DNA of 50,298 nt from Acidobacteriota bacterium (GTDB lineage: Bacteria; Acidobacteriota; Blastocatellia; RBC074), in NCBI GenBank assembly GCA_022614735.1, contig JAKEHZ010000090.1:1-50298 (forward strand). Direction: 5' to 3'. Below are positions 1 through 50,298 of the stretch, piece after piece (positions within the stretch are counted from its first letter, which is position 1; every line of letters starts with the position of its first letter). The notes under the pieces were generated by a model. It saw nothing but the letters and a program-made list of their open reading frames with translations. It searched no databases and was not told the DNA's origin. The position numbers and the translations under genes were made by a program.

Positions 1-1
1 C

Positions 2-691
2 CGCGACATAGATGCCCGATTTGCGCGCTTCGTCAACGATCGCGGCAATCTCCTCGTCGGTGAAGACACGTTTGCGCGGATCCGTGTCGGGCAATCCCGC
101 ACGCTCAGTAGCCATGATTTTGATCGTGTTGACGCCGCGTTCGATCTGCGCGCGCACGATGCGTCGAACATTATCGGCGCCGCTCACTGTTTTGCCCATC
201 AGATCGCTCAATTTCGGTATATCGATAAACAACTCTTCGGCGGGCCGCGGACGGACGTGATAACCAGCGGCAACAATGTCGGGCAGATCGGACACTCCTG
301 CGCGATTCAATTCTCGAATGCCGATGTCCACGAAGTGGTTGACACCGAGATCGCGCGCTGTCGTAGTCCCTGAAGCCAGCGCGACACGAGCCGCGCTTAA
401 ATTGGCTATGTGCGTGTGCGCGTCGACGAATCCGGGCAATAACCATCGCCCCTTCAAATCAATCACCACTGAGTCCGCAGGCGGATTGACCTTCCCGATT
501 TGATCAATCTTTTCGCCACGGACGATGACTGTGACATCGCGTAGAGGCTCGTTCGATATGCCATCAATCAAGTTGGCATGTGTGATGGCAAGTAACCCCG
601 GTCTGTTTTGTTGAGAAAAGCCAGGTGAGTGGACCGTCTGCATAAAACCCAACAGCAATGCACACATGACCGAGGCTAATCCGATCTTCAT
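2..691 (-). CDS. Secreted metal-dependent amidohydrolase (COG1228-like), C-terminus cut by the window edge
   Basis: The frame runs open off the left edge. It is absent from the ORF track, presumably because no stop lies in the window. My translation from the ATG (complement of 689-691) reads MKIGLASVMCALLLGFMQTVHSPGFSQQNRPGLLAITHANLIDGISNEPLRDVTVIVRGEKIDQIGK...GRWLLPGFVDAHTHIANL. It shows a signal peptide plus the HxH motif of the amidohydrolase superfamily. Confidence 0.75.
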   Translation of the reverse strand, partial: MKIGLASVMCALLLGFMQTVHSPGFSQQNRPGLLAITHANLIDGISNEPLRDVTVIVRGEKIDQIGKVNPPADSVVIDLKGRWLLPGFVDAHTHIANLSAARVALASGTTTARDLGVNHFVDIGIRELNRAGVSDLPDIVAAGYHVRPRPAEELFIDIPKLSDLMGKTVSGADNVRRIVRAQIERGVNTIKIMATERAGLPDTDPRKRVFTDEEIAAIVDEARKSGIYVA

Positions 692-861
692 ATGGTTCTC
701 CTTGATGGCACTTTTCGACCAGTTGGATTGAACTCACGTTGCAGCTAGGATCTCTCATTCAAGTTACAACAACTGCTGCCACAATCTCAATACTATGACT
801 ACCAAAACGTCTTTAATAATTGGGTTATAATGCCTCCGAAATATTCCACGGAGAAGTCAAA

Positions 862-2358
862 ATGATTGAGATTGACGGTGTATCGCTTACGCTTGCGCAG
901 ACCGGAGCTGTCGCCGATGGCGCAGGAGTATCATTTTCTGAAGCCGCGCGCGAACGTGTCGTAAAATCGCGCCACTTTATCGAAGAATTAATTGAAAGCG
1001 GAGATGTCATTTACGGCATCAACACCGGTTTCGGCGCATTATCTGATGTCATGATCCCGGCGAACGAGCTGCGCGAATTGCAGGTCAACCTGGTTCGATC
1101 ACACGCTTGCGGCGTCGGCGATTCTCTTCCTGAAAGGGTAGTGCGGGCGATGCTGCTACATCGCGCCAACGTGCTGGCAAAGGGGTTTTCCGGTTGCCGG
1201 CCTCTGGTTGTCGAAACCTTGATCGCGATGCTCAACAACGGAGTGCATCCTGTTATTCCGTCTCGCGGTTCGGTGGGCGCTTCAGGCGATCTGGCTCCGC
1301 TGGCGCATCTTGCGCTCGTCGCTATCGGTGAAGGCGAAGCGGTCTATCGCGGTGAGAGGATGACGGGCTATGATGCAATGCAAGAGGCCGGCATAGAACC
1401 CCTACAGCTGGAAGCCAAAGAGGGATTGGCTCTACTCAATGGCACACAGGCCATGACTGCCATGGGCGGGTTAGCATTGCTTGCGGCAAAGAAGTTGGCG
1501 GAAGCCGCGGATGTGATCGGCGCAATGACACTCGAGGCGTTAAAAGGTACTCCCGTCGCTTTCGATGAAAAGATTCATGCGGTGCGCCCTCACGCCGGGC
1601 AGGTTGCGAGCGCAAGCCGATTGCGTGAATTGATCACCGAGAGTGAAATTCGTGAATCGCATCGTGACCGCAATGCCGACCCGCGCGTCCAGGACGCTTA
1701 CTCGCTGCGATGCATGCCACAGGTTCACGGCGCCGTGCGTGATGCCCTCAACCACGCTAAGCAGATCGTTGAGGTCGAGATCAACAGCGCCACCGACAAC
1801 CCGTTAGTCTTCGCTGACGAACGGGAGGTCTTGTCTGGCGGCAATTTTCATGGCGAACCGATCGCCCTCGCACTCGATTATGCAGCGGTTGCGGTGGCGG
1901 ACCTGGGCACGATTGCCGAGCGACGTGTGGAACGTTTGGTCAATCCCAGCTTATCGAGTCTACCGGCTTTTTTGACGCCGCATCCGGGCACTAATTCCGG
2001 TCTGATGGCCGCGCAAATTACGGCAGTGTCGCTGATCGCTGAAAACAACGTGCTCGCGCATCCGGCATCAGTGACCAACCTCCCAACATCAGCAAATAAA
2101 GAAGACCACGTCTCGATGGGAATGACTGCGGCATTGAAATTCGCGCAGGTGGTCAAAAATGTCGAGACAATTCTGGCGATTGAGTTGATGTGCGCCACGC
2201 AAGGGCTGGAGTTTTTGAAACCATTGAAACCAAGCACGAAACTACAGGAGGTCTACAAGCGTGTGCGTGAATATGTACCGCCGCTCGAACGTGACGTGCC
2301 GCTCTCGGGCTATATCGAAGCGCTCGTGCCATTGGTGCGCGAGTTGGATCAAATTTAA
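862..2358 (+). CDS. hutH: Histidine ammonia-lyase
   Basis: The MIO-forming ASG triad sits in [14 protein letters not shown], and similarity to HAL is full-length. The ATG at 862 is preceded by GGAGAAG. The ORF-track start at 820 is a TTG. Confidence 0.93.
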
Positions 2359-2366
2359 CGAGTAAT

Positions 2367-2470
2367 GAAAGCAAAGAGAGAAAACGAAACAGGCAAAATA
2401 AGCGAAAAAGCCGAGCAATTTTCGCTTGTTTCGCTTATTTCGCCTGTTTCGTTTTCTCTCTTTGCCTTTC
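2367..2470. repeat. Intergenic palindrome IR1 (about 40-bp arms, A/G-rich 5' arm, T/C-rich 3' arm)
   Basis: The left arm gaaagcaaagagagaaaacgaaacaggcaaaataagcgaaa pairs with the right arm tttcgcttatttcgcctgtttcgttttctctctttgcctttc (one indel, one mismatch). It starts 8 nt after the hutH stop. The loop carries aaagccgagc. Confidence 0.9.
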
Positions 2471-2483
2471 CATATATGAGCAT

Positions 2484-4142
2484 ATGAATCAACCAAGAAC
2501 AGTCAAAGCGCCGCGCGGAAATCAGATCAGTTGCAAAGGCTGGGTCCAGGAAGCCGCGCTCAGGATGCTGATGAACAACCTGGACCCGGATGTCGCCGAA
2601 AATCCGGATGAGTTGATTGTCTACGGCGGCACAGGTAAAGCAGCTCGCAACTGGCAAGCATTTGAAGCCATCGTCCGATCACTGCAATCACTCGAGGATG
2701 ACGAGACGCTGCTCGTGCAATCGGGCAAGCCTGTCGGCATCTTCCGAACGCACGAGGACGCGCCTCGCGTGTTGATTGCCAATTCAAACCTCGTCGGCCA
2801 ATGGTCGAATTGGAACGAATTTCATCGTCTCGAAAGAATGGGATTGACGATGTACGGACAGATGACGGCCGGTTCGTGGATTTACATCGGCAGCCAGGGC
2901 ATCGTTCAAGGCACGTTCGAGACCTTCGCGGCTGTCGGCAACAAACATTTCGGCGGATCGCTTGCGGGAAAGTTGGTCGTGTCGGGCGGAATGGGTGGGA
3001 TGGGCGGCGCGCAACCGCTGGCGGCGACGATGAATGGGGCCTGTTTTCTGGGCATCGACGTCGATCTAGCCCGGATCGAGAAAAGACTCAAGACCGGATA
3101 TTGCGATGAGATCAGCGTTGACCTCGATGATGCCCTCAACAAGATTTCTGAGGCGCGCAAACATGGCCGGGCGATTTCTGTAGGCCTGGTAGGCAACTGC
3201 GCAGATGTGCTTCCCGAGCTGGTGCGTCGCGGTGTTGTTCCCGATGTATTGACTGATCAGACGAGCGCACATGACGCATTTTATGGTTACGTGCCGAATG
3301 GAATGAACCTGGATGAGGCCTTAAAGCTCCGGCGTGATAATCCCGATGAATATGTCAAATACTCTATGGAGTCAATGGCGAAGCATGTGCGCGCAATGCT
3401 CGAATTGAAGCGTATGGGCGCGGTGACTTTCGATTACGGCAATAACATCCGCGCGCAGGCCAAGCAGATGGGTATCGAAGATGCGTTCGAGATTCCAGGT
3501 TTCGTGCCGGAATACATCAGGCCGCTCTTTTGCGAAGGGCGCGGCCCGTTCCGCTGGGTAGCTTTGTCTGGCAACCCTGAAGACATTCGCAAGACAGATG
3601 ATCTGGCGCAGGAGCTCTTTCCGGATGATCCTGTGCTCGAACGATGGCTGAAACTGGCGCAGGAACGCATCAAATTTCAAGGCCTGCCCGCGCGCATCTG
3701 TTGGTTGGGATACGGCGACCGCGCGGAATTTGGAGTAGCGATGAATGAGCTGGTGAAGAAGGGCGAGATTGAAGCGCCAATTGTGATTGGCCGCGACCAT
3801 CTCGACAGCGGTTCGGTCGCTTCGCCCTATCGCGAAACCGAAGGGATGCTTGATGGCTCAGATGCAATCGCCGATTGGCCCTTGTTGAACGCTCTGGTCA
3901 ACACAGCGGCTGGGGCTTCGTGGGTTTCGATCCACAATGGCGGTGGTGTGGGCATTGGCTATTCCCTGCACGCAGGGATGGTTGTGGTTGCAGATGGGAC
4001 TGATGGAGCTTCACGAAGACTGCAGCGTGTGCTAACGACCGATCCGGGAATGGGAATTGTCCGTCACGTTGACGCGGGCTACGAGAAAGCGATTGTTGAG
4101 GCGCGAGAGCACGGCGTGCGCCTACCCTCACATTTGCGCTGA
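2484..4142 (+). CDS. hutU: Urocanate hydratase
   Basis: 552 aa, the typical urocanase length. The characteristic N-terminus is [50 protein letters not shown]. It lies between hutH and hutG. Confidence 0.93.
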
Positions 4143-4174
4143 GGCATTGAAGCGAGGTAGATTCTATCACTGTT

Positions 4175-5119
4175 ATGCAACAACAAATGATAGATGATCC
4201 ATTCTGGCCTCGCGCAAGCGCCTGGCTTGCTGGGACCCATGCAGAGAACACCCTCGGCAGAGTGGCCGTTCTCGGCGCGCCCCTCCGACTCGGTTCAATC
4301 ACGCCCGGAAGATGTGATTTAGCCCCGCCGGCAGTGCGCGCGATCCTGCGAAAGTTCAGCTGTTACGACATCGAAGCAGAGACTGATCTGCATTTTCTCG
4401 ACGCACGCGATCTGGGCGATTTACCGCTGGCCGATACGAAACTCGAAGAAGCTTTTGAGCCGCTGAGCGATGCTATCCGAAGTGCGCTCTATGAAGCTGA
4501 TGCCGTGATCATAATCGGCGGCGATAATGGGGTAACACGTCCAGGAGTCCATGGTCTGAATTCTTCCCCTGCATACACCGGTCTAATTACACTGGATGCA
4601 CACTTCGATCTGCGCGACCTTTCAAATGGACTGACGAACGGCAATCCGGTGCGCGCGTTACTGGAGGATGGATTGCCCGGCGAAAACATTGTGCAGATCG
4701 GCATCCAGCCATTTGCCAACTCTCGTGCCTACGCAGAGGTTGCGCACGAGGCCGGGATCACGGTCGTGACGATGGATCAGGTGCGCGCCCACGGTGTCGA
4801 GACACACTTAAATGAAGCGTTTCAATATCTGTCGGAGAAAGTCAGCACGATTTATGTCGATCTTGACATCGATGTGCTTGACCGTATTTTTGCGCCAGCC
4901 GCACCCGGGTCTCGTGCCGGAGGCTTGACACCATGGGAATTGCAGCGCGTGGCATGGATTTGCGGGGTGCATCCGAAGGTCTCAGCAATCGACCTGGTCG
5001 AGGTTGATCCTACCAAAGACATTGCTGATGCAACCGTGCTTGCAACCGGCGCATGTCTGCTCTCTTTCGCCTCCGGAGTGTTGACCAGGCTGACAGCAAC
5101 GTGTGAGAAACTGCAATGA
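4175..5119 (+). CDS. hutG: Formimidoylglutamase (arginase/ureohydrolase family)
   Basis: Ureohydrolase Mn-site motifs are present: [23 protein letters not shown]. Its position inside the hut operon favours formimidoylglutamase over agmatinase. Confidence 0.8.
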
Positions 5120-6363
5120 GCAGAGATCTCGCCGTCCTCAACTGTTCACAACTCATCACGCTCAGCGGTCCCGACCGACCGCGCGCTGGCGCAGAGATGC
5201 GCAAGTTGGCGATCATTTCCGATGGCGCAATGTTGATCGGCGATGGGCGAATTGAGCGGATCGGCACAAGAGCCGAAATCGAACCCCTGCTTGCCGACTA
5301 CGAGGTTGTCGATGCCGGCGGACGTATCGTCCTGCCCGGTTTCATTGATGCACACACGCATCCCGTCTTCGCAGGCAATCGCATTGATGAATTCGAGATG
5401 CGCGCGAGCGGCGCGACTTATCAGGAGATTGCAGCGGCCGGTGGCGGGATCAGATCAACCGTCAAAAGAACTCGCGCGGCAACCGAAGATGAGCTGGTCG
5501 AAACTGGCAAACGTTACAGCCAATGGTTTCTGCGAACAGGCACGACGACAGTCGAAGCAAAATCGGGTTACGGGCTGACCCTCGAAGATGAATTAAAGAT
5601 CCTTCGGACAATTCGACGGCTGAATAATGAAACGCCACTGCATTATGTTCCGACTTTCCTCGGAGCGCACGTTGTGCCTGATGAGTTCAAAGGGAACCGT
5701 TCGGGATACGTTGATTTGATCATCGAAGAGATGCTACCACGTGTGGTAAGTGAGGGTCTGGCTGAGTATTGCGACGTGTTCTGCGATGAGGGAGCATTCA
5801 GTATTGAAGAGTCACGGCGAATATTGGCGGCGGCGAAAAACCTCGGATTGGGTTTGCGCGTACACGCTGATCAACTCACGCTCTGCGGCGGCGCAGACCT
5901 GGCCGCAGAGCTCGGCGCATCGACTGCTGATCACCTCGAACAGACCGGCCCAGCTGAAATCTCAAATCTTAAATCTGCCGGGGTTCAGCCCGTGCTGCTA
6001 CCCGCCTCTGTCCTCATGCTCGGGTCTCAGCGTTATCCGGATGCGCGAGCAATGATCGAAGCCGGCCTCGCCGCAGTCGTCGCTACTGATTTCAATCCAG
6101 GGTCATCGCCTGTGCCTTCCATGTTAATGGTATTGTCGCTGGCTTCGACGCAAATGAAGATGACGCCGGCTGAGGCGCTTACGGCGGCAACGATCAATGC
6201 GGCATACAGTCTTGGCCGCGGCAATGAGATCGGCTCGCTCGAAACGGGTAAACGGGCGGATTTTGTGATTCATGATTGCAGCGATTACCGTGAACTTGCG
6301 TACTTCACAGGCATCGAGCATCCGTTTGAGGTCTATGTCAATGGGCAGAAGGAGATGCTATAG
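5116..6363 (+). CDS. hutI: Imidazolonepropionase
   Basis: 415 aa with [15 protein letters not shown] (HxH) and HADQL motifs. An ATGA overlap with the hutG stop suggests translational coupling. Confidence 0.9.
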
Positions 6364-6493
6364 CCTTAAAGAAATACATTTTTCATTTATCATTTGATAT
6401 TTATCATTTGTCATTGATTAAGCCGTTCTTCTTCAATGACAAATGATAAATATCAAATGATAAATGAAAAATGTATTTCTTTAAGGCTATAGC
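6357..6493. repeat. Intergenic palindrome IR2: perfect 61-bp arms, 15-nt loop
   Basis: 6357-6417 is the exact reverse complement of 6433-6493, checked base by base. The loop is ttaagccgttcttct. The left arm includes the last two codons and the stop of hutI. The right arm ends 6 nt from the stop of the convergent ABC ATPase gene. Confidence 0.97.
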
Positions 6494-6499
6494 ATCTAT

Positions 6500-7219
6500 C
6501 TACAATCTGATTGACATCATCTCTTCACCCTCGAGCATCTTCCCATCCAACATCCCCACTTTACGATCGGCCAGATGAAGGAAACGCGAGTCGTGTGTGA
6601 CCACACAAACTGTCGTGCCATTCGCGTGCAACTGCTTGAGCAGATTCATGACGACCTCACCGCTCGCTGAATCTAAATTTCCCGTTGGCTCATCGGCAAG
6701 CAAGATCGTCGGATGACAAACAATTGCGCGAGCGATGGAGACCATTTGCTGATGCCCGCCGGAAAGCTGGCTCGGGCGATAGCGCACACGGTCCTGGATT
6801 CCGACCTGGCCAAGCACTTCCATCACTCGCTCTTTCCGCTGCGATGGTTTTATCTTCATATAACTCAACGGCTGCTCGACGTTTTCGAAAACCGACATAT
6901 CGCCGATCAGGTTGAAGTTTTGAAAAACGAAGCCAATCTCCTGGTTGCGGATGCGCGCGCGGTCGGAGAGTTTGAGGTCCTTTACCGGCCCTCCACTGAA
7001 GCAATAAAGGCCGGAGGTTGGGGAGTCGAGCAAACCCATGATGGCCAACAATGTTGATTTACCGCATCCTGAGGGGCCAAAGATCACAACGAACTCACCG
7101 CGGTTGATCGTCAGATCTATGCCATTCAACACCGGTGTCACGACACTCCCCTGGCGGAATTCCCTTGTTATATCCTCCATCAAAATCAGCGGCAGAGCTG
7201 AAGTCGAATTCGATGTCAT
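6500..7219 (-). CDS. ABC transporter ATP-binding protein, MacB/LolD-like
   Basis: Walker A GPSGCGKST, signature LSGGHQQ, Walker B ILLADEPT, H-loop VTHD, and a MacB/LolD-like FQNFNLIGDMSVFENV. The ATG at 7219 has an AGGAA Shine-Dalgarno. The ORF-track start at 7297 is a TTG. Confidence 0.88.
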   Translation of the reverse strand: MTSNSTSALPLILMEDITREFRQGSVVTPVLNGIDLTINRGEFVVIFGPSGCGKSTLLAIMGLLDSPTSGLYCFSGGPVKDLKLSDRARIRNQEIGFVFQNFNLIGDMSVFENVEQPLSYMKIKPSQRKERVMEVLGQVGIQDRVRYRPSQLSGGHQQMVSIARAIVCHPTILLADEPTGNLDSASGEVVMNLLKQLHANGTTVCVVTHDSRFLHLADRKVGMLDGKMLEGEEMMSIRL

Positions 7220-7293
7220 CACTTGTTCCTTTTCGATCCTAATTTGAAAGGGGTCTACTCGCACATACGCTCGCTCTGTTAATTTGGTTCGAA

Positions 7294-8313
7294 TCAATAT
7301 TCGCAGAGCCGGCTGTGAACCACATAGCGTTTGAGCTCTTTGAATCCATCACCCTGATGACACTCCGAGCAAATAGGTGCACGCAGCACACGGCGGTGCT
7401 TGAAACTCGAACTGACATGCACCTGGTGACAGCTCAAACAATTGATCGACTCATCGCCGTTGATCACAACATCGCGCACATTTCGCCAGACATGCCGGTC
7501 CCCAGCATTCAAATCTCCATCATCAGCTTTGGAAAAATCAACTTCAAAATCCTGAAATAGATTGTCACCTGCGATGAAGTTGTTGGGATAGGGCAATCCG
7601 GTCGAATTCGATCTCCCCTCGCGCAAATGGCACTGTGCGCAGAGCGAGGTAATGACTTTCGCATCGTTACGGCGCTTTTTTGACAGGAGCACCAATGAGG
7701 TGTCATTGGTATGATCCAGACTTACGACTCCATGGCACGTGTAGCAATCGAGGCTGAAAGATGAAAAAGCCTTGGTCGCGGGGTCAACCGCAGTCGCGTG
7801 GCACCCGGCGCAGCGGCTGGCGAATTTGTCTTTATCCCATGCTGGCTTTTCCGATTCAACCAATTTTTCAATCCTGCCATCATTGTTGAGCACGGCTTGA
7901 ACATTGAGCAGCGCGAATTTTCCATAACCATCTTTCTTGAGGAAGCGCAGGCGATGACGGCTGCCCAGGAAGAAATCGAAACCAGTGGTAAGCTTCTCAA
8001 TCCCAGCCTGTCCTGTGATCATTGATTCCAGTCCCGGCGCACCTACTCGTTCTCTGATGGTCAGCGCATGCGAAGTCTTCTGCCAGGTCGGACCGATGTC
8101 ATTGCGATGACAGAAAAGACATTCGTCGCCTGAAACATAATCCGGACGAGGCTTGCCGAGGTGATTGCTGCCCCAGGCTTTTGGGTCTAATGGTTTTCTT
8201 AGTGTTTGATCCTGAGCGGTTCCCTTAGATCCAAACATCCATAGTGTTGCCGAAAAAACTATCAGCAATTTAAGGGCGGTTATCCAGCCGATGAATTTTA
8301 ACCTCACAAGCAT
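7294..8313 (-). CDS. Hexaheme c-type cytochrome with N-terminal signal/anchor
   Basis: Six CxxCH motifs are present: CLFCH, CAGCH, CYTCH, CAQCH, CLSCH, CSECH. The hydrophobic N-terminus is MLVRLKFIGWITALKLLIVFSATLW. The ATG lies 6 nt after the adaptor gene stop. Confidence 0.85.
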   Translation of the reverse strand: MLVRLKFIGWITALKLLIVFSATLWMFGSKGTAQDQTLRKPLDPKAWGSNHLGKPRPDYVSGDECLFCHRNDIGPTWQKTSHALTIRERVGAPGLESMITGQAGIEKLTTGFDFFLGSRHRLRFLKKDGYGKFALLNVQAVLNNDGRIEKLVESEKPAWDKDKFASRCAGCHATAVDPATKAFSSFSLDCYTCHGVVSLDHTNDTSLVLLSKKRRNDAKVITSLCAQCHLREGRSNSTGLPYPNNFIAGDNLFQDFEVDFSKADDGDLNAGDRHVWRNVRDVVINGDESINCLSCHQVHVSSSFKHRRVLRAPICSECHQGDGFKELKRYVVHSRLCEY

Positions 8314-8319
8314 TCTTCT

Positions 8320-9564
8320 TCACTGCACGATTTCAATCTCGATTCCTTCTTTGAGCTGTTGACCGCTTTCTCTCATGGCGATCTTTTCATCCGCCCGCAA
8401 CCCCTCGATGATTTCTACACGATCACCAAAATGATCACCCAGTTTTACCTCTCGTTCTTTGATCGCCTTTCCCTCAACAACGAAGACTTTATACGATCCA
8501 AACAAATAGGCAGTGGCGTTTTGGGGGATGGTCAGGATTAAGTCAATTTTATCGGATTGAATTATTGCCTTGATGAAAGAGCCGGGTTTGAGCTCGCCAA
8601 TGGGGTTTTCAACAAGGCCTTCGATTTCAAATGTGCGAGTCTTTTCATCCACCACCGGATTGATACGTGAGATGCGCCCCACGAATTCACGACCGGGGAA
8701 AGCTTCAACCGTCAGTTTCACGTTTCGACCAACGCGCACCCAGGGGGACATCTTCTCTGGCACGGATAAACGGAGACGGAGCGGATTAATGTTGACAATG
8801 GTCATCACCGGCGTCTGAACTTTCAGATACTGGCCGACAGTCACAGCTCGAATCCTGATGTGGCCCTCAAAAGGCGCTCGAATTTGTGTATCGCGCAACC
8901 TCTTGTTGGCGAGATTGAGCATCACTTGCGTCTGCTGCATCGAGGCACGCAGATTTTCGACTTGCTGCACTGCCAGATCGTAGGTAGCCTTTGCCGATTT
9001 GTATCTCGCCTCAGCCTCATCATAGGCCTGTCGAGGTATAACGCCGGTCTCGAGCAGACTCTGTGCCCGCCGGTATCTTTGTTCGGCATCTGCCAAATCT
9101 GCGGCAGCCCTCTTGACCTCGGCTGCCTGGCCAATGTCCTTGAGCATACCATCACCATCGCGTAAACCGAGCCGCGCCCGCGCTTGCTCCAGCGCCGCTC
9201 GTTGCTGCTCGACCGTCAGTTCAAACTCGATCGGCGTAATGCGTGCAAGTATCTGGCCCTTGCGGACGCGGTCACCGACGTCAACCAAAACTTCCTCAAC
9301 TCGGCCTTCCGCTTCAGAGCTGACCGTGACCTCGTCGTAAGCAAACAGTGAGCCGACGGCCTCGACCATCCGCTGCTGTTGCTGTTGTTCGACGGAAATG
9401 AGCTTGACCTTTGCTATAGCAGTCGCCGCCCCGGGTTTTTCCAGAGGATTGCCTGCAGCTCCGCGGTTACATGATGAATGAAGTAAGGCAAACACTGCGA
9501 TAACAGGAACAATCAATTGACGAAGGAAAGAGGGGCAGGGATGGTATTTGTGAGAGAAAATCAT
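8320..9564 (-). CDS. Efflux periplasmic adaptor (membrane fusion protein, HlyD/MacA-like), probable lipoprotein
   Basis: The N-terminus has a lipobox-like ALLHSSC. A long alpha-helical hairpin region runs EQQRAALEQARARL...AEQRYRRAQSLLETG...YDEAEARYKSAKATYDLA. It is followed by beta-barrel motifs such as IRAPFEGHI. Confidence 0.85.
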   Translation of the reverse strand: MIFSHKYHPCPSFLRQLIVPVIAVFALLHSSCNRGAAGNPLEKPGAATAIAKVKLISVEQQQQQRMVEAVGSLFAYDEVTVSSEAEGRVEEVLVDVGDRVRKGQILARITPIEFELTVEQQRAALEQARARLGLRDGDGMLKDIGQAAEVKRAAADLADAEQRYRRAQSLLETGVIPRQAYDEAEARYKSAKATYDLAVQQVENLRASMQQTQVMLNLANKRLRDTQIRAPFEGHIRIRAVTVGQYLKVQTPVMTIVNINPLRLRLSVPEKMSPWVRVGRNVKLTVEAFPGREFVGRISRINPVVDEKTRTFEIEGLVENPIGELKPGSFIKAIIQSDKIDLILTIPQNATAYLFGSYKVFVVEGKAIKEREVKLGDHFGDRVEIIEGLRADEKIAMRESGQQLKEGIEIEIVQ

Positions 9565-9656
9565 GGGGCATCAAATTCCTGTGTGCCGAAGTCATATACT
9601 AAAACGAAAGCTGCAACATGGGAACAACAGATTAAACCACGGATTAACTGGAATGC

Positions 9657-9776
9657 GAAGGATCGATTGGGACAAATGAACCGCGGATTTACACGGATGC
9701 GACGGATTTTCACGGATTAAAGCCGCGTCAATCCGTCGCATCCGTGTAAATCCGCGGTTCATTTGCCTCAATCTTC
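9657..9776. repeat. Intergenic palindrome IR3 (36-bp perfect core plus imperfect outer stem)
   Basis: 9672-9707 (caaatgaaccgcggatttacacggatgcgacggatt) is the reverse complement of 9730-9765. The loop is ttcacggattaaagccgcgtca. The right end overlaps the stop codon (9775-9777) of the upstream minus-strand gene. Confidence 0.93.
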
Positions 9777-10731
9777 ACTTCGCGCCAACCCTTGTAAAGA
9801 TAGCGCTACCAAGTCTGACAGACGGCCCACCGTTTTCCGACAACTCTTCCGCAACAGTGAAGGAATGGGCAGCGACGACATTGATGATTCTGCGCACCAG
9901 CAAAGTCTGTCCCTTGACTTTGACCGGATCGATAGTGAAGCGAATGGAAATTGGGCTGGTCCAATCACCCTTGCTGTTCAACACTACACCACTTGCGAGC
10001 TTTTCACTGAAGGTCATCATCTTGCTGGCTTCGTCAAACGTGATCACAGAAGTTTCTTTATACGCTCCCGCATCCGATTTGCCTTCGATTACAACATCGA
10101 CCGATTTGCCGTCCGCGCGCTTCGTGAAAGTTGCGACTCCTTCGCGAGGTGCGGGCCAGAGCGCGCTCTCACGTCCGATGTATTTGAAACTCCATTGGCC
10201 GGCGAAATAATCGATTGACTGCTTCTGCTGCGGCTGTGGCACATCCACTCGCTGGCGTTGCTGCCCCTGTTGCCCCTGTTGCCCCTGTTGCCCTGCGGGT
10301 CGAGATTGAGATTGTGAATCCAGCGGTCCCGTGGTGTCAGTGCTCACACGCTTGAGTTCGATGTCAAAAGTGAAGCTCTGTCCGCCGACATCCACTGCGC
10401 CTTCGCCCTTCATAGCCTCGCCGGCAAGTGTGAAAGAGTATTTGATGTTAAACGATCCCTGCGCTGTCTCGATATCAGCTTTGGCCGTGACTTTGTCGCC
10501 ATCAATCTTGATCTCTTTGAGCTGGATTTCGAGCCCCTGGCGCATGCTGGTTGTTTTGCCCGTATAGTTATCGCCTTCCTTCTTGAAAATCACGGTTGTC
10601 GGGGTTTCGCCTTGTGGCGATTGAACCTTGCCTTCCCAACGCCCCGCCAGTTTGTCCTGTTGAGCTAGACCAGGAAAGGCTAGAAGTTGAATGAGTAAGA
10701 TAGCTCCCAAAACGATAAATGATCGTCGCAT
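9775..10731 (-). CDS. Secreted two-domain protein of unknown function (lipocalin/DUF1579-like beta-rich halves joined by a Q-rich linker)
   Basis: The signal peptide is [25 protein letters not shown]. Two beta-rich halves each open with a G.W motif (LAGRWEGKV and [10 protein letters not shown]). They are separated by [17 protein letters not shown]. Confidence 0.6.
10256..10295. repeat. In-frame 9-bp microsatellite (cccctgttg, 3 perfect units plus partial flanking units) encoding (QQG)n
   Basis: Perfect units lie at 10264-10272, 10273-10281 and 10282-10290. On the minus strand they encode the [11 protein letters not shown] linker of the 9775..10731 protein. Confidence 0.9.
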
Positions 10732-10763
10732 TGACTTTCCTCCGAAGTATTGATGAAGTTGAT

Positions 10764-11729
10764 TTACTCTTTGTTAGCGTGGCCCTCAACGAGCTCGATG
10801 CGGATTTTGTCCGGACCTTCGATGAATGCGTATTTGACCATACCACCGGCAATAGATCGAATATCGTCAGTAACTTTCACGCCATCTTTCCGCATTTTCG
10901 CCAGAGCATCTGCGATGTTGTCGAAGCTGAATCCAACGTGATCCACGACCCGGCCTTTTGTGGATTCGATCTCAGTCTTCCCTTTCCAATGATCCGGATA
11001 AGCCTTCTTTGTGTACTCAACCGGATAGATGATGATGTTTACATTATCCATGATAACCGACATGGCAGGGCCGATCTGGTGGCCGCGATAATAACGCGGT
11101 TCGCGCGACGGCGGGTTGGCGGATCTGCGCTTGGCGCCGAAATACTTCATATACCATTCGCCCGCCGCGATCGGGTCTGCGCTGAACAGATGCAGGTGGC
11201 CAAATCGGTGATGCGACGCAGTGTTGATCTCGATCAGAGCTTTGTCGGGGCTTTCGATGTAAGCGTAATAGAACCTCCCAGGCTGCGCATTCGGGTTGCC
11301 GATATCGCTGATGTCAGTCAGAGGTGTAAAGAACTTCGTGCCCATCGCCAGATGCTTTTCGTAGGTCGCCTTCATATCCTCCGCGCCCCAGCCGAAATGC
11401 CAGATGGCCGATGTCAATTCCCACGCTGGCGGTTTGTTGGCCTTCGTGAATAGCAGCCACGATTTTTGCGCCCACACCGCGTCCATCGATCCCGCAAACC
11501 GGGCTTTCTCGCAGTCGAATTTGCTCGTGTAAAAATCAATTGCAGATTTCGGATCGGTGGTATTGAGATGAAGGTGATGAAAGTGCGCTTCCGGCATTTG
11601 CAGATCGGGGGCTCTACTCACTGCCGATGTTTCCTGGATTGATTCCACTGGGATTCCAAAGGAACAAAAAACCAGTGCTCCGACAAGAAGTATCGCATTG
11701 GTCATTTTTGCTTGCGTTGAGGTCATCAT
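10764..11729 (-). CDS. Secreted VOC-superfamily (glyoxalase/dioxygenase-fold) protein, two VOC modules
   Basis: The hydrophobic N-terminus is [19 protein letters not shown]-type motifs are [19 protein letters not shown] and [24 protein letters not shown]. Confidence 0.65.
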
Positions 11730-11794
11730 ATTTTAACCAGATCTTCTTCGTGGTAGGGCTACAATTGACCGTCGTGACAGACTGATGAAGGATG

Positions 11795-11911
11795 AGAGGA
11801 TGACGGAACAAACGGAGAAGATGCTAGATGCTAGATGCTAGCTGCTAGGTGAGCGTCCTAGCATCTAGCATCTAGCATCTAGCATCTTCTCCGTTTGTTC
11901 CGTCATCCTCT
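11795..11911. repeat. Intergenic palindrome IR4 with gatgcta heptamer arrays
   Basis: The left arm is agaggatgacggaacaaacggagaag plus (gatgcta)x3. The right arm is its complement with 4 heptamer copies. It ends 3 nt from the stop (11915) of the monooxygenase gene. Confidence 0.93.
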
Positions 11912-11914
11912 GTT

Positions 11915-13258
<1,344 letters not shown>

Positions 13259-13509
13259 CGAAGATCCTCCATTATTTTTTGTGCTTTCAGAACCAGAGAC
13301 GCTGTTCTTCGACCACCAGTTACCAGATTTCTTGCGGAGTGGCGATCAGCGGCACCCGACATTCTAATTCGGAGATTTGAGATTTCACAAGCCCTTCCCT
13401 ACCGGTCGGTCAGTTAACTCAGTTTATCCTTGCAATCCAAACCTCAAGTTGCGATTATCTCGCCTCGCCATCATCAAATCGATACTCTCAAAAAATTGGA
13501 GACAATTGG

Positions 13510-14343
13510 ATGAGACTTTACAAAACCAGACATGGCGCGGTGCTCGAAGACCATGGCGTTTTTTATCAATTGCCGGAGACCGATTGGGACGTTTTGATCA
13601 ATCGCGACGATCATGAACTGGTCTTTACCAGCATGTCGCGACGCGCAACGCGCTTACACCACTTCACGGCGGATGAGAATGTGCTGCCGCCGATCGGCAA
13701 CCAGGAGGTCTGGGCAGCCGGGGTGACCTACTATCGCAGTCGCACGGCGCGAATGGAAGAATCGAAGACGGCAGGCGGCGGCGATTTTTATGAGCGCGTC
13801 TACAATGCACAACGCCCCGAATTGTTCTTCAAAGCCACCCCGCACCGCGTCGCCGGCACAGGCCAGAACGTCCGCATCCGTAGAGATTCAAAATGGAACG
13901 TGCCGGAGCCCGAATTGGCGCTGGTCATCAACTCGCTCGGTCAAATTATCGGTTACACGATTGGCAATGACATGAGCTCACGAGACATCGAGGGGGAAAA
14001 CCCCTTGTATTTGCCGCAGGCGAAGGTTTATTCAATGTGCTGCGCTCTTGGTCCTGCGATTCTAGTCTACGAACGCCCTTTAGACATCAAGACTGAGATA
14101 CACATGGAAATCTTGCGTCATGGCAAAATTGAATTTCGCGGCCAAACTGACCTGAGTAATCTCAAGCGGACATCGGAAGAACTGATAGAATACCTGTTTC
14201 GCGATAACAGCTTCCCTTATGGATGTATTCTGCTCACCGGGACCGGAATCGTTCCTCCCGATGATTTCACCTTGCAACCAGAAGATGAGATCCGCATTAC
14301 AATCGACCCGATTGGAACTTTGATCAACATAGTGCAAAACTGA
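13510..14343 (+). CDS. Fumarylacetoacetate-hydrolase-fold protein, probable 2-dehydro-3-deoxy-pentonate dehydratase (KdaD-like)
   Basis: 277 aa of FAH-family sequence (EPELALVINSLGQIIGYTIGNDMSSRDIEGENPLYLPQAK). A GGAG lies upstream. The stop is 1 nt before the following aldehyde dehydrogenase ATG. Confidence 0.7.
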   Translation: MRLYKTRHGAVLEDHGVFYQLPETDWDVLINRDDHELVFTSMSRRATRLHHFTADENVLPPIGNQEVWAAGVTYYRSRTARMEESKTAGGGDFYERVYNAQRPELFFKATPHRVAGTGQNVRIRRDSKWNVPEPELALVINSLGQIIGYTIGNDMSSRDIEGENPLYLPQAKVYSMCCALGPAILVYERPLDIKTEIHMEILRHGKIEFRGQTDLSNLKRTSEELIEYLFRDNSFPYGCILLTGTGIVPPDDFTLQPEDEIRITIDPIGTLINIVQN

Positions 14344-14344
14344 G

Positions 14345-15934
14345 ATGGAACTTCACGGACAAAACATCATCGCCTGCCGGCCTGCCCCAAATCGGAACAA
14401 AACATTTCGCGGCTTTTCGCCATCTGAGGGGACAGAGCTCGTTCCTGAATTTCAGGAAGCAACGGAAGAACAGATCGATCAGGCGCTTGCAGGCGCCTAC
14501 GACGCTTTTCACGACTATCGCCGCCGTTCAGCTGAAGACCGCGCTTTTTTTATCGAGCGCATAGCCGAAGAAATCAACTCATTGGGCGACGAGTTGATCG
14601 AACGCGCGCATCTCGAGACCGCATTGCCAAAAGACCGATTAACAGGGGAACGTGGACGCACCGTCAATCAACTGCGATTGTTTGCCGAGTTGATCCGCGA
14701 GGGCTCCTGGGTTGATGCGCGCATCGACCGCGCAATCCCTGACCGCCCGCCGCTGCCCAAACCTGACATCAGGCGGATGTTGATTCCTAGCGGTCCGGTC
14801 GCAGTCTTTGGCGCAAGTAATTTTCCACTGGCCTTCTCCGTCGCCGGCGGCGACACGGCTTCAGCACTGGCCGCGGGTTGCCCGGTAGTCATCAAAGCTC
14901 ATCCTGCTCATCCGGGGACATCGGAACTCACTGCTCGCGCGATAGTGAAAGCAATAGAAGAAACACAAATGCCTGCCGGTCTCTTTTCATTGCTGCACGG
15001 TCTCAGTAATGGAGTAGGGCTCGGTTTGGTAAAACATCCACTGACGAAAGTTGTGGGGTTCACAGGCTCTCTGCGAGGCGGGCGGGCATTATTCGATGCG
15101 GCTGCGCAGCGTCCGGATCCGATACCAGTCTATGCAGAGATGGGGAGCATCAATCCTGTCTTCATTCTGCCCGGCGCTTTGCACGAACGGACCGAGGCAA
15201 TCGCTGAAGGTCTGAAAAATTCAGTCACACTCGGCGTAGGGCAATTCTGTACCAACCCTGGATTAACGGTTGGCCTGTCCGATGACAACTTATCTCAATT
15301 TGTCAACAAACTGGGTGAGTTGATAGCTGATACACCGACCGGAACAATGCTCAATCCCGGAATTCTGCAAGCTTATGAGAAAGGAGTGAAACAACTCATC
15401 GATATTGCAGGCATCAATAAAGTCCAATCGAATCACACCGCCGATCTTAATAAGACTGAAGCTCGCGCAGCGATGTTTTCCACGGACGCACGGACTTTCC
15501 TTCAGCACCCCGAGCTGAGCGAAGAAGTGTTCGGGCCTTCGACCATCATCGTCAGTTGCGATACGCGGGAAGAGATGGAGAGCATTGCACACAATCTGCA
15601 GGGGCATTTAACCGCGACGATCCATGGAACGACGGAAGATTTAAAAGAATTCAAATCGCTCATTTCAATTCTCGAAAATAAAGCCGGGCGCTTGATCTTC
15701 AACGGGTTTCCGACCGGCGTTGAGGTCTGCGCCTCGATGCACCATGGTGGACCATATCCGGCAACGACCGATGCGCATTTCACTTCCGTGGGCACTGCCG
15801 CGATTGAACGGTTCGCTCGTCCGATCTCTTACCAGAACTTTCCGCAAGAGGCTTTACCGGTCGAATTGCAAAATGTCAATCAGAGGGGTATCTGGCGACT
15901 GGTGGATAATCAATTGACAAAAGAAAATTGTTGA
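14345..15934 (+). CDS. NAD(P)+ aldehyde dehydrogenase, probable 2,5-dioxopentanoate (alpha-ketoglutarate semialdehyde) dehydrogenase
   Basis: 529 aa ALDH. The catalytic Cys context is GVGQFCTNPG and the general-base region is YAEMGSINPVF. Length and pairing with the FAH-fold dehydratase fit the KGSADH class. Confidence 0.75.
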   Translation: MELHGQNIIACRPAPNRNKTFRGFSPSEGTELVPEFQEATEEQIDQALAGAYDAFHDYRRRSAEDRAFFIERIAEEINSLGDELIERAHLETALPKDRLTGERGRTVNQLRLFAELIREGSWVDARIDRAIPDRPPLPKPDIRRMLIPSGPVAVFGASNFPLAFSVAGGDTASALAAGCPVVIKAHPAHPGTSELTARAIVKAIEETQMPAGLFSLLHGLSNGVGLGLVKHPLTKVVGFTGSLRGGRALFDAAAQRPDPIPVYAEMGSINPVFILPGALHERTEAIAEGLKNSVTLGVGQFCTNPGLTVGLSDDNLSQFVNKLGELIADTPTGTMLNPGILQAYEKGVKQLIDIAGINKVQSNHTADLNKTEARAAMFSTDARTFLQHPELSEEVFGPSTIIVSCDTREEMESIAHNLQGHLTATIHGTTEDLKEFKSLISILENKAGRLIFNGFPTGVEVCASMHHGGPYPATTDAHFTSVGTAAIERFARPISYQNFPQEALPVELQNVNQRGIWRLVDNQLTKENC

Positions 15935-15942
15935 AAGCTGAA

Positions 15943-16016
15943 GAGGAACCACGGATGCGACGGATTGACGCGGATTTAATCCGTGTAAATCCGTGGTTCA
16001 TTTGTCCCAATCTTCA
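15943..16016. repeat. Short copy of the IR3 family
   Basis: gaaccacggatgcgacggatt...aatccgtgtaaatccgtggttcatttgtcccaatcttca matches the IR3 right arm aatccgtcgcatccgtgtaaatccgcggttcatttgcctcaatcttca, apart from a 9-nt deletion and 3 substitutions. It starts 8 nt after the ALDH stop, between convergent genes. Confidence 0.88.
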
Positions 16017-16079
16017 TGTGACTTGATTTAGACTCCAGACTCCTAAATGACAGGCAATAAGCGCGTATTTTTCCGATGT

Positions 16080-16478
16080 TCATCTGTTTCTCAAGTCAAT
16101 AGTTCTGTTCTCATCTTCCCGCGTGAACCACCACGCCCAGGCGATCAAAACAAACTGAAACGGCAGTCTGATCCAATGGAACCAGATCGGTACATCAGGA
16201 TAGAGATGACGGTTGACGGCCATATGTATGTTTGCCGGATAGACAGCGATCAACAAGACGATCAATCCCCACGCCGCCAAACGCGTGTATCTCGGAATTA
16301 ACAACAAGATCCCAAGCACAAATTCAATAAAGCCGGCCAGATATTGCAGAAACATTGGCCACGGCAAATATGGGGGCATAATACGCAAATAGAATTCAGG
16401 GTCGCGGAAGTGATTGATACCTGCTCCGATGAAGAAGACTGCCAGTAGAGTCTTCATAACCAATCGGAAGGTTCTCAT
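16080..16478 (-). CDS. DoxX-like small membrane protein
   Basis: 132 aa with four hydrophobic segments and a DoxX-like N-terminus (LLAVFFIGAGINHF). There is an ATGA overlap with the upstream gene. Confidence 0.65.
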   Translation of the reverse strand: MRTFRLVMKTLLAVFFIGAGINHFRDPEFYLRIMPPYLPWPMFLQYLAGFIEFVLGILLLIPRYTRLAAWGLIVLLIAVYPANIHMAVNRHLYPDVPIWFHWIRLPFQFVLIAWAWWFTREDENRTIDLRNR

Positions 16479-17539
16479 ATGTTCTCCTTCCCTTCACCAT
16501 CAGCTCGTGTCACCATTTCGGGTGGAGATTCGACTGGTGCGCGCAATTCCGCTGCCTCTTCTCCCCGTATCTCTTCAGTTTCTTCTTCCGGCCTTGTTCT
16601 TGTGGCAGAAAGGAACTCAACCTCTGCAGGCTGCCGTGGTGCAATGATCGTCGCCGGCTCCGGCACGAGACGCTGATATAGATCTAACTCAGCAACATAG
16701 AAAGTCAATCGCGTCCACATCCTCACAGCGATTGCCGCTTGACTCAGGATAATTGCCAGCAATACTGACATGGCCGACGATTGATTGATCGAGCTACGCA
16801 GCCAGGCGAGCAATCCAAAAAAAGAAATGCCAATAATCGCAATTAATAAGTAAAGACCGAATGTGCTGAAAAAATGTTGCAGAGCAAATCTGAAGGCGTT
16901 GATGGTTTCACGAAACATCTTGCGGCTATCGCTGATGACGGTGCTGATCTTGGCATAGTCGAAAACCATATTGATGAAGGCAAACATAACCACCAGCAGC
17001 AGCATGACTGCCCACCTCTTGTATATAACCGATTCATATGCCGTAGCCCGCTCCTCCGTCTGATTGACCAGACCTCTCGCCAGTAGGTAGATGAAGTAAG
17101 CCACACCATAGAAGATCAGCGAAATCAACAACAGGCGCACGAAGCGCCAGAAGTATGCGCCGCAGCCTGCCCAGAACTTTCGCATCGTGAAGCGCCCATC
17201 ATCAAAAGCGAAGACCTCGATAATTCCCCCGGCAAAGAGCGTGTTCACCACTAGATAGCCGAACCCTGTCACGGCCAGCAGTAGGCCAAGCTGGATTCCG
17301 ACCGATTCCAGCGAGTAACCGGGCATCTGATGATTAAACACGTCAATAATCCAGCTCGCATCGATTTTGTTGGCCAACATTCTGTCCGCCGCGAGCGTCC
17401 CGCTGGCAGTTTGCACAACCAGCAAAAAGATGGATAGAGCGAGTGGCATTGAGAAAAGAATATTGGCAACGAGAAGTAGCAGAATCATCTTCCAACTTCG
17501 GCTGGCATGCAGGATACCGGCGATAAACGAACTGATCAT
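16475..17539 (-). CDS. Polytopic membrane protein of unknown function with acidic C-terminal tail
   Basis: About 354 aa with at least 6 hydrophobic helices. The ATG at 17539 is preceded by GGAGGACGG. The ORF-track start at 17572 would overlap the peptidase gene by 20 nt. Confidence 0.65.
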   Translation of the reverse strand: MISSFIAGILHASRSWKMILLLLVANILFSMPLALSIFLLVVQTASGTLAADRMLANKIDASWIIDVFNHQMPGYSLESVGIQLGLLLAVTGFGYLVVNTLFAGGIIEVFAFDDGRFTMRKFWAGCGAYFWRFVRLLLISLIFYGVAYFIYLLARGLVNQTEERATAYESVIYKRWAVMLLLVVMFAFINMVFDYAKISTVISDSRKMFRETINAFRFALQHFFSTFGLYLLIAIIGISFFGLLAWLRSSINQSSAMSVLLAIILSQAAIAVRMWTRLTFYVAELDLYQRLVPEPATIIAPRQPAEVEFLSATRTRPEEETEEIRGEEAAELRAPVESPPEMVTRADGEGKENI

Positions 17540-17552
17540 CTTCCGTCCTCCT

Positions 17553-19742
<2,190 letters not shown>

Positions 19743-19751
19743 TAGCGCTCC

Positions 19752-20040
19752 TCATTATGGAAAAAGAGAAAACGGAACAAATGGAAATAACGGAACAAAC
19801 GGAAGCTCAATAAAATTTCCGTTTGTTCCCTGATGTCGGGACACATTTTCAAAGTTAGGTTTCAGATCATAAGGCAAGGTGGAACACAAAAAAGGCAAAA
19901 AGGGCAAAAAAGACAAAAAGGGCCAAGAATTTTTGCCTTTTTTGCCCTTTTTGCCTTTTTTGTGTTCCACCTTGCCTTATGATCTGAAACCTAACTTTGA
20001 AAATGTGTCCCGACATCAGGTTTGATCCGTTTTCTCTCCT
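19752..20040. repeat. Composite nested palindrome IR5 (outer stem, hairpin A 19792-19829, hairpin B 19830-20019 with 83-bp perfect stem)
   Basis: 19830-19912 is the exact reverse complement of 19937-20019, counted as 83 nt. Hairpin A is ggaacaaacggaa / ttccgtttgttcc. The outer gagaaaacgga pairs with tccgttttctc. The element fills the gap between the stop at 20060 and the M1 peptidase ATG at 19742. Confidence 0.95.
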
Positions 20041-20059
20041 TGGTTTTCGCATCGTAAGC

Positions 20060-21118
20060 CTACCCGAAGCAGTACAGCCTGCCGTCGTTCGATCCAACCA
20101 CTACCTTCCCATTGGCAATCGCAGGCGAGGCTGAAAATGCCGAACCGTCGGTGAACTCCCACAATTTGGTTCCCTTCACTAAATCCAACACGTAGAAACG
20201 ACCGTCGTTCGAACCTACATAAACTCTTCCGCCGGAGATTGCGGGAGATGATTCGACGCGTGCTCGTGTAGTGAAAGTCCAGATCGCTTTGCCCGTCACA
20301 GCATTTAAACAATGAACCATCTTGTCGCGGCCACCCAGGATAACCTTTCCCTCAACAACCGCGGGTGAAGAATAAAAAGGAAATTGCCGTTTCGGGTGTT
20401 GATAGCGCCAGACCGGACGGCGTGTGCGGAGGTTCAATTTGATTACCTCGTTGTTGAAATTTCCGAAATATGCCGATTGGCCGACGAGGGTTGGCGATGC
20501 ACCGGTGTAGCCCCCTGCCGGCATCTTCAACACCTCTTTGCCGTCACTGATGCTAATACCGCGGAAAATCTCATCGCAACCCGCAATATATGCTACGCCG
20601 TTAACCACCGCAGGTGTACCGTGAATGTAGTTATCCGTCTTGAATCTCCAGAGAGTTTTGCCATCGCGTGTGTTGAAGCAATAGAGGGAGCCGTCGTAAG
20701 AACCGATCAAGACCCGATCACCAACGATGACCGGCGAAGATTTGATCTCTGCTCCGGTTTGATAGGTCCAGATCCCTTTGCCGTCGCCGGCATTGACCGC
20801 GTGAAAGACCCCTGAGAGGTCGCCGATGAAGACAATACCGCCCCCGACTGCTGGCGATGATTCGCCAACAGCCTCTTTGGTCTGGTATTTCCATTTCAAT
20901 TTTCCACTCGACAGATCAACGGCGATCAGCTCGCTTTTACCGGTACCAACGTAGACCGTTCCCTCAACAATCGCTGCTGAGGATTCAATTATTTCACCTG
21001 CATCATATGTCCACAGTAATTTGAGATCGGCAGGAGGCTGTGATTGCGAAATGCCGGTCAAGTTGTAGTTGCCACGGAATTGCGGCCAGGAGTCCGCCGT
21101 CTGTGAGGTCACAGACAT
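20060..21118 (-). CDS. PQQ-like (BamB-like) beta-propeller repeat protein, paralog 1
   Basis: The N-terminal motif is DSWPQFRGNYNLTG. Repeated A.D..TGK..W blades include VDLSSGKLKWKY, NTRDGKTLWRF and NAVTGKAIWTF. The conservative start is the ATG at 21118, giving no signal peptide. An alternative in-frame ATG at 21292 is discussed in the findings. Confidence 0.8.
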   Translation of the reverse strand: MSVTSQTADSWPQFRGNYNLTGISQSQPPADLKLLWTYDAGEIIESSAAIVEGTVYVGTGKSELIAVDLSSGKLKWKYQTKEAVGESSPAVGGGIVFIGDLSGVFHAVNAGDGKGIWTYQTGAEIKSSPVIVGDRVLIGSYDGSLYCFNTRDGKTLWRFKTDNYIHGTPAVVNGVAYIAGCDEIFRGISISDGKEVLKMPAGGYTGASPTLVGQSAYFGNFNNEVIKLNLRTRRPVWRYQHPKRQFPFYSSPAVVEGKVILGGRDKMVHCLNAVTGKAIWTFTTRARVESSPAISGGRVYVGSNDGRFYVLDLVKGTKLWEFTDGSAFSASPAIANGKVVVGSNDGRLYCFG

Positions 21119-21127
21119 CGGTTTTGT

Positions 21128-21268
21128 GAAAGGCAAAAGGCAAAAGGCAAAAATCAAAAGGCAAAGGGCAAAAGGCAAAAGGTAAAAATCAAAAATTAAG
21201 CTCAAAGTGCCGACCTTTTGCCTATTAACTTTTGCCTTTCGCCTTTTGCCTTTCGCCTTTTGATTTTC
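21128..21268. repeat. Imperfect palindrome IR6 built from aaaggc-type words
   Basis: The left arm gaaaggcaaaaggcaaaaggcaaaaatcaaaaggcaaagggcaaaaggcaaaagg faces the right arm ccttttgcctattaacttttgcctttcgccttttgcctttcgccttttgattttc. The loop contains attaagctcaaagtgccg. It lies between the Fe-ADH stop (21289) and the ATG at 21118. Confidence 0.88.
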
Positions 21269-21288
21269 TTTATCGCTTTTCATTCGAA

Positions 21289-22431
21289 TCATAGCGCTAG
21301 CCTGTAAACCTCCAATGCCCCTTCGGCATTCCACTCCCGTGGATTGAAACTTCCTGTCCATTGTTTTGCCGCTTCTTCAGCCAGCATCGGGAGGTCCGAG
21401 TGCCGGATTTTTAGATGACTCAAACCAAAGGGCAATCCACCTGCCAGGCGAAGCTGCTCCAAACGATCTGCCAGACCTTCGCCGGGCTCTTTGCCATTCC
21501 TCGTCTGCGATGAAACCTGATTCAATTCATGATAATGATCGGCAACCACAGCGGCATTCCACCGCACAACGTGAGGCAACATCAGAGCAATCGCTACACC
21601 GTGAGTCGTTCCGTAATTTTTTGTCAACGGATTGGCGCAGGCATGCGTTGCTCCGAGCATAGAATTTTCAATGGCGACGCCCGCGTAATACGCGCCGAGC
21701 AGCATTGCGCCGCGCGCCGTGAGTTCCCGAGGCTCTGCTAAAACTCGCTCGTAATTCGCTTCGAGCAACCGCCAGGCCTCCCGCGAATACATGGCAGAGA
21801 TCGGGTTTCGATTCTTCGTCACATAAGATTCAACGGCGTGGGAGATGGCATCATAACCTGCGGTGGCAGTCAAACTCTCAGGCTGAGTGATAGTCAATCG
21901 CGGATCGAGGATGGCGATTTTAAATGTTGCTTTCGGATCGCCACACGCCATCTTCACGTGAGTCTCGGCATCGGAGATCAATGTGTAACATTGCGCTTCG
22001 CTGCCGGTCCCGGCAGTGGTCGGGATACCGATCATCGGGAGCATTGGCTTCGGCGCTTTGCCATAACCCCAGTAATCGCGCATAGTGCCGCCGTTGGTCA
22101 GCACGAAATTTATGCCCTTTGCGCAATCCATCGAACTGCCGCCACCGAGGCCGATGATCGAATCTATCTCAAGTGAGACAGCGCAGATGCGCCCCAGCTC
22201 AACCATCGTCGTGTCAGGATTCTCACTGAAGTCGTGGAAGGTGAATACCTCTATGCCCGCCTGCTGTAGTAGTTTCGATGCCTCACCTGCATAACCGCAA
22301 GCGACCATTCCGTGATCTGCAACGAGCAGTGTACGGCGAAACCCAAGCTCGCCTGCGAGTTCACCCAGGCGTTCGAACACGCCAATGCCGAAGGCCACAC
22401 GTGTGCGGGAATTGAAATCGAAGGACTGCAT
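21289..22431 (-). CDS. Iron-containing (group III) alcohol dehydrogenase
   Basis: 380 aa with GGGSSMDCAK and metal-binding His motifs (DAISHAVESY, GATHACANPL, HGVAIALMLPHV). There is no signal peptide. Confidence 0.88.
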   Translation of the reverse strand: MQSFDFNSRTRVAFGIGVFERLGELAGELGFRRTLLVADHGMVACGYAGEASKLLQQAGIEVFTFHDFSENPDTTMVELGRICAVSLEIDSIIGLGGGSSMDCAKGINFVLTNGGTMRDYWGYGKAPKPMLPMIGIPTTAGTGSEAQCYTLISDAETHVKMACGDPKATFKIAILDPRLTITQPESLTATAGYDAISHAVESYVTKNRNPISAMYSREAWRLLEANYERVLAEPRELTARGAMLLGAYYAGVAIENSMLGATHACANPLTKNYGTTHGVAIALMLPHVVRWNAAVVADHYHELNQVSSQTRNGKEPGEGLADRLEQLRLAGGLPFGLSHLKIRHSDLPMLAEEAAKQWTGSFNPREWNAEGALEVYRLAL

Positions 22432-22501
22432 CTAATGAATGGAATAAGATAAAAAAAACAAATGGAAATATCCTAGAAATTTTCAGCAAGTTTCATCTAT
22501 C

Positions 22502-22620
22502 AACTAACGGTTTCAACACAAAGGGACAAAGGGTCAAAGGGTCAAAGGGGGATAAATGCTTGATTTATTTCTTCTTTGATCCTTTGACCCTTTGTCCCTT
22601 TGTGTTGAAACCGTTAGCTA
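22502..22620. repeat. Intergenic palindrome IR7 with caaagggt word arrays
   Basis: aactaacggtttcaacacaaagggacaaagggtcaaagg pairs with cctttgaccctttgtccctttgtgttgaaaccgttagct. The central mini-hairpin is ataaat-gcttg-atttat. It ends 14 nt from the stop at 22635. Confidence 0.92.
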
Positions 22621-22634
22621 GTTTCGGCTTCCTA

Positions 22635-24128
22635 TTATTTTGACGTGTTACTCACTTTCGCTGCCGGCGCCGTTTTCTCCGCCAGGGCAAAGAGCTGGTT
22701 GCGGTTCATGATGAACAATGCGCCATTAGCCGGAACCGGGGTCGAATAGACTGAGCTGCCCATATTTAGTTCGGCCAGCACCTTCTTCACTCTGCCTGTC
22801 TGCAAGATAGCGACATCGCCGTCTTCATCGCCGAGGTAGACTTTCCCATCTACAACAAGCGGCGATCCCCAAATAGCAGCGAACATATCGTGCTGCCAGA
22901 CCTCTTTGCCCGTCTTCGCATCGACGCAATGCAGGAAGCCGCTGAAGTCGGGGTAGTAGAGCAGGCCATCATGCAACGCTCCAGTCGAGATCGAGCGGCG
23001 AATCTTATCGAAATGCCATATGAGACCGTCCTTCGTCAGATCACCACGTTTGGTCGCATCGATGCAATAGAGATGGCCGACGCCTTCACCGTGCTCGGGG
23101 TCCTGGCCATTTGCGATGTAGACTTTGTTTTCGTAGATGACCGGTGTGCTGATGATCTCATTACGCGTCTTGGGCCAGGTCGAATCCTTCGGGTTGGTAT
23201 CGAACTCCCAGAGCTTCTTGCCGGCCATGGCTTCGTATCCGCGCACCCAGCCATCGCCTTCGCCGATGACGACTTGAATGACATCTCCGATCTTGCCCAC
23301 TGCGGGTGATGACCACTGTCCATGCAGAATTCTGTCTCCGACATTGTTGGCTTCCCAGACGAGCTTGGCCGTATTCTTGTTGACCGCGACCATCGATGGG
23401 GCTTTCGGCGATGGGATATTGACGTGGCTCTCATCCTGGCCATTCGATGTGCTGACGAAGATCAAATCGCCGTACATAACCGGTGAACAGTTGGCGAGGT
23501 TGTGTGGATGCGCACCCACTTCTTCAATCATGTCGAACTTCCAGATAATGTCGCCATCATTCTTGCCCGTCAGCTTCTCTTCTTTGAATGGCCCGTCGTT
23601 CTCACCATCGTGGAAGCCCTGTGTGTCTGCGCAAATCAACTCAGCGCGGTTCGACACATAATAAACTTTGTCGCCCTCGACCAGCGGCGATGAGGCTACG
23701 CCCTGGTATGGCCAATCGTTGACGCGGCCGGCAGCGAGTTTCTCATGTGTGATTTGCCACATAAATTCGCCGTCCGATTCACGGAAGCACATGACTACGC
23801 CACGATCACCGCCCTGCTTCGGATCGCGCAAACCCTCGTTGTTTGTGCCCAGGAAAACAAACCCGCCGGCAACAACCGGATTGCCGTAGCTTTGCGAGCC
23901 GAGCGTTGAAACCCATTTGACATTAGTCTTTTTTGTGATGTCCCAGTTAGCCGGAAGTCCTTTCATGGACGAGACCATGTTGCGATCCGGCGTCCCGCCC
24001 CACATCGGCCAATCACCTTTCCCGGTCTCAGATGCCGCAACATAATGAGTAATGATCAGAGCGATGGCGAATAAAAAGATGATCGCCAGTGAACGGTATG
24101 TCTTCGATTCAAGAATGCTAAATTTCAT
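22635..24128 (-). CDS. PQQ-like beta-propeller repeat protein, paralog 2 (signal-anchored)
   Basis: The ATG at 24128 gives MKFSILESKTYRSLAIIFLFAIALIITHYVAASE, followed by GDWPMWGGTPDRNM and propeller blades. The longer ORF-track start reads through hairpin IR8. Confidence 0.82.
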   Translation of the reverse strand: MKFSILESKTYRSLAIIFLFAIALIITHYVAASETGKGDWPMWGGTPDRNMVSSMKGLPANWDITKKTNVKWVSTLGSQSYGNPVVAGGFVFLGTNNEGLRDPKQGGDRGVVMCFRESDGEFMWQITHEKLAAGRVNDWPYQGVASSPLVEGDKVYYVSNRAELICADTQGFHDGENDGPFKEEKLTGKNDGDIIWKFDMIEEVGAHPHNLANCSPVMYGDLIFVSTSNGQDESHVNIPSPKAPSMVAVNKNTAKLVWEANNVGDRILHGQWSSPAVGKIGDVIQVVIGEGDGWVRGYEAMAGKKLWEFDTNPKDSTWPKTRNEIISTPVIYENKVYIANGQDPEHGEGVGHLYCIDATKRGDLTKDGLIWHFDKIRRSISTGALHDGLLYYPDFSGFLHCVDAKTGKEVWQHDMFAAIWGSPLVVDGKVYLGDEDGDVAILQTGRVKKVLAELNMGSSVYSTPVPANGALFIMNRNQLFALAEKTAPAAKVSNTSK

Positions 24129-24167
24129 ATTTGATCTCTCTTCATCGTTTTCATTCTTAACGTTCAG

Positions 24168-24222
24168 CATCAGACTGGATTTTGTGGGATGGCGGTGCCA
24201 TCCCACAAAATCCAGTCTGATG
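24168..24222. repeat. Perfect 26-bp stem, 3-nt loop hairpin IR8
   Basis: catcagactggattttgtgggatggc (24168-24193), loop ggt, then gccatcccacaaaatccagtctgatg (24197-24222). It sits 3 nt from the stop at 24226, between co-directional genes. No U-tract follows on either strand. Confidence 0.95.
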
Positions 24223-24225
24223 AGA

Positions 24226-26505
24226 TCACTTGTTCGGTGTGACCTTGATATTATCAAAATAAATTTCATTCGGCGCATCGGCAAATATGCCCGCACTTCC
24301 GTGATGGTTCCCGATCGGGTCAGTCCTTTCGATTGTCCATTTCTCCGGCTCCGGTTCTGAAGCAAGCCACGCTTTGCCCAGCGCACGGGTCTTGCCATCA
24401 GGCAGATTTTCTACTCGTAGTTTCAATCGGTACCAGGTATCCGGCTTCCAATCGAATTTCATGTGTACCGTGCGTTTCAGTTCGATTTGCCACGAGCGCA
24501 ATTCAATCTTCTGAGCATTGCCGAAAAGAGCGAGTTCGTATCGTTGCGCGACGACGCCGGCATCTCCCATCTGACGGCGTTTCTCGATCGCCCGTACATC
24601 AGCTTCTATCGTGTAGTTCGACGTTTCAACTGCGCCGAAGAAGGATCGCGTGCGCTTAAACGCCGGATTGTCGGCCTTCTTGACGAGCACCTTATTGCCA
24701 TCGACCTCACGCGCGACGTATTTGCCGGCAGTGTTGAGCCACGTGCGCGGCGGCTGGTCAATAGCCACGCCGCTGAAATCTTCGATGTAAGGCAGAGCCG
24801 GAACCACTCGTATACGCGCAATACCTGTCACGCCGCCCACCGTCGCCTTCAAAGTCCCGCCTTGCGTTCCTGCCTCAGCCGCAGGTGTGAACTGGTTATT
24901 TTGGGATGTGCCCTTCAATCCATCAAGTGTAAACGTCAAGTTTGTTTCTTCTCGAATAAACCTGCCGTGATCGTCAAATAAACGAACTTTGAATTTAAAT
25001 GCCTCGCCGGGCTTCATCACCAGATCAGCAGGCATCACCTGGACATGACTGATGGTGGCTCCAGCAGGAGCATTCTCCACCTTCTCTACGACTGGCGGCA
25101 GGTCGGGATTTTTCTTCTTACCGATGGCATAGATGTGCTTGGTCGAAACCAGGTAGATCCGACCTCGCGAAACAGCTACACCAGCTATGATCTGCTCATT
25201 CGACGCGATCAAATCATCGCCTTCGGTCGTTTTTGTATCGACCTTGTCCACCGGCTCAAGTTCATCTTCATCCAAGATCTCGGCGCCCTTTGCGCTCGGC
25301 CTCAAAATGTAGAACTTTCCATTTTCAGTGCCGACGTAAAGTTTACCGTCTGCGAACACCGGTGAGGCTTTCTGGATTGTGCCAAGGTTTTTCACCCAGA
25401 GATTTTTTCCGGTATTGATGTCGAATGCGAAGAGATTCGATCCCGCGTCAACTTGATAAAGCCTATCACCGTCAATCACCGGAGACGATGGACCGAGCTG
25501 AAAGTTTGTGAGCGACCATTTGATCTTGTCTTTGTTCGATTCCTTTCCGATAGCGCCCTTCGCCGTTGCGTCGAGCGCCGCCAGGTGCCCCATCTCACTG
25601 ACATCCAGGTTTTCTTCCTGATGCGAAACGAAGGCGATGTTGCCCTTCATGACTACCCCAGGATTGATGCCCCGTTTGCTCATCAGATAATTCCAGACAG
25701 GCTCGCCGGTGTTTACTTTGATTCCGTAGACGGCGCCGTCACCACCTCCGGCAATCATCAGTCGTGTGCCGTCAACCGTAGCCACGACAGGCGTCGAATA
25801 AGTCGTGTCGTAAGGTCGGCCTCCCGGTGTGCTGATCCATACGCATTCGCCCGTTCGCTTATCGAAGGCGTAGTAGCGATGGCGTCTCATAAACAGATCG
25901 GCGAAGCCATCGGTCACCGTACTGACAATTACCAGGTCTCCTTCTATGATCGGCGAGACGGTGCGACCGCCGTGTGTCGTCCAGGCGCCGTACTCATCGG
26001 TCAACGAGCGCGACCAGAGCAGCTTGCCGTCATTTGACAATGCTACCAGTTCGGCAGTCGCGCCATACGCATAGACGTTGCCTGTCGATGGATCACCAGC
26101 CGGTGATGACCAGGCGATGCGCCGCGGCGGCACGTCACTCGAATAGACGTTGAAACGGTACTCCCAGAGCTTCTTACCGGTTTCTGCATCGAGGCAAAGA
26201 ACGCGCTCCTGCATCGTTTCGCCCTCGCCTGCCGAGTTGAACACAAAAACTCGCCCATTCATCACAATCGGCGCGGAACGTCCGCCATAAGGTGCTTTCC
26301 ATAAAAGGTTCTCACCCTGATGCGACCACTTCTCCGGCAGGTTCTTTTCCATCGAGATCCCGTCGCGTGTGGGACCGCGCCAATCAGCCCAATCGCTCCC
26401 GCTCTTTGCGCGCGCGGGCGATTGCGCCGAACTGCCCCAGAGTGAGAGAAAAATGAGAAACAGAGTGAGTGATAAAAGAGAGATTAGCCTGAGCGAAACT
26501 TTCAT
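24226..26505 (-). CDS. Secreted PQQ-like beta-propeller with Ig-like and ConA/LamG-like (DUF1080-like) C-terminal domains, paralog 3
   Basis: The ATG at 26505 gives the signal peptide MKVSLRLISLLSLTLFLIFLSLWGSSAQS, followed by SDWADWRGPTRDG and propeller blades. An Ig-like segment is HVQVMPADLVMKPGEAFKFKVRLFDDHG. The C-terminal jelly-roll-like domain ends in IYFDNIKVTPNK. Confidence 0.78.
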   Translation of the reverse strand: MKVSLRLISLLSLTLFLIFLSLWGSSAQSPARAKSGSDWADWRGPTRDGISMEKNLPEKWSHQGENLLWKAPYGGRSAPIVMNGRVFVFNSAGEGETMQERVLCLDAETGKKLWEYRFNVYSSDVPPRRIAWSSPAGDPSTGNVYAYGATAELVALSNDGKLLWSRSLTDEYGAWTTHGGRTVSPIIEGDLVIVSTVTDGFADLFMRRHRYYAFDKRTGECVWISTPGGRPYDTTYSTPVVATVDGTRLMIAGGGDGAVYGIKVNTGEPVWNYLMSKRGINPGVVMKGNIAFVSHQEENLDVSEMGHLAALDATAKGAIGKESNKDKIKWSLTNFQLGPSSPVIDGDRLYQVDAGSNLFAFDINTGKNLWVKNLGTIQKASPVFADGKLYVGTENGKFYILRPSAKGAEILDEDELEPVDKVDTKTTEGDDLIASNEQIIAGVAVSRGRIYLVSTKHIYAIGKKKNPDLPPVVEKVENAPAGATISHVQVMPADLVMKPGEAFKFKVRLFDDHGRFIREETNLTFTLDGLKGTSQNNQFTPAAEAGTQGGTLKATVGGVTGIARIRVVPALPYIEDFSGVAIDQPPRTWLNTAGKYVAREVDGNKVLVKKADNPAFKRTRSFFGAVETSNYTIEADVRAIEKRRQMGDAGVVAQRYELALFGNAQKIELRSWQIELKRTVHMKFDWKPDTWYRLKLRVENLPDGKTRALGKAWLASEPEPEKWTIERTDPIGNHHGSAGIFADAPNEIYFDNIKVTPNK

Positions 26506-26838
26506 ATGTGGGTCACCTTGAAGATCAGATTCAGTATTCGGGTTATTATCCATAACCGCTGAAGTCCAATACTCGATTTAGCAACCTTGGGTTGCGTCAT
26601 TTTTTCCTAAGCTTGATTTGTATGAAGTAAAACTATAATTTGACGCAGACCACAGTTCAAGGTCGAGTTTACCGAAACTTTACGGTCTATTAGTACGTTT
26701 TTGCAGCTAGCCTACTGGATTTCTGAGCCCTTTCAGGTTGGAAATTGGAACAAATTACTGGATCGCATCCTATCAGTACCGCGAGCAGTAGCCAGAGGTA
26801 TTGATAAAGATCATAAGATTTTTTCGCGGGAGTAAAAA

Positions 26839-27645
26839 ATGCAAATACATCGCTTACTCATTTTGCTCTTATTTCAGCTGATCCACATCAGCATTTATGC
26901 TCAAAATATCAATGAGGAGCTGATTCTTGCAGCGCGTAAGAGCAATGTTGAAGCGGTCAAGGCGCTTCTGGCGAAAGGCGCTGATGTCAATACGAAGACC
27001 GAATACGGCGCGACTCCTTTGTTTTACGCCTGTGATCGCGGGAGTATCGAAATCGTAAAGATACTCCTCAATGCCGGAGCCGATGTGAACATTACGGACA
27101 AGTTCTATAACTCGCCCCCGGTCTTCTGGGCAGTGATGAAGGATCACGGCGCAGTCGTCAAACTTCTGCTCGAAAAAGGAGCGCGCACCAAAGAATCGGT
27201 GATGTCTTCCGCCGCCGGCCAGGGGAAGAAAAACGTGGTCAAAAGCGTCCTGGAATTGGGCGGCTTCAGCCCGGACGCGCTGACCGCTTACCTGGCAGCA
27301 GCCGAGAAGAACGGACATACGGAAGTTGCCGAGATGCTCAAAAATGCCGGCGCGAAACCCAAGCCCAAAGTCGAATACAAAGTCGATGCCGAGACGTTGA
27401 AGATCTATGAAGGAGTCTATAAAAACGATCAGCTCGAGTTCACTTTCAGAGTGAAAGACGGGAAGCTGGTCGGCGGGCCTGCCGGTCAGGAAATTACCCT
27501 GGTCCCTGTTGACAAACATACGTTTGAACCTGATGGTGCAGCAGGTGTCACCGGTGTCTTCAGCGTCGAGGGTGAAAAGGTCATCAGTCTGACAGTCAAG
27601 CAATCCGGCGGACAAGTGGTATTGAAGAAAGTGGAGGCAAAATAG
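26839..27645 (+). CDS. Secreted ankyrin-repeat protein with a small C-terminal beta domain
   Basis: The signal peptide is MQIHRLLILLLFQLIHISIYAQ. There are 3-4 ANK repeats (LILAARKSNVEAVKALLAKGADVNTKTEYGATPLFYACDRGSIEIVKILLNAGADVN...). The C-terminal 90 aa are beta-rich (YEGVYKNDQLEFTFRVKDGKLV). A GGGAG Shine-Dalgarno lies upstream. Confidence 0.82.
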   Translation: MQIHRLLILLLFQLIHISIYAQNINEELILAARKSNVEAVKALLAKGADVNTKTEYGATPLFYACDRGSIEIVKILLNAGADVNITDKFYNSPPVFWAVMKDHGAVVKLLLEKGARTKESVMSSAAGQGKKNVVKSVLELGGFSPDALTAYLAAAEKNGHTEVAEMLKNAGAKPKPKVEYKVDAETLKIYEGVYKNDQLEFTFRVKDGKLVGGPAGQEITLVPVDKHTFEPDGAAGVTGVFSVEGEKVISLTVKQSGGQVVLKKVEAK

Positions 27646-27647
27646 AG

Positions 27648-29063
27648 ATGAGGTATTCAAGATTTCTTTCAGAACACAATGGAATGAATCCTCAGATTCT
27701 ATCCGTGTTTTATGCTCTGGCACTGATGCTCACCCTCGCGACGCCAACCCCAGGCCAAAACTGGCCTTCGTTCCGCGGTCAGAACGCCTCGGGTGTCGCC
27801 GACGGCAAACCGACACCGGTGAAATGGGACGCCGAGAAAAATACCAACATCTCGTGGAAAGTTCCGATCCCCGGACTAGCCCACTCCAGCCCTGTTGTCT
27901 GGGGAGAGATGATCTTCGTCACGACTGCTGTCAGCAGCGATCCGAAATCTTATTTCCGTCATGGTCTTTACGGCGATGTGGATTCGGCCGAAGATATGTC
28001 CAGGCACTCCTGGAGGGTCTATTGTCTCGAAAAGAAGACTGGCAAAGTACTTTGGGAGCGCGTCGCACACGAAGGAATTCCGAAGACCAAACGTCATATC
28101 AAATCGACATTCGCCAACTCGACACCCGTCACCGACGGCCGATATGTCATAGCTTTCTTCGGCTCTGAAGGTCTCTATTGCTACGACTTCAAGGGCAATT
28201 TGAAATGGAAACAAGATCTGGGAGTGCTTGACGCCGGTTGGTTCTTCGATCCGGACTATCAGTGGGCCACAGCCAGCTCGCCTATCATCTACAAAGATCT
28301 GGTCATCCTGCAATGCGATATTCAGAAAGGCTCATTCATCGCAGCCTATAATATGAAAGATGGCAAGCAGGCCTGGAGAACGCCTCGTGAGGAGATTTCA
28401 TCGTGGGGCTCACCGACGATAGTTGAAGGCAAACAGCGTGTCGAAGTCGTGACCAATGCAACGAAAGCCGTTCGTAGTTATGATCCGATGACCGGTAAAG
28501 AGTTGTGGAAGCTCATTGGCAACCCTGAAGTCACGGCAACAACACCGGTCTCGGCCCACGATCTGATCTTCATCTGCAACAGCTATCGCCCGAATCAACC
28601 TATCTATGCCATCAAACAAGGTATAGCTACCGGCGACATTTCGTTAAAAGACGGTAAAACTTCCAATGATTTCGTCGCGTGGAGCATGCAACGGGGCGGT
28701 ACCTATATGCCCACGCCGGTCGTTTATGGCGATTACCTCTACCTCTGCGCCAATCACGGCGTGATGACCGTCTACAATGCCAAGACTGGAGAACGAATTT
28801 ATCAGCAGCGCATCGGCGATAAAGGCGGGTCTTACAGCGCCTCACCAATTGCCGCCAATGGTAATATTTACCTCTCGAGCGAAGACGGCGAAATTTTCGT
28901 GGTTAAAGCCGGGTCGAAATACGAACTACTCTCAGTTAACCCTATGGGTGAAGTGCTGATGGCCACGCCCGCGATTTCAGATGGAATGGTTATCGTGCGC
29001 GGGCAGAAGCATGTGTTTGGAATTTCAGAGAAACCTGTGGATAACTCGAAATCTGGAAAATGA
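27648..29063 (+). CDS. Secreted PQQ-like beta-propeller repeat protein, paralog 4
   Basis: It starts 2 nt after the ankyrin gene stop. Motifs include QNWPSFRGQNASG and the blades EKKTGKVLWE, NMKDGKQAWRT, DPMTGKELWK and NAKTGERIYQ. An alternative start is the ATG at 27684. Confidence 0.82.
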   Translation: MRYSRFLSEHNGMNPQILSVFYALALMLTLATPTPGQNWPSFRGQNASGVADGKPTPVKWDAEKNTNISWKVPIPGLAHSSPVVWGEMIFVTTAVSSDPKSYFRHGLYGDVDSAEDMSRHSWRVYCLEKKTGKVLWERVAHEGIPKTKRHIKSTFANSTPVTDGRYVIAFFGSEGLYCYDFKGNLKWKQDLGVLDAGWFFDPDYQWATASSPIIYKDLVILQCDIQKGSFIAAYNMKDGKQAWRTPREEISSWGSPTIVEGKQRVEVVTNATKAVRSYDPMTGKELWKLIGNPEVTATTPVSAHDLIFICNSYRPNQPIYAIKQGIATGDISLKDGKTSNDFVAWSMQRGGTYMPTPVVYGDYLYLCANHGVMTVYNAKTGERIYQQRIGDKGGSYSASPIAANGNIYLSSEDGEIFVVKAGSKYELLSVNPMGEVLMATPAISDGMVIVRGQKHVFGISEKPVDNSKSGK

Positions 29064-29075
29064 GTTGGAGGAAAA

Positions 29076-30458
29076 ATGATTTTTAGAAGATCGACTATCG
29101 GATTGCTCGCAATTCTACTCACTTACATACTCACCACAGATAGCTCACTTTTGCCTGTGACTGATGCCTCGGTCTCTTTATCGAACTGGCCGCAATGGCG
29201 CGGGCCTGAGAGCCAGGGCATCTCGACCGAAAAGAACCTGCCTACCGAGTGGAGCGAGACGAAGAACGTACTCTGGAAGACACCGGTCCAGGGTCGGGGC
29301 TTTTCGCAGCCCGTCATTTGGGATAATCAAGTCTTCCTGACCACCGATGTCGAAGGCGGTCCCGCGCCCGGCTCCCATAAGCCACCGACACACATGGCCG
29401 GCGATAAGGAGTTCACCCATCCCGAGTGGGACGGCATTGACAAGCTCCATACTTTCAAAGTCCTCAGTCTCGACCGCGATAACGGCAAGATTCTCTGGGA
29501 AAAGACCGCTTATGAAGGCACTGTCTACGATTACCGCCACAAGCGCGGAAATTATGCCGCGCCCACACCGGTCACCGACGGAAAGTATGTTTGGGCATAT
29601 TTCGGTTCAGAAGGACTCCACTGCTATGACTTCAAGGGTGAGCTGATCTGGAAAAAGTCGCTCGGCCCCATCGGCACGATGGGAATGGGCGTAGGATCTT
29701 CACCAGTGCTTCACGAGAACCTGGTAATCCTGCTTTGTGATCAGGAGTTCAGTGGAAAAGAATCATTCATTACTGCGTTGGACAAGAAAACGGGTAAAGA
29801 AGTTTGGCGGACGCCTCGCCAGATAGGCGTTAGTTGGGCAACGCCGGTGATTGTCAAATCCGCCCAACGGAGCGAGTTGATCACAAGCGGCCACCAATTT
29901 CTGATAGCATACGATCCCTCAACCGGCAAGGAACTCTGGCGTGCAACGGGATTGAAAAGCCATGCCATAGCCACACCCGTCGTGGGGCATGGCCTGGTGA
30001 TCCTCTCTTCCGGATATCCCTCAAAAGTCATCGTCGCCTTGCGCCCGGGAGGTTCAGGCACGATTGACGAAACGGACAAAATCGTCTGGCGATATAACAA
30101 GGGCACGTCCTACGTCCCATCGCCGATCTTATACGGCGATTACGTCTACCTGATGAGCGATGGAGGCATCCTGACCTGCTTGAACGCCAGAACGGGTGAA
30201 ATAATTTACGAAGGCGGGCGCGTACCCATAGCCACGAAATTTTACGGTGCATCGCCAGTGGCATTCGATGACAAGATTCTGCTGACGAGCGATGACGGCG
30301 ATACGTTCGTGATAAAAGCCGGGCCGAAACACGAGGTGCTGGCTACCAATTCGATCGGCGAACCGGTAAGGACATCGATTGCGATTGCCAATGGCATGTT
30401 GTTTATTCGGGGGGATAAGCATTTGTTTTGCATCGGTCGCAAGACAAACGGGACCTGA
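29076..30458 (+). CDS. Secreted PQQ-like beta-propeller repeat protein, paralog 5
   Basis: A signal peptide is followed by SNWPQWRGPESQGIS. It aligns with paralog 6 over the whole length with a majority of positions identical by eye. Confidence 0.85.
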   Translation: MIFRRSTIGLLAILLTYILTTDSSLLPVTDASVSLSNWPQWRGPESQGISTEKNLPTEWSETKNVLWKTPVQGRGFSQPVIWDNQVFLTTDVEGGPAPGSHKPPTHMAGDKEFTHPEWDGIDKLHTFKVLSLDRDNGKILWEKTAYEGTVYDYRHKRGNYAAPTPVTDGKYVWAYFGSEGLHCYDFKGELIWKKSLGPIGTMGMGVGSSPVLHENLVILLCDQEFSGKESFITALDKKTGKEVWRTPRQIGVSWATPVIVKSAQRSELITSGHQFLIAYDPSTGKELWRATGLKSHAIATPVVGHGLVILSSGYPSKVIVALRPGGSGTIDETDKIVWRYNKGTSYVPSPILYGDYVYLMSDGGILTCLNARTGEIIYEGGRVPIATKFYGASPVAFDDKILLTSDDGDTFVIKAGPKHEVLATNSIGEPVRTSIAIANGMLFIRGDKHLFCIGRKTNGT

Positions 30459-30486
30459 GTATTATGGAATCGGGAGTAAACTAACA

Positions 30487-31848
30487 ATGAAACGAACGGG
30501 AATACTGCTGCTTTCCGCTTTGGCTATTAGTTTGATCGCTTTCACTGCATTCAAAACTTCTTCAGTCAAAGCTACATTTAACATCTCCAATTGGTCGCAA
30601 TGGCGCGGTCCAGAAGGTACGGGTATATCTACCGAAACCAATGTTCCTACCGAATGGGGTATCAGCAAGAATATTAAATGGAGTACGGAGATCCCCGGTC
30701 GCGGACATTCCTCGCCGATTGTCTGGGGCAACAAAGTTTTTCTTACCACCGACATCGAAGGCGAAACTGTGACGGGCGCAAAAGCTGTTGAGCATAAACT
30801 CGGGGGACAGGTATTCGTCCATCCAGACAGCGTAGGGGCAAATCGCAAACATACATTCAAAGTGCTTTCCCTTGATCGCACCACAGGTAAAGTACTATGG
30901 GAACAGACGGCATATGAGGGTACTGTTTACGATGATCGCCATCGCAAGGGCAGCTATGCCGCGCCAACTCCGGCCACCGATGGCACTTACATTTTTGGCT
31001 GGTTCGGTGGCGAAGGAGAAGGTTTGTACTGCTACGACTTCAATGGCAAGCTGATTTGGAAGACCCCGGTCGGCAAGGTCGCGAGCATCGGAATGGGCCC
31101 GGGTTCTTCGCCAGTGATCTACGAAAACACCGTAATACTGCAATGCGATGAAGATGAAGGAAAGAATTCATTCATCGTTGCGCTGGAGAATAAAACCGGA
31201 AAAGAAGTTTGGAAGATCCCCCGCAAAGTACAGGCAAGCTGGTCAACACCGCTTATTGTCCGAACTGCTCAACGCGCAGAGCTTATTACGAGTGGCAACG
31301 AGTTGATTATCTCCTACGACCCGAAGACCGGGAAAGAATTGTGGCAAACAAAAGGCCACGGCAGCAATGCAATTCCAACCCCTCTTGCAGGTCATGGAAT
31401 GGTCTTCGTATACGCAGGTTTCCCGGCAAAGAAAACCATGGCCATCAAGCTCGGCGGCTCAGGTGACATCTCTAACAGCGCGAATATTGTATGGCAGTAC
31501 GAGAAAGGCACAGCTTATGTACCTTCCTCGATACTTTATCGTGATTACCTCTACCTCATGACAGACCGTGGGATACTTACCTGCCTTGATGCTAAAACCG
31601 GCCAGCTGATTTATGAAGGTGGGCGCATACCCGTGCCGGCCACCTTCACGGCTTCACCTGTAGCTTTCGATGGCAAGATATTGCTGATGAGTGAAGACGG
31701 GGATACTTACATTATTAAAGCCGGACCGAAGCATGAGGTACTCGCGATCAATTCGATCGGTGAGCCGATCTATTCCTCGCCCGCTATTTCCGATGGAATG
31801 ATCTTCATTCGTGCCGAAAAGAATCTGTATTGCATTGGTTCGAGGTAA
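30487..31848 (+). CDS. Secreted PQQ-like beta-propeller repeat protein, paralog 6
   Basis: The ATG at 30487 gives MKRTGILLLSALAISLIAFTAF, followed by SNWSQWRGPEGTGIS. The ORF-track start at 30379 would overlap the previous gene. Confidence 0.85.
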   Translation: MKRTGILLLSALAISLIAFTAFKTSSVKATFNISNWSQWRGPEGTGISTETNVPTEWGISKNIKWSTEIPGRGHSSPIVWGNKVFLTTDIEGETVTGAKAVEHKLGGQVFVHPDSVGANRKHTFKVLSLDRTTGKVLWEQTAYEGTVYDDRHRKGSYAAPTPATDGTYIFGWFGGEGEGLYCYDFNGKLIWKTPVGKVASIGMGPGSSPVIYENTVILQCDEDEGKNSFIVALENKTGKEVWKIPRKVQASWSTPLIVRTAQRAELITSGNELIISYDPKTGKELWQTKGHGSNAIPTPLAGHGMVFVYAGFPAKKTMAIKLGGSGDISNSANIVWQYEKGTAYVPSSILYRDYLYLMTDRGILTCLDAKTGQLIYEGGRIPVPATFTASPVAFDGKILLMSEDGDTYIIKAGPKHEVLAINSIGEPIYSSPAISDGMIFIRAEKNLYCIGSR

Positions 31849-31852
31849 CATC

Positions 31853-32344
31853 ATGATGAAAATGAGATATACAATCATCGCGCTCTCCAGCTTTATTCTC
31901 GCTTCCGCATCAGTAACCGCATCATATAAACCCAATTTCAGCGGGAAGTGGGTATTGGACAAAGATAGGAGCTTCAGCAATCCGGCGGGTCTCGATCAGA
32001 CGATGACTGTCACTCACACTGGCGACCAGGTCAAAATGGAAGCTCATCTGAAGACTGCCAGAGGCGAGTTTGATGTTAATGAGACCTACACGCTTGATGG
32101 CAAAGAGACTGATTTCACCCCGCAGAACCCACCGAATGCCAAAGGAAAACGCAAATCGTCGTGGCTGCCGAACGGACTGGGGATCTTGATCAATGATGAA
32201 ATTTCAGCTGAGGGCAAGATCGTCAATCAGATAACCCGCAAATGGACTCTATCGGCTGATGGCAAAAGGTTGACGGTAGACTACTACATCGACGATCAAA
32301 GATTTTCCTATGAATCCAAACGCGTCTTCAATAAAGTGGAGTGA
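31853..32344 (+). CDS. Small secreted beta-rich (lipocalin-like) protein
   Basis: The ATG at 31853 lies 4 nt after the preceding stop. The signal peptide is MMKMRYTIIALSSFILASASV, followed by FSGKWVLDKDRS. It totals 163 aa. Confidence 0.6.
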   Translation: MMKMRYTIIALSSFILASASVTASYKPNFSGKWVLDKDRSFSNPAGLDQTMTVTHTGDQVKMEAHLKTARGEFDVNETYTLDGKETDFTPQNPPNAKGKRKSSWLPNGLGILINDEISAEGKIVNQITRKWTLSADGKRLTVDYYIDDQRFSYESKRVFNKVE

Positions 32345-32346
32345 CT

Positions 32347-32497
32347 AACAGTTTTCAGTTGTAATTACTAAGCCGGTGGTGCAGTACGGGGAGCGTCAGC
32401 GACCTGAGCCTCATCAAGAGGTCGTTTTATCAAGGCTCAGGTCGCTAACGCTCCCCGTACTGCACCACCGGCTTAGTAGTTACAACTGAAAACTGTT
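32347..32497. repeat. Intergenic palindrome IR9 (about 65-bp arms, 2 mismatches) between convergent genes
   Basis: aacagttttcagttgtaattactaagccggtggtgcagtacggggagcgtcagcgacctgagcct pairs with aggctcaggtcgctaacgctccccgtactgcaccaccggcttagtagttacaactgaaaactgtt. It exactly fills the gap between the stops at 32344 and 32498. Confidence 0.95.
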
Positions 32498-33091
32498 TTA
32501 CGGCTTAACAACGCCGATCACGCCGCATGCCTGTCGCCCTCCGGCATTACCCGTCGGCTGTGTTTTCAGATCATCAGGATTCGCGTGTACTATGACACCA
32601 CGCCCGATGATTGAGCTCGATCCATCAAGTTTGAGAGCCGAGTCGGTGGACTCAACATGCACCTTGCCATCCTGAGTGGCATCGATATTCCCAAGGTCGC
32701 CCACATGACGTTTCGCGTCGGCCGGCGCGCCGTGTGGCATTCCGGAAGGATTGAAATGGCCGCCCGCGGCGGCGCCGTCTTTCGAACTGCAATCGCCCCA
32801 CTCGTGGATGTGGAAGCCGTGTTTCCCGGGTGCAAGCCCTTCGATGTCAGCGACGACCTTCACTTTATCCCCCTCCTGGGTAAATCTCACCACGCCATGC
32901 ACTTTGTTGCCTTCGGTCGGATGCAATACGGCGATGGCTTTATTGATTCCAGTTTGTGCTGTGGAATGAGCCTCATTTTTTGCCGCTCCATGGTCCTTGC
33001 CTGAAATCCTCAAACCAAGACTCAAACCCGCGAATAGTAATAAGAGGCTCGCTATGCTGACAGCAATCGATGTTGCAGTGCGTTTTCTCAA
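32498..33091 (-). CDS. sodC: Periplasmic Cu/Zn superoxide dismutase
   Basis: Motifs HGFHIHEWGDCS, GGHFNP, HVGDLGN and GGRQACGVIG are present. There is an N-terminal signal/anchor. Confidence 0.92.
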   Translation of the reverse strand: MRKRTATSIAVSIASLLLLFAGLSLGLRISGKDHGAAKNEAHSTAQTGINKAIAVLHPTEGNKVHGVVRFTQEGDKVKVVADIEGLAPGKHGFHIHEWGDCSSKDGAAAGGHFNPSGMPHGAPADAKRHVGDLGNIDATQDGKVHVESTDSALKLDGSSSIIGRGVIVHANPDDLKTQPTGNAGGRQACGVIGVVKP

Positions 33092-33141
33092 GTGACCACT
33101 CCTTTTCTTCGATAAACGACAATGTGCGTCGTTGTCAGTTG

Positions 33142-34386
33142 TTATTTCGCGATTTTGGCGAATCGCGTTTTGAAATCCGAAACGCTCAATCCCGCGGTTC
33201 TGGCCAGCCTCTCAACCCAGGCTTCATCAGCAAAATCCCTGGCATTGATACGAACCATATAGTCGCGAGCTACCTGATAGCTTTCGGCCGTTATATCAAC
33301 CGCTCGCAGCTTACCTCGCCCGGTATGGTGATCTATTACTTCGTCGAGAGGAACTGGTGTAAATTCTCCGTCTTGCATCGTGATCATCACCCCGGAACCG
33401 CCGGCTTGCAAGTAATTTACTGCAACGTAGCCAAGGTCTCGCGCGTGCTCGGCGTCATAAGGGATCGGCGGCGCGCAGCGCAATTCATATCCAATCGTCT
33501 TATCAACGATGGTGACTTTAACGCCGCGCCTCTCGAGCCGCGCCTGCACTTCACTTTTCACCTTACGTCCGAGATCGATTTCGGCGACACGGATATGGCC
33601 CTGTGCATCGCGATCCACGGTCTGCAACTCAGTCACTTCCTGAGGGCTGAAATGCTCCGATAGGGCTTCGGACAAGAGGGCTACACCGTAACCTTTGCCC
33701 ATCGCGAGGCGTTTGATGACCGAGCCTTCAACTATGTCGCAGATGTCGGCGAGGCAAATCCCTTCCTGCGGAAACTCTTCAGGAATGATAGTGCAAGTAG
33801 CGCTGACCGCTGCGCCAATCCCCAGAGTGAGGTGACCGGTTGGACGGCCCATCGTTACGCCGATAAACCAGCGTCCCGTCGTCTTCGCATCTTCCATGAG
33901 ACTTTTGACGATGCCCACACCGACATGACGGGCTGTCTCGTACCCGAGCGTTGTGAGCGGCGCCGGCAATGGCAGATCATTGTCAATACTCTTGGGGATT
34001 TGAACGACTTTGATCGCGCCCTCCGACTTCTGCTCAATTGCAGCCGAGCTGGCAACAAGATCGTCTCCTCCGATAGTGACAAGAGCTTCAATTTCGAGTT
34101 TTTTAAGCGCCGCAATTGCATTCTCCAAACTCTGCGGCTCACGCGTGATGTCAGTTCGCGACGTCCCAAGAATACAGCCGCCGTCGAGGTGAATGTGAGA
34201 GACTTCGTCAGCCGCCAGCTCGTGCTGTTCGTCGGTGTAACGCTGCGCCAGCCATTCGAATCCATCGTGAAACCCAATCGGTGTGCAACCGTTATCGTGC
34301 GCCTTTAAGGCGACGGCCGCAATCACGTCATTAACTCCGGGCGCGGGGCCGCCGCCAACTAAGATGCCGAGTTTTTTGATAGCCAT
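33142..34386 (-). CDS. Phosphofructokinase family protein, PPi-type signature, diverged paralog
   Basis: 414 aa with GGGPAPGVN, GGDDL, PKSIDNDLPLP, MGRPTGH and GYELRC. Asp and Lys occupy the positions equivalent to E. coli PfkA G104 and G124. Confidence 0.8.
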   Translation of the reverse strand: MAIKKLGILVGGGPAPGVNDVIAAVALKAHDNGCTPIGFHDGFEWLAQRYTDEQHELAADEVSHIHLDGGCILGTSRTDITREPQSLENAIAALKKLEIEALVTIGGDDLVASSAAIEQKSEGAIKVVQIPKSIDNDLPLPAPLTTLGYETARHVGVGIVKSLMEDAKTTGRWFIGVTMGRPTGHLTLGIGAAVSATCTIIPEEFPQEGICLADICDIVEGSVIKRLAMGKGYGVALLSEALSEHFSPQEVTELQTVDRDAQGHIRVAEIDLGRKVKSEVQARLERRGVKVTIVDKTIGYELRCAPPIPYDAEHARDLGYVAVNYLQAGGSGVMITMQDGEFTPVPLDEVIDHHTGRGKLRAVDITAESYQVARDYMVRINARDFADEAWVERLARTAGLSVSDFKTRFAKIAK

Positions 34387-34393
34387 AAATATT

Positions 34394-35620
34394 TCAGACG
34401 AATCTCCTCTTCAATTCCTCAACCGAGAGATTTCCCGCCTGTGCCAGTTTCCCCAGCCAATCGAGATTTTCAAAATCTGTCTGCTCCAACCGCAGCATAT
34501 ATTCGCGCGCGACGCGAAAGCTTTCGCTCTTCACCTCAACATTGCGCACGCGAGTCTTGCCCGTGGATGGATCACGGATGTCGGCAAAGAGCAGTGGAAC
34601 CATTCGGCCATTCTGAATGCTGACCATTGCGCCGCTTCCACCACACATGAGAAAGCGGACTGCAGCATTGCCGAGTTCGCGGCAATAAGCCATATCGAAG
34701 GGAATCGGATCTACGCAGCGCAATTCATAACCAATATTCTTGCTGCTGATAGTGATGCGGAGGCCTCGTTGTTTGAATCGGCCTCCGAGCTCGACTTTGA
34801 CTTTACGCGCGAGGTCCACTTCCGCGAAACGAATATGGCCGTGGTCATCCAACTCCACGTCCTGGAGTTCCTTCAACTCATTCGGGTCCAACTTTTCGAT
34901 GAGTCCTTCGGCGAGAACCGCAATTCCGTAATGACGGCCCATCGCGCGACGTTTAATGATCGCGCCCTCGATGATGTCGCAGATTCTGGCGAAAGGAACC
35001 GTCTTCTGCTCGAACTCCTCGCGAATTAATGTGAGCGTCGCTCCCGCAGCTTTGCCGATTCCGAGCGCAAGATGCCCTGCCTGACGGCCCATCGCTACAA
35101 CGATATACCATCGTCGTGTCGCGTGGGCATCTTCCATCAAATTTTGCACGAGTTCCACACCGACGTGACGCGCGGTCTGAAACCCGAAAGTTGGGATATG
35201 TGCGGGCAGCGGCAAATCATTATCAATTGTTTTTGGCACATGAACCGTGCGAATGTCCGAGCGAGCCGCGACAGTACTCGATGACAATGCCGTGTCATCC
35301 CCGCCGATAGTGACGAGATGCGTGACGCTCAGTGCCTTGAGCGTCTCGACGACCGCAGTCATCGTTTCCTCCGATTTGGTCGGGTTTTCGCGCGCTGTGC
35401 CGAGAACCGAACCGCCGCGTAGATGAATACGCGATACATCGTCAATAGAGAGCGGCCGCACGTGCGAAGTTTCGCGTCTGAGCAGCCATTTGAAGCCGTC
35501 CTCAATCCCGACCACTTCAAAACCTTCGTCAATTGCTTTGATTGTCGCCGCAGAGATGACTGAGTTGATGCCGGGAGCAGGACCACCGCCGACAAGTATT
35601 GCCAATTTTTTCGCCGACAT
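34394..35620 (-). CDS. pfp: Pyrophosphate-dependent 6-phosphofructokinase (predicted from the GGDD / PKTIDND signature)
   Basis: 408 aa with GGGPAPGIN, GGDDT, PKTIDNDLPLP, MGRQAGH and GYELRC. Asp and Lys at the G104/G124-equivalent positions are the established discriminators for PPi over ATP. Confidence 0.82.
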   Translation of the reverse strand: MSAKKLAILVGGGPAPGINSVISAATIKAIDEGFEVVGIEDGFKWLLRRETSHVRPLSIDDVSRIHLRGGSVLGTARENPTKSEETMTAVVETLKALSVTHLVTIGGDDTALSSSTVAARSDIRTVHVPKTIDNDLPLPAHIPTFGFQTARHVGVELVQNLMEDAHATRRWYIVVAMGRQAGHLALGIGKAAGATLTLIREEFEQKTVPFARICDIIEGAIIKRRAMGRHYGIAVLAEGLIEKLDPNELKELQDVELDDHGHIRFAEVDLARKVKVELGGRFKQRGLRITISSKNIGYELRCVDPIPFDMAYCRELGNAAVRFLMCGGSGAMVSIQNGRMVPLLFADIRDPSTGKTRVRNVEVKSESFRVAREYMLRLEQTDFENLDWLGKLAQAGNLSVEELKRRFV

Positions 35621-35930
35621 TTCAGATACTCCTGACTCGATGAGGGAGAGGTGAATTAAGATGGGATTGTACTCAAGTTAATTTTGTTTGACCAGTGGGT
35701 CAGTTTCATAAATAACTCATCTTTTAGATTTCTCTTTTCTATCTTCTCACTGCCTATTTACTCACCCACTTGTGTGCCAGACGAGCAGTAAGGTATGATG
35801 CCTTCCATCGTGCCTCAATCTAATAGGTCACGAAGTTGTCTACTCGCATCTTTCGTTGTTCACTATTGATTAATCACATCCCGTCACTCCAATTCGATGA
35901 GTGACATTCTCGATTGGCAGGAGCCTGCTT

Positions 35931-37943
35931 ATGAACACTCGCAGAGAAGTAACTGTAGGTATTGGTGGGGCTGCCGGCGACGGACTCGACAAGACGGGTG
36001 ACACGATTGCCAAGACGTGCAGCCGCCTGGGACTCTACCTGAACGCCTACAACAGCTATCAATCGGTTATCCGCGGCGGCCACATATGGCTGCGCGTGCG
36101 TATCTCAGAACAGAAAATCTACTCGCACGGCGATCACTTGAACGTCCTGATTGCGCTTAATCAAGACGCTATCGAGCGCCACGCCCGCGAAGTCGCTTCG
36201 GGCGGCGCGATCATTTACAACTCAGACAAGCTCAAAGTCGATCCCGTGCTCATCGGCGACAACGTGCTGACAGCTCCCATGCCCGTCGCTGAGCTGATAA
36301 AACCTATGGGCAAACTTCCAGCCATCATGCAGAACACCGTCTCAATGGGCGCGATGCTCTATCTGCTCAACCTTGAATTTGAGATGGCGGCCGAGGTACT
36401 TGCCGATACCTTCAAGCATAAAGGCGATGCCGTCGTCGAGCAGAATGTGAATATCGCTCGCGCCGGTTACGATTATGCGAAAGAGAAATTCGTCCCTCTC
36501 GGCTACGAATGGGACTTCACACGCGTCCGTCGTCCGTTCGTAACCGGCAATGAATGCTTTGCGATCGGAGCCGTCGCTGCCGGATGCAAGTTTTATTCGG
36601 CATACCCCATGACGCCGGCATCTTCGATCCTCCACTGGATGGCCAATCACGGCGCGAAATGTGGAGTCTTGGTCAAACAATGCGAAGACGAACTGTCGGT
36701 CGTCAATATGGCCATTGGCGCTGGACACGCTGGTGTACGCGCGATGTGCGGCACATCAGGCGGCGGTTTCGCTCTGATGACCGAAGCCATAGGCATGGCC
36801 GGTATGATCGAAGCGCCGGTCGTGGTCATCGCAGTGCAACGCGGCGGCCCATCCACCGGCATTCCCACCAAGACCGAACAAGCCGATCTCAATCAAGTCT
36901 ACGGCGCATCGCAGGGCGACTATCCGCGCGTCATCATTGCCCCGACAGATACGACTGATTGTTACTTCACTGCGGTCGAGGCGCACAACCTGGCGGATAA
37001 GTATCAGCTGCCGGTAACGATCATCTCTGACCTCCTGCTCTCAGAGCATCCCGAGACAGTCGAGGCCGACGCCTTTCACCACGACGTACCCATCGAGCGC
37101 GGCGAGATTATCAGCGAGTGGCCCGATGGTGAGAAGGGGCAGTTCAAGCGATACGCCTTCACCAGGTCCGGCATCTCGCCCCGCGCTCTGCCCGGCACCG
37201 CAGGCGGAATGTATGTAGCGGCGACCGACGAACACGACGAAGAAGGCGTTGTCATCAGCGACGTCTTCACCGCACCGCCCGTGCGACGCAAGATTCAGGA
37301 GAAACGCATGCGCAAGATGGAAGCGGTGTTGGGCGAGCTTCAACCGCCGCAACTGGAAGGGCCGGCTGATGCTGAGCTCACGTTGGTCGGCTGGGGCTCG
37401 ACCAAAGGCGTGATCCACGAAGCGATTACGATGCTGGCCGAACAAGGCATCAGCGCAAATCACCTGCAGATCAAATACCTGCACCCATTCCACACAAAAG
37501 AGGTCAGTGAGATCTTAGGCAAGTGCAAACGCACGATTTGCGTCGAGGTCAACTTTACGGGTCAGTTCGCGAGACATCTGCGCGCCGAAACCGGCTACAG
37601 TGTTAACGACCTGGTCTTGAAATACGACGGCGAGCCGTTCGAACCGCATCACATCGTTGAGGAGGTGCGCGCGATCATAGAAGGCAAACCTCGCTCGACC
37701 GATGTTTCATTGGATGAGGCCCGCGAGATAGCCTATCACTATATCCGTGTGCATCTGGCCGACAAGGTACGGCCGGCGAATCTTGAGCAAGTGGATGGTG
37801 ATGATGAGCGGATGTGGCTGGTAGAGTTGGCCGGGCGCGAGAGCGGCGAGAAAGAAGGCGAATTGCGGATTGGTGTGGAGACCGGCTCGGTCTATTCGTG
37901 GGAGCCGAAAAAGGTCCTGAGTGCCGGCGCAGGATCTGATTAG
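35931..37943 (+). CDS. korA: 2-oxoacid:ferredoxin oxidoreductase, alpha (fused gamma-alpha) subunit
   Basis: The N-terminal gamma-like domain is IGGAAGDGLDKTGD. The alpha domain is AYPMTPASSILHW and CEDELSVVNMAIGAGHAGVRAMCGTSGGGFALM. The ATG at 35931 follows GGCAGGAG. Substrate is not assignable from sequence. Confidence 0.85.
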   Translation: MNTRREVTVGIGGAAGDGLDKTGDTIAKTCSRLGLYLNAYNSYQSVIRGGHIWLRVRISEQKIYSHGDHLNVLIALNQDAIERHAREVASGGAIIYNSDKLKVDPVLIGDNVLTAPMPVAELIKPMGKLPAIMQNTVSMGAMLYLLNLEFEMAAEVLADTFKHKGDAVVEQNVNIARAGYDYAKEKFVPLGYEWDFTRVRRPFVTGNECFAIGAVAAGCKFYSAYPMTPASSILHWMANHGAKCGVLVKQCEDELSVVNMAIGAGHAGVRAMCGTSGGGFALMTEAIGMAGMIEAPVVVIAVQRGGPSTGIPTKTEQADLNQVYGASQGDYPRVIIAPTDTTDCYFTAVEAHNLADKYQLPVTIISDLLLSEHPETVEADAFHHDVPIERGEIISEWPDGEKGQFKRYAFTRSGISPRALPGTAGGMYVAATDEHDEEGVVISDVFTAPPVRRKIQEKRMRKMEAVLGELQPPQLEGPADAELTLVGWGSTKGVIHEAITMLAEQGISANHLQIKYLHPFHTKEVSEILGKCKRTICVEVNFTGQFARHLRAETGYSVNDLVLKYDGEPFEPHHIVEEVRAIIEGKPRSTDVSLDEAREIAYHYIRVHLADKVRPANLEQVDGDDERMWLVELAGRESGEKEGELRIGVETGSVYSWEPKKVLSAGAGSD

Positions 37944-37960
37944 TATCTGTGCCTCAACAA

Positions 37961-38063
37961 CAGCAACCTGAAAGGTTGCTGTACATTTACTGATGAGTCG
38001 CTCATGTCGCGAGCGACGACCTGAAACAATGACAACTACCGGGAGCGCAAGCGCTCCCGGTAG
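37961..38063 (+). promoter_or_regulatory. Three stem-loops in the korA-korB spacer
   Basis: Stem-loop 1 is cagcaacct-gaa-aggttgctg (37961-37981). Stem-loop 2 is gtcgctc-atgtcgc-gagcgac (37997-38017). Stem-loop 3 is ctaccgggagcgc-aa-gcgctcccggtag (38036-38063). GAGGAG and the korB ATG at 38083 follow directly. Confidence 0.6.
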
Positions 38064-38082
38064 TGACAGAGGAGAGACAACA

Positions 38083-38964
38083 ATGGCAGCAGTGATAGAA
38101 CTCCCGATCTCAACTTACGAAAGCGTCGTTGATCCAGACTGGTGTCCGGGCTGTGGTGATTTCGGTGTGCTGCGCGCGCTCGAAATCGCGGCAGGCAAGC
38201 TCGGCATCCAACCTAAAGACCTGATGGTTGTTTCCGGCATAGGTTGTTCATCGAACCTGCCGGGTTTCATCCACACTTACGGCGTGCACAGCCTGCACGG
38301 GCGCGCGGTGGCGGTCGCGTCGGGCATCAAACTGGCCAATCACGGTTTGAAGGTAGTGATCACCGGCGGGGACGGTGATGGGTATGGCATCGGGATCGGG
38401 CATTTCATTCACGCAATGCGGCGCAATCTCGATCTGACTTACATCGTCATGAACAATCAGATCTACGGGTTGACGACAGGACAGGCCTCTCCCACGACGA
38501 TGAAAGAGATGCGCACAAAATCCACTCCTCAGGGCAATCTGGAATCGCCGATCAATCCTGTGGCGCTGGCGCTCGTCTCGGGCGCCACCTACGTTTCGCG
38601 CGGCTATTCGGGTGAGAACAAACATCTCGCCGATTTGATCGCCGGCGCGATCGAGCATCACGGGTTTTCGCTCGTCGATGTCTTCAGCCCGTGCGTGACT
38701 TACAACAAGGTCAACACCTACGAATTCTTCCGTAAGCGCGTTTACAAGCTTGAAGGAGAAGACGGCTACGACACGGCCAATGGCGAAGTGGCACTGCAGA
38801 GGTCATTCGAGTGGGGCGACCGCATTCCTATTGGAGTGTTCTATCGCGATGTGCAGCCGACTTATGATGACAGCGAACCGGCGCTGCACAACGGCCCGCT
38901 GGTGCAGCAGCAGATGGGGATGAGTAAAGAGTTATTTGATGAGTTGATGGAAGAGTTCATGTGA
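38083..38964 (+). CDS. korB: 2-oxoacid:ferredoxin oxidoreductase, beta (TPP-binding) subunit
   Basis: The N-terminal cysteine region is WCPGCGDFGVL. The TPP/Mg motif is GGDGDGYGIGIGHFIHAMRRNLDLTYIVMNNQIYGLTTGQ. The ATG at 38083 has a GAGGAG Shine-Dalgarno. Confidence 0.88.
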   Translation: MAAVIELPISTYESVVDPDWCPGCGDFGVLRALEIAAGKLGIQPKDLMVVSGIGCSSNLPGFIHTYGVHSLHGRAVAVASGIKLANHGLKVVITGGDGDGYGIGIGHFIHAMRRNLDLTYIVMNNQIYGLTTGQASPTTMKEMRTKSTPQGNLESPINPVALALVSGATYVSRGYSGENKHLADLIAGAIEHHGFSLVDVFSPCVTYNKVNTYEFFRKRVYKLEGEDGYDTANGEVALQRSFEWGDRIPIGVFYRDVQPTYDDSEPALHNGPLVQQQMGMSKELFDELMEEFM

Positions 38965-38970
38965 AGAACA

Positions 38971-39203
<233 letters not shown>

Positions 39204-39206
39204 GCT

Positions 39207-41234
39207 CTACCTTCCATTCAGGCACTTTTCAATCCACGCAAACTCACGCCGCATCTTGTCGATTTGATAACTCGGTATGGTCAGGCCGTGGCCCTGATCC
39301 GGGTAGATCACAAGCTGTGTAGTCACGCCCAGTCGTTTGAGTGTGCGATAGGTTTCCTGTGACTGACCGACCGGCACACGCTCGTCCTTTTCACCGTGAA
39401 AAATCAAGGTCGGTGTCTTGACCCTGGCCAGGTAAGTCAATGGTGATTGTTCATCGAACGTCTTTCGCGCTTCCCACGGTGTGCCGCCATGCAAGCGCTC
39501 GCGCTGCGCGACGATGTCGGCAGTCCCCCAGTACGAAACGGCATTCGATAACCCGGCGCCATATGCTGCGCATTTGAAACGATTCGTCTGGCCTATCAGC
39601 CATGCGCTCAGATACCCGCCGTAACTCCATCCCGCAACTGCAAGCCTGTTTTCATCAGCAATACCGCGCTTGATCAGATCGTCAATGCCGCTCAGGAGAT
39701 CTTCGTAATCAACTTTTCCGGCGAGTTTCGCGTTTGCCTGCGCGAATTTTGCGCCGTAATTCGCCGAGCCGCGAAAGTTCGGCATAAACACCACGTAACC
39801 ATGTGCCGCATAAATCTGTGGGAACGCGCCCCAGCTTGCATTGAAGCCTCTGACATATGCGCTTTCCGGCCCACCGTGAATGTAGGTCACAAGCGGATAG
39901 CGTTTGCCCGTTTGATAACCTACCGGATAAACCAGCAGACCCTCGATCTCCGTGCCGTCATTCGATCTCCATTTGACCGCTTCGACCTGACCGAGCGCGA
40001 ACTGTTCGATTTGTGGGTTGAGGTGTGTCAGAAAAACCGGGACCATAATGCGCGCGCTCAGGTACGCGACTTCAGTCGAGAGCCGCGGGTTTTCGTGAAC
40101 AAAGGCGATGTTCATGGCGTCGAGGGTCGCAGAGAAGTTCGTCGTCACACCTTCATCACGGGTTAACGCCAGCGGTTTTTGATCGAACACACTCATCGTG
40201 TAGATACGAGAGTTAACGCCTACCCCTGCAAGAATGACGAACCGCAGACTGTCGAAGACCCAGCGGTAACTTGTGATATAACCGTCGAAGTTCTTCCCCA
40301 GCACGCGCGGCTCGCCCCCCGAGCGGGAAACCACGTGAATCCGTAGCGGCCCGACGTTCGGGTCTTCATCGGAGTGGGCGAGGAAGGCGATCCATCGGCC
40401 ATCCGGTGAGAAGCGCGGCTCCGATTCAGCGCCATTGCCCTCGGTTATCTGCCGCGCGCCCGCAGTGTCATAAGGCGCGGCTTTCAAATCCGTTGGGACG
40501 ACAAAGACTTCAGTCGTGTGATTGTCCAGCAGCTTCGGCGTCGCTCGGGCGGTGAAAACGATCTGCGAACTGTCCTGCGACCAGTTGAAAGAGACGATAT
40601 GGCGTGAGCCTCTGGTCAATTGTTTTACCTCATTTGTTTTGACATCGACGATCCAGAGTTGCGCAGAGAGGTGATCCTCATCAACGACCAGCGGCGGCTT
40701 CGTCTTAAGCTTCTCTCGCGGCTCTTCAGCGATGATGGCGATTGACTGGCCATCAGGCGACCACTCGAAACTTCGTATCGCAGATTTGAATGAAGTCAGT
40801 TTCGTTGGCTCTCCCCCTTGAGTGTTGAGGAGAAAGATTTGCCCGCCGGATGATGAAGAGGAAAGAGGGTCTCTGACGTCATTCGCCCTCTCAGATAGAA
40901 AGGCTATACGACGTCCATCCGTGGACCAGCGTGGATGATCATCCCGCCCTGGATGTGAGGTCAAACGGATCGCAGGTTCGCGCGTGTCGTAGGCAAGCCA
41001 GATGTCTGAATTGAACCGGTCGCTTTCGCGATCCCAGGAAGTCACGACGAAAGAGACGCGGCGACCATCGGGCGAAATCTGCGCATCACTTGCCCGGTTG
41101 AGGCCAACGACATCCTCAACAGTCATTGGGCGTTTTGAGAGCGAGAATGCAATGACAACTAACGAACAAGATAAGAGCGAAACAAACAAGAAACGGAAAC
41201 GGATGGTCACAGTTCTCCTCGATCTATCTGCCAT
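39207..41234 (-). CDS. Secreted S9-family serine peptidase (beta-propeller plus alpha/beta-hydrolase)
   Basis: The ATG at 41234 gives MADRSRRTVTIRFRFLFVSLLSCSLVVIAFS. TolB-like blades include SPDGRRVSF, STDGRRIAF and SPDGQSIAI. The catalytic motifs are GWSYGG, GEKDERVP and DQGHGL. Confidence 0.88.
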   Translation of the reverse strand: MADRSRRTVTIRFRFLFVSLLSCSLVVIAFSLSKRPMTVEDVVGLNRASDAQISPDGRRVSFVVTSWDRESDRFNSDIWLAYDTREPAIRLTSHPGRDDHPRWSTDGRRIAFLSERANDVRDPLSSSSSGGQIFLLNTQGGEPTKLTSFKSAIRSFEWSPDGQSIAIIAEEPREKLKTKPPLVVDEDHLSAQLWIVDVKTNEVKQLTRGSRHIVSFNWSQDSSQIVFTARATPKLLDNHTTEVFVVPTDLKAAPYDTAGARQITEGNGAESEPRFSPDGRWIAFLAHSDEDPNVGPLRIHVVSRSGGEPRVLGKNFDGYITSYRWVFDSLRFVILAGVGVNSRIYTMSVFDQKPLALTRDEGVTTNFSATLDAMNIAFVHENPRLSTEVAYLSARIMVPVFLTHLNPQIEQFALGQVEAVKWRSNDGTEIEGLLVYPVGYQTGKRYPLVTYIHGGPESAYVRGFNASWGAFPQIYAAHGYVVFMPNFRGSANYGAKFAQANAKLAGKVDYEDLLSGIDDLIKRGIADENRLAVAGWSYGGYLSAWLIGQTNRFKCAAYGAGLSNAVSYWGTADIVAQRERLHGGTPWEARKTFDEQSPLTYLARVKTPTLIFHGEKDERVPVGQSQETYRTLKRLGVTTQLVIYPDQGHGLTIPSYQIDKMRREFAWIEKCLNGR

Positions 41235-42822
41235 GCAAAATCTTTCCGGATTTGATTCCGTTGTGCATACCACGTTCGATCACGACCTGCCCATTAACGA
41301 TCACGTAATCGATACCAACCGGAAATTGTTTAGGTTCCTGAAATGTCGCGCGGTCAATCACAGTCCTTTCATCGAAGATCACCAAATCCGCCGCCATTCC
41401 CGGTCGCAATAACCCGCGATCCCATAGGTTGAAGGTCTGAGCGGGCAGAGAGGTCATTTTGCGGACCGCTTCTTCCAGGCCGAGCAGTTTTTTCTCGCGA
41501 ACATAGATTCCAAGCACACGCGCGTTGTTGCCAAAGCCACGCGGATGCGGAATGCTCGCGCTGCCCGGCTCGATCACCCCGGCATCGGATGCGACCATCG
41601 TGAATGGCTGCTTGAAAATTCTCTCGACATCTCCTTCAGACATCTTGTGTAACACCATTTGCGCGCCTCCGGCCTGCAGGATGTCGATTATCTGCTCAGC
41701 TTGAGAATTGGCATCGCTCTTGTTCTTCACCATCTTCGTGACCTCAGCGATGTTTTTGCCATTGAAAGTCTGATTGGTCTGATGATTGGCTACAAAAGCG
41801 AAGGCGAAATCCCGAAACCCCTGCGCCTTTGCCTTATCGATCAATTCGCGACGGACACGCTCGCGTGTTGCCGCATCCTGCAATTTTTCTTTCGCTTTCT
41901 CCGAACCGCCTTCAAAAAGCCAGGATGGAAAGAGAATGCCGATACCTGTACTTCCCGCCGGATAAAGGTATTGATCAACTGTTACCTGCAATCCGCGCGC
42001 GCGGGCATCTTCGACCATCTTGATCGTACTCACGCTCGCGCCCCAGCGTTTCTTGCTTGAAATTTTGAAATGTGAGATTTCGACCGGACATCCGGCTTTC
42101 TCGCCGATCTCGATTGATTCTCTGATAGATTTCTCGACGAACTCGCCTTCGTCACGCATATGCGTCGCGTAAACTCCACCGTGTCGCGCCGCAACTTTCG
42201 CAAGTTCGACAATCTCGTCAGTCTTCGCATAGGTGCCGGGGATGTATTCGAGACCGGTCGATAAACCGACGGCTCCGTCGCGCATCGCCTTATCAACCAG
42301 CCCAAGCATCTTTTCTAATTCTTCCGGGGTTGGTGGGCGGTCAAAATCACCGTTCATTCCAGCACGACGAACGGTATTGTGGCCCACGAGCGAAGCGATG
42401 TTGATCGAGATACCGGTCTTTTCAAGCTCTGCAAACCATTCGCCTAAATTCGAGGCTGATCCGCCGCAATTACCAGTGACAACCGAAATCACACCCATAC
42501 GCAGGAAGTTTTCTGCAGCAGGAAGTCTGCCGATATTGCTCTCGATGTGCGTGTGAACGTCAATGAAACCGGGCGTGACGATCAGACCTTTTGCGTCAAT
42601 TGTTCTCGCAGCGCGCGTCGTTTCAACCTTGCCGATTTCGACTATGCGTCCGTCTTTGATTGCGATGTCGGCTTCGAACCAGGGATTGCCTGTGCCGTCG
42701 ACGACGTGGCCCCGAGAGATGATCAGATCGAAATCGGTAGCCGACGATACCTCGTGATGATTAACGGAAGACAGCATCGGGACTGTGATCAGAGTGAAGA
42801 GAAGGAGAATGATTCTTTGCAT
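41224..42822 (-). CDS. Secreted N-acyl-D-amino-acid deacylase (D-aminoacylase) family amidohydrolase
   Basis: The signal peptide is MQRIILLLFTLITVPMLSS. Motifs are DLIISRGHVVDGTGNPWFEADIAIKDGRIVEIG and GFIDVHTHIES, with a C-terminal beta-sandwich DYVIVNGQVV. Its stop overlaps the start of the downstream S9 gene by 11 nt. Confidence 0.82.
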   Translation of the reverse strand: MQRIILLLFTLITVPMLSSVNHHEVSSATDFDLIISRGHVVDGTGNPWFEADIAIKDGRIVEIGKVETTRAARTIDAKGLIVTPGFIDVHTHIESNIGRLPAAENFLRMGVISVVTGNCGGSASNLGEWFAELEKTGISINIASLVGHNTVRRAGMNGDFDRPPTPEELEKMLGLVDKAMRDGAVGLSTGLEYIPGTYAKTDEIVELAKVAARHGGVYATHMRDEGEFVEKSIRESIEIGEKAGCPVEISHFKISSKKRWGASVSTIKMVEDARARGLQVTVDQYLYPAGSTGIGILFPSWLFEGGSEKAKEKLQDAATRERVRRELIDKAKAQGFRDFAFAFVANHQTNQTFNGKNIAEVTKMVKNKSDANSQAEQIIDILQAGGAQMVLHKMSEGDVERIFKQPFTMVASDAGVIEPGSASIPHPRGFGNNARVLGIYVREKKLLGLEEAVRKMTSLPAQTFNLWDRGLLRPGMAADLVIFDERTVIDRATFQEPKQFPVGIDYVIVNGQVVIERGMHNGIKSGKILHGR

Positions 42823-42854
42823 GCTATCCTGATTTGGGAGAATTGTTTATTTTG

Positions 42855-42944
42855 AACCGCCAAGGCGCCAAGCGCGCCAAGCAAAGATACTATAAAGCTC
42901 AACAATTTTGATACCATCTTGGCGTCCTTGGCGCCTTGGCGGTT
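42855..42944. repeat. Palindrome IR11 (ccaaggcg words) in a divergent promoter region
   Basis: aaccgccaaggcgccaagcgcgccaag faces cttggcgtccttggcgccttggcggtt. The loop contains ataaagctcaacaa. It lies between the divergent starts at 42822 and 43064. Confidence 0.9.
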
Positions 42945-43063
42945 ATTATTCGAGAAAATGAATACTCACTTGATTGGCTTTTGTTCTAAGGCTATGATGC
43001 CGCGCGATCATGTCGACCCTCTATCGCTCGAACCCAGCAAGTTTTAGTTGCAAGGAGGCATTA

Positions 43064-45157
43064 ATGAAGAGACCAACGGCTTCTCTCATATTTGCTCTGT
43101 TCATATTCAGTCTCGCTTTCGCCGCCCCTGCCGAAAAGCGCATGACGATTGAAGACAGTCTGGCAATCAAGCAGGTCGGCGCTCCCCAACTCTCACCTGA
43201 TGGAAAGTTTATCGCTTACACTATTTCAGAATGGAACAAGAAAGAAAATCGCCGCGTTTCCCATGTCTGGTTTGCCTCCACGGAAGGCGGACGTTCAACG
43301 AGGTTGACCAATGGCGAGAAGGGCGAATCCTCGCCACAATGGTCACCTGACGGCGCGCTCATAGCTTTCCTGGCTGAGCGCGATAAAGGGACGCAGATCT
43401 GGATTATCCCCGTTTACGGAGGTGAGTCCGAAAGACTGACCTCGGAAGAGAATAATATTCAATCATTCCGTTGGTCTCCGGATGGCAAATCCATTGCCTT
43501 CGTGACACGCGATGTGCCGCATGACAAAGCTGAACGTGAGAAGAAGAAGAAGGATAAGTTCGACACGATCGTCGTTGACGCAGACTTCACCTATTCGCAT
43601 CTGTGGAAAATCAATGTCGAGACGAGAGATAAGAAACGTCTGACAGAAGGCAACTTCACTGCCAGCAACCCGCAATGGTCTCCCGACGGTAAATCGATCA
43701 CTTTCGTCATGTCACGCAGCGGCACGCAGGAAAGCAGCTTTATTGACATCTCTGAAGACCGCAACACTGACATTTACGTAATTCCAGCCGGAGGCGGGAC
43801 GCCGCGCCAGTTGACGACGAACCCGGCGGCTGACACCAATCCCCAATGGTCTCCTGACGGCAAATGGATTGCTTACGTAGCAAATTCTGAGCCGAAATCC
43901 TGGGCGGCCCGCAATGATGTGATGTTGATCTCCCCTGAAGGCGGCACACCACGCAATCTGACCAAAGACTTCTTCGAATCGGCCAGCTCCTCCATGAATT
44001 GGTCGCCCGATAGCAAGACCATATTCTTCACGAGCGGCGTTGGGTTTTACACACACATCTTCAAAATTTCCAGCGATGGCGGTAAAGTGACTCAGATTAC
44101 ACGCGAGCATCGCAATTATGGTCCATTCGATATCTCCGGCTATTCGCCGAAACTGACGCCCGGTACTCCTCCATTCAATTCCAACGAACCCGCTTACACC
44201 CCTAATTGGAAGATTGCATACGCTGTCACCGACAGTCTCACGCCTGAGGATATATGGATTGCACCATTGAACAAAATTGAAGAAGCCAAAAAGGTCACCT
44301 GGGTCAATCCGGAGATCCGAGATTTTACGCTCGCCGAAACAAATGTACTCAAGTGGAAAGGACCGGATAATCTCGATATCGAGGGGCTGCTCGTCAAACC
44401 GCTCGGATACGAAGAAGGTAAACGCTATCCCCTGATCCTGCAGATTCACGGCGGGCCTTATGCCCGCTTCTCCGACACATTCAACACCCGCGCCCAGATC
44501 TGGGCAGCGAATGGTTATGCTGTATTGATGCCCAATCCACGCGGATCGACGGGATATGGTCACAAGTTCACGATTGCAAACATCGGTGATTGGGGCGGCA
44601 AGGATTTTAAAGACATCATGGCCGGGGTTGATGTCCTGATAGCTAAAGGTATTGCTGACCCTGAAAAGCTTGTCGTGATGGGCGGAAGCTATGGAGGGTT
44701 TATGACTTTCTGGACCATCACACAGACCGATCGCTTCAAAGCCGCTATCGGTCACGCGGGCATCAGCGACTGGTATAGTTTCCACGGTCAGAGCGATGTA
44801 CCCGGATTGATGGAGTATGGTTTTGCCGGACAGCCCTGGACTTCGACCGAAAACTATCGCAAGTATTCACCGATGACTTACGTCGATCGTGTAAAAACGC
44901 CAATAATGATTACACATGGCGAACGTGATCTGCGTGTTCCCATTGCACAGGCCGAACAGTATTACCGGGCACTCAAGAAACGCAGTGTAGAAGTCATCTT
45001 CCTGCGCTTTCCGCGTGAGGGACATGGCATTCAGGAACCGAACCACATAATCGATCTCGTCACACGCCAGCTTGAATGGTTCGACTCACATCTCGGCATA
45101 AAACGTACCAAGCCTGTCGAGACAAAATCAGTAGCACAAACGGAAAACAAAAAGTGA
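43064..45157 (+). CDS. Secreted S9-family serine peptidase, paralog of 39207..41234
   Basis: The ATG at 43064 follows AAGGAGG. The signal peptide is MKRPTASLIFALFIFSLAFAAPA. Blades include SPDGKFIAY, SPDGALIAF, SPDGKSIAF and SPDGKWIAY. The catalytic motifs are GGSYGG, GERDLRVP and REGHGI. Confidence 0.9.
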   Translation: MKRPTASLIFALFIFSLAFAAPAEKRMTIEDSLAIKQVGAPQLSPDGKFIAYTISEWNKKENRRVSHVWFASTEGGRSTRLTNGEKGESSPQWSPDGALIAFLAERDKGTQIWIIPVYGGESERLTSEENNIQSFRWSPDGKSIAFVTRDVPHDKAEREKKKKDKFDTIVVDADFTYSHLWKINVETRDKKRLTEGNFTASNPQWSPDGKSITFVMSRSGTQESSFIDISEDRNTDIYVIPAGGGTPRQLTTNPAADTNPQWSPDGKWIAYVANSEPKSWAARNDVMLISPEGGTPRNLTKDFFESASSSMNWSPDSKTIFFTSGVGFYTHIFKISSDGGKVTQITREHRNYGPFDISGYSPKLTPGTPPFNSNEPAYTPNWKIAYAVTDSLTPEDIWIAPLNKIEEAKKVTWVNPEIRDFTLAETNVLKWKGPDNLDIEGLLVKPLGYEEGKRYPLILQIHGGPYARFSDTFNTRAQIWAANGYAVLMPNPRGSTGYGHKFTIANIGDWGGKDFKDIMAGVDVLIAKGIADPEKLVVMGGSYGGFMTFWTITQTDRFKAAIGHAGISDWYSFHGQSDVPGLMEYGFAGQPWTSTENYRKYSPMTYVDRVKTPIMITHGERDLRVPIAQAEQYYRALKKRSVEVIFLRFPREGHGIQEPNHIIDLVTRQLEWFDSHLGIKRTKPVETKSVAQTENKK

Positions 45158-45161
45158 AAGG

Positions 45162-45211
45162 GGAATAGAAGAACCATGGATTTGGTCTGCGGCTGATCCG
45201 TGGTTAATTCC
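45162..45211. repeat. Short hairpin related to the IR3 family
   Basis: ggaat..gaaccatgga...tccgtggtt aattcc shares the gaacc(a/g)(c/t)gga / tccg(c/t)ggttc word with IR3 and the 15943 element. It starts 4 nt after the S9 peptidase stop. Confidence 0.6.
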
Positions 45212-45225
45212 TTTTACAACCGGCT

Positions 45226-46014
45226 ATGAATCGTGACTCTTTGAAGCGTGAGTTATACGCCGAATTTCTCGGCACGTTTGTCCTTATTGCCTTCGGCACA
45301 GGCGTCGTTGCGCAAGTCATTCTGAGCAATCAACAAAACGGCACTTACCTTTCGATCAACATCGCCTGGGGGTTTGCGGTAACGATGGGAATTTACGTCG
45401 CGGGCGGCGTGACGGGCGCGCATCTCAACCCGGCCGTCACGCTGGCGCTTGCTGGGCGTCGCGGATTTGCATGGTCAAAGGTGTTTCCCTATTGGCTGGC
45501 GCAAATCGCTGGAGCATTTACCGGCGCAGCAGTGGTCTTTATCGTCTATCGTGAGGCTTTCAATGCATTCGACCACGGGTCGCGCGTGGTTCTGGGTGAG
45601 AAAGGCACTGCCGGAATCTTCGCTACTTACCCACAGCCTTTCCTTTCAATCCTTGGCGGGTTGGTTGATCAAATCGTCGGGACGGCGATTTTGTTGCTCG
45701 TGATCATGGCGATCGGCGATACGCGAAATAATGCCGCCGGCAATCTGGGGCCGATTGCCGTGGGATTTCTGGTGATGGCGGTTGGAATGGCTTTCGGCTT
45801 CAATGCCGGTTACGCAGTCAATCCGGCGCGCGACCTGGGACCGCGATTGTTTACGGCAGTTGCGGGATGGGGAACGGAAGTTTTTCGCGCGGGCAATTAC
45901 TGGTTCTGGGTCCCAATTGCCGGACCACTCGTTGGCGGACCATTGGGCGCACTTGTTTACGATGCCTTGGTTGGCAAACATTTCCCAGATGAGAATACGA
46001 AACAAACGAAATGA
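45226..46014 (+). CDS. glpF: MIP-family channel, aquaglyceroporin type
   Basis: 262 aa with two NPA boxes, HLNPAVT and VNPARDLGPR. Asp after the second NPAR is typical of glycerol facilitators. Confidence 0.8.
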   Translation: MNRDSLKRELYAEFLGTFVLIAFGTGVVAQVILSNQQNGTYLSINIAWGFAVTMGIYVAGGVTGAHLNPAVTLALAGRRGFAWSKVFPYWLAQIAGAFTGAAVVFIVYREAFNAFDHGSRVVLGEKGTAGIFATYPQPFLSILGGLVDQIVGTAILLLVIMAIGDTRNNAAGNLGPIAVGFLVMAVGMAFGFNAGYAVNPARDLGPRLFTAVAGWGTEVFRAGNYWFWVPIAGPLVGGPLGALVYDALVGKHFPDENTKQTK

Positions 46015-46054
46015 ACCTTAGTGGGTTGGTACGCTGGCTAAGGCCTAAGGGGCG

Positions 46055-46807
46055 CTACTTCCCACGCCCCTGACGCAACCGCATGTCAGAGCGAAGAAGG
46101 TCCAGGTCGCCGCCGTATCTCTCTTCTATGTCGCGCACCAATCGATGCTCCTTCTGACCAGACTTGAGGCGTTTATTTATGACATGGAATACACTGGCAC
46201 GCCCTGAACTCGGTCTGATGAGTTTGCCTCCGTAGTCTAAATACCCGACGATAAGATATTCTTCTTTCGGAATGTAGACGACACCTTCAGTACTGACTTC
46301 TCTTACCACAGCGACACCGTCAACATTTATTACGCCGCCCTGCTCAACCAAAAGGCTCTCCGAAGGAAGTAAAGGAAGAAATCGGCTAGGCAATTCAAAA
46401 GGTGGTGACTCGTCACTTACCTTGCCTTGCTGGTGCAAAGTTTCCAATATTTCAACCTTGTACCACGTCTCAATATCAGCACTGGGTATTTCAGGAACGA
46501 GTACGTAAACTGTAGTCTCTTTGTCTATGACTTTAACTCGCAACAAGCCGTAATCGCGCAATAACTCTTCTAAAGACAGTTCAGGAGTCGGTAGAGCAAT
46601 ACCTCCGGGAAGTATGACCTCCTTCTTACCCTGTTTTTTCGCGCTCTCAATATCCTCGCGATAGTAATCTCGCAAAATTCTTTCATATTTGGCGCGCTTT
46701 GTGTCGGCGGCTGTCTGCTGCCGAGACGCGCTCGTTGTCGCCTTCCACAGCAACGCGCCGCCGCTCAACAGGGCCAATCCTAATGCGAGACAGAGAATGA
46801 CCTTCAT
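46055..46807 (-). CDS. Secreted protein of unknown function
   Basis: The signal peptide is MKVILCLALGLALLSGGALL. I recognise no other motif. Coding is supported only by ORF length and its fit between neighbouring genes. Confidence 0.5.
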   Translation of the reverse strand: MKVILCLALGLALLSGGALLWKATTSASRQQTAADTKRAKYERILRDYYREDIESAKKQGKKEVILPGGIALPTPELSLEELLRDYGLLRVKVIDKETTVYVLVPEIPSADIETWYKVEILETLHQQGKVSDESPPFELPSRFLPLLPSESLLVEQGGVINVDGVAVVREVSTEGVVYIPKEEYLIVGYLDYGGKLIRPSSGRASVFHVINKRLKSGQKEHRLVRDIEERYGGDLDLLRSDMRLRQGRGK

Positions 46808-46914
46808 ACTTCGATGCTCTCTACAAACTAAGTGACAGACGGTTCAATTGTGAACCTTCGGTGAGCAGGCTTGACGCATCAAACAGGATGTCAAACCAAT
46901 CCGCCGAAGGCTAA

Positions 46915-46978
46915 CAAACAAGCGAAAATGGGCCCCTTTCGCTTGTTTCGTCTATTTTCGCATGTTTCGTATTCTCTC
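46915..46978. repeat. Truncated copy of the IR1 family (small hairpin plus right arm only)
   Basis: aaacaagcgaaa-atgggcccc-tttcgcttgttt is followed by cgtctattttcgcatgtttcgtattctctc. The IR1 right arm is tttcgcttgtttcgcttatttcgcctgtttcgttttctctc. It ends 5 nt from the stop at 46984. Confidence 0.8.
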
Positions 46979-46983
46979 ACTGT

Positions 46984-47961
46984 TCAGGTCTGGCCCTTGT
47001 CCAAGCTTTTGGTGAGCGTATCGGATGCTGTTTGTCGTGGCACGCTGATCACTGCCTGCACACGCTGGCCTGTGCGCGAGACTTTGAGGTTGTTGAGCAT
47101 CACCATCACCGCCGGATCGTCGGCCTTCCTGAGCTTCGCAAACAAAAGCGCGGCGTGCGCCAGATCGACAATAGCTCGCGCCTCCTGCTCATTGCTCGTA
47201 AAGCCTACGACATTGAGCTGAGCAACCTTATCAACTTCTAAAATCATGCTCAAAGAAGTCAGATGTTGTAATGGCCCCAAAGCTCGGCTCACGCTCACAG
47301 CTTCGAGAATTGCAAGCGCGGCATTGTCAACTTCCTTTATCCCCGAAGGGATGATGATCCGATAGTTGGCAAGAGTGCCGTCGGAATTGATGGAGCCGGC
47401 GACTCCTACTTTCAATTTCCCATCGGGAATGACGAGTTTCCCTGCCTTTTTTGCGTCGTAGAGCTGTTGAATCTGATCCTTGATCGGCGCAGTATTGATC
47501 TTGCCGAATCCGCCGGGATAAACATCATTCTTGGGCGGCGGGGTTGGCGTTGGCGCCGGCGCCGTTTTTATCGACACTTCTGCTTTGGCTAAATCTTCAA
47601 CCTCACGCTTTCTAGCCTCTTCCCTCTCGCGTTCAAGTCGATCCCGCTCACGCTTGAGACGGGCTGCTTCCAAACGAGCGAGCCGCTTCTCCTCTTTCTT
47701 GACCTCATCAATAGAAGCCATCTTGTCTGGTGGGCGGAATCCGAGGTATCCGGGTGGATAGGTCAACCGCTTGTTGAAACTGATGAGAATCGTCCGGTCA
47801 TACTCTTCATCAACAAATTCTACTCCTCTCAGTCCCATTGCGAGGCTTATAAGCGACGCAGCACGATAGACGATATAGATTCCCGCATGAAGCGTCAGAG
47901 AAAATAGAAGCGCAAGCATCAGCTTGCCGCTACGTTTTGGATATTCGACCAAAGTAATCAT
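46984..47961 (-). CDS. Membrane-anchored TonB-like protein with an extra C-terminal domain
   Basis: There is an N-terminal TM helix. A charged coiled segment is KKEEKRLARLEAARLKRERDRLEREREEARKRE and the proline linker is PAPTPTPPP. A TonB-C-like stretch is GTLANYRIIIPSGIKEVDNAALAILEAV. Confidence 0.55.
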   Translation of the reverse strand: MITLVEYPKRSGKLMLALLFSLTLHAGIYIVYRAASLISLAMGLRGVEFVDEEYDRTILISFNKRLTYPPGYLGFRPPDKMASIDEVKKEEKRLARLEAARLKRERDRLEREREEARKREVEDLAKAEVSIKTAPAPTPTPPPKNDVYPGGFGKINTAPIKDQIQQLYDAKKAGKLVIPDGKLKVGVAGSINSDGTLANYRIIIPSGIKEVDNAALAILEAVSVSRALGPLQHLTSLSMILEVDKVAQLNVVGFTSNEQEARAIVDLAHAALLFAKLRKADDPAVMVMLNNLKVSRTGQRVQAVISVPRQTASDTLTKSLDKGQT

Positions 47962-48007
47962 CTTTTTACCCGCCAGCCTACAGCTCTGACCAAAGGGTCT
48001 TACAAAC

Positions 48008-48049
48008 CTAACTACCGACTACCAACTACTGACTACCGACTACCGACTC
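48008..48049. repeat. Tandem heptamer array (c-y-r-acta x6) without a complementary arm
   Basis: The units are ctaacta ccgacta ccaacta ctgacta ccgacta ccgactc. I found no cggtagt-type partner within the intergenic region. Confidence 0.85.
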
Positions 48050-48179
48050 AATCTGTTCAACTAAATCTTACGCTGGTTATCCCGATCTCGAGTGCAGATT
48101 ATATTTGAATGGAGGTTAAGAGGAAACCGTGGAGCAGTTTTGAAAATTGAAGAGGCGAGAATTAGCAGGAAGTTAGCGC

Positions 48180-49850
48180 TTAACGACCGGTCTCTAATTG
48201 CTGTTTAAGCGCAATGGCATCACGATTTTGCGGATCGATCTCGAGAGCCTGTCTGGAATGAGCCAGGGCGAGTGCGCGATCACCTCGCGCGAGATATAAA
48301 CGTCCCAGCGCGATATGAGCTTCGATCAGACGGGGATTATAAGAAACAGAAGATTGGAGAGCGCTCATCGCGCTCTCCGTTTCGTTACGTCGGAAGAAAA
48401 TGATTCCACGCAGAAAGTGTGCTTCGGCATTTGTCGACTCAGCTGAGAGTACGCCCTGCAAGAGGCTCATCGCTTCCGTGTCATTGTTCACCAGGATCAA
48501 CTGTCGTGCGCGGTCAAGGCTCTTTCTTTGCGATATCTGCTGAGCTGTCGGACCTTTTGGAGCGGCCTGCTGCTTGCGCTCAAGCTTGTAAAATGCCGCG
48601 CGATTGAATTCCCACCTCAAACGTCCGAGGAGCGGAATTTGATCCGGCGCAACGGCCCACTTAGCATAATTATCGAGATGACGTTTAGCCTCGTTATCGG
48701 CTTGCGCAGCGTCGGCCTGCTGTCCGGTTGCACTCAGACATCTGGCAAGGAGGAAGAGCGCCTGGCCATCGCGCGGATTGGCTTTCACAGTGACGCTCAA
48801 GTGTTGGCCAGCCTCGCTATAATTTTGATTGCGCCAGAGCGCATAGCCATAGTTGAAACGATAGTGAGGATCGTTCGGGGCATTGGCGACAGCGCGACGC
48901 AGCATTTGCGAAGCATTGGCGTTATCACCTTTCGCCAACATCGCTACGCCTAGATTGTTGAAGACCTCGACCATTGGCATTATCTCGGCAAGTTTTCCGA
49001 AAGACGTCAACGATTCATTGAAGTCACTAACCCTGTAGGCTGAGATCCCGAGAAAAAACAGGCTCTCAGCATAATTCGGGTCATCCTTACCCAACTCCCT
49101 GAAGAGCTTGATTGCTTCAGCGTATTGACTCCGGCGATAGTTACAGAGGCCCAGTTCGTAGGTCGCCTGCGCGTAACGACCGGATCCACCCGCGCCTTCA
49201 AACTCCTGAATCGCCCGGCGCAGGAATCCTTCGCGCAACTTCAAATCTTGAGTTTGAACAGCCTTGACAAAGCTCTGATAAGCCCGAGGCGGGATGCTCG
49301 TGGCTTTGCGCGCCAGCTGATCCTTCGAGTAGGGCAATGATGGATTGCGCATGTAAACTATGTTCCAGGCAAGCTGTCCCTGCATTTCCTGCAAATCGGA
49401 CAATGGGCCGCTGAAGTTGAAGACTTTGTTGCCGACCAGACGGCCTTCCTCTCTTTCGATCAGCCGCGCCTGGATTGCTATAGTCGTGTTCTCTTTTTCG
49501 CCGCCGATGTCGAACTCTCCAATGAGAGTTAGATTGGCTTGTGCAGTCTCAGCGACACGGATCATTGCAGCGCGTGTGAGCAGATCATTCGGGCTTAGCC
49601 CCAACTTTTCGAAAGCCAGGTTTCGTTCATCTGCGCTGATCACCACAAAACCCGGCACATCGAGCACATCAGCTATGAGGATCGCGAAGCTCTCGCGAAT
49701 CCAGTTGTAGTCACCCAATTGCGATCTGTTCTCAAACGGCATGACCAGAATAATGTCCGCCGCCGAGGTTTTTGTCGAAAATCCGGTGAAGAAAAGACAA
49801 AGTAATATCAGACAAACAAATCTTATTTGTGATTCAACATATCTCATCAA
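48180..49850 (-). CDS. Secreted TPR-repeat protein with an N-terminal TolB-N/CsgG-like domain
   Basis: The signal peptide is MMRYVESQIRFVCLILLCLFFTGFSTKTSA. The N-domain is ILVMPFENRSQLGDYNWIRESFAILIADVL. Multiple TPR units follow (YELGLCNYRRSQYAEAIKLF, NLGVAMLAKGDNANASQMLRRAV, FLRGIIFFRRNETESAMSALQSSV). Confidence 0.8.
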   Translation of the reverse strand: MMRYVESQIRFVCLILLCLFFTGFSTKTSAADIILVMPFENRSQLGDYNWIRESFAILIADVLDVPGFVVISADERNLAFEKLGLSPNDLLTRAAMIRVAETAQANLTLIGEFDIGGEKENTTIAIQARLIEREEGRLVGNKVFNFSGPLSDLQEMQGQLAWNIVYMRNPSLPYSKDQLARKATSIPPRAYQSFVKAVQTQDLKLREGFLRRAIQEFEGAGGSGRYAQATYELGLCNYRRSQYAEAIKLFRELGKDDPNYAESLFFLGISAYRVSDFNESLTSFGKLAEIMPMVEVFNNLGVAMLAKGDNANASQMLRRAVANAPNDPHYRFNYGYALWRNQNYSEAGQHLSVTVKANPRDGQALFLLARCLSATGQQADAAQADNEAKRHLDNYAKWAVAPDQIPLLGRLRWEFNRAAFYKLERKQQAAPKGPTAQQISQRKSLDRARQLILVNNDTEAMSLLQGVLSAESTNAEAHFLRGIIFFRRNETESAMSALQSSVSYNPRLIEAHIALGRLYLARGDRALALAHSRQALEIDPQNRDAIALKQQLETGR

Positions 49851-50078
49851 CTACGATCCTAAATTGAAAAGCCGCCCACCAATGCAAAACCCGACTAATG
49901 ATCACATTAGCTATGCGATGAGGACGGACAGGTTGAAGTTTATGATTACAAAATCAAAATTCTCTCGTGGAGCGAGCATTATGATTTCACAAGCCAAAAA
50001 GTTTAGCACATTTGTGCTTCTTGTGCATTTTGCGGTGACCTTATTGCTTCGAATCGCTTCTCCTGAATCGTGAAGTGG

Positions 50079-50107
50079 TTGACGAACGGCGCCTCGATGA
50101 GTATTAT
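50079..50107 (+). promoter_or_regulatory. Candidate sigma70-type promoter for tRNA-Glu
   Basis: TTGACG (50079-50084), a 17-nt spacer, then TATTAT (50102-50107). A GC-rich discriminator ctgcgc follows. It lies about 55 nt upstream of the tRNA 5' end. Confidence 0.5.
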
Positions 50108-50162
50108 CTGCGCTTCGTTAGACGGTCAGGGTTAAGATTATCGATTCTCTGACAGTCAGAAA

Positions 50163-50244
<82 letters not shown>

Positions 50245-50298
50245 TTTAGAATCACAGGTATACGGCGATAACGGTGCTTAGATTTTACGGGGTAAGTC

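Follow-up and report, generated by a model that had tools for sequence, protein, structure and literature searches.

Long DNA palindromes are targets of SbcCD in Escherichia coli, and hairpins of unusual build have been proposed as terminators in mycobacteria, where 'I-shaped' hairpins would act without a U-tract. Repeats or hairpins inside operons include MIRU in mycobacteria, ERIC/IRU in enterobacteria, the malE-malF REP and the Rhodobacter puf stem-loops; we found no report of repeats of this type in Acidobacteriota in the searchable literature. The STRR heptamers of cyanobacteria are tandem repeats comparable to the inverted heptamer pairs considered below. REP/BIME elements and REPINs are built on REP doublets mobilised by RAYT tyrosine transposases, and REPs that are transcribed have been assigned roles in mRNA stabilisation and attenuation (PMC3116915, PMC3733652). 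Inverted pairs of tandem heptamer repeats are known with the words GGGAATC in Xanthomonas and GGGGA(C/T)T in Nostoc (PMC4692102).

The window analysed here is a 50,298-nt stretch of DNA from a soil bacterium of the Blastocatellia (Acidobacteriota). It carries a class of long hairpin-forming inverted repeats that is distinct from classical REP doublets, MITEs, integron attC sites and canonical terminators. The elements look like an undescribed relative of the known bacterial repeat palindromes.

Long inverted repeats in the window

A repeat finder and a separate seed-and-extend scan agreed on 11 inverted repeats with 25-90 paired bases. About 0.2 repeats of at least 25 pairs would be expected by chance; each of 20 first-order Markov shuffles held 0-1 inverted repeats, with at most 17 pairs. 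Folded as RNA, the elements had minimum free energies (MFE) of -48 to -104 kcal/mol and z-scores of -7.3 to -22.8 (0/200 shuffles equally stable). By our scans, the stem lengths quoted in an earlier note on this DNA were correct or slightly too low. Independent short-read contigs of the same genome reproduced the elements exactly, and their sequences also occurred at 100% identity in three other sequencing runs; the observation of long hairpin-forming inverted repeats is confirmed as real.

Tandem words of 7-9 nt build the arms of about 8 of the 11 elements (7-, 8- and 9-nt words in 2368, 6353, 11795, 19829, 21128, 22504, 38971 and 42855; Tandem Repeats Finder). The earlier description of the arms as tandem words stands for these, but not for elements 24168 and 32347, which are non-repetitive, nor for the outer parts of 6353, 11795, 19829 and 22504.

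The largest palindrome, 19829-20020, has 91-nt arms with 90/91 positions paired, a 10-nt loop and a longest perfect run of 84 bp. Its outer 58 bp are non-repetitive, its inner part consists of 8-9-mers of CAAAAAGGG type, and it lies 39 nt past the stop of gene 20060-21283. Its satellite on the minus strand (19770-19828) is a small 13-bp hairpin (GGAACAAACGGAA / TTCCGTTTGTTCC) that leads into a U/C-rich stretch of TTCCGTTTN 9-mers, 48 nt ahead of the M1 peptidase start codon. The outer stem of 11795-11911 (54/55 paired, loop 7 nt, MFE -104 kcal/mol, z -18.8), an element that has AGATGCT x4 as its inner part and lies 3 nt past the stop of gene 11915-13258 (minus), carries ACGGAACAAACGGA, which is also present in this satellite.

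Convergent gaps hold several of the stems. Element 6353-6497 (65/65 perfect stem, loop 15 nt, MFE -97.5 kcal/mol, z -22.8) fills the space that separates hutI from an ABC ATPase gene and overlaps the last 11 nt of hutI; its inner CATTTNT heptamer words end in an apex module, CATTTGTCATTGAT, in common with 38971. The latter (38971-39183, stem 71/74 paired, loop 65 nt) is a compound nested element extending to 39208, with GACTGGGG-type octamers in its outer part (5.4 copies in one arm, 8.4 in the other) and TTTTCCA heptamers plus the same apex module in its inner part; 38971-39208 is identical in contig L162. Non-repetitive 32347-32497 (stem 63/65 paired, loop 21 nt) fills its gap exactly, with stops at 2 and 0 nt, and its core GTACGGGGAGCGNNAGCGACCTG is found again in L096, another genome, as part of a long hairpin.

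Between hutH, with its stop 9 nt upstream, and hutU, with its start 15 nt downstream, lies 2368-2468 (stem 42/47 paired, loop 7 nt, MFE -62 kcal/mol, z -12), whose purine-rich arm is made of 9-nt words of GAAAC(A/G)NGC type. Its paralogue on the minus strand, 46908-46983, is a truncated copy (88% identity over 42 nt) that adjoins the stop of gene 46984-47961 and comprises a short hairpin and an unpaired word array. Element 9665-9773 (stem 42/44 paired, loop 21 nt), in its looser extent 9655-9783, contains CGGAT words and begins at the stop codon of gene 9775-10731 (minus), with the next start ~100 nt away; its truncated paralogue (15946-16016, 95% identity over 45 nt) lies in a convergent gap downstream of gene 14345-15934. 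Words of the CGGAT family (gaaccatggattt...atccgtggtt) also form a short plus-strand hairpin at 45158-45216, 14 nt past the stop of gene 43010-45157.

Element 22504-22617 (stem 43/44 paired, loop 26 nt) is 17 nt past the stop of the gene at 22635- and 72 nt before the Fe-ADH start, and its inner part holds four copies of CAAAGGGT, a G-quadruplex-type motif. The 26/26 perfect non-repetitive stem at 24168-24222 (loop 3 nt) lies 3 nt past the stop of gene 24226-26553; by one gene call, the last 3 nt of its 3' arm are the ATG of the next gene. A direct-only minus-strand array at 48011-48048 (ACTACCG x5.4, CGGTAGT on the transcribed strand) had no inverted partner.

Two elements depart from the common setting. 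The CGCCAAGG-word hairpin at 42855-42944 (stem 25/27 paired, loop 36 nt) occupies a divergent (promoter) gap and is the sole element of 11 with no adjacent stop codon. The minus-strand AAAGGCA / TGCCTTT heptamer hairpin at 21128-21268 (stem 46/56 paired, loop 29 nt) lies inside the 5' coding region of gene 20060-21283 (product 410 aa by the gene caller), whose start ATG overlaps the stop codon of Fe-ADH (ATGA). Its purine arm encodes the K/R-rich n-region of a signal peptide and its pyrimidine arm the hydrophobic h-region, contrary to the earlier statement that all elements are intergenic; homologous words were found in loci L094 and L097. Because this element is coding, the class has no single role.

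Position relative to genes and operons

The elements hug stop codons, as had been proposed: the facing stop was -11 to 39 nt away for 10/11. In co-directional gaps, the distance to the upstream stop (1-39 nt) was shorter than that to the next start (42-100 nt) for five of six scorable elements. Hairpins occupied 4/5 convergent and 1/6 divergent gaps of the window. Many elements lie inside operons (hutH-hutU; the Fe-ADH/BamB-like pair with its ATGA stop/start overlap) and not, as the earlier note had it, at nearly every operon boundary. Its remark that little room is left for promoters was borne out, with the next start 15 nt after 2368, 0-42 nt after 24168 and 48 nt after 19829 and its satellite hairpin.

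Across 160 acidobacterial loci, gaps with a hairpin numbered 17/141 divergent, 22/125 convergent and 65/428 co-directional, counts that rest on crude ORF calls, and hairpins were not clearly depleted from divergent gaps (Fisher p 0.23-0.41). Because of this, and because 42855 sits in a promoter region, hairpin placement may reflect tolerance rather than function.

Families, word structure and turnover

The same architecture recurs over Acidobacteriota, in 160 loci (1.97 Mb) and mostly with heptamer words: arms were periodic in 29/125 cases compared with 1/625 random segments, and period 7 accounted for 19/24 periodic arms outside the window. Within the window, 9655 and 15946, and likewise 2368 and 46908, form dispersed families, and further elements have common modules. 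These families had escaped the earlier note. At least four common 10-mers were present in 15/154 hairpin pairs from the same locus and in 138/9857 pairs between loci. As dispersed sequence families, the elements point to copying between loci, beyond what local selection alone would give.

Departures from the word consensus were exactly complemented in the opposite arm in 88/113 cases, a test partly biased by a collection that took well-paired repeats only; in five window elements the figure was 29/31. The 5' arm was purine-rich in 10/11 window elements. The A/G-rich 5' arm described earlier therefore holds for the window, whereas in the wider sample it is no more than a statistical tendency (left arm purine-rich 74 versus 44, p=0.007; G>C 72 versus 39, p=0.002), and the A>T bias of the left arm was not significant there (66 versus 50).

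A comparison of orthologous junctions, which the earlier note had called for, showed that relatives carry different words at the same place. What stood there was a hairpin unrelated in sequence, a short plain one or a REP doublet; no hairpin at all was present in L006 gaps A and D, and elsewhere orthologues without the element had overlapping genes. Since the corresponding junction is bare in some relatives, the hairpin cannot be essential at that site. Mirrored word variants and differing words at orthologous junctions fit either of the earlier suggestions, in the form of selection on pairing or of active copying.

Candidate roles and comparison with known systems

On the sequence evidence, the elements probably shape messenger-RNA ends. 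Our preferred reading, which we hold with about even confidence, is that they are dispersed hairpin repeats acting as intercistronic or 3'-end RNA hairpins; we infer their transcription, all RNA-level effects and the mechanisms of growth and spread. An element would settle immediately past a stop codon, often inside an operon, be transcribed within the upstream gene's mRNA and fold into one very stable 26-91 bp stem. This hairpin would block 3'-to-5' exonucleases during or after transcription and would be an obligatory RNase III-type substrate, the cut separating cistrons; at most it would attenuate transcription, not terminate it. Being G-rich and C-poor, the transiently unpaired first (5') arm would make a poor Rho loading site. 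Slippage of the 7-9-nt words, for the most part close to the apex, would lengthen the arms, with complementarity kept by selection on pairing or by arm-to-arm copying (fold-back or template switching), and copies and modules would spread to other loci, including the apex of existing hairpins.

The elements could instead be small non-autonomous mobile hairpins (MITE- or REPIN-like) with no host function, multiplying and surviving where they do little harm, mainly just past stops. We regard this as possible but unlikely. It would account for dispersed families and common modules within and between genomes, truncated copies, presence that varies at orthologous junctions and a divergent-gap hairpin rate about two thirds of that in other gaps; RayT-type transposases with REP doublets also occur in the same class of bacteria. 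However, no target-site duplication of at least 3 bp, terminal tag or transposase was found in the window, and no mobilising enzyme for the elements was found, the RayT-like genes of relatives having another, classical REP family on either side. Where the long element is missing from a junction in relatives, a short plain hairpin often stands in its place, which suggests that a hairpin is wanted there, and one copy is kept as coding sequence in relatives whose Fe-ADH is ~66% identical in protein. Nor does the purine/pyrimidine polarity have an easy explanation in the DNA itself, since both strands of a palindrome read alike.

Termination is a more doubtful role still. We found no U-tract after any of the 11 elements, and canonical hairpin-plus-U sites occurred in the window at chance level only, in agreement with the earlier judgement that these are not canonical intrinsic terminators. 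Long stems alone might release RNA polymerase bidirectionally and independently of a U-tract, helped by the weak RNA:DNA hybrid of pyrimidine-rich 3' arms. Hairpins directly past stop codons that fill 4/5 convergent gaps, the absence of canonical terminators, the purine-rich 5' and pyrimidine-rich 3' arms in either reading direction and the small hairpin with a U-rich tail after 19829 are all compatible with release. Yet full termination is unlikely, because several in-operon elements lie 0-48 nt from the next start and leave no promoter room; at these, and at the element within a coding region, efficient termination would silence downstream genes. Stem bases are not U-rich, one element lies in a divergent gap, and the wider sample lacks the significant A>T bias expected of a U-rich 3' arm. 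Given the promoter-less gaps, processing, stabilising or attenuating, as the earlier note put it, is the more reasonable reading of the putative RNA role.

A function in DNA itself, as cruciform or G-quadruplex sites affecting supercoiling, nucleoid protein binding, replication or recombination, is very improbable. The stems are perfect and very long, and in 38971 and 22504 the purine arm is a canonical G-quadruplex motif, similar to repeats of Nostoc and Xanthomonas for which quadruplex formation in vitro has been demonstrated, but no link to replication or recombination features was found, and stop-codon proximity and arm polarity are transcript-oriented properties. That the palindromes are collapsed or chimeric fold-back artefacts of assembly is scarcely credible: short-read contigs of this genome do stop inside 19829, 32347, 22504 and 21128, but seven elements lie wholly within independent contigs, at 100% identity, contigs from both sides overlap at the centres of 19829 (two contigs, 19894-19945) and 32347 (32400-32445), and megabase-scale contigs and one complete chromosome of other Acidobacteriota (L002, L016) have the same architecture.

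Read as RNA hairpins, the elements resemble intrinsic terminators in being stable, directly past a stop and symmetric in both transcription directions, but they lack a U-tract, their stems are too long by a factor of 2-5, their loops reach 65 nt, and their location inside operons leaves no space for a promoter downstream. Like REP/BIME elements and REPINs, they are palindromic repeats of intergenic DNA that belong to dispersed families and lie mainly past gene ends and in convergent gaps, and also inside operons. REPIN hairpins are ~100 nt long, and the L016 orthologue of the 22504-22617 junction holds a REP doublet. The window elements are, as claimed before, far longer than REP/BIME-type repeats, with near-perfect stems of 26-91 bp versus roughly 10-15 bp per REP, and the arms are themselves palindromic in 0/11 window elements versus 22/114 in other loci; many arms are tandem words, and no GTAG or CGTC tag is present.

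The Xanthomonas and Nostoc repeats are alike in their tandem-heptamer arms, in convergent opposite-strand arrays that can form stem-loops and in enrichment both near stop codons (within 50 nt) and between co-directional genes; the word GACTGGGG, found in 38971, comes close to the Nostoc unit. They differ in that each genome uses a single G-rich word, which has been read as a quadruplex motif, whereas the window elements use many unrelated words (A/T-rich, C-rich and G-rich) and combine nested modules with outer stems free of repeats and with perfect stems of much greater length. MIRU, ERIC/IRU, the malE-malF REP and the puf stem-loops likewise sit between cistrons of one operon and overlap or abut stop/start codons, where they set unequal stability of upstream versus downstream mRNA segments, but they differ in sequence, size and the tandem-word build. 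Finally, with total lengths of 100-240 bp and short spacers, the elements fall in the range unstable in E. coli, yet they persist stably, in large numbers and throughout the phylum.

Long hairpins in the window

Two independent scans of the window recovered 11 inverted repeats with 25–90 paired bases and loops of 3–65 nt (named here by start coordinate: 2368, 6353, 9655, 11795, 19829, 21128, 22504, 24168, 32347, 38971 and 42855); 20 Markov shuffles of the window gave 0–1 inverted repeats each, with at most 17 pairs. Folded as RNA, the elements reached −48 to −104 kcal/mol (z-scores −7.3 to −22.8). Stem lengths in the earlier note proved right or conservative: 6353–6497 pairs perfectly (65/65), 32347–32497 pairs at 63 of 65 positions and 24168–24222 at 26 of 26, while the stem of 19829–20020 extends to 90 of 91 pairs with a perfect run of 84 bp.

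In 2368, 6353, 11795, 19829, 21128, 22504, 38971 and 42855, the arms consist of tandem words of 7–9 nt, either entirely or in their inner part, and Tandem Repeats Finder reported a period of 7–9 in both arms of 8 elements. Repetition is absent from elements 24168 and 32347 and from several of the remaining outer stems. Relatives of shorter or truncated form were found at 15946–16016, 19770–19828, 45158–45216, 46908–46983 and 48011–48048. Gene callers placed a spurious 86-amino-acid open reading frame (ORF) across 38971–39208. Tandem repetition also occurs at 10262–10293, where a perfect 9-nt repeat, TGCCCCTGT, is present in 3.6 copies within a hypothetical gene (9775–10731); as the unit length is divisible by three, the reading frame would be kept and the protein would gain a repeat of three residues.

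An assembly artefact is ruled out by identical independent contigs, by bridged palindrome centres and by hairpins in other genomes. Contigs of the same genome were 100% identical to the window over 1915–19945, 19894–32445 and 32400–44386, with 2368, 6353, 9655, 11795, 24168, 38971 and 42855 internal to them, and exact copies of the window proteins were found in short-read contigs of GCA_973348325.1 and in three sequencing runs. Short-read and Logan contigs (L001 and L162–L168, all from this genome) break off inside 19829, 32347, 22504 and 21128, their ends lying within the longest hairpins at 19894–19945, 32400–32449, ~21151 and ~22533. The centres of the two largest palindromes are bridged by contigs from both sides, which overlap at 19894–19945 and 32400–32445. 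Other Acidobacteriota also carry such hairpins, both on megabase-scale contigs and in one complete chromosome (loci L002 and L016). Short-read contigs that end in these elements leave metagenome assemblies fragmented, which matters for the quality of metagenome-assembled genomes (MAGs). That natural palindromes as long as 192 bp, with 84 perfect pairs, are stably maintained also calls into question how widely the Escherichia coli elimination rule applies.

Turnover and symmetry across Acidobacteriota

Orthologues of the M1 peptidase encoded at 17553–19742 belong to Acidobacteriota, mostly to the class Blastocatellia, and the best match lies on a 2.9-Mb MAG contig; the collections held no near relative, the best amino-acid identities being 79% among genomes and 72% among metagenomes. 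Four loci (L002, L005, L006 and L016) share the gene order of window positions 11–30 kb. At 20060–31848, six paralogous PQQ_2/BamB-like propeller genes stand beside an iron alcohol dehydrogenase gene (Fe-ADH), an ankyrin-repeat protein and the M1 peptidase, an order kept in several Blastocatellia MAGs (L002, L005 and L006).

Comparison of orthologous gaps in related genomes, suggested in the earlier note as a check, found different features at the same junctions in these four loci. After the stop codon of the 22635 gene or its orthologue, the window has a hairpin of CAAAGGGT words, L002 a nested TTGATAA/TTGATAG heptamer hairpin, L005 a plain 13-bp hairpin, L006 a plain 12-bp hairpin and L016 a 37-bp REP doublet. 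In L005, an AGTAGAA heptamer hairpin follows the 24226-gene orthologue, in contrast to the non-repetitive hairpin of the window, and the BamB-like gene is followed by a hairpin of CGCCAAGG words, the word type that the window uses at another locus (42855). Different hairpins at orthologous junctions indicate that hairpin presence is recurrent while the sequence is not conserved.

Several elements are related to one another. Identity reaches 95% over 45 nt between 9655 and 15946, non-repetitive sequence included, and 88% over 42 nt between 2368 and 46908; ACGGAACAAACGGA is common to 11795 (11795–11818) and 19770 (19770–19804), and CAAAAGG words to 19829 (19887–19923) and 21128 (21129–21196). 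Elements 6353 and 38971 have an apex module in common, CATTTGTCATTGAT (6377–6417 and 39021–39070), but different outer stems. At least four common 10-mers were found in 15 of 154 hairpin pairs from the same locus versus 138 of 9,857 from different loci, and the core of 32347 reappears in a long hairpin of locus L096 at an unrelated position. Sequence shared by different loci requires copying between loci, and the nesting of modules in the manner of Russian dolls suggests that hairpins take up insertions, or grow, at the apex or loop.

The two arms of a hairpin agree in detail. Where the left arm departs from the word consensus, the departure is exactly complemented in the right arm in 88 of 113 cases, and in 29 of 31 within window elements 6353, 11795, 19829, 22504 and 38971; independently expanded arrays would rarely agree at such positions. 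Octamer copies in 38971 are unequal between arms (5.4 versus 8.4), so slippage goes on after a palindrome has formed. Mirror-symmetric tandem words offer a natural system in which to study slippage and template switching in hairpins.

A wider scan covered the surroundings of orthologues of two window genes, 160 loci in all (1.97 Mb). It returned 131 inverted repeats with at least 20 pairs, 86 with at least 25 and 43 with at least 30, and 114 of the repeats lie outside coding sequence. At 2.2 per 10 kb (at least 25 pairs), the window is about fivefold denser than the average of the 160 loci. When the 11 window repeats were pooled with these 114 (n = 125), arms were periodic in 29, compared with 1 of 625 random segments, and outside the window the period was 7 in 19 of 24 periodic arms. 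The 5′ arm was the purine-rich one more often than not (74 versus 44, P = 0.007) and more often had G in excess over C (72 versus 39, P = 0.002); its bias of A versus T was not significant (66 versus 50). Since the arm order of a palindrome is the same on both strands, the polarity belongs genuinely to the element, and an RNA-level explanation is the easiest. We suggest that a first arm rich in G and poor in C would deny Rho a loading site until that arm has paired.

Position relative to genes and a coding copy

The window genes are ordinary: a hutHUGI operon, an ABC/adaptor efflux set, a peptidase, a superoxide dismutase, two phosphofructokinases, the run of PQQ/BamB-like propellers with Fe-ADH, pyruvate:ferredoxin oxidoreductase, S9 peptidases, an aquaporin and a TPR protein. 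Intergenic sequence accounts for just ~8% of the window. A facing stop codon lies −11 to 39 nt from 10 of the 11 elements, a claim that rests on the manually annotated window; over the 160 loci, comparison of stop with start proximity is unreliable, as longest-ORF starts and trimming put a start beside the hairpin. Elements occupy four of five convergent gaps and one of six divergent gaps in the window. The divergent copy, a hairpin of CGCCAAGG words at 42855–42944, is separated by 32 and 65 nt from the start codons of its neighbours, the amidohydrolase and S9 peptidase genes; in L005 its word type stands 3′ of another gene. Between co-directional genes there are seven long inverted repeats, one of them (21128) coding, and in such gaps the distance is 1–39 nt from the upstream stop versus 42–100 nt to the next start, except for 2368–2468, which lies 9 and 15 nt from its neighbours.

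That exception sits between hutH and hutU, inside an operon. The next start lies 0–42 nt past the end of 24168–24222, and 48 nt are left after 19829–20020 and its satellite hairpin. At the Fe-ADH/BamB-like junction, a single ATGA contains both the stop and the start, and the genes overlap in many relatives, leaving no spacer between them. Contrary to the earlier statement, the elements therefore do not stand at nearly every operon boundary, several of them (2368, 24168, 19829 and the Fe-ADH/BamB-like junction) being clearly inside operons, and the accompanying doubt that they are full terminators was well founded, as the intra-operon elements leave just 0–48 nt before the next start.

Like intrinsic terminators, the elements are stem-loops just 3′ of a stop codon (10/11). 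A terminator, however, has a compact stem of about 5–20 bp and a loop of 3–8 nt, as against stems of 26–91 bp and loops of 3–65 nt here, and the U-tract after the stem is missing: no element is directly followed by about 5 or more U in 8 nt, and the tails are not U-rich. Hairpin-plus-U motifs in the window were at chance level (23 versus 22.4, 17 versus 21.4 and 15 versus 14.1). On these grounds (no U-tract, oversized stems and loops, chance-level motifs), we reject canonical terminators.

We hold with about even confidence that these are dispersed hairpin repeats, co-transcribed with the upstream gene, that would act as intercistronic or 3′-end RNA hairpins; the RNA-level steps are proposed because long double-stranded RNA and REP-type hairpins behave in this way in other bacteria. 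The main rival, that the elements are tolerated selfish DNA, seems to us rather unlikely, although it draws support from the wider census, in which hairpins were not clearly depleted from divergent gaps (as judged from crude ORF calls). Termination without a U-tract is improbable: it would fit the hairpins of convergent gaps, whereas copies within operons or coding sequence do not agree with it. Should co-transcribed hairpins prove to be the phylum's usual 3′-end or intercistronic signal, changes would be needed in the way genes and operons are predicted, in terminator models and in synthetic-biology parts for these bacteria. Acidobacteriota are among the most abundant soil bacteria and, to our knowledge, almost nothing is known of their transcript ends and operon balance.

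Element 21128–21268 contradicts the earlier description of all elements as intergenic, as it encodes the signal peptide of a BamB/PQQ-like protein (20060–21283, minus strand). The frame of this gene is open through the element from an ATG at 21283, which overlaps the Fe-ADH stop codon, and an independent gene call in the short-read assembly gave a 410-amino-acid product with the same ATG. Translated, the purine arm reads MKSDKENQKAKGKRRKAKVNRQK, a K/R-rich n-region, and the pyrimidine arm LIFDFYLLPFALCLLIFAFCLLPF, a hydrophobic core, followed by the conserved mature start ADSWPQFRGN. All orthologues have a signal peptide at this site, and the part encoded by the 3′ arm is the sole hydrophobic segment there in the window. 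Loci L094 and L097 (Fe-ADH ~66% identical) carry the same AAAAG(G/T)C words at the site; on reading of the sequence, the L094 peptide is ENQKSK...CLLIFVFCLL...TAQTADSWPQFR, which matches that of the window. The genetic code accounts for the resemblance: complements of lysine, arginine and glycine codons are leucine, phenylalanine, proline and alanine codons, so a purine-first hairpin resembles a signal peptide when translated.

At six loci of another lineage (L085, L088, L095, L096, L102 and L106), complementary heptamer arrays, GTGGGCA ×5 and CCACTGC-type, lie 3′ of the Fe-ADH orthologue and flank an in-frame twin-arginine export motif, SRREFL. The ORF has a constant length in all six, with 80 codons between the stop codon that precedes it and the end of the conserved WPQFRG motif, so these arrays appear to be translated and stable. 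A second instance of repeats in an export-signal region, after 21128–21268, is a 23-nt tandem repeat (1.9 copies, 26438–26481) in the signal-peptide-coding part of gene 24226–26553, which encodes ...LRLISLLSLTLFLIFLSLWG....

The coding copy shows a route from non-coding repeat to signal peptide. More speculatively, and with little confidence, the hairpins may constitute a self-propagating class in Acidobacteriota that has not been described before, with arms built and kept mirror-symmetric by active fold-back or template switching on 7–9-nt words and with preferential insertion at stop codons and at the apexes of existing hairpins. On this view, an element that inserted just after a start codon would, its purine arm being first, encode a charged and then a hydrophobic peptide and could be taken over as a signal peptide, as appears to have happened at 21128–21268. 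If so, export signals could be born de novo from non-coding repeats.

Comparison with known hairpin repeats

Several known classes were considered and rejected. REPs are short (20–40 nt), imperfect palindromes with many near-identical copies and REPINs have arms that are themselves palindromes (PMC3116915, PMC3733652); the elements exceed that size, and self-folding arms were seen in 0 of 11 window repeats and in 22 of 114 from the other acidobacterial loci. No GTAG or CGTC tag recurred consistently within 8 nt of element ends. As no window arm folds on itself, we reject classical REP doublets; within these 50 kb, two paralogous pairs and shared modules are present among the elements.

RAYT-like 'TIRYT' transposases have been noted in Acidobacteria (PMC3733652). 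No Y1 transposase was found in the window, but RayT-like homologues are common in Blastocatellia. Locus L052 has a RayT-like Y1 transposase gene (124–795; Pfam Y1_Tnp 23.3 bits, cut-off 23) beside REP doublets at 813–915 and 3121–3224, and RayT-like genes accompany REP doublets in L171 (1506–1666 and 2425–2506), L175 (455–670 and 1379–1467) and L178, a REPtron-like arrangement. In all four loci, from Blastocatellia and other Acidobacteriota MAGs, these genes are flanked by classical REPs and by no tandem-word hairpins, the flanking REPs of L171, L175 and L178 being GTCCGACAAGCTGCCAGCTTGTCGG or CCGCAGACC...GGTCTGCGG. The GTCCGACAAGCTGCCAGCTTGTCGG family also fills the L016 junction orthologous to window 22504–22617. 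In the window and these four loci, the tandem-word hairpins thus show no association with RayT genes.

MITEs have terminal inverted repeats around a non-palindromic core, whereas each element here is one whole palindrome, and no target-site duplication of 3 bp or more was found as a flanking direct repeat; both points reject MITEs. Integron attC sites follow mobile promoterless cassettes with an integrase, in contrast to the syntenic housekeeping operons found here and conserved in relatives. Transposase and integrase genes were not found in the window, and reading the sequences by eye revealed no attC cores (RYYYAAC...GTTRRRY) in the required orientation; conserved synteny and the lack of an integrase in the window rule out attC sites. 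In Rfam, the tRNA alone scored above the gathering threshold. Sub-threshold matches of the hairpins (19829–20020, 2368–2468, 39000–39154 and others) were to plant and animal microRNA-precursor models, at up to 87.6 bits (E = 2e-14); they are generic, such models picking up any long perfect hairpin. With all hairpins below gathering score, a known RNA family is rejected.

Closer likeness is found in Xanthomonas, where GGGAATC heptamers form inverted arrays close to stop codons, and in the GGGGA(C/T)T repeats of Nostoc (PMC4692102); PMC4679880 summarises a general excess of heptanucleotide repeats in bacteria. As in the heptamer pairs, the tandem unit of the elements is about 7 nt long, and the arrays converge from opposite strands. 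Xanthomonas and Nostoc, however, use a single G-rich word with four G-tracts, as against at least eight unrelated words here, with G-tract words confined to 38971 and 22504. The purine arms of these two, at 38971–39013 (GACTGGGG-type octamers, nearly the Nostoc GGGGACT repeat) and 22518–22549 (CAAAGGGT ×4), are canonical four-tract G-quadruplex motifs, and a quadruplex there could compete with the hairpin. The long hairpins are real and striking, and the searched literature yielded no description of hairpins of this type in Acidobacteriota; conceptually, they are a variant of known bacterial hairpin repeats and no new kind of system.
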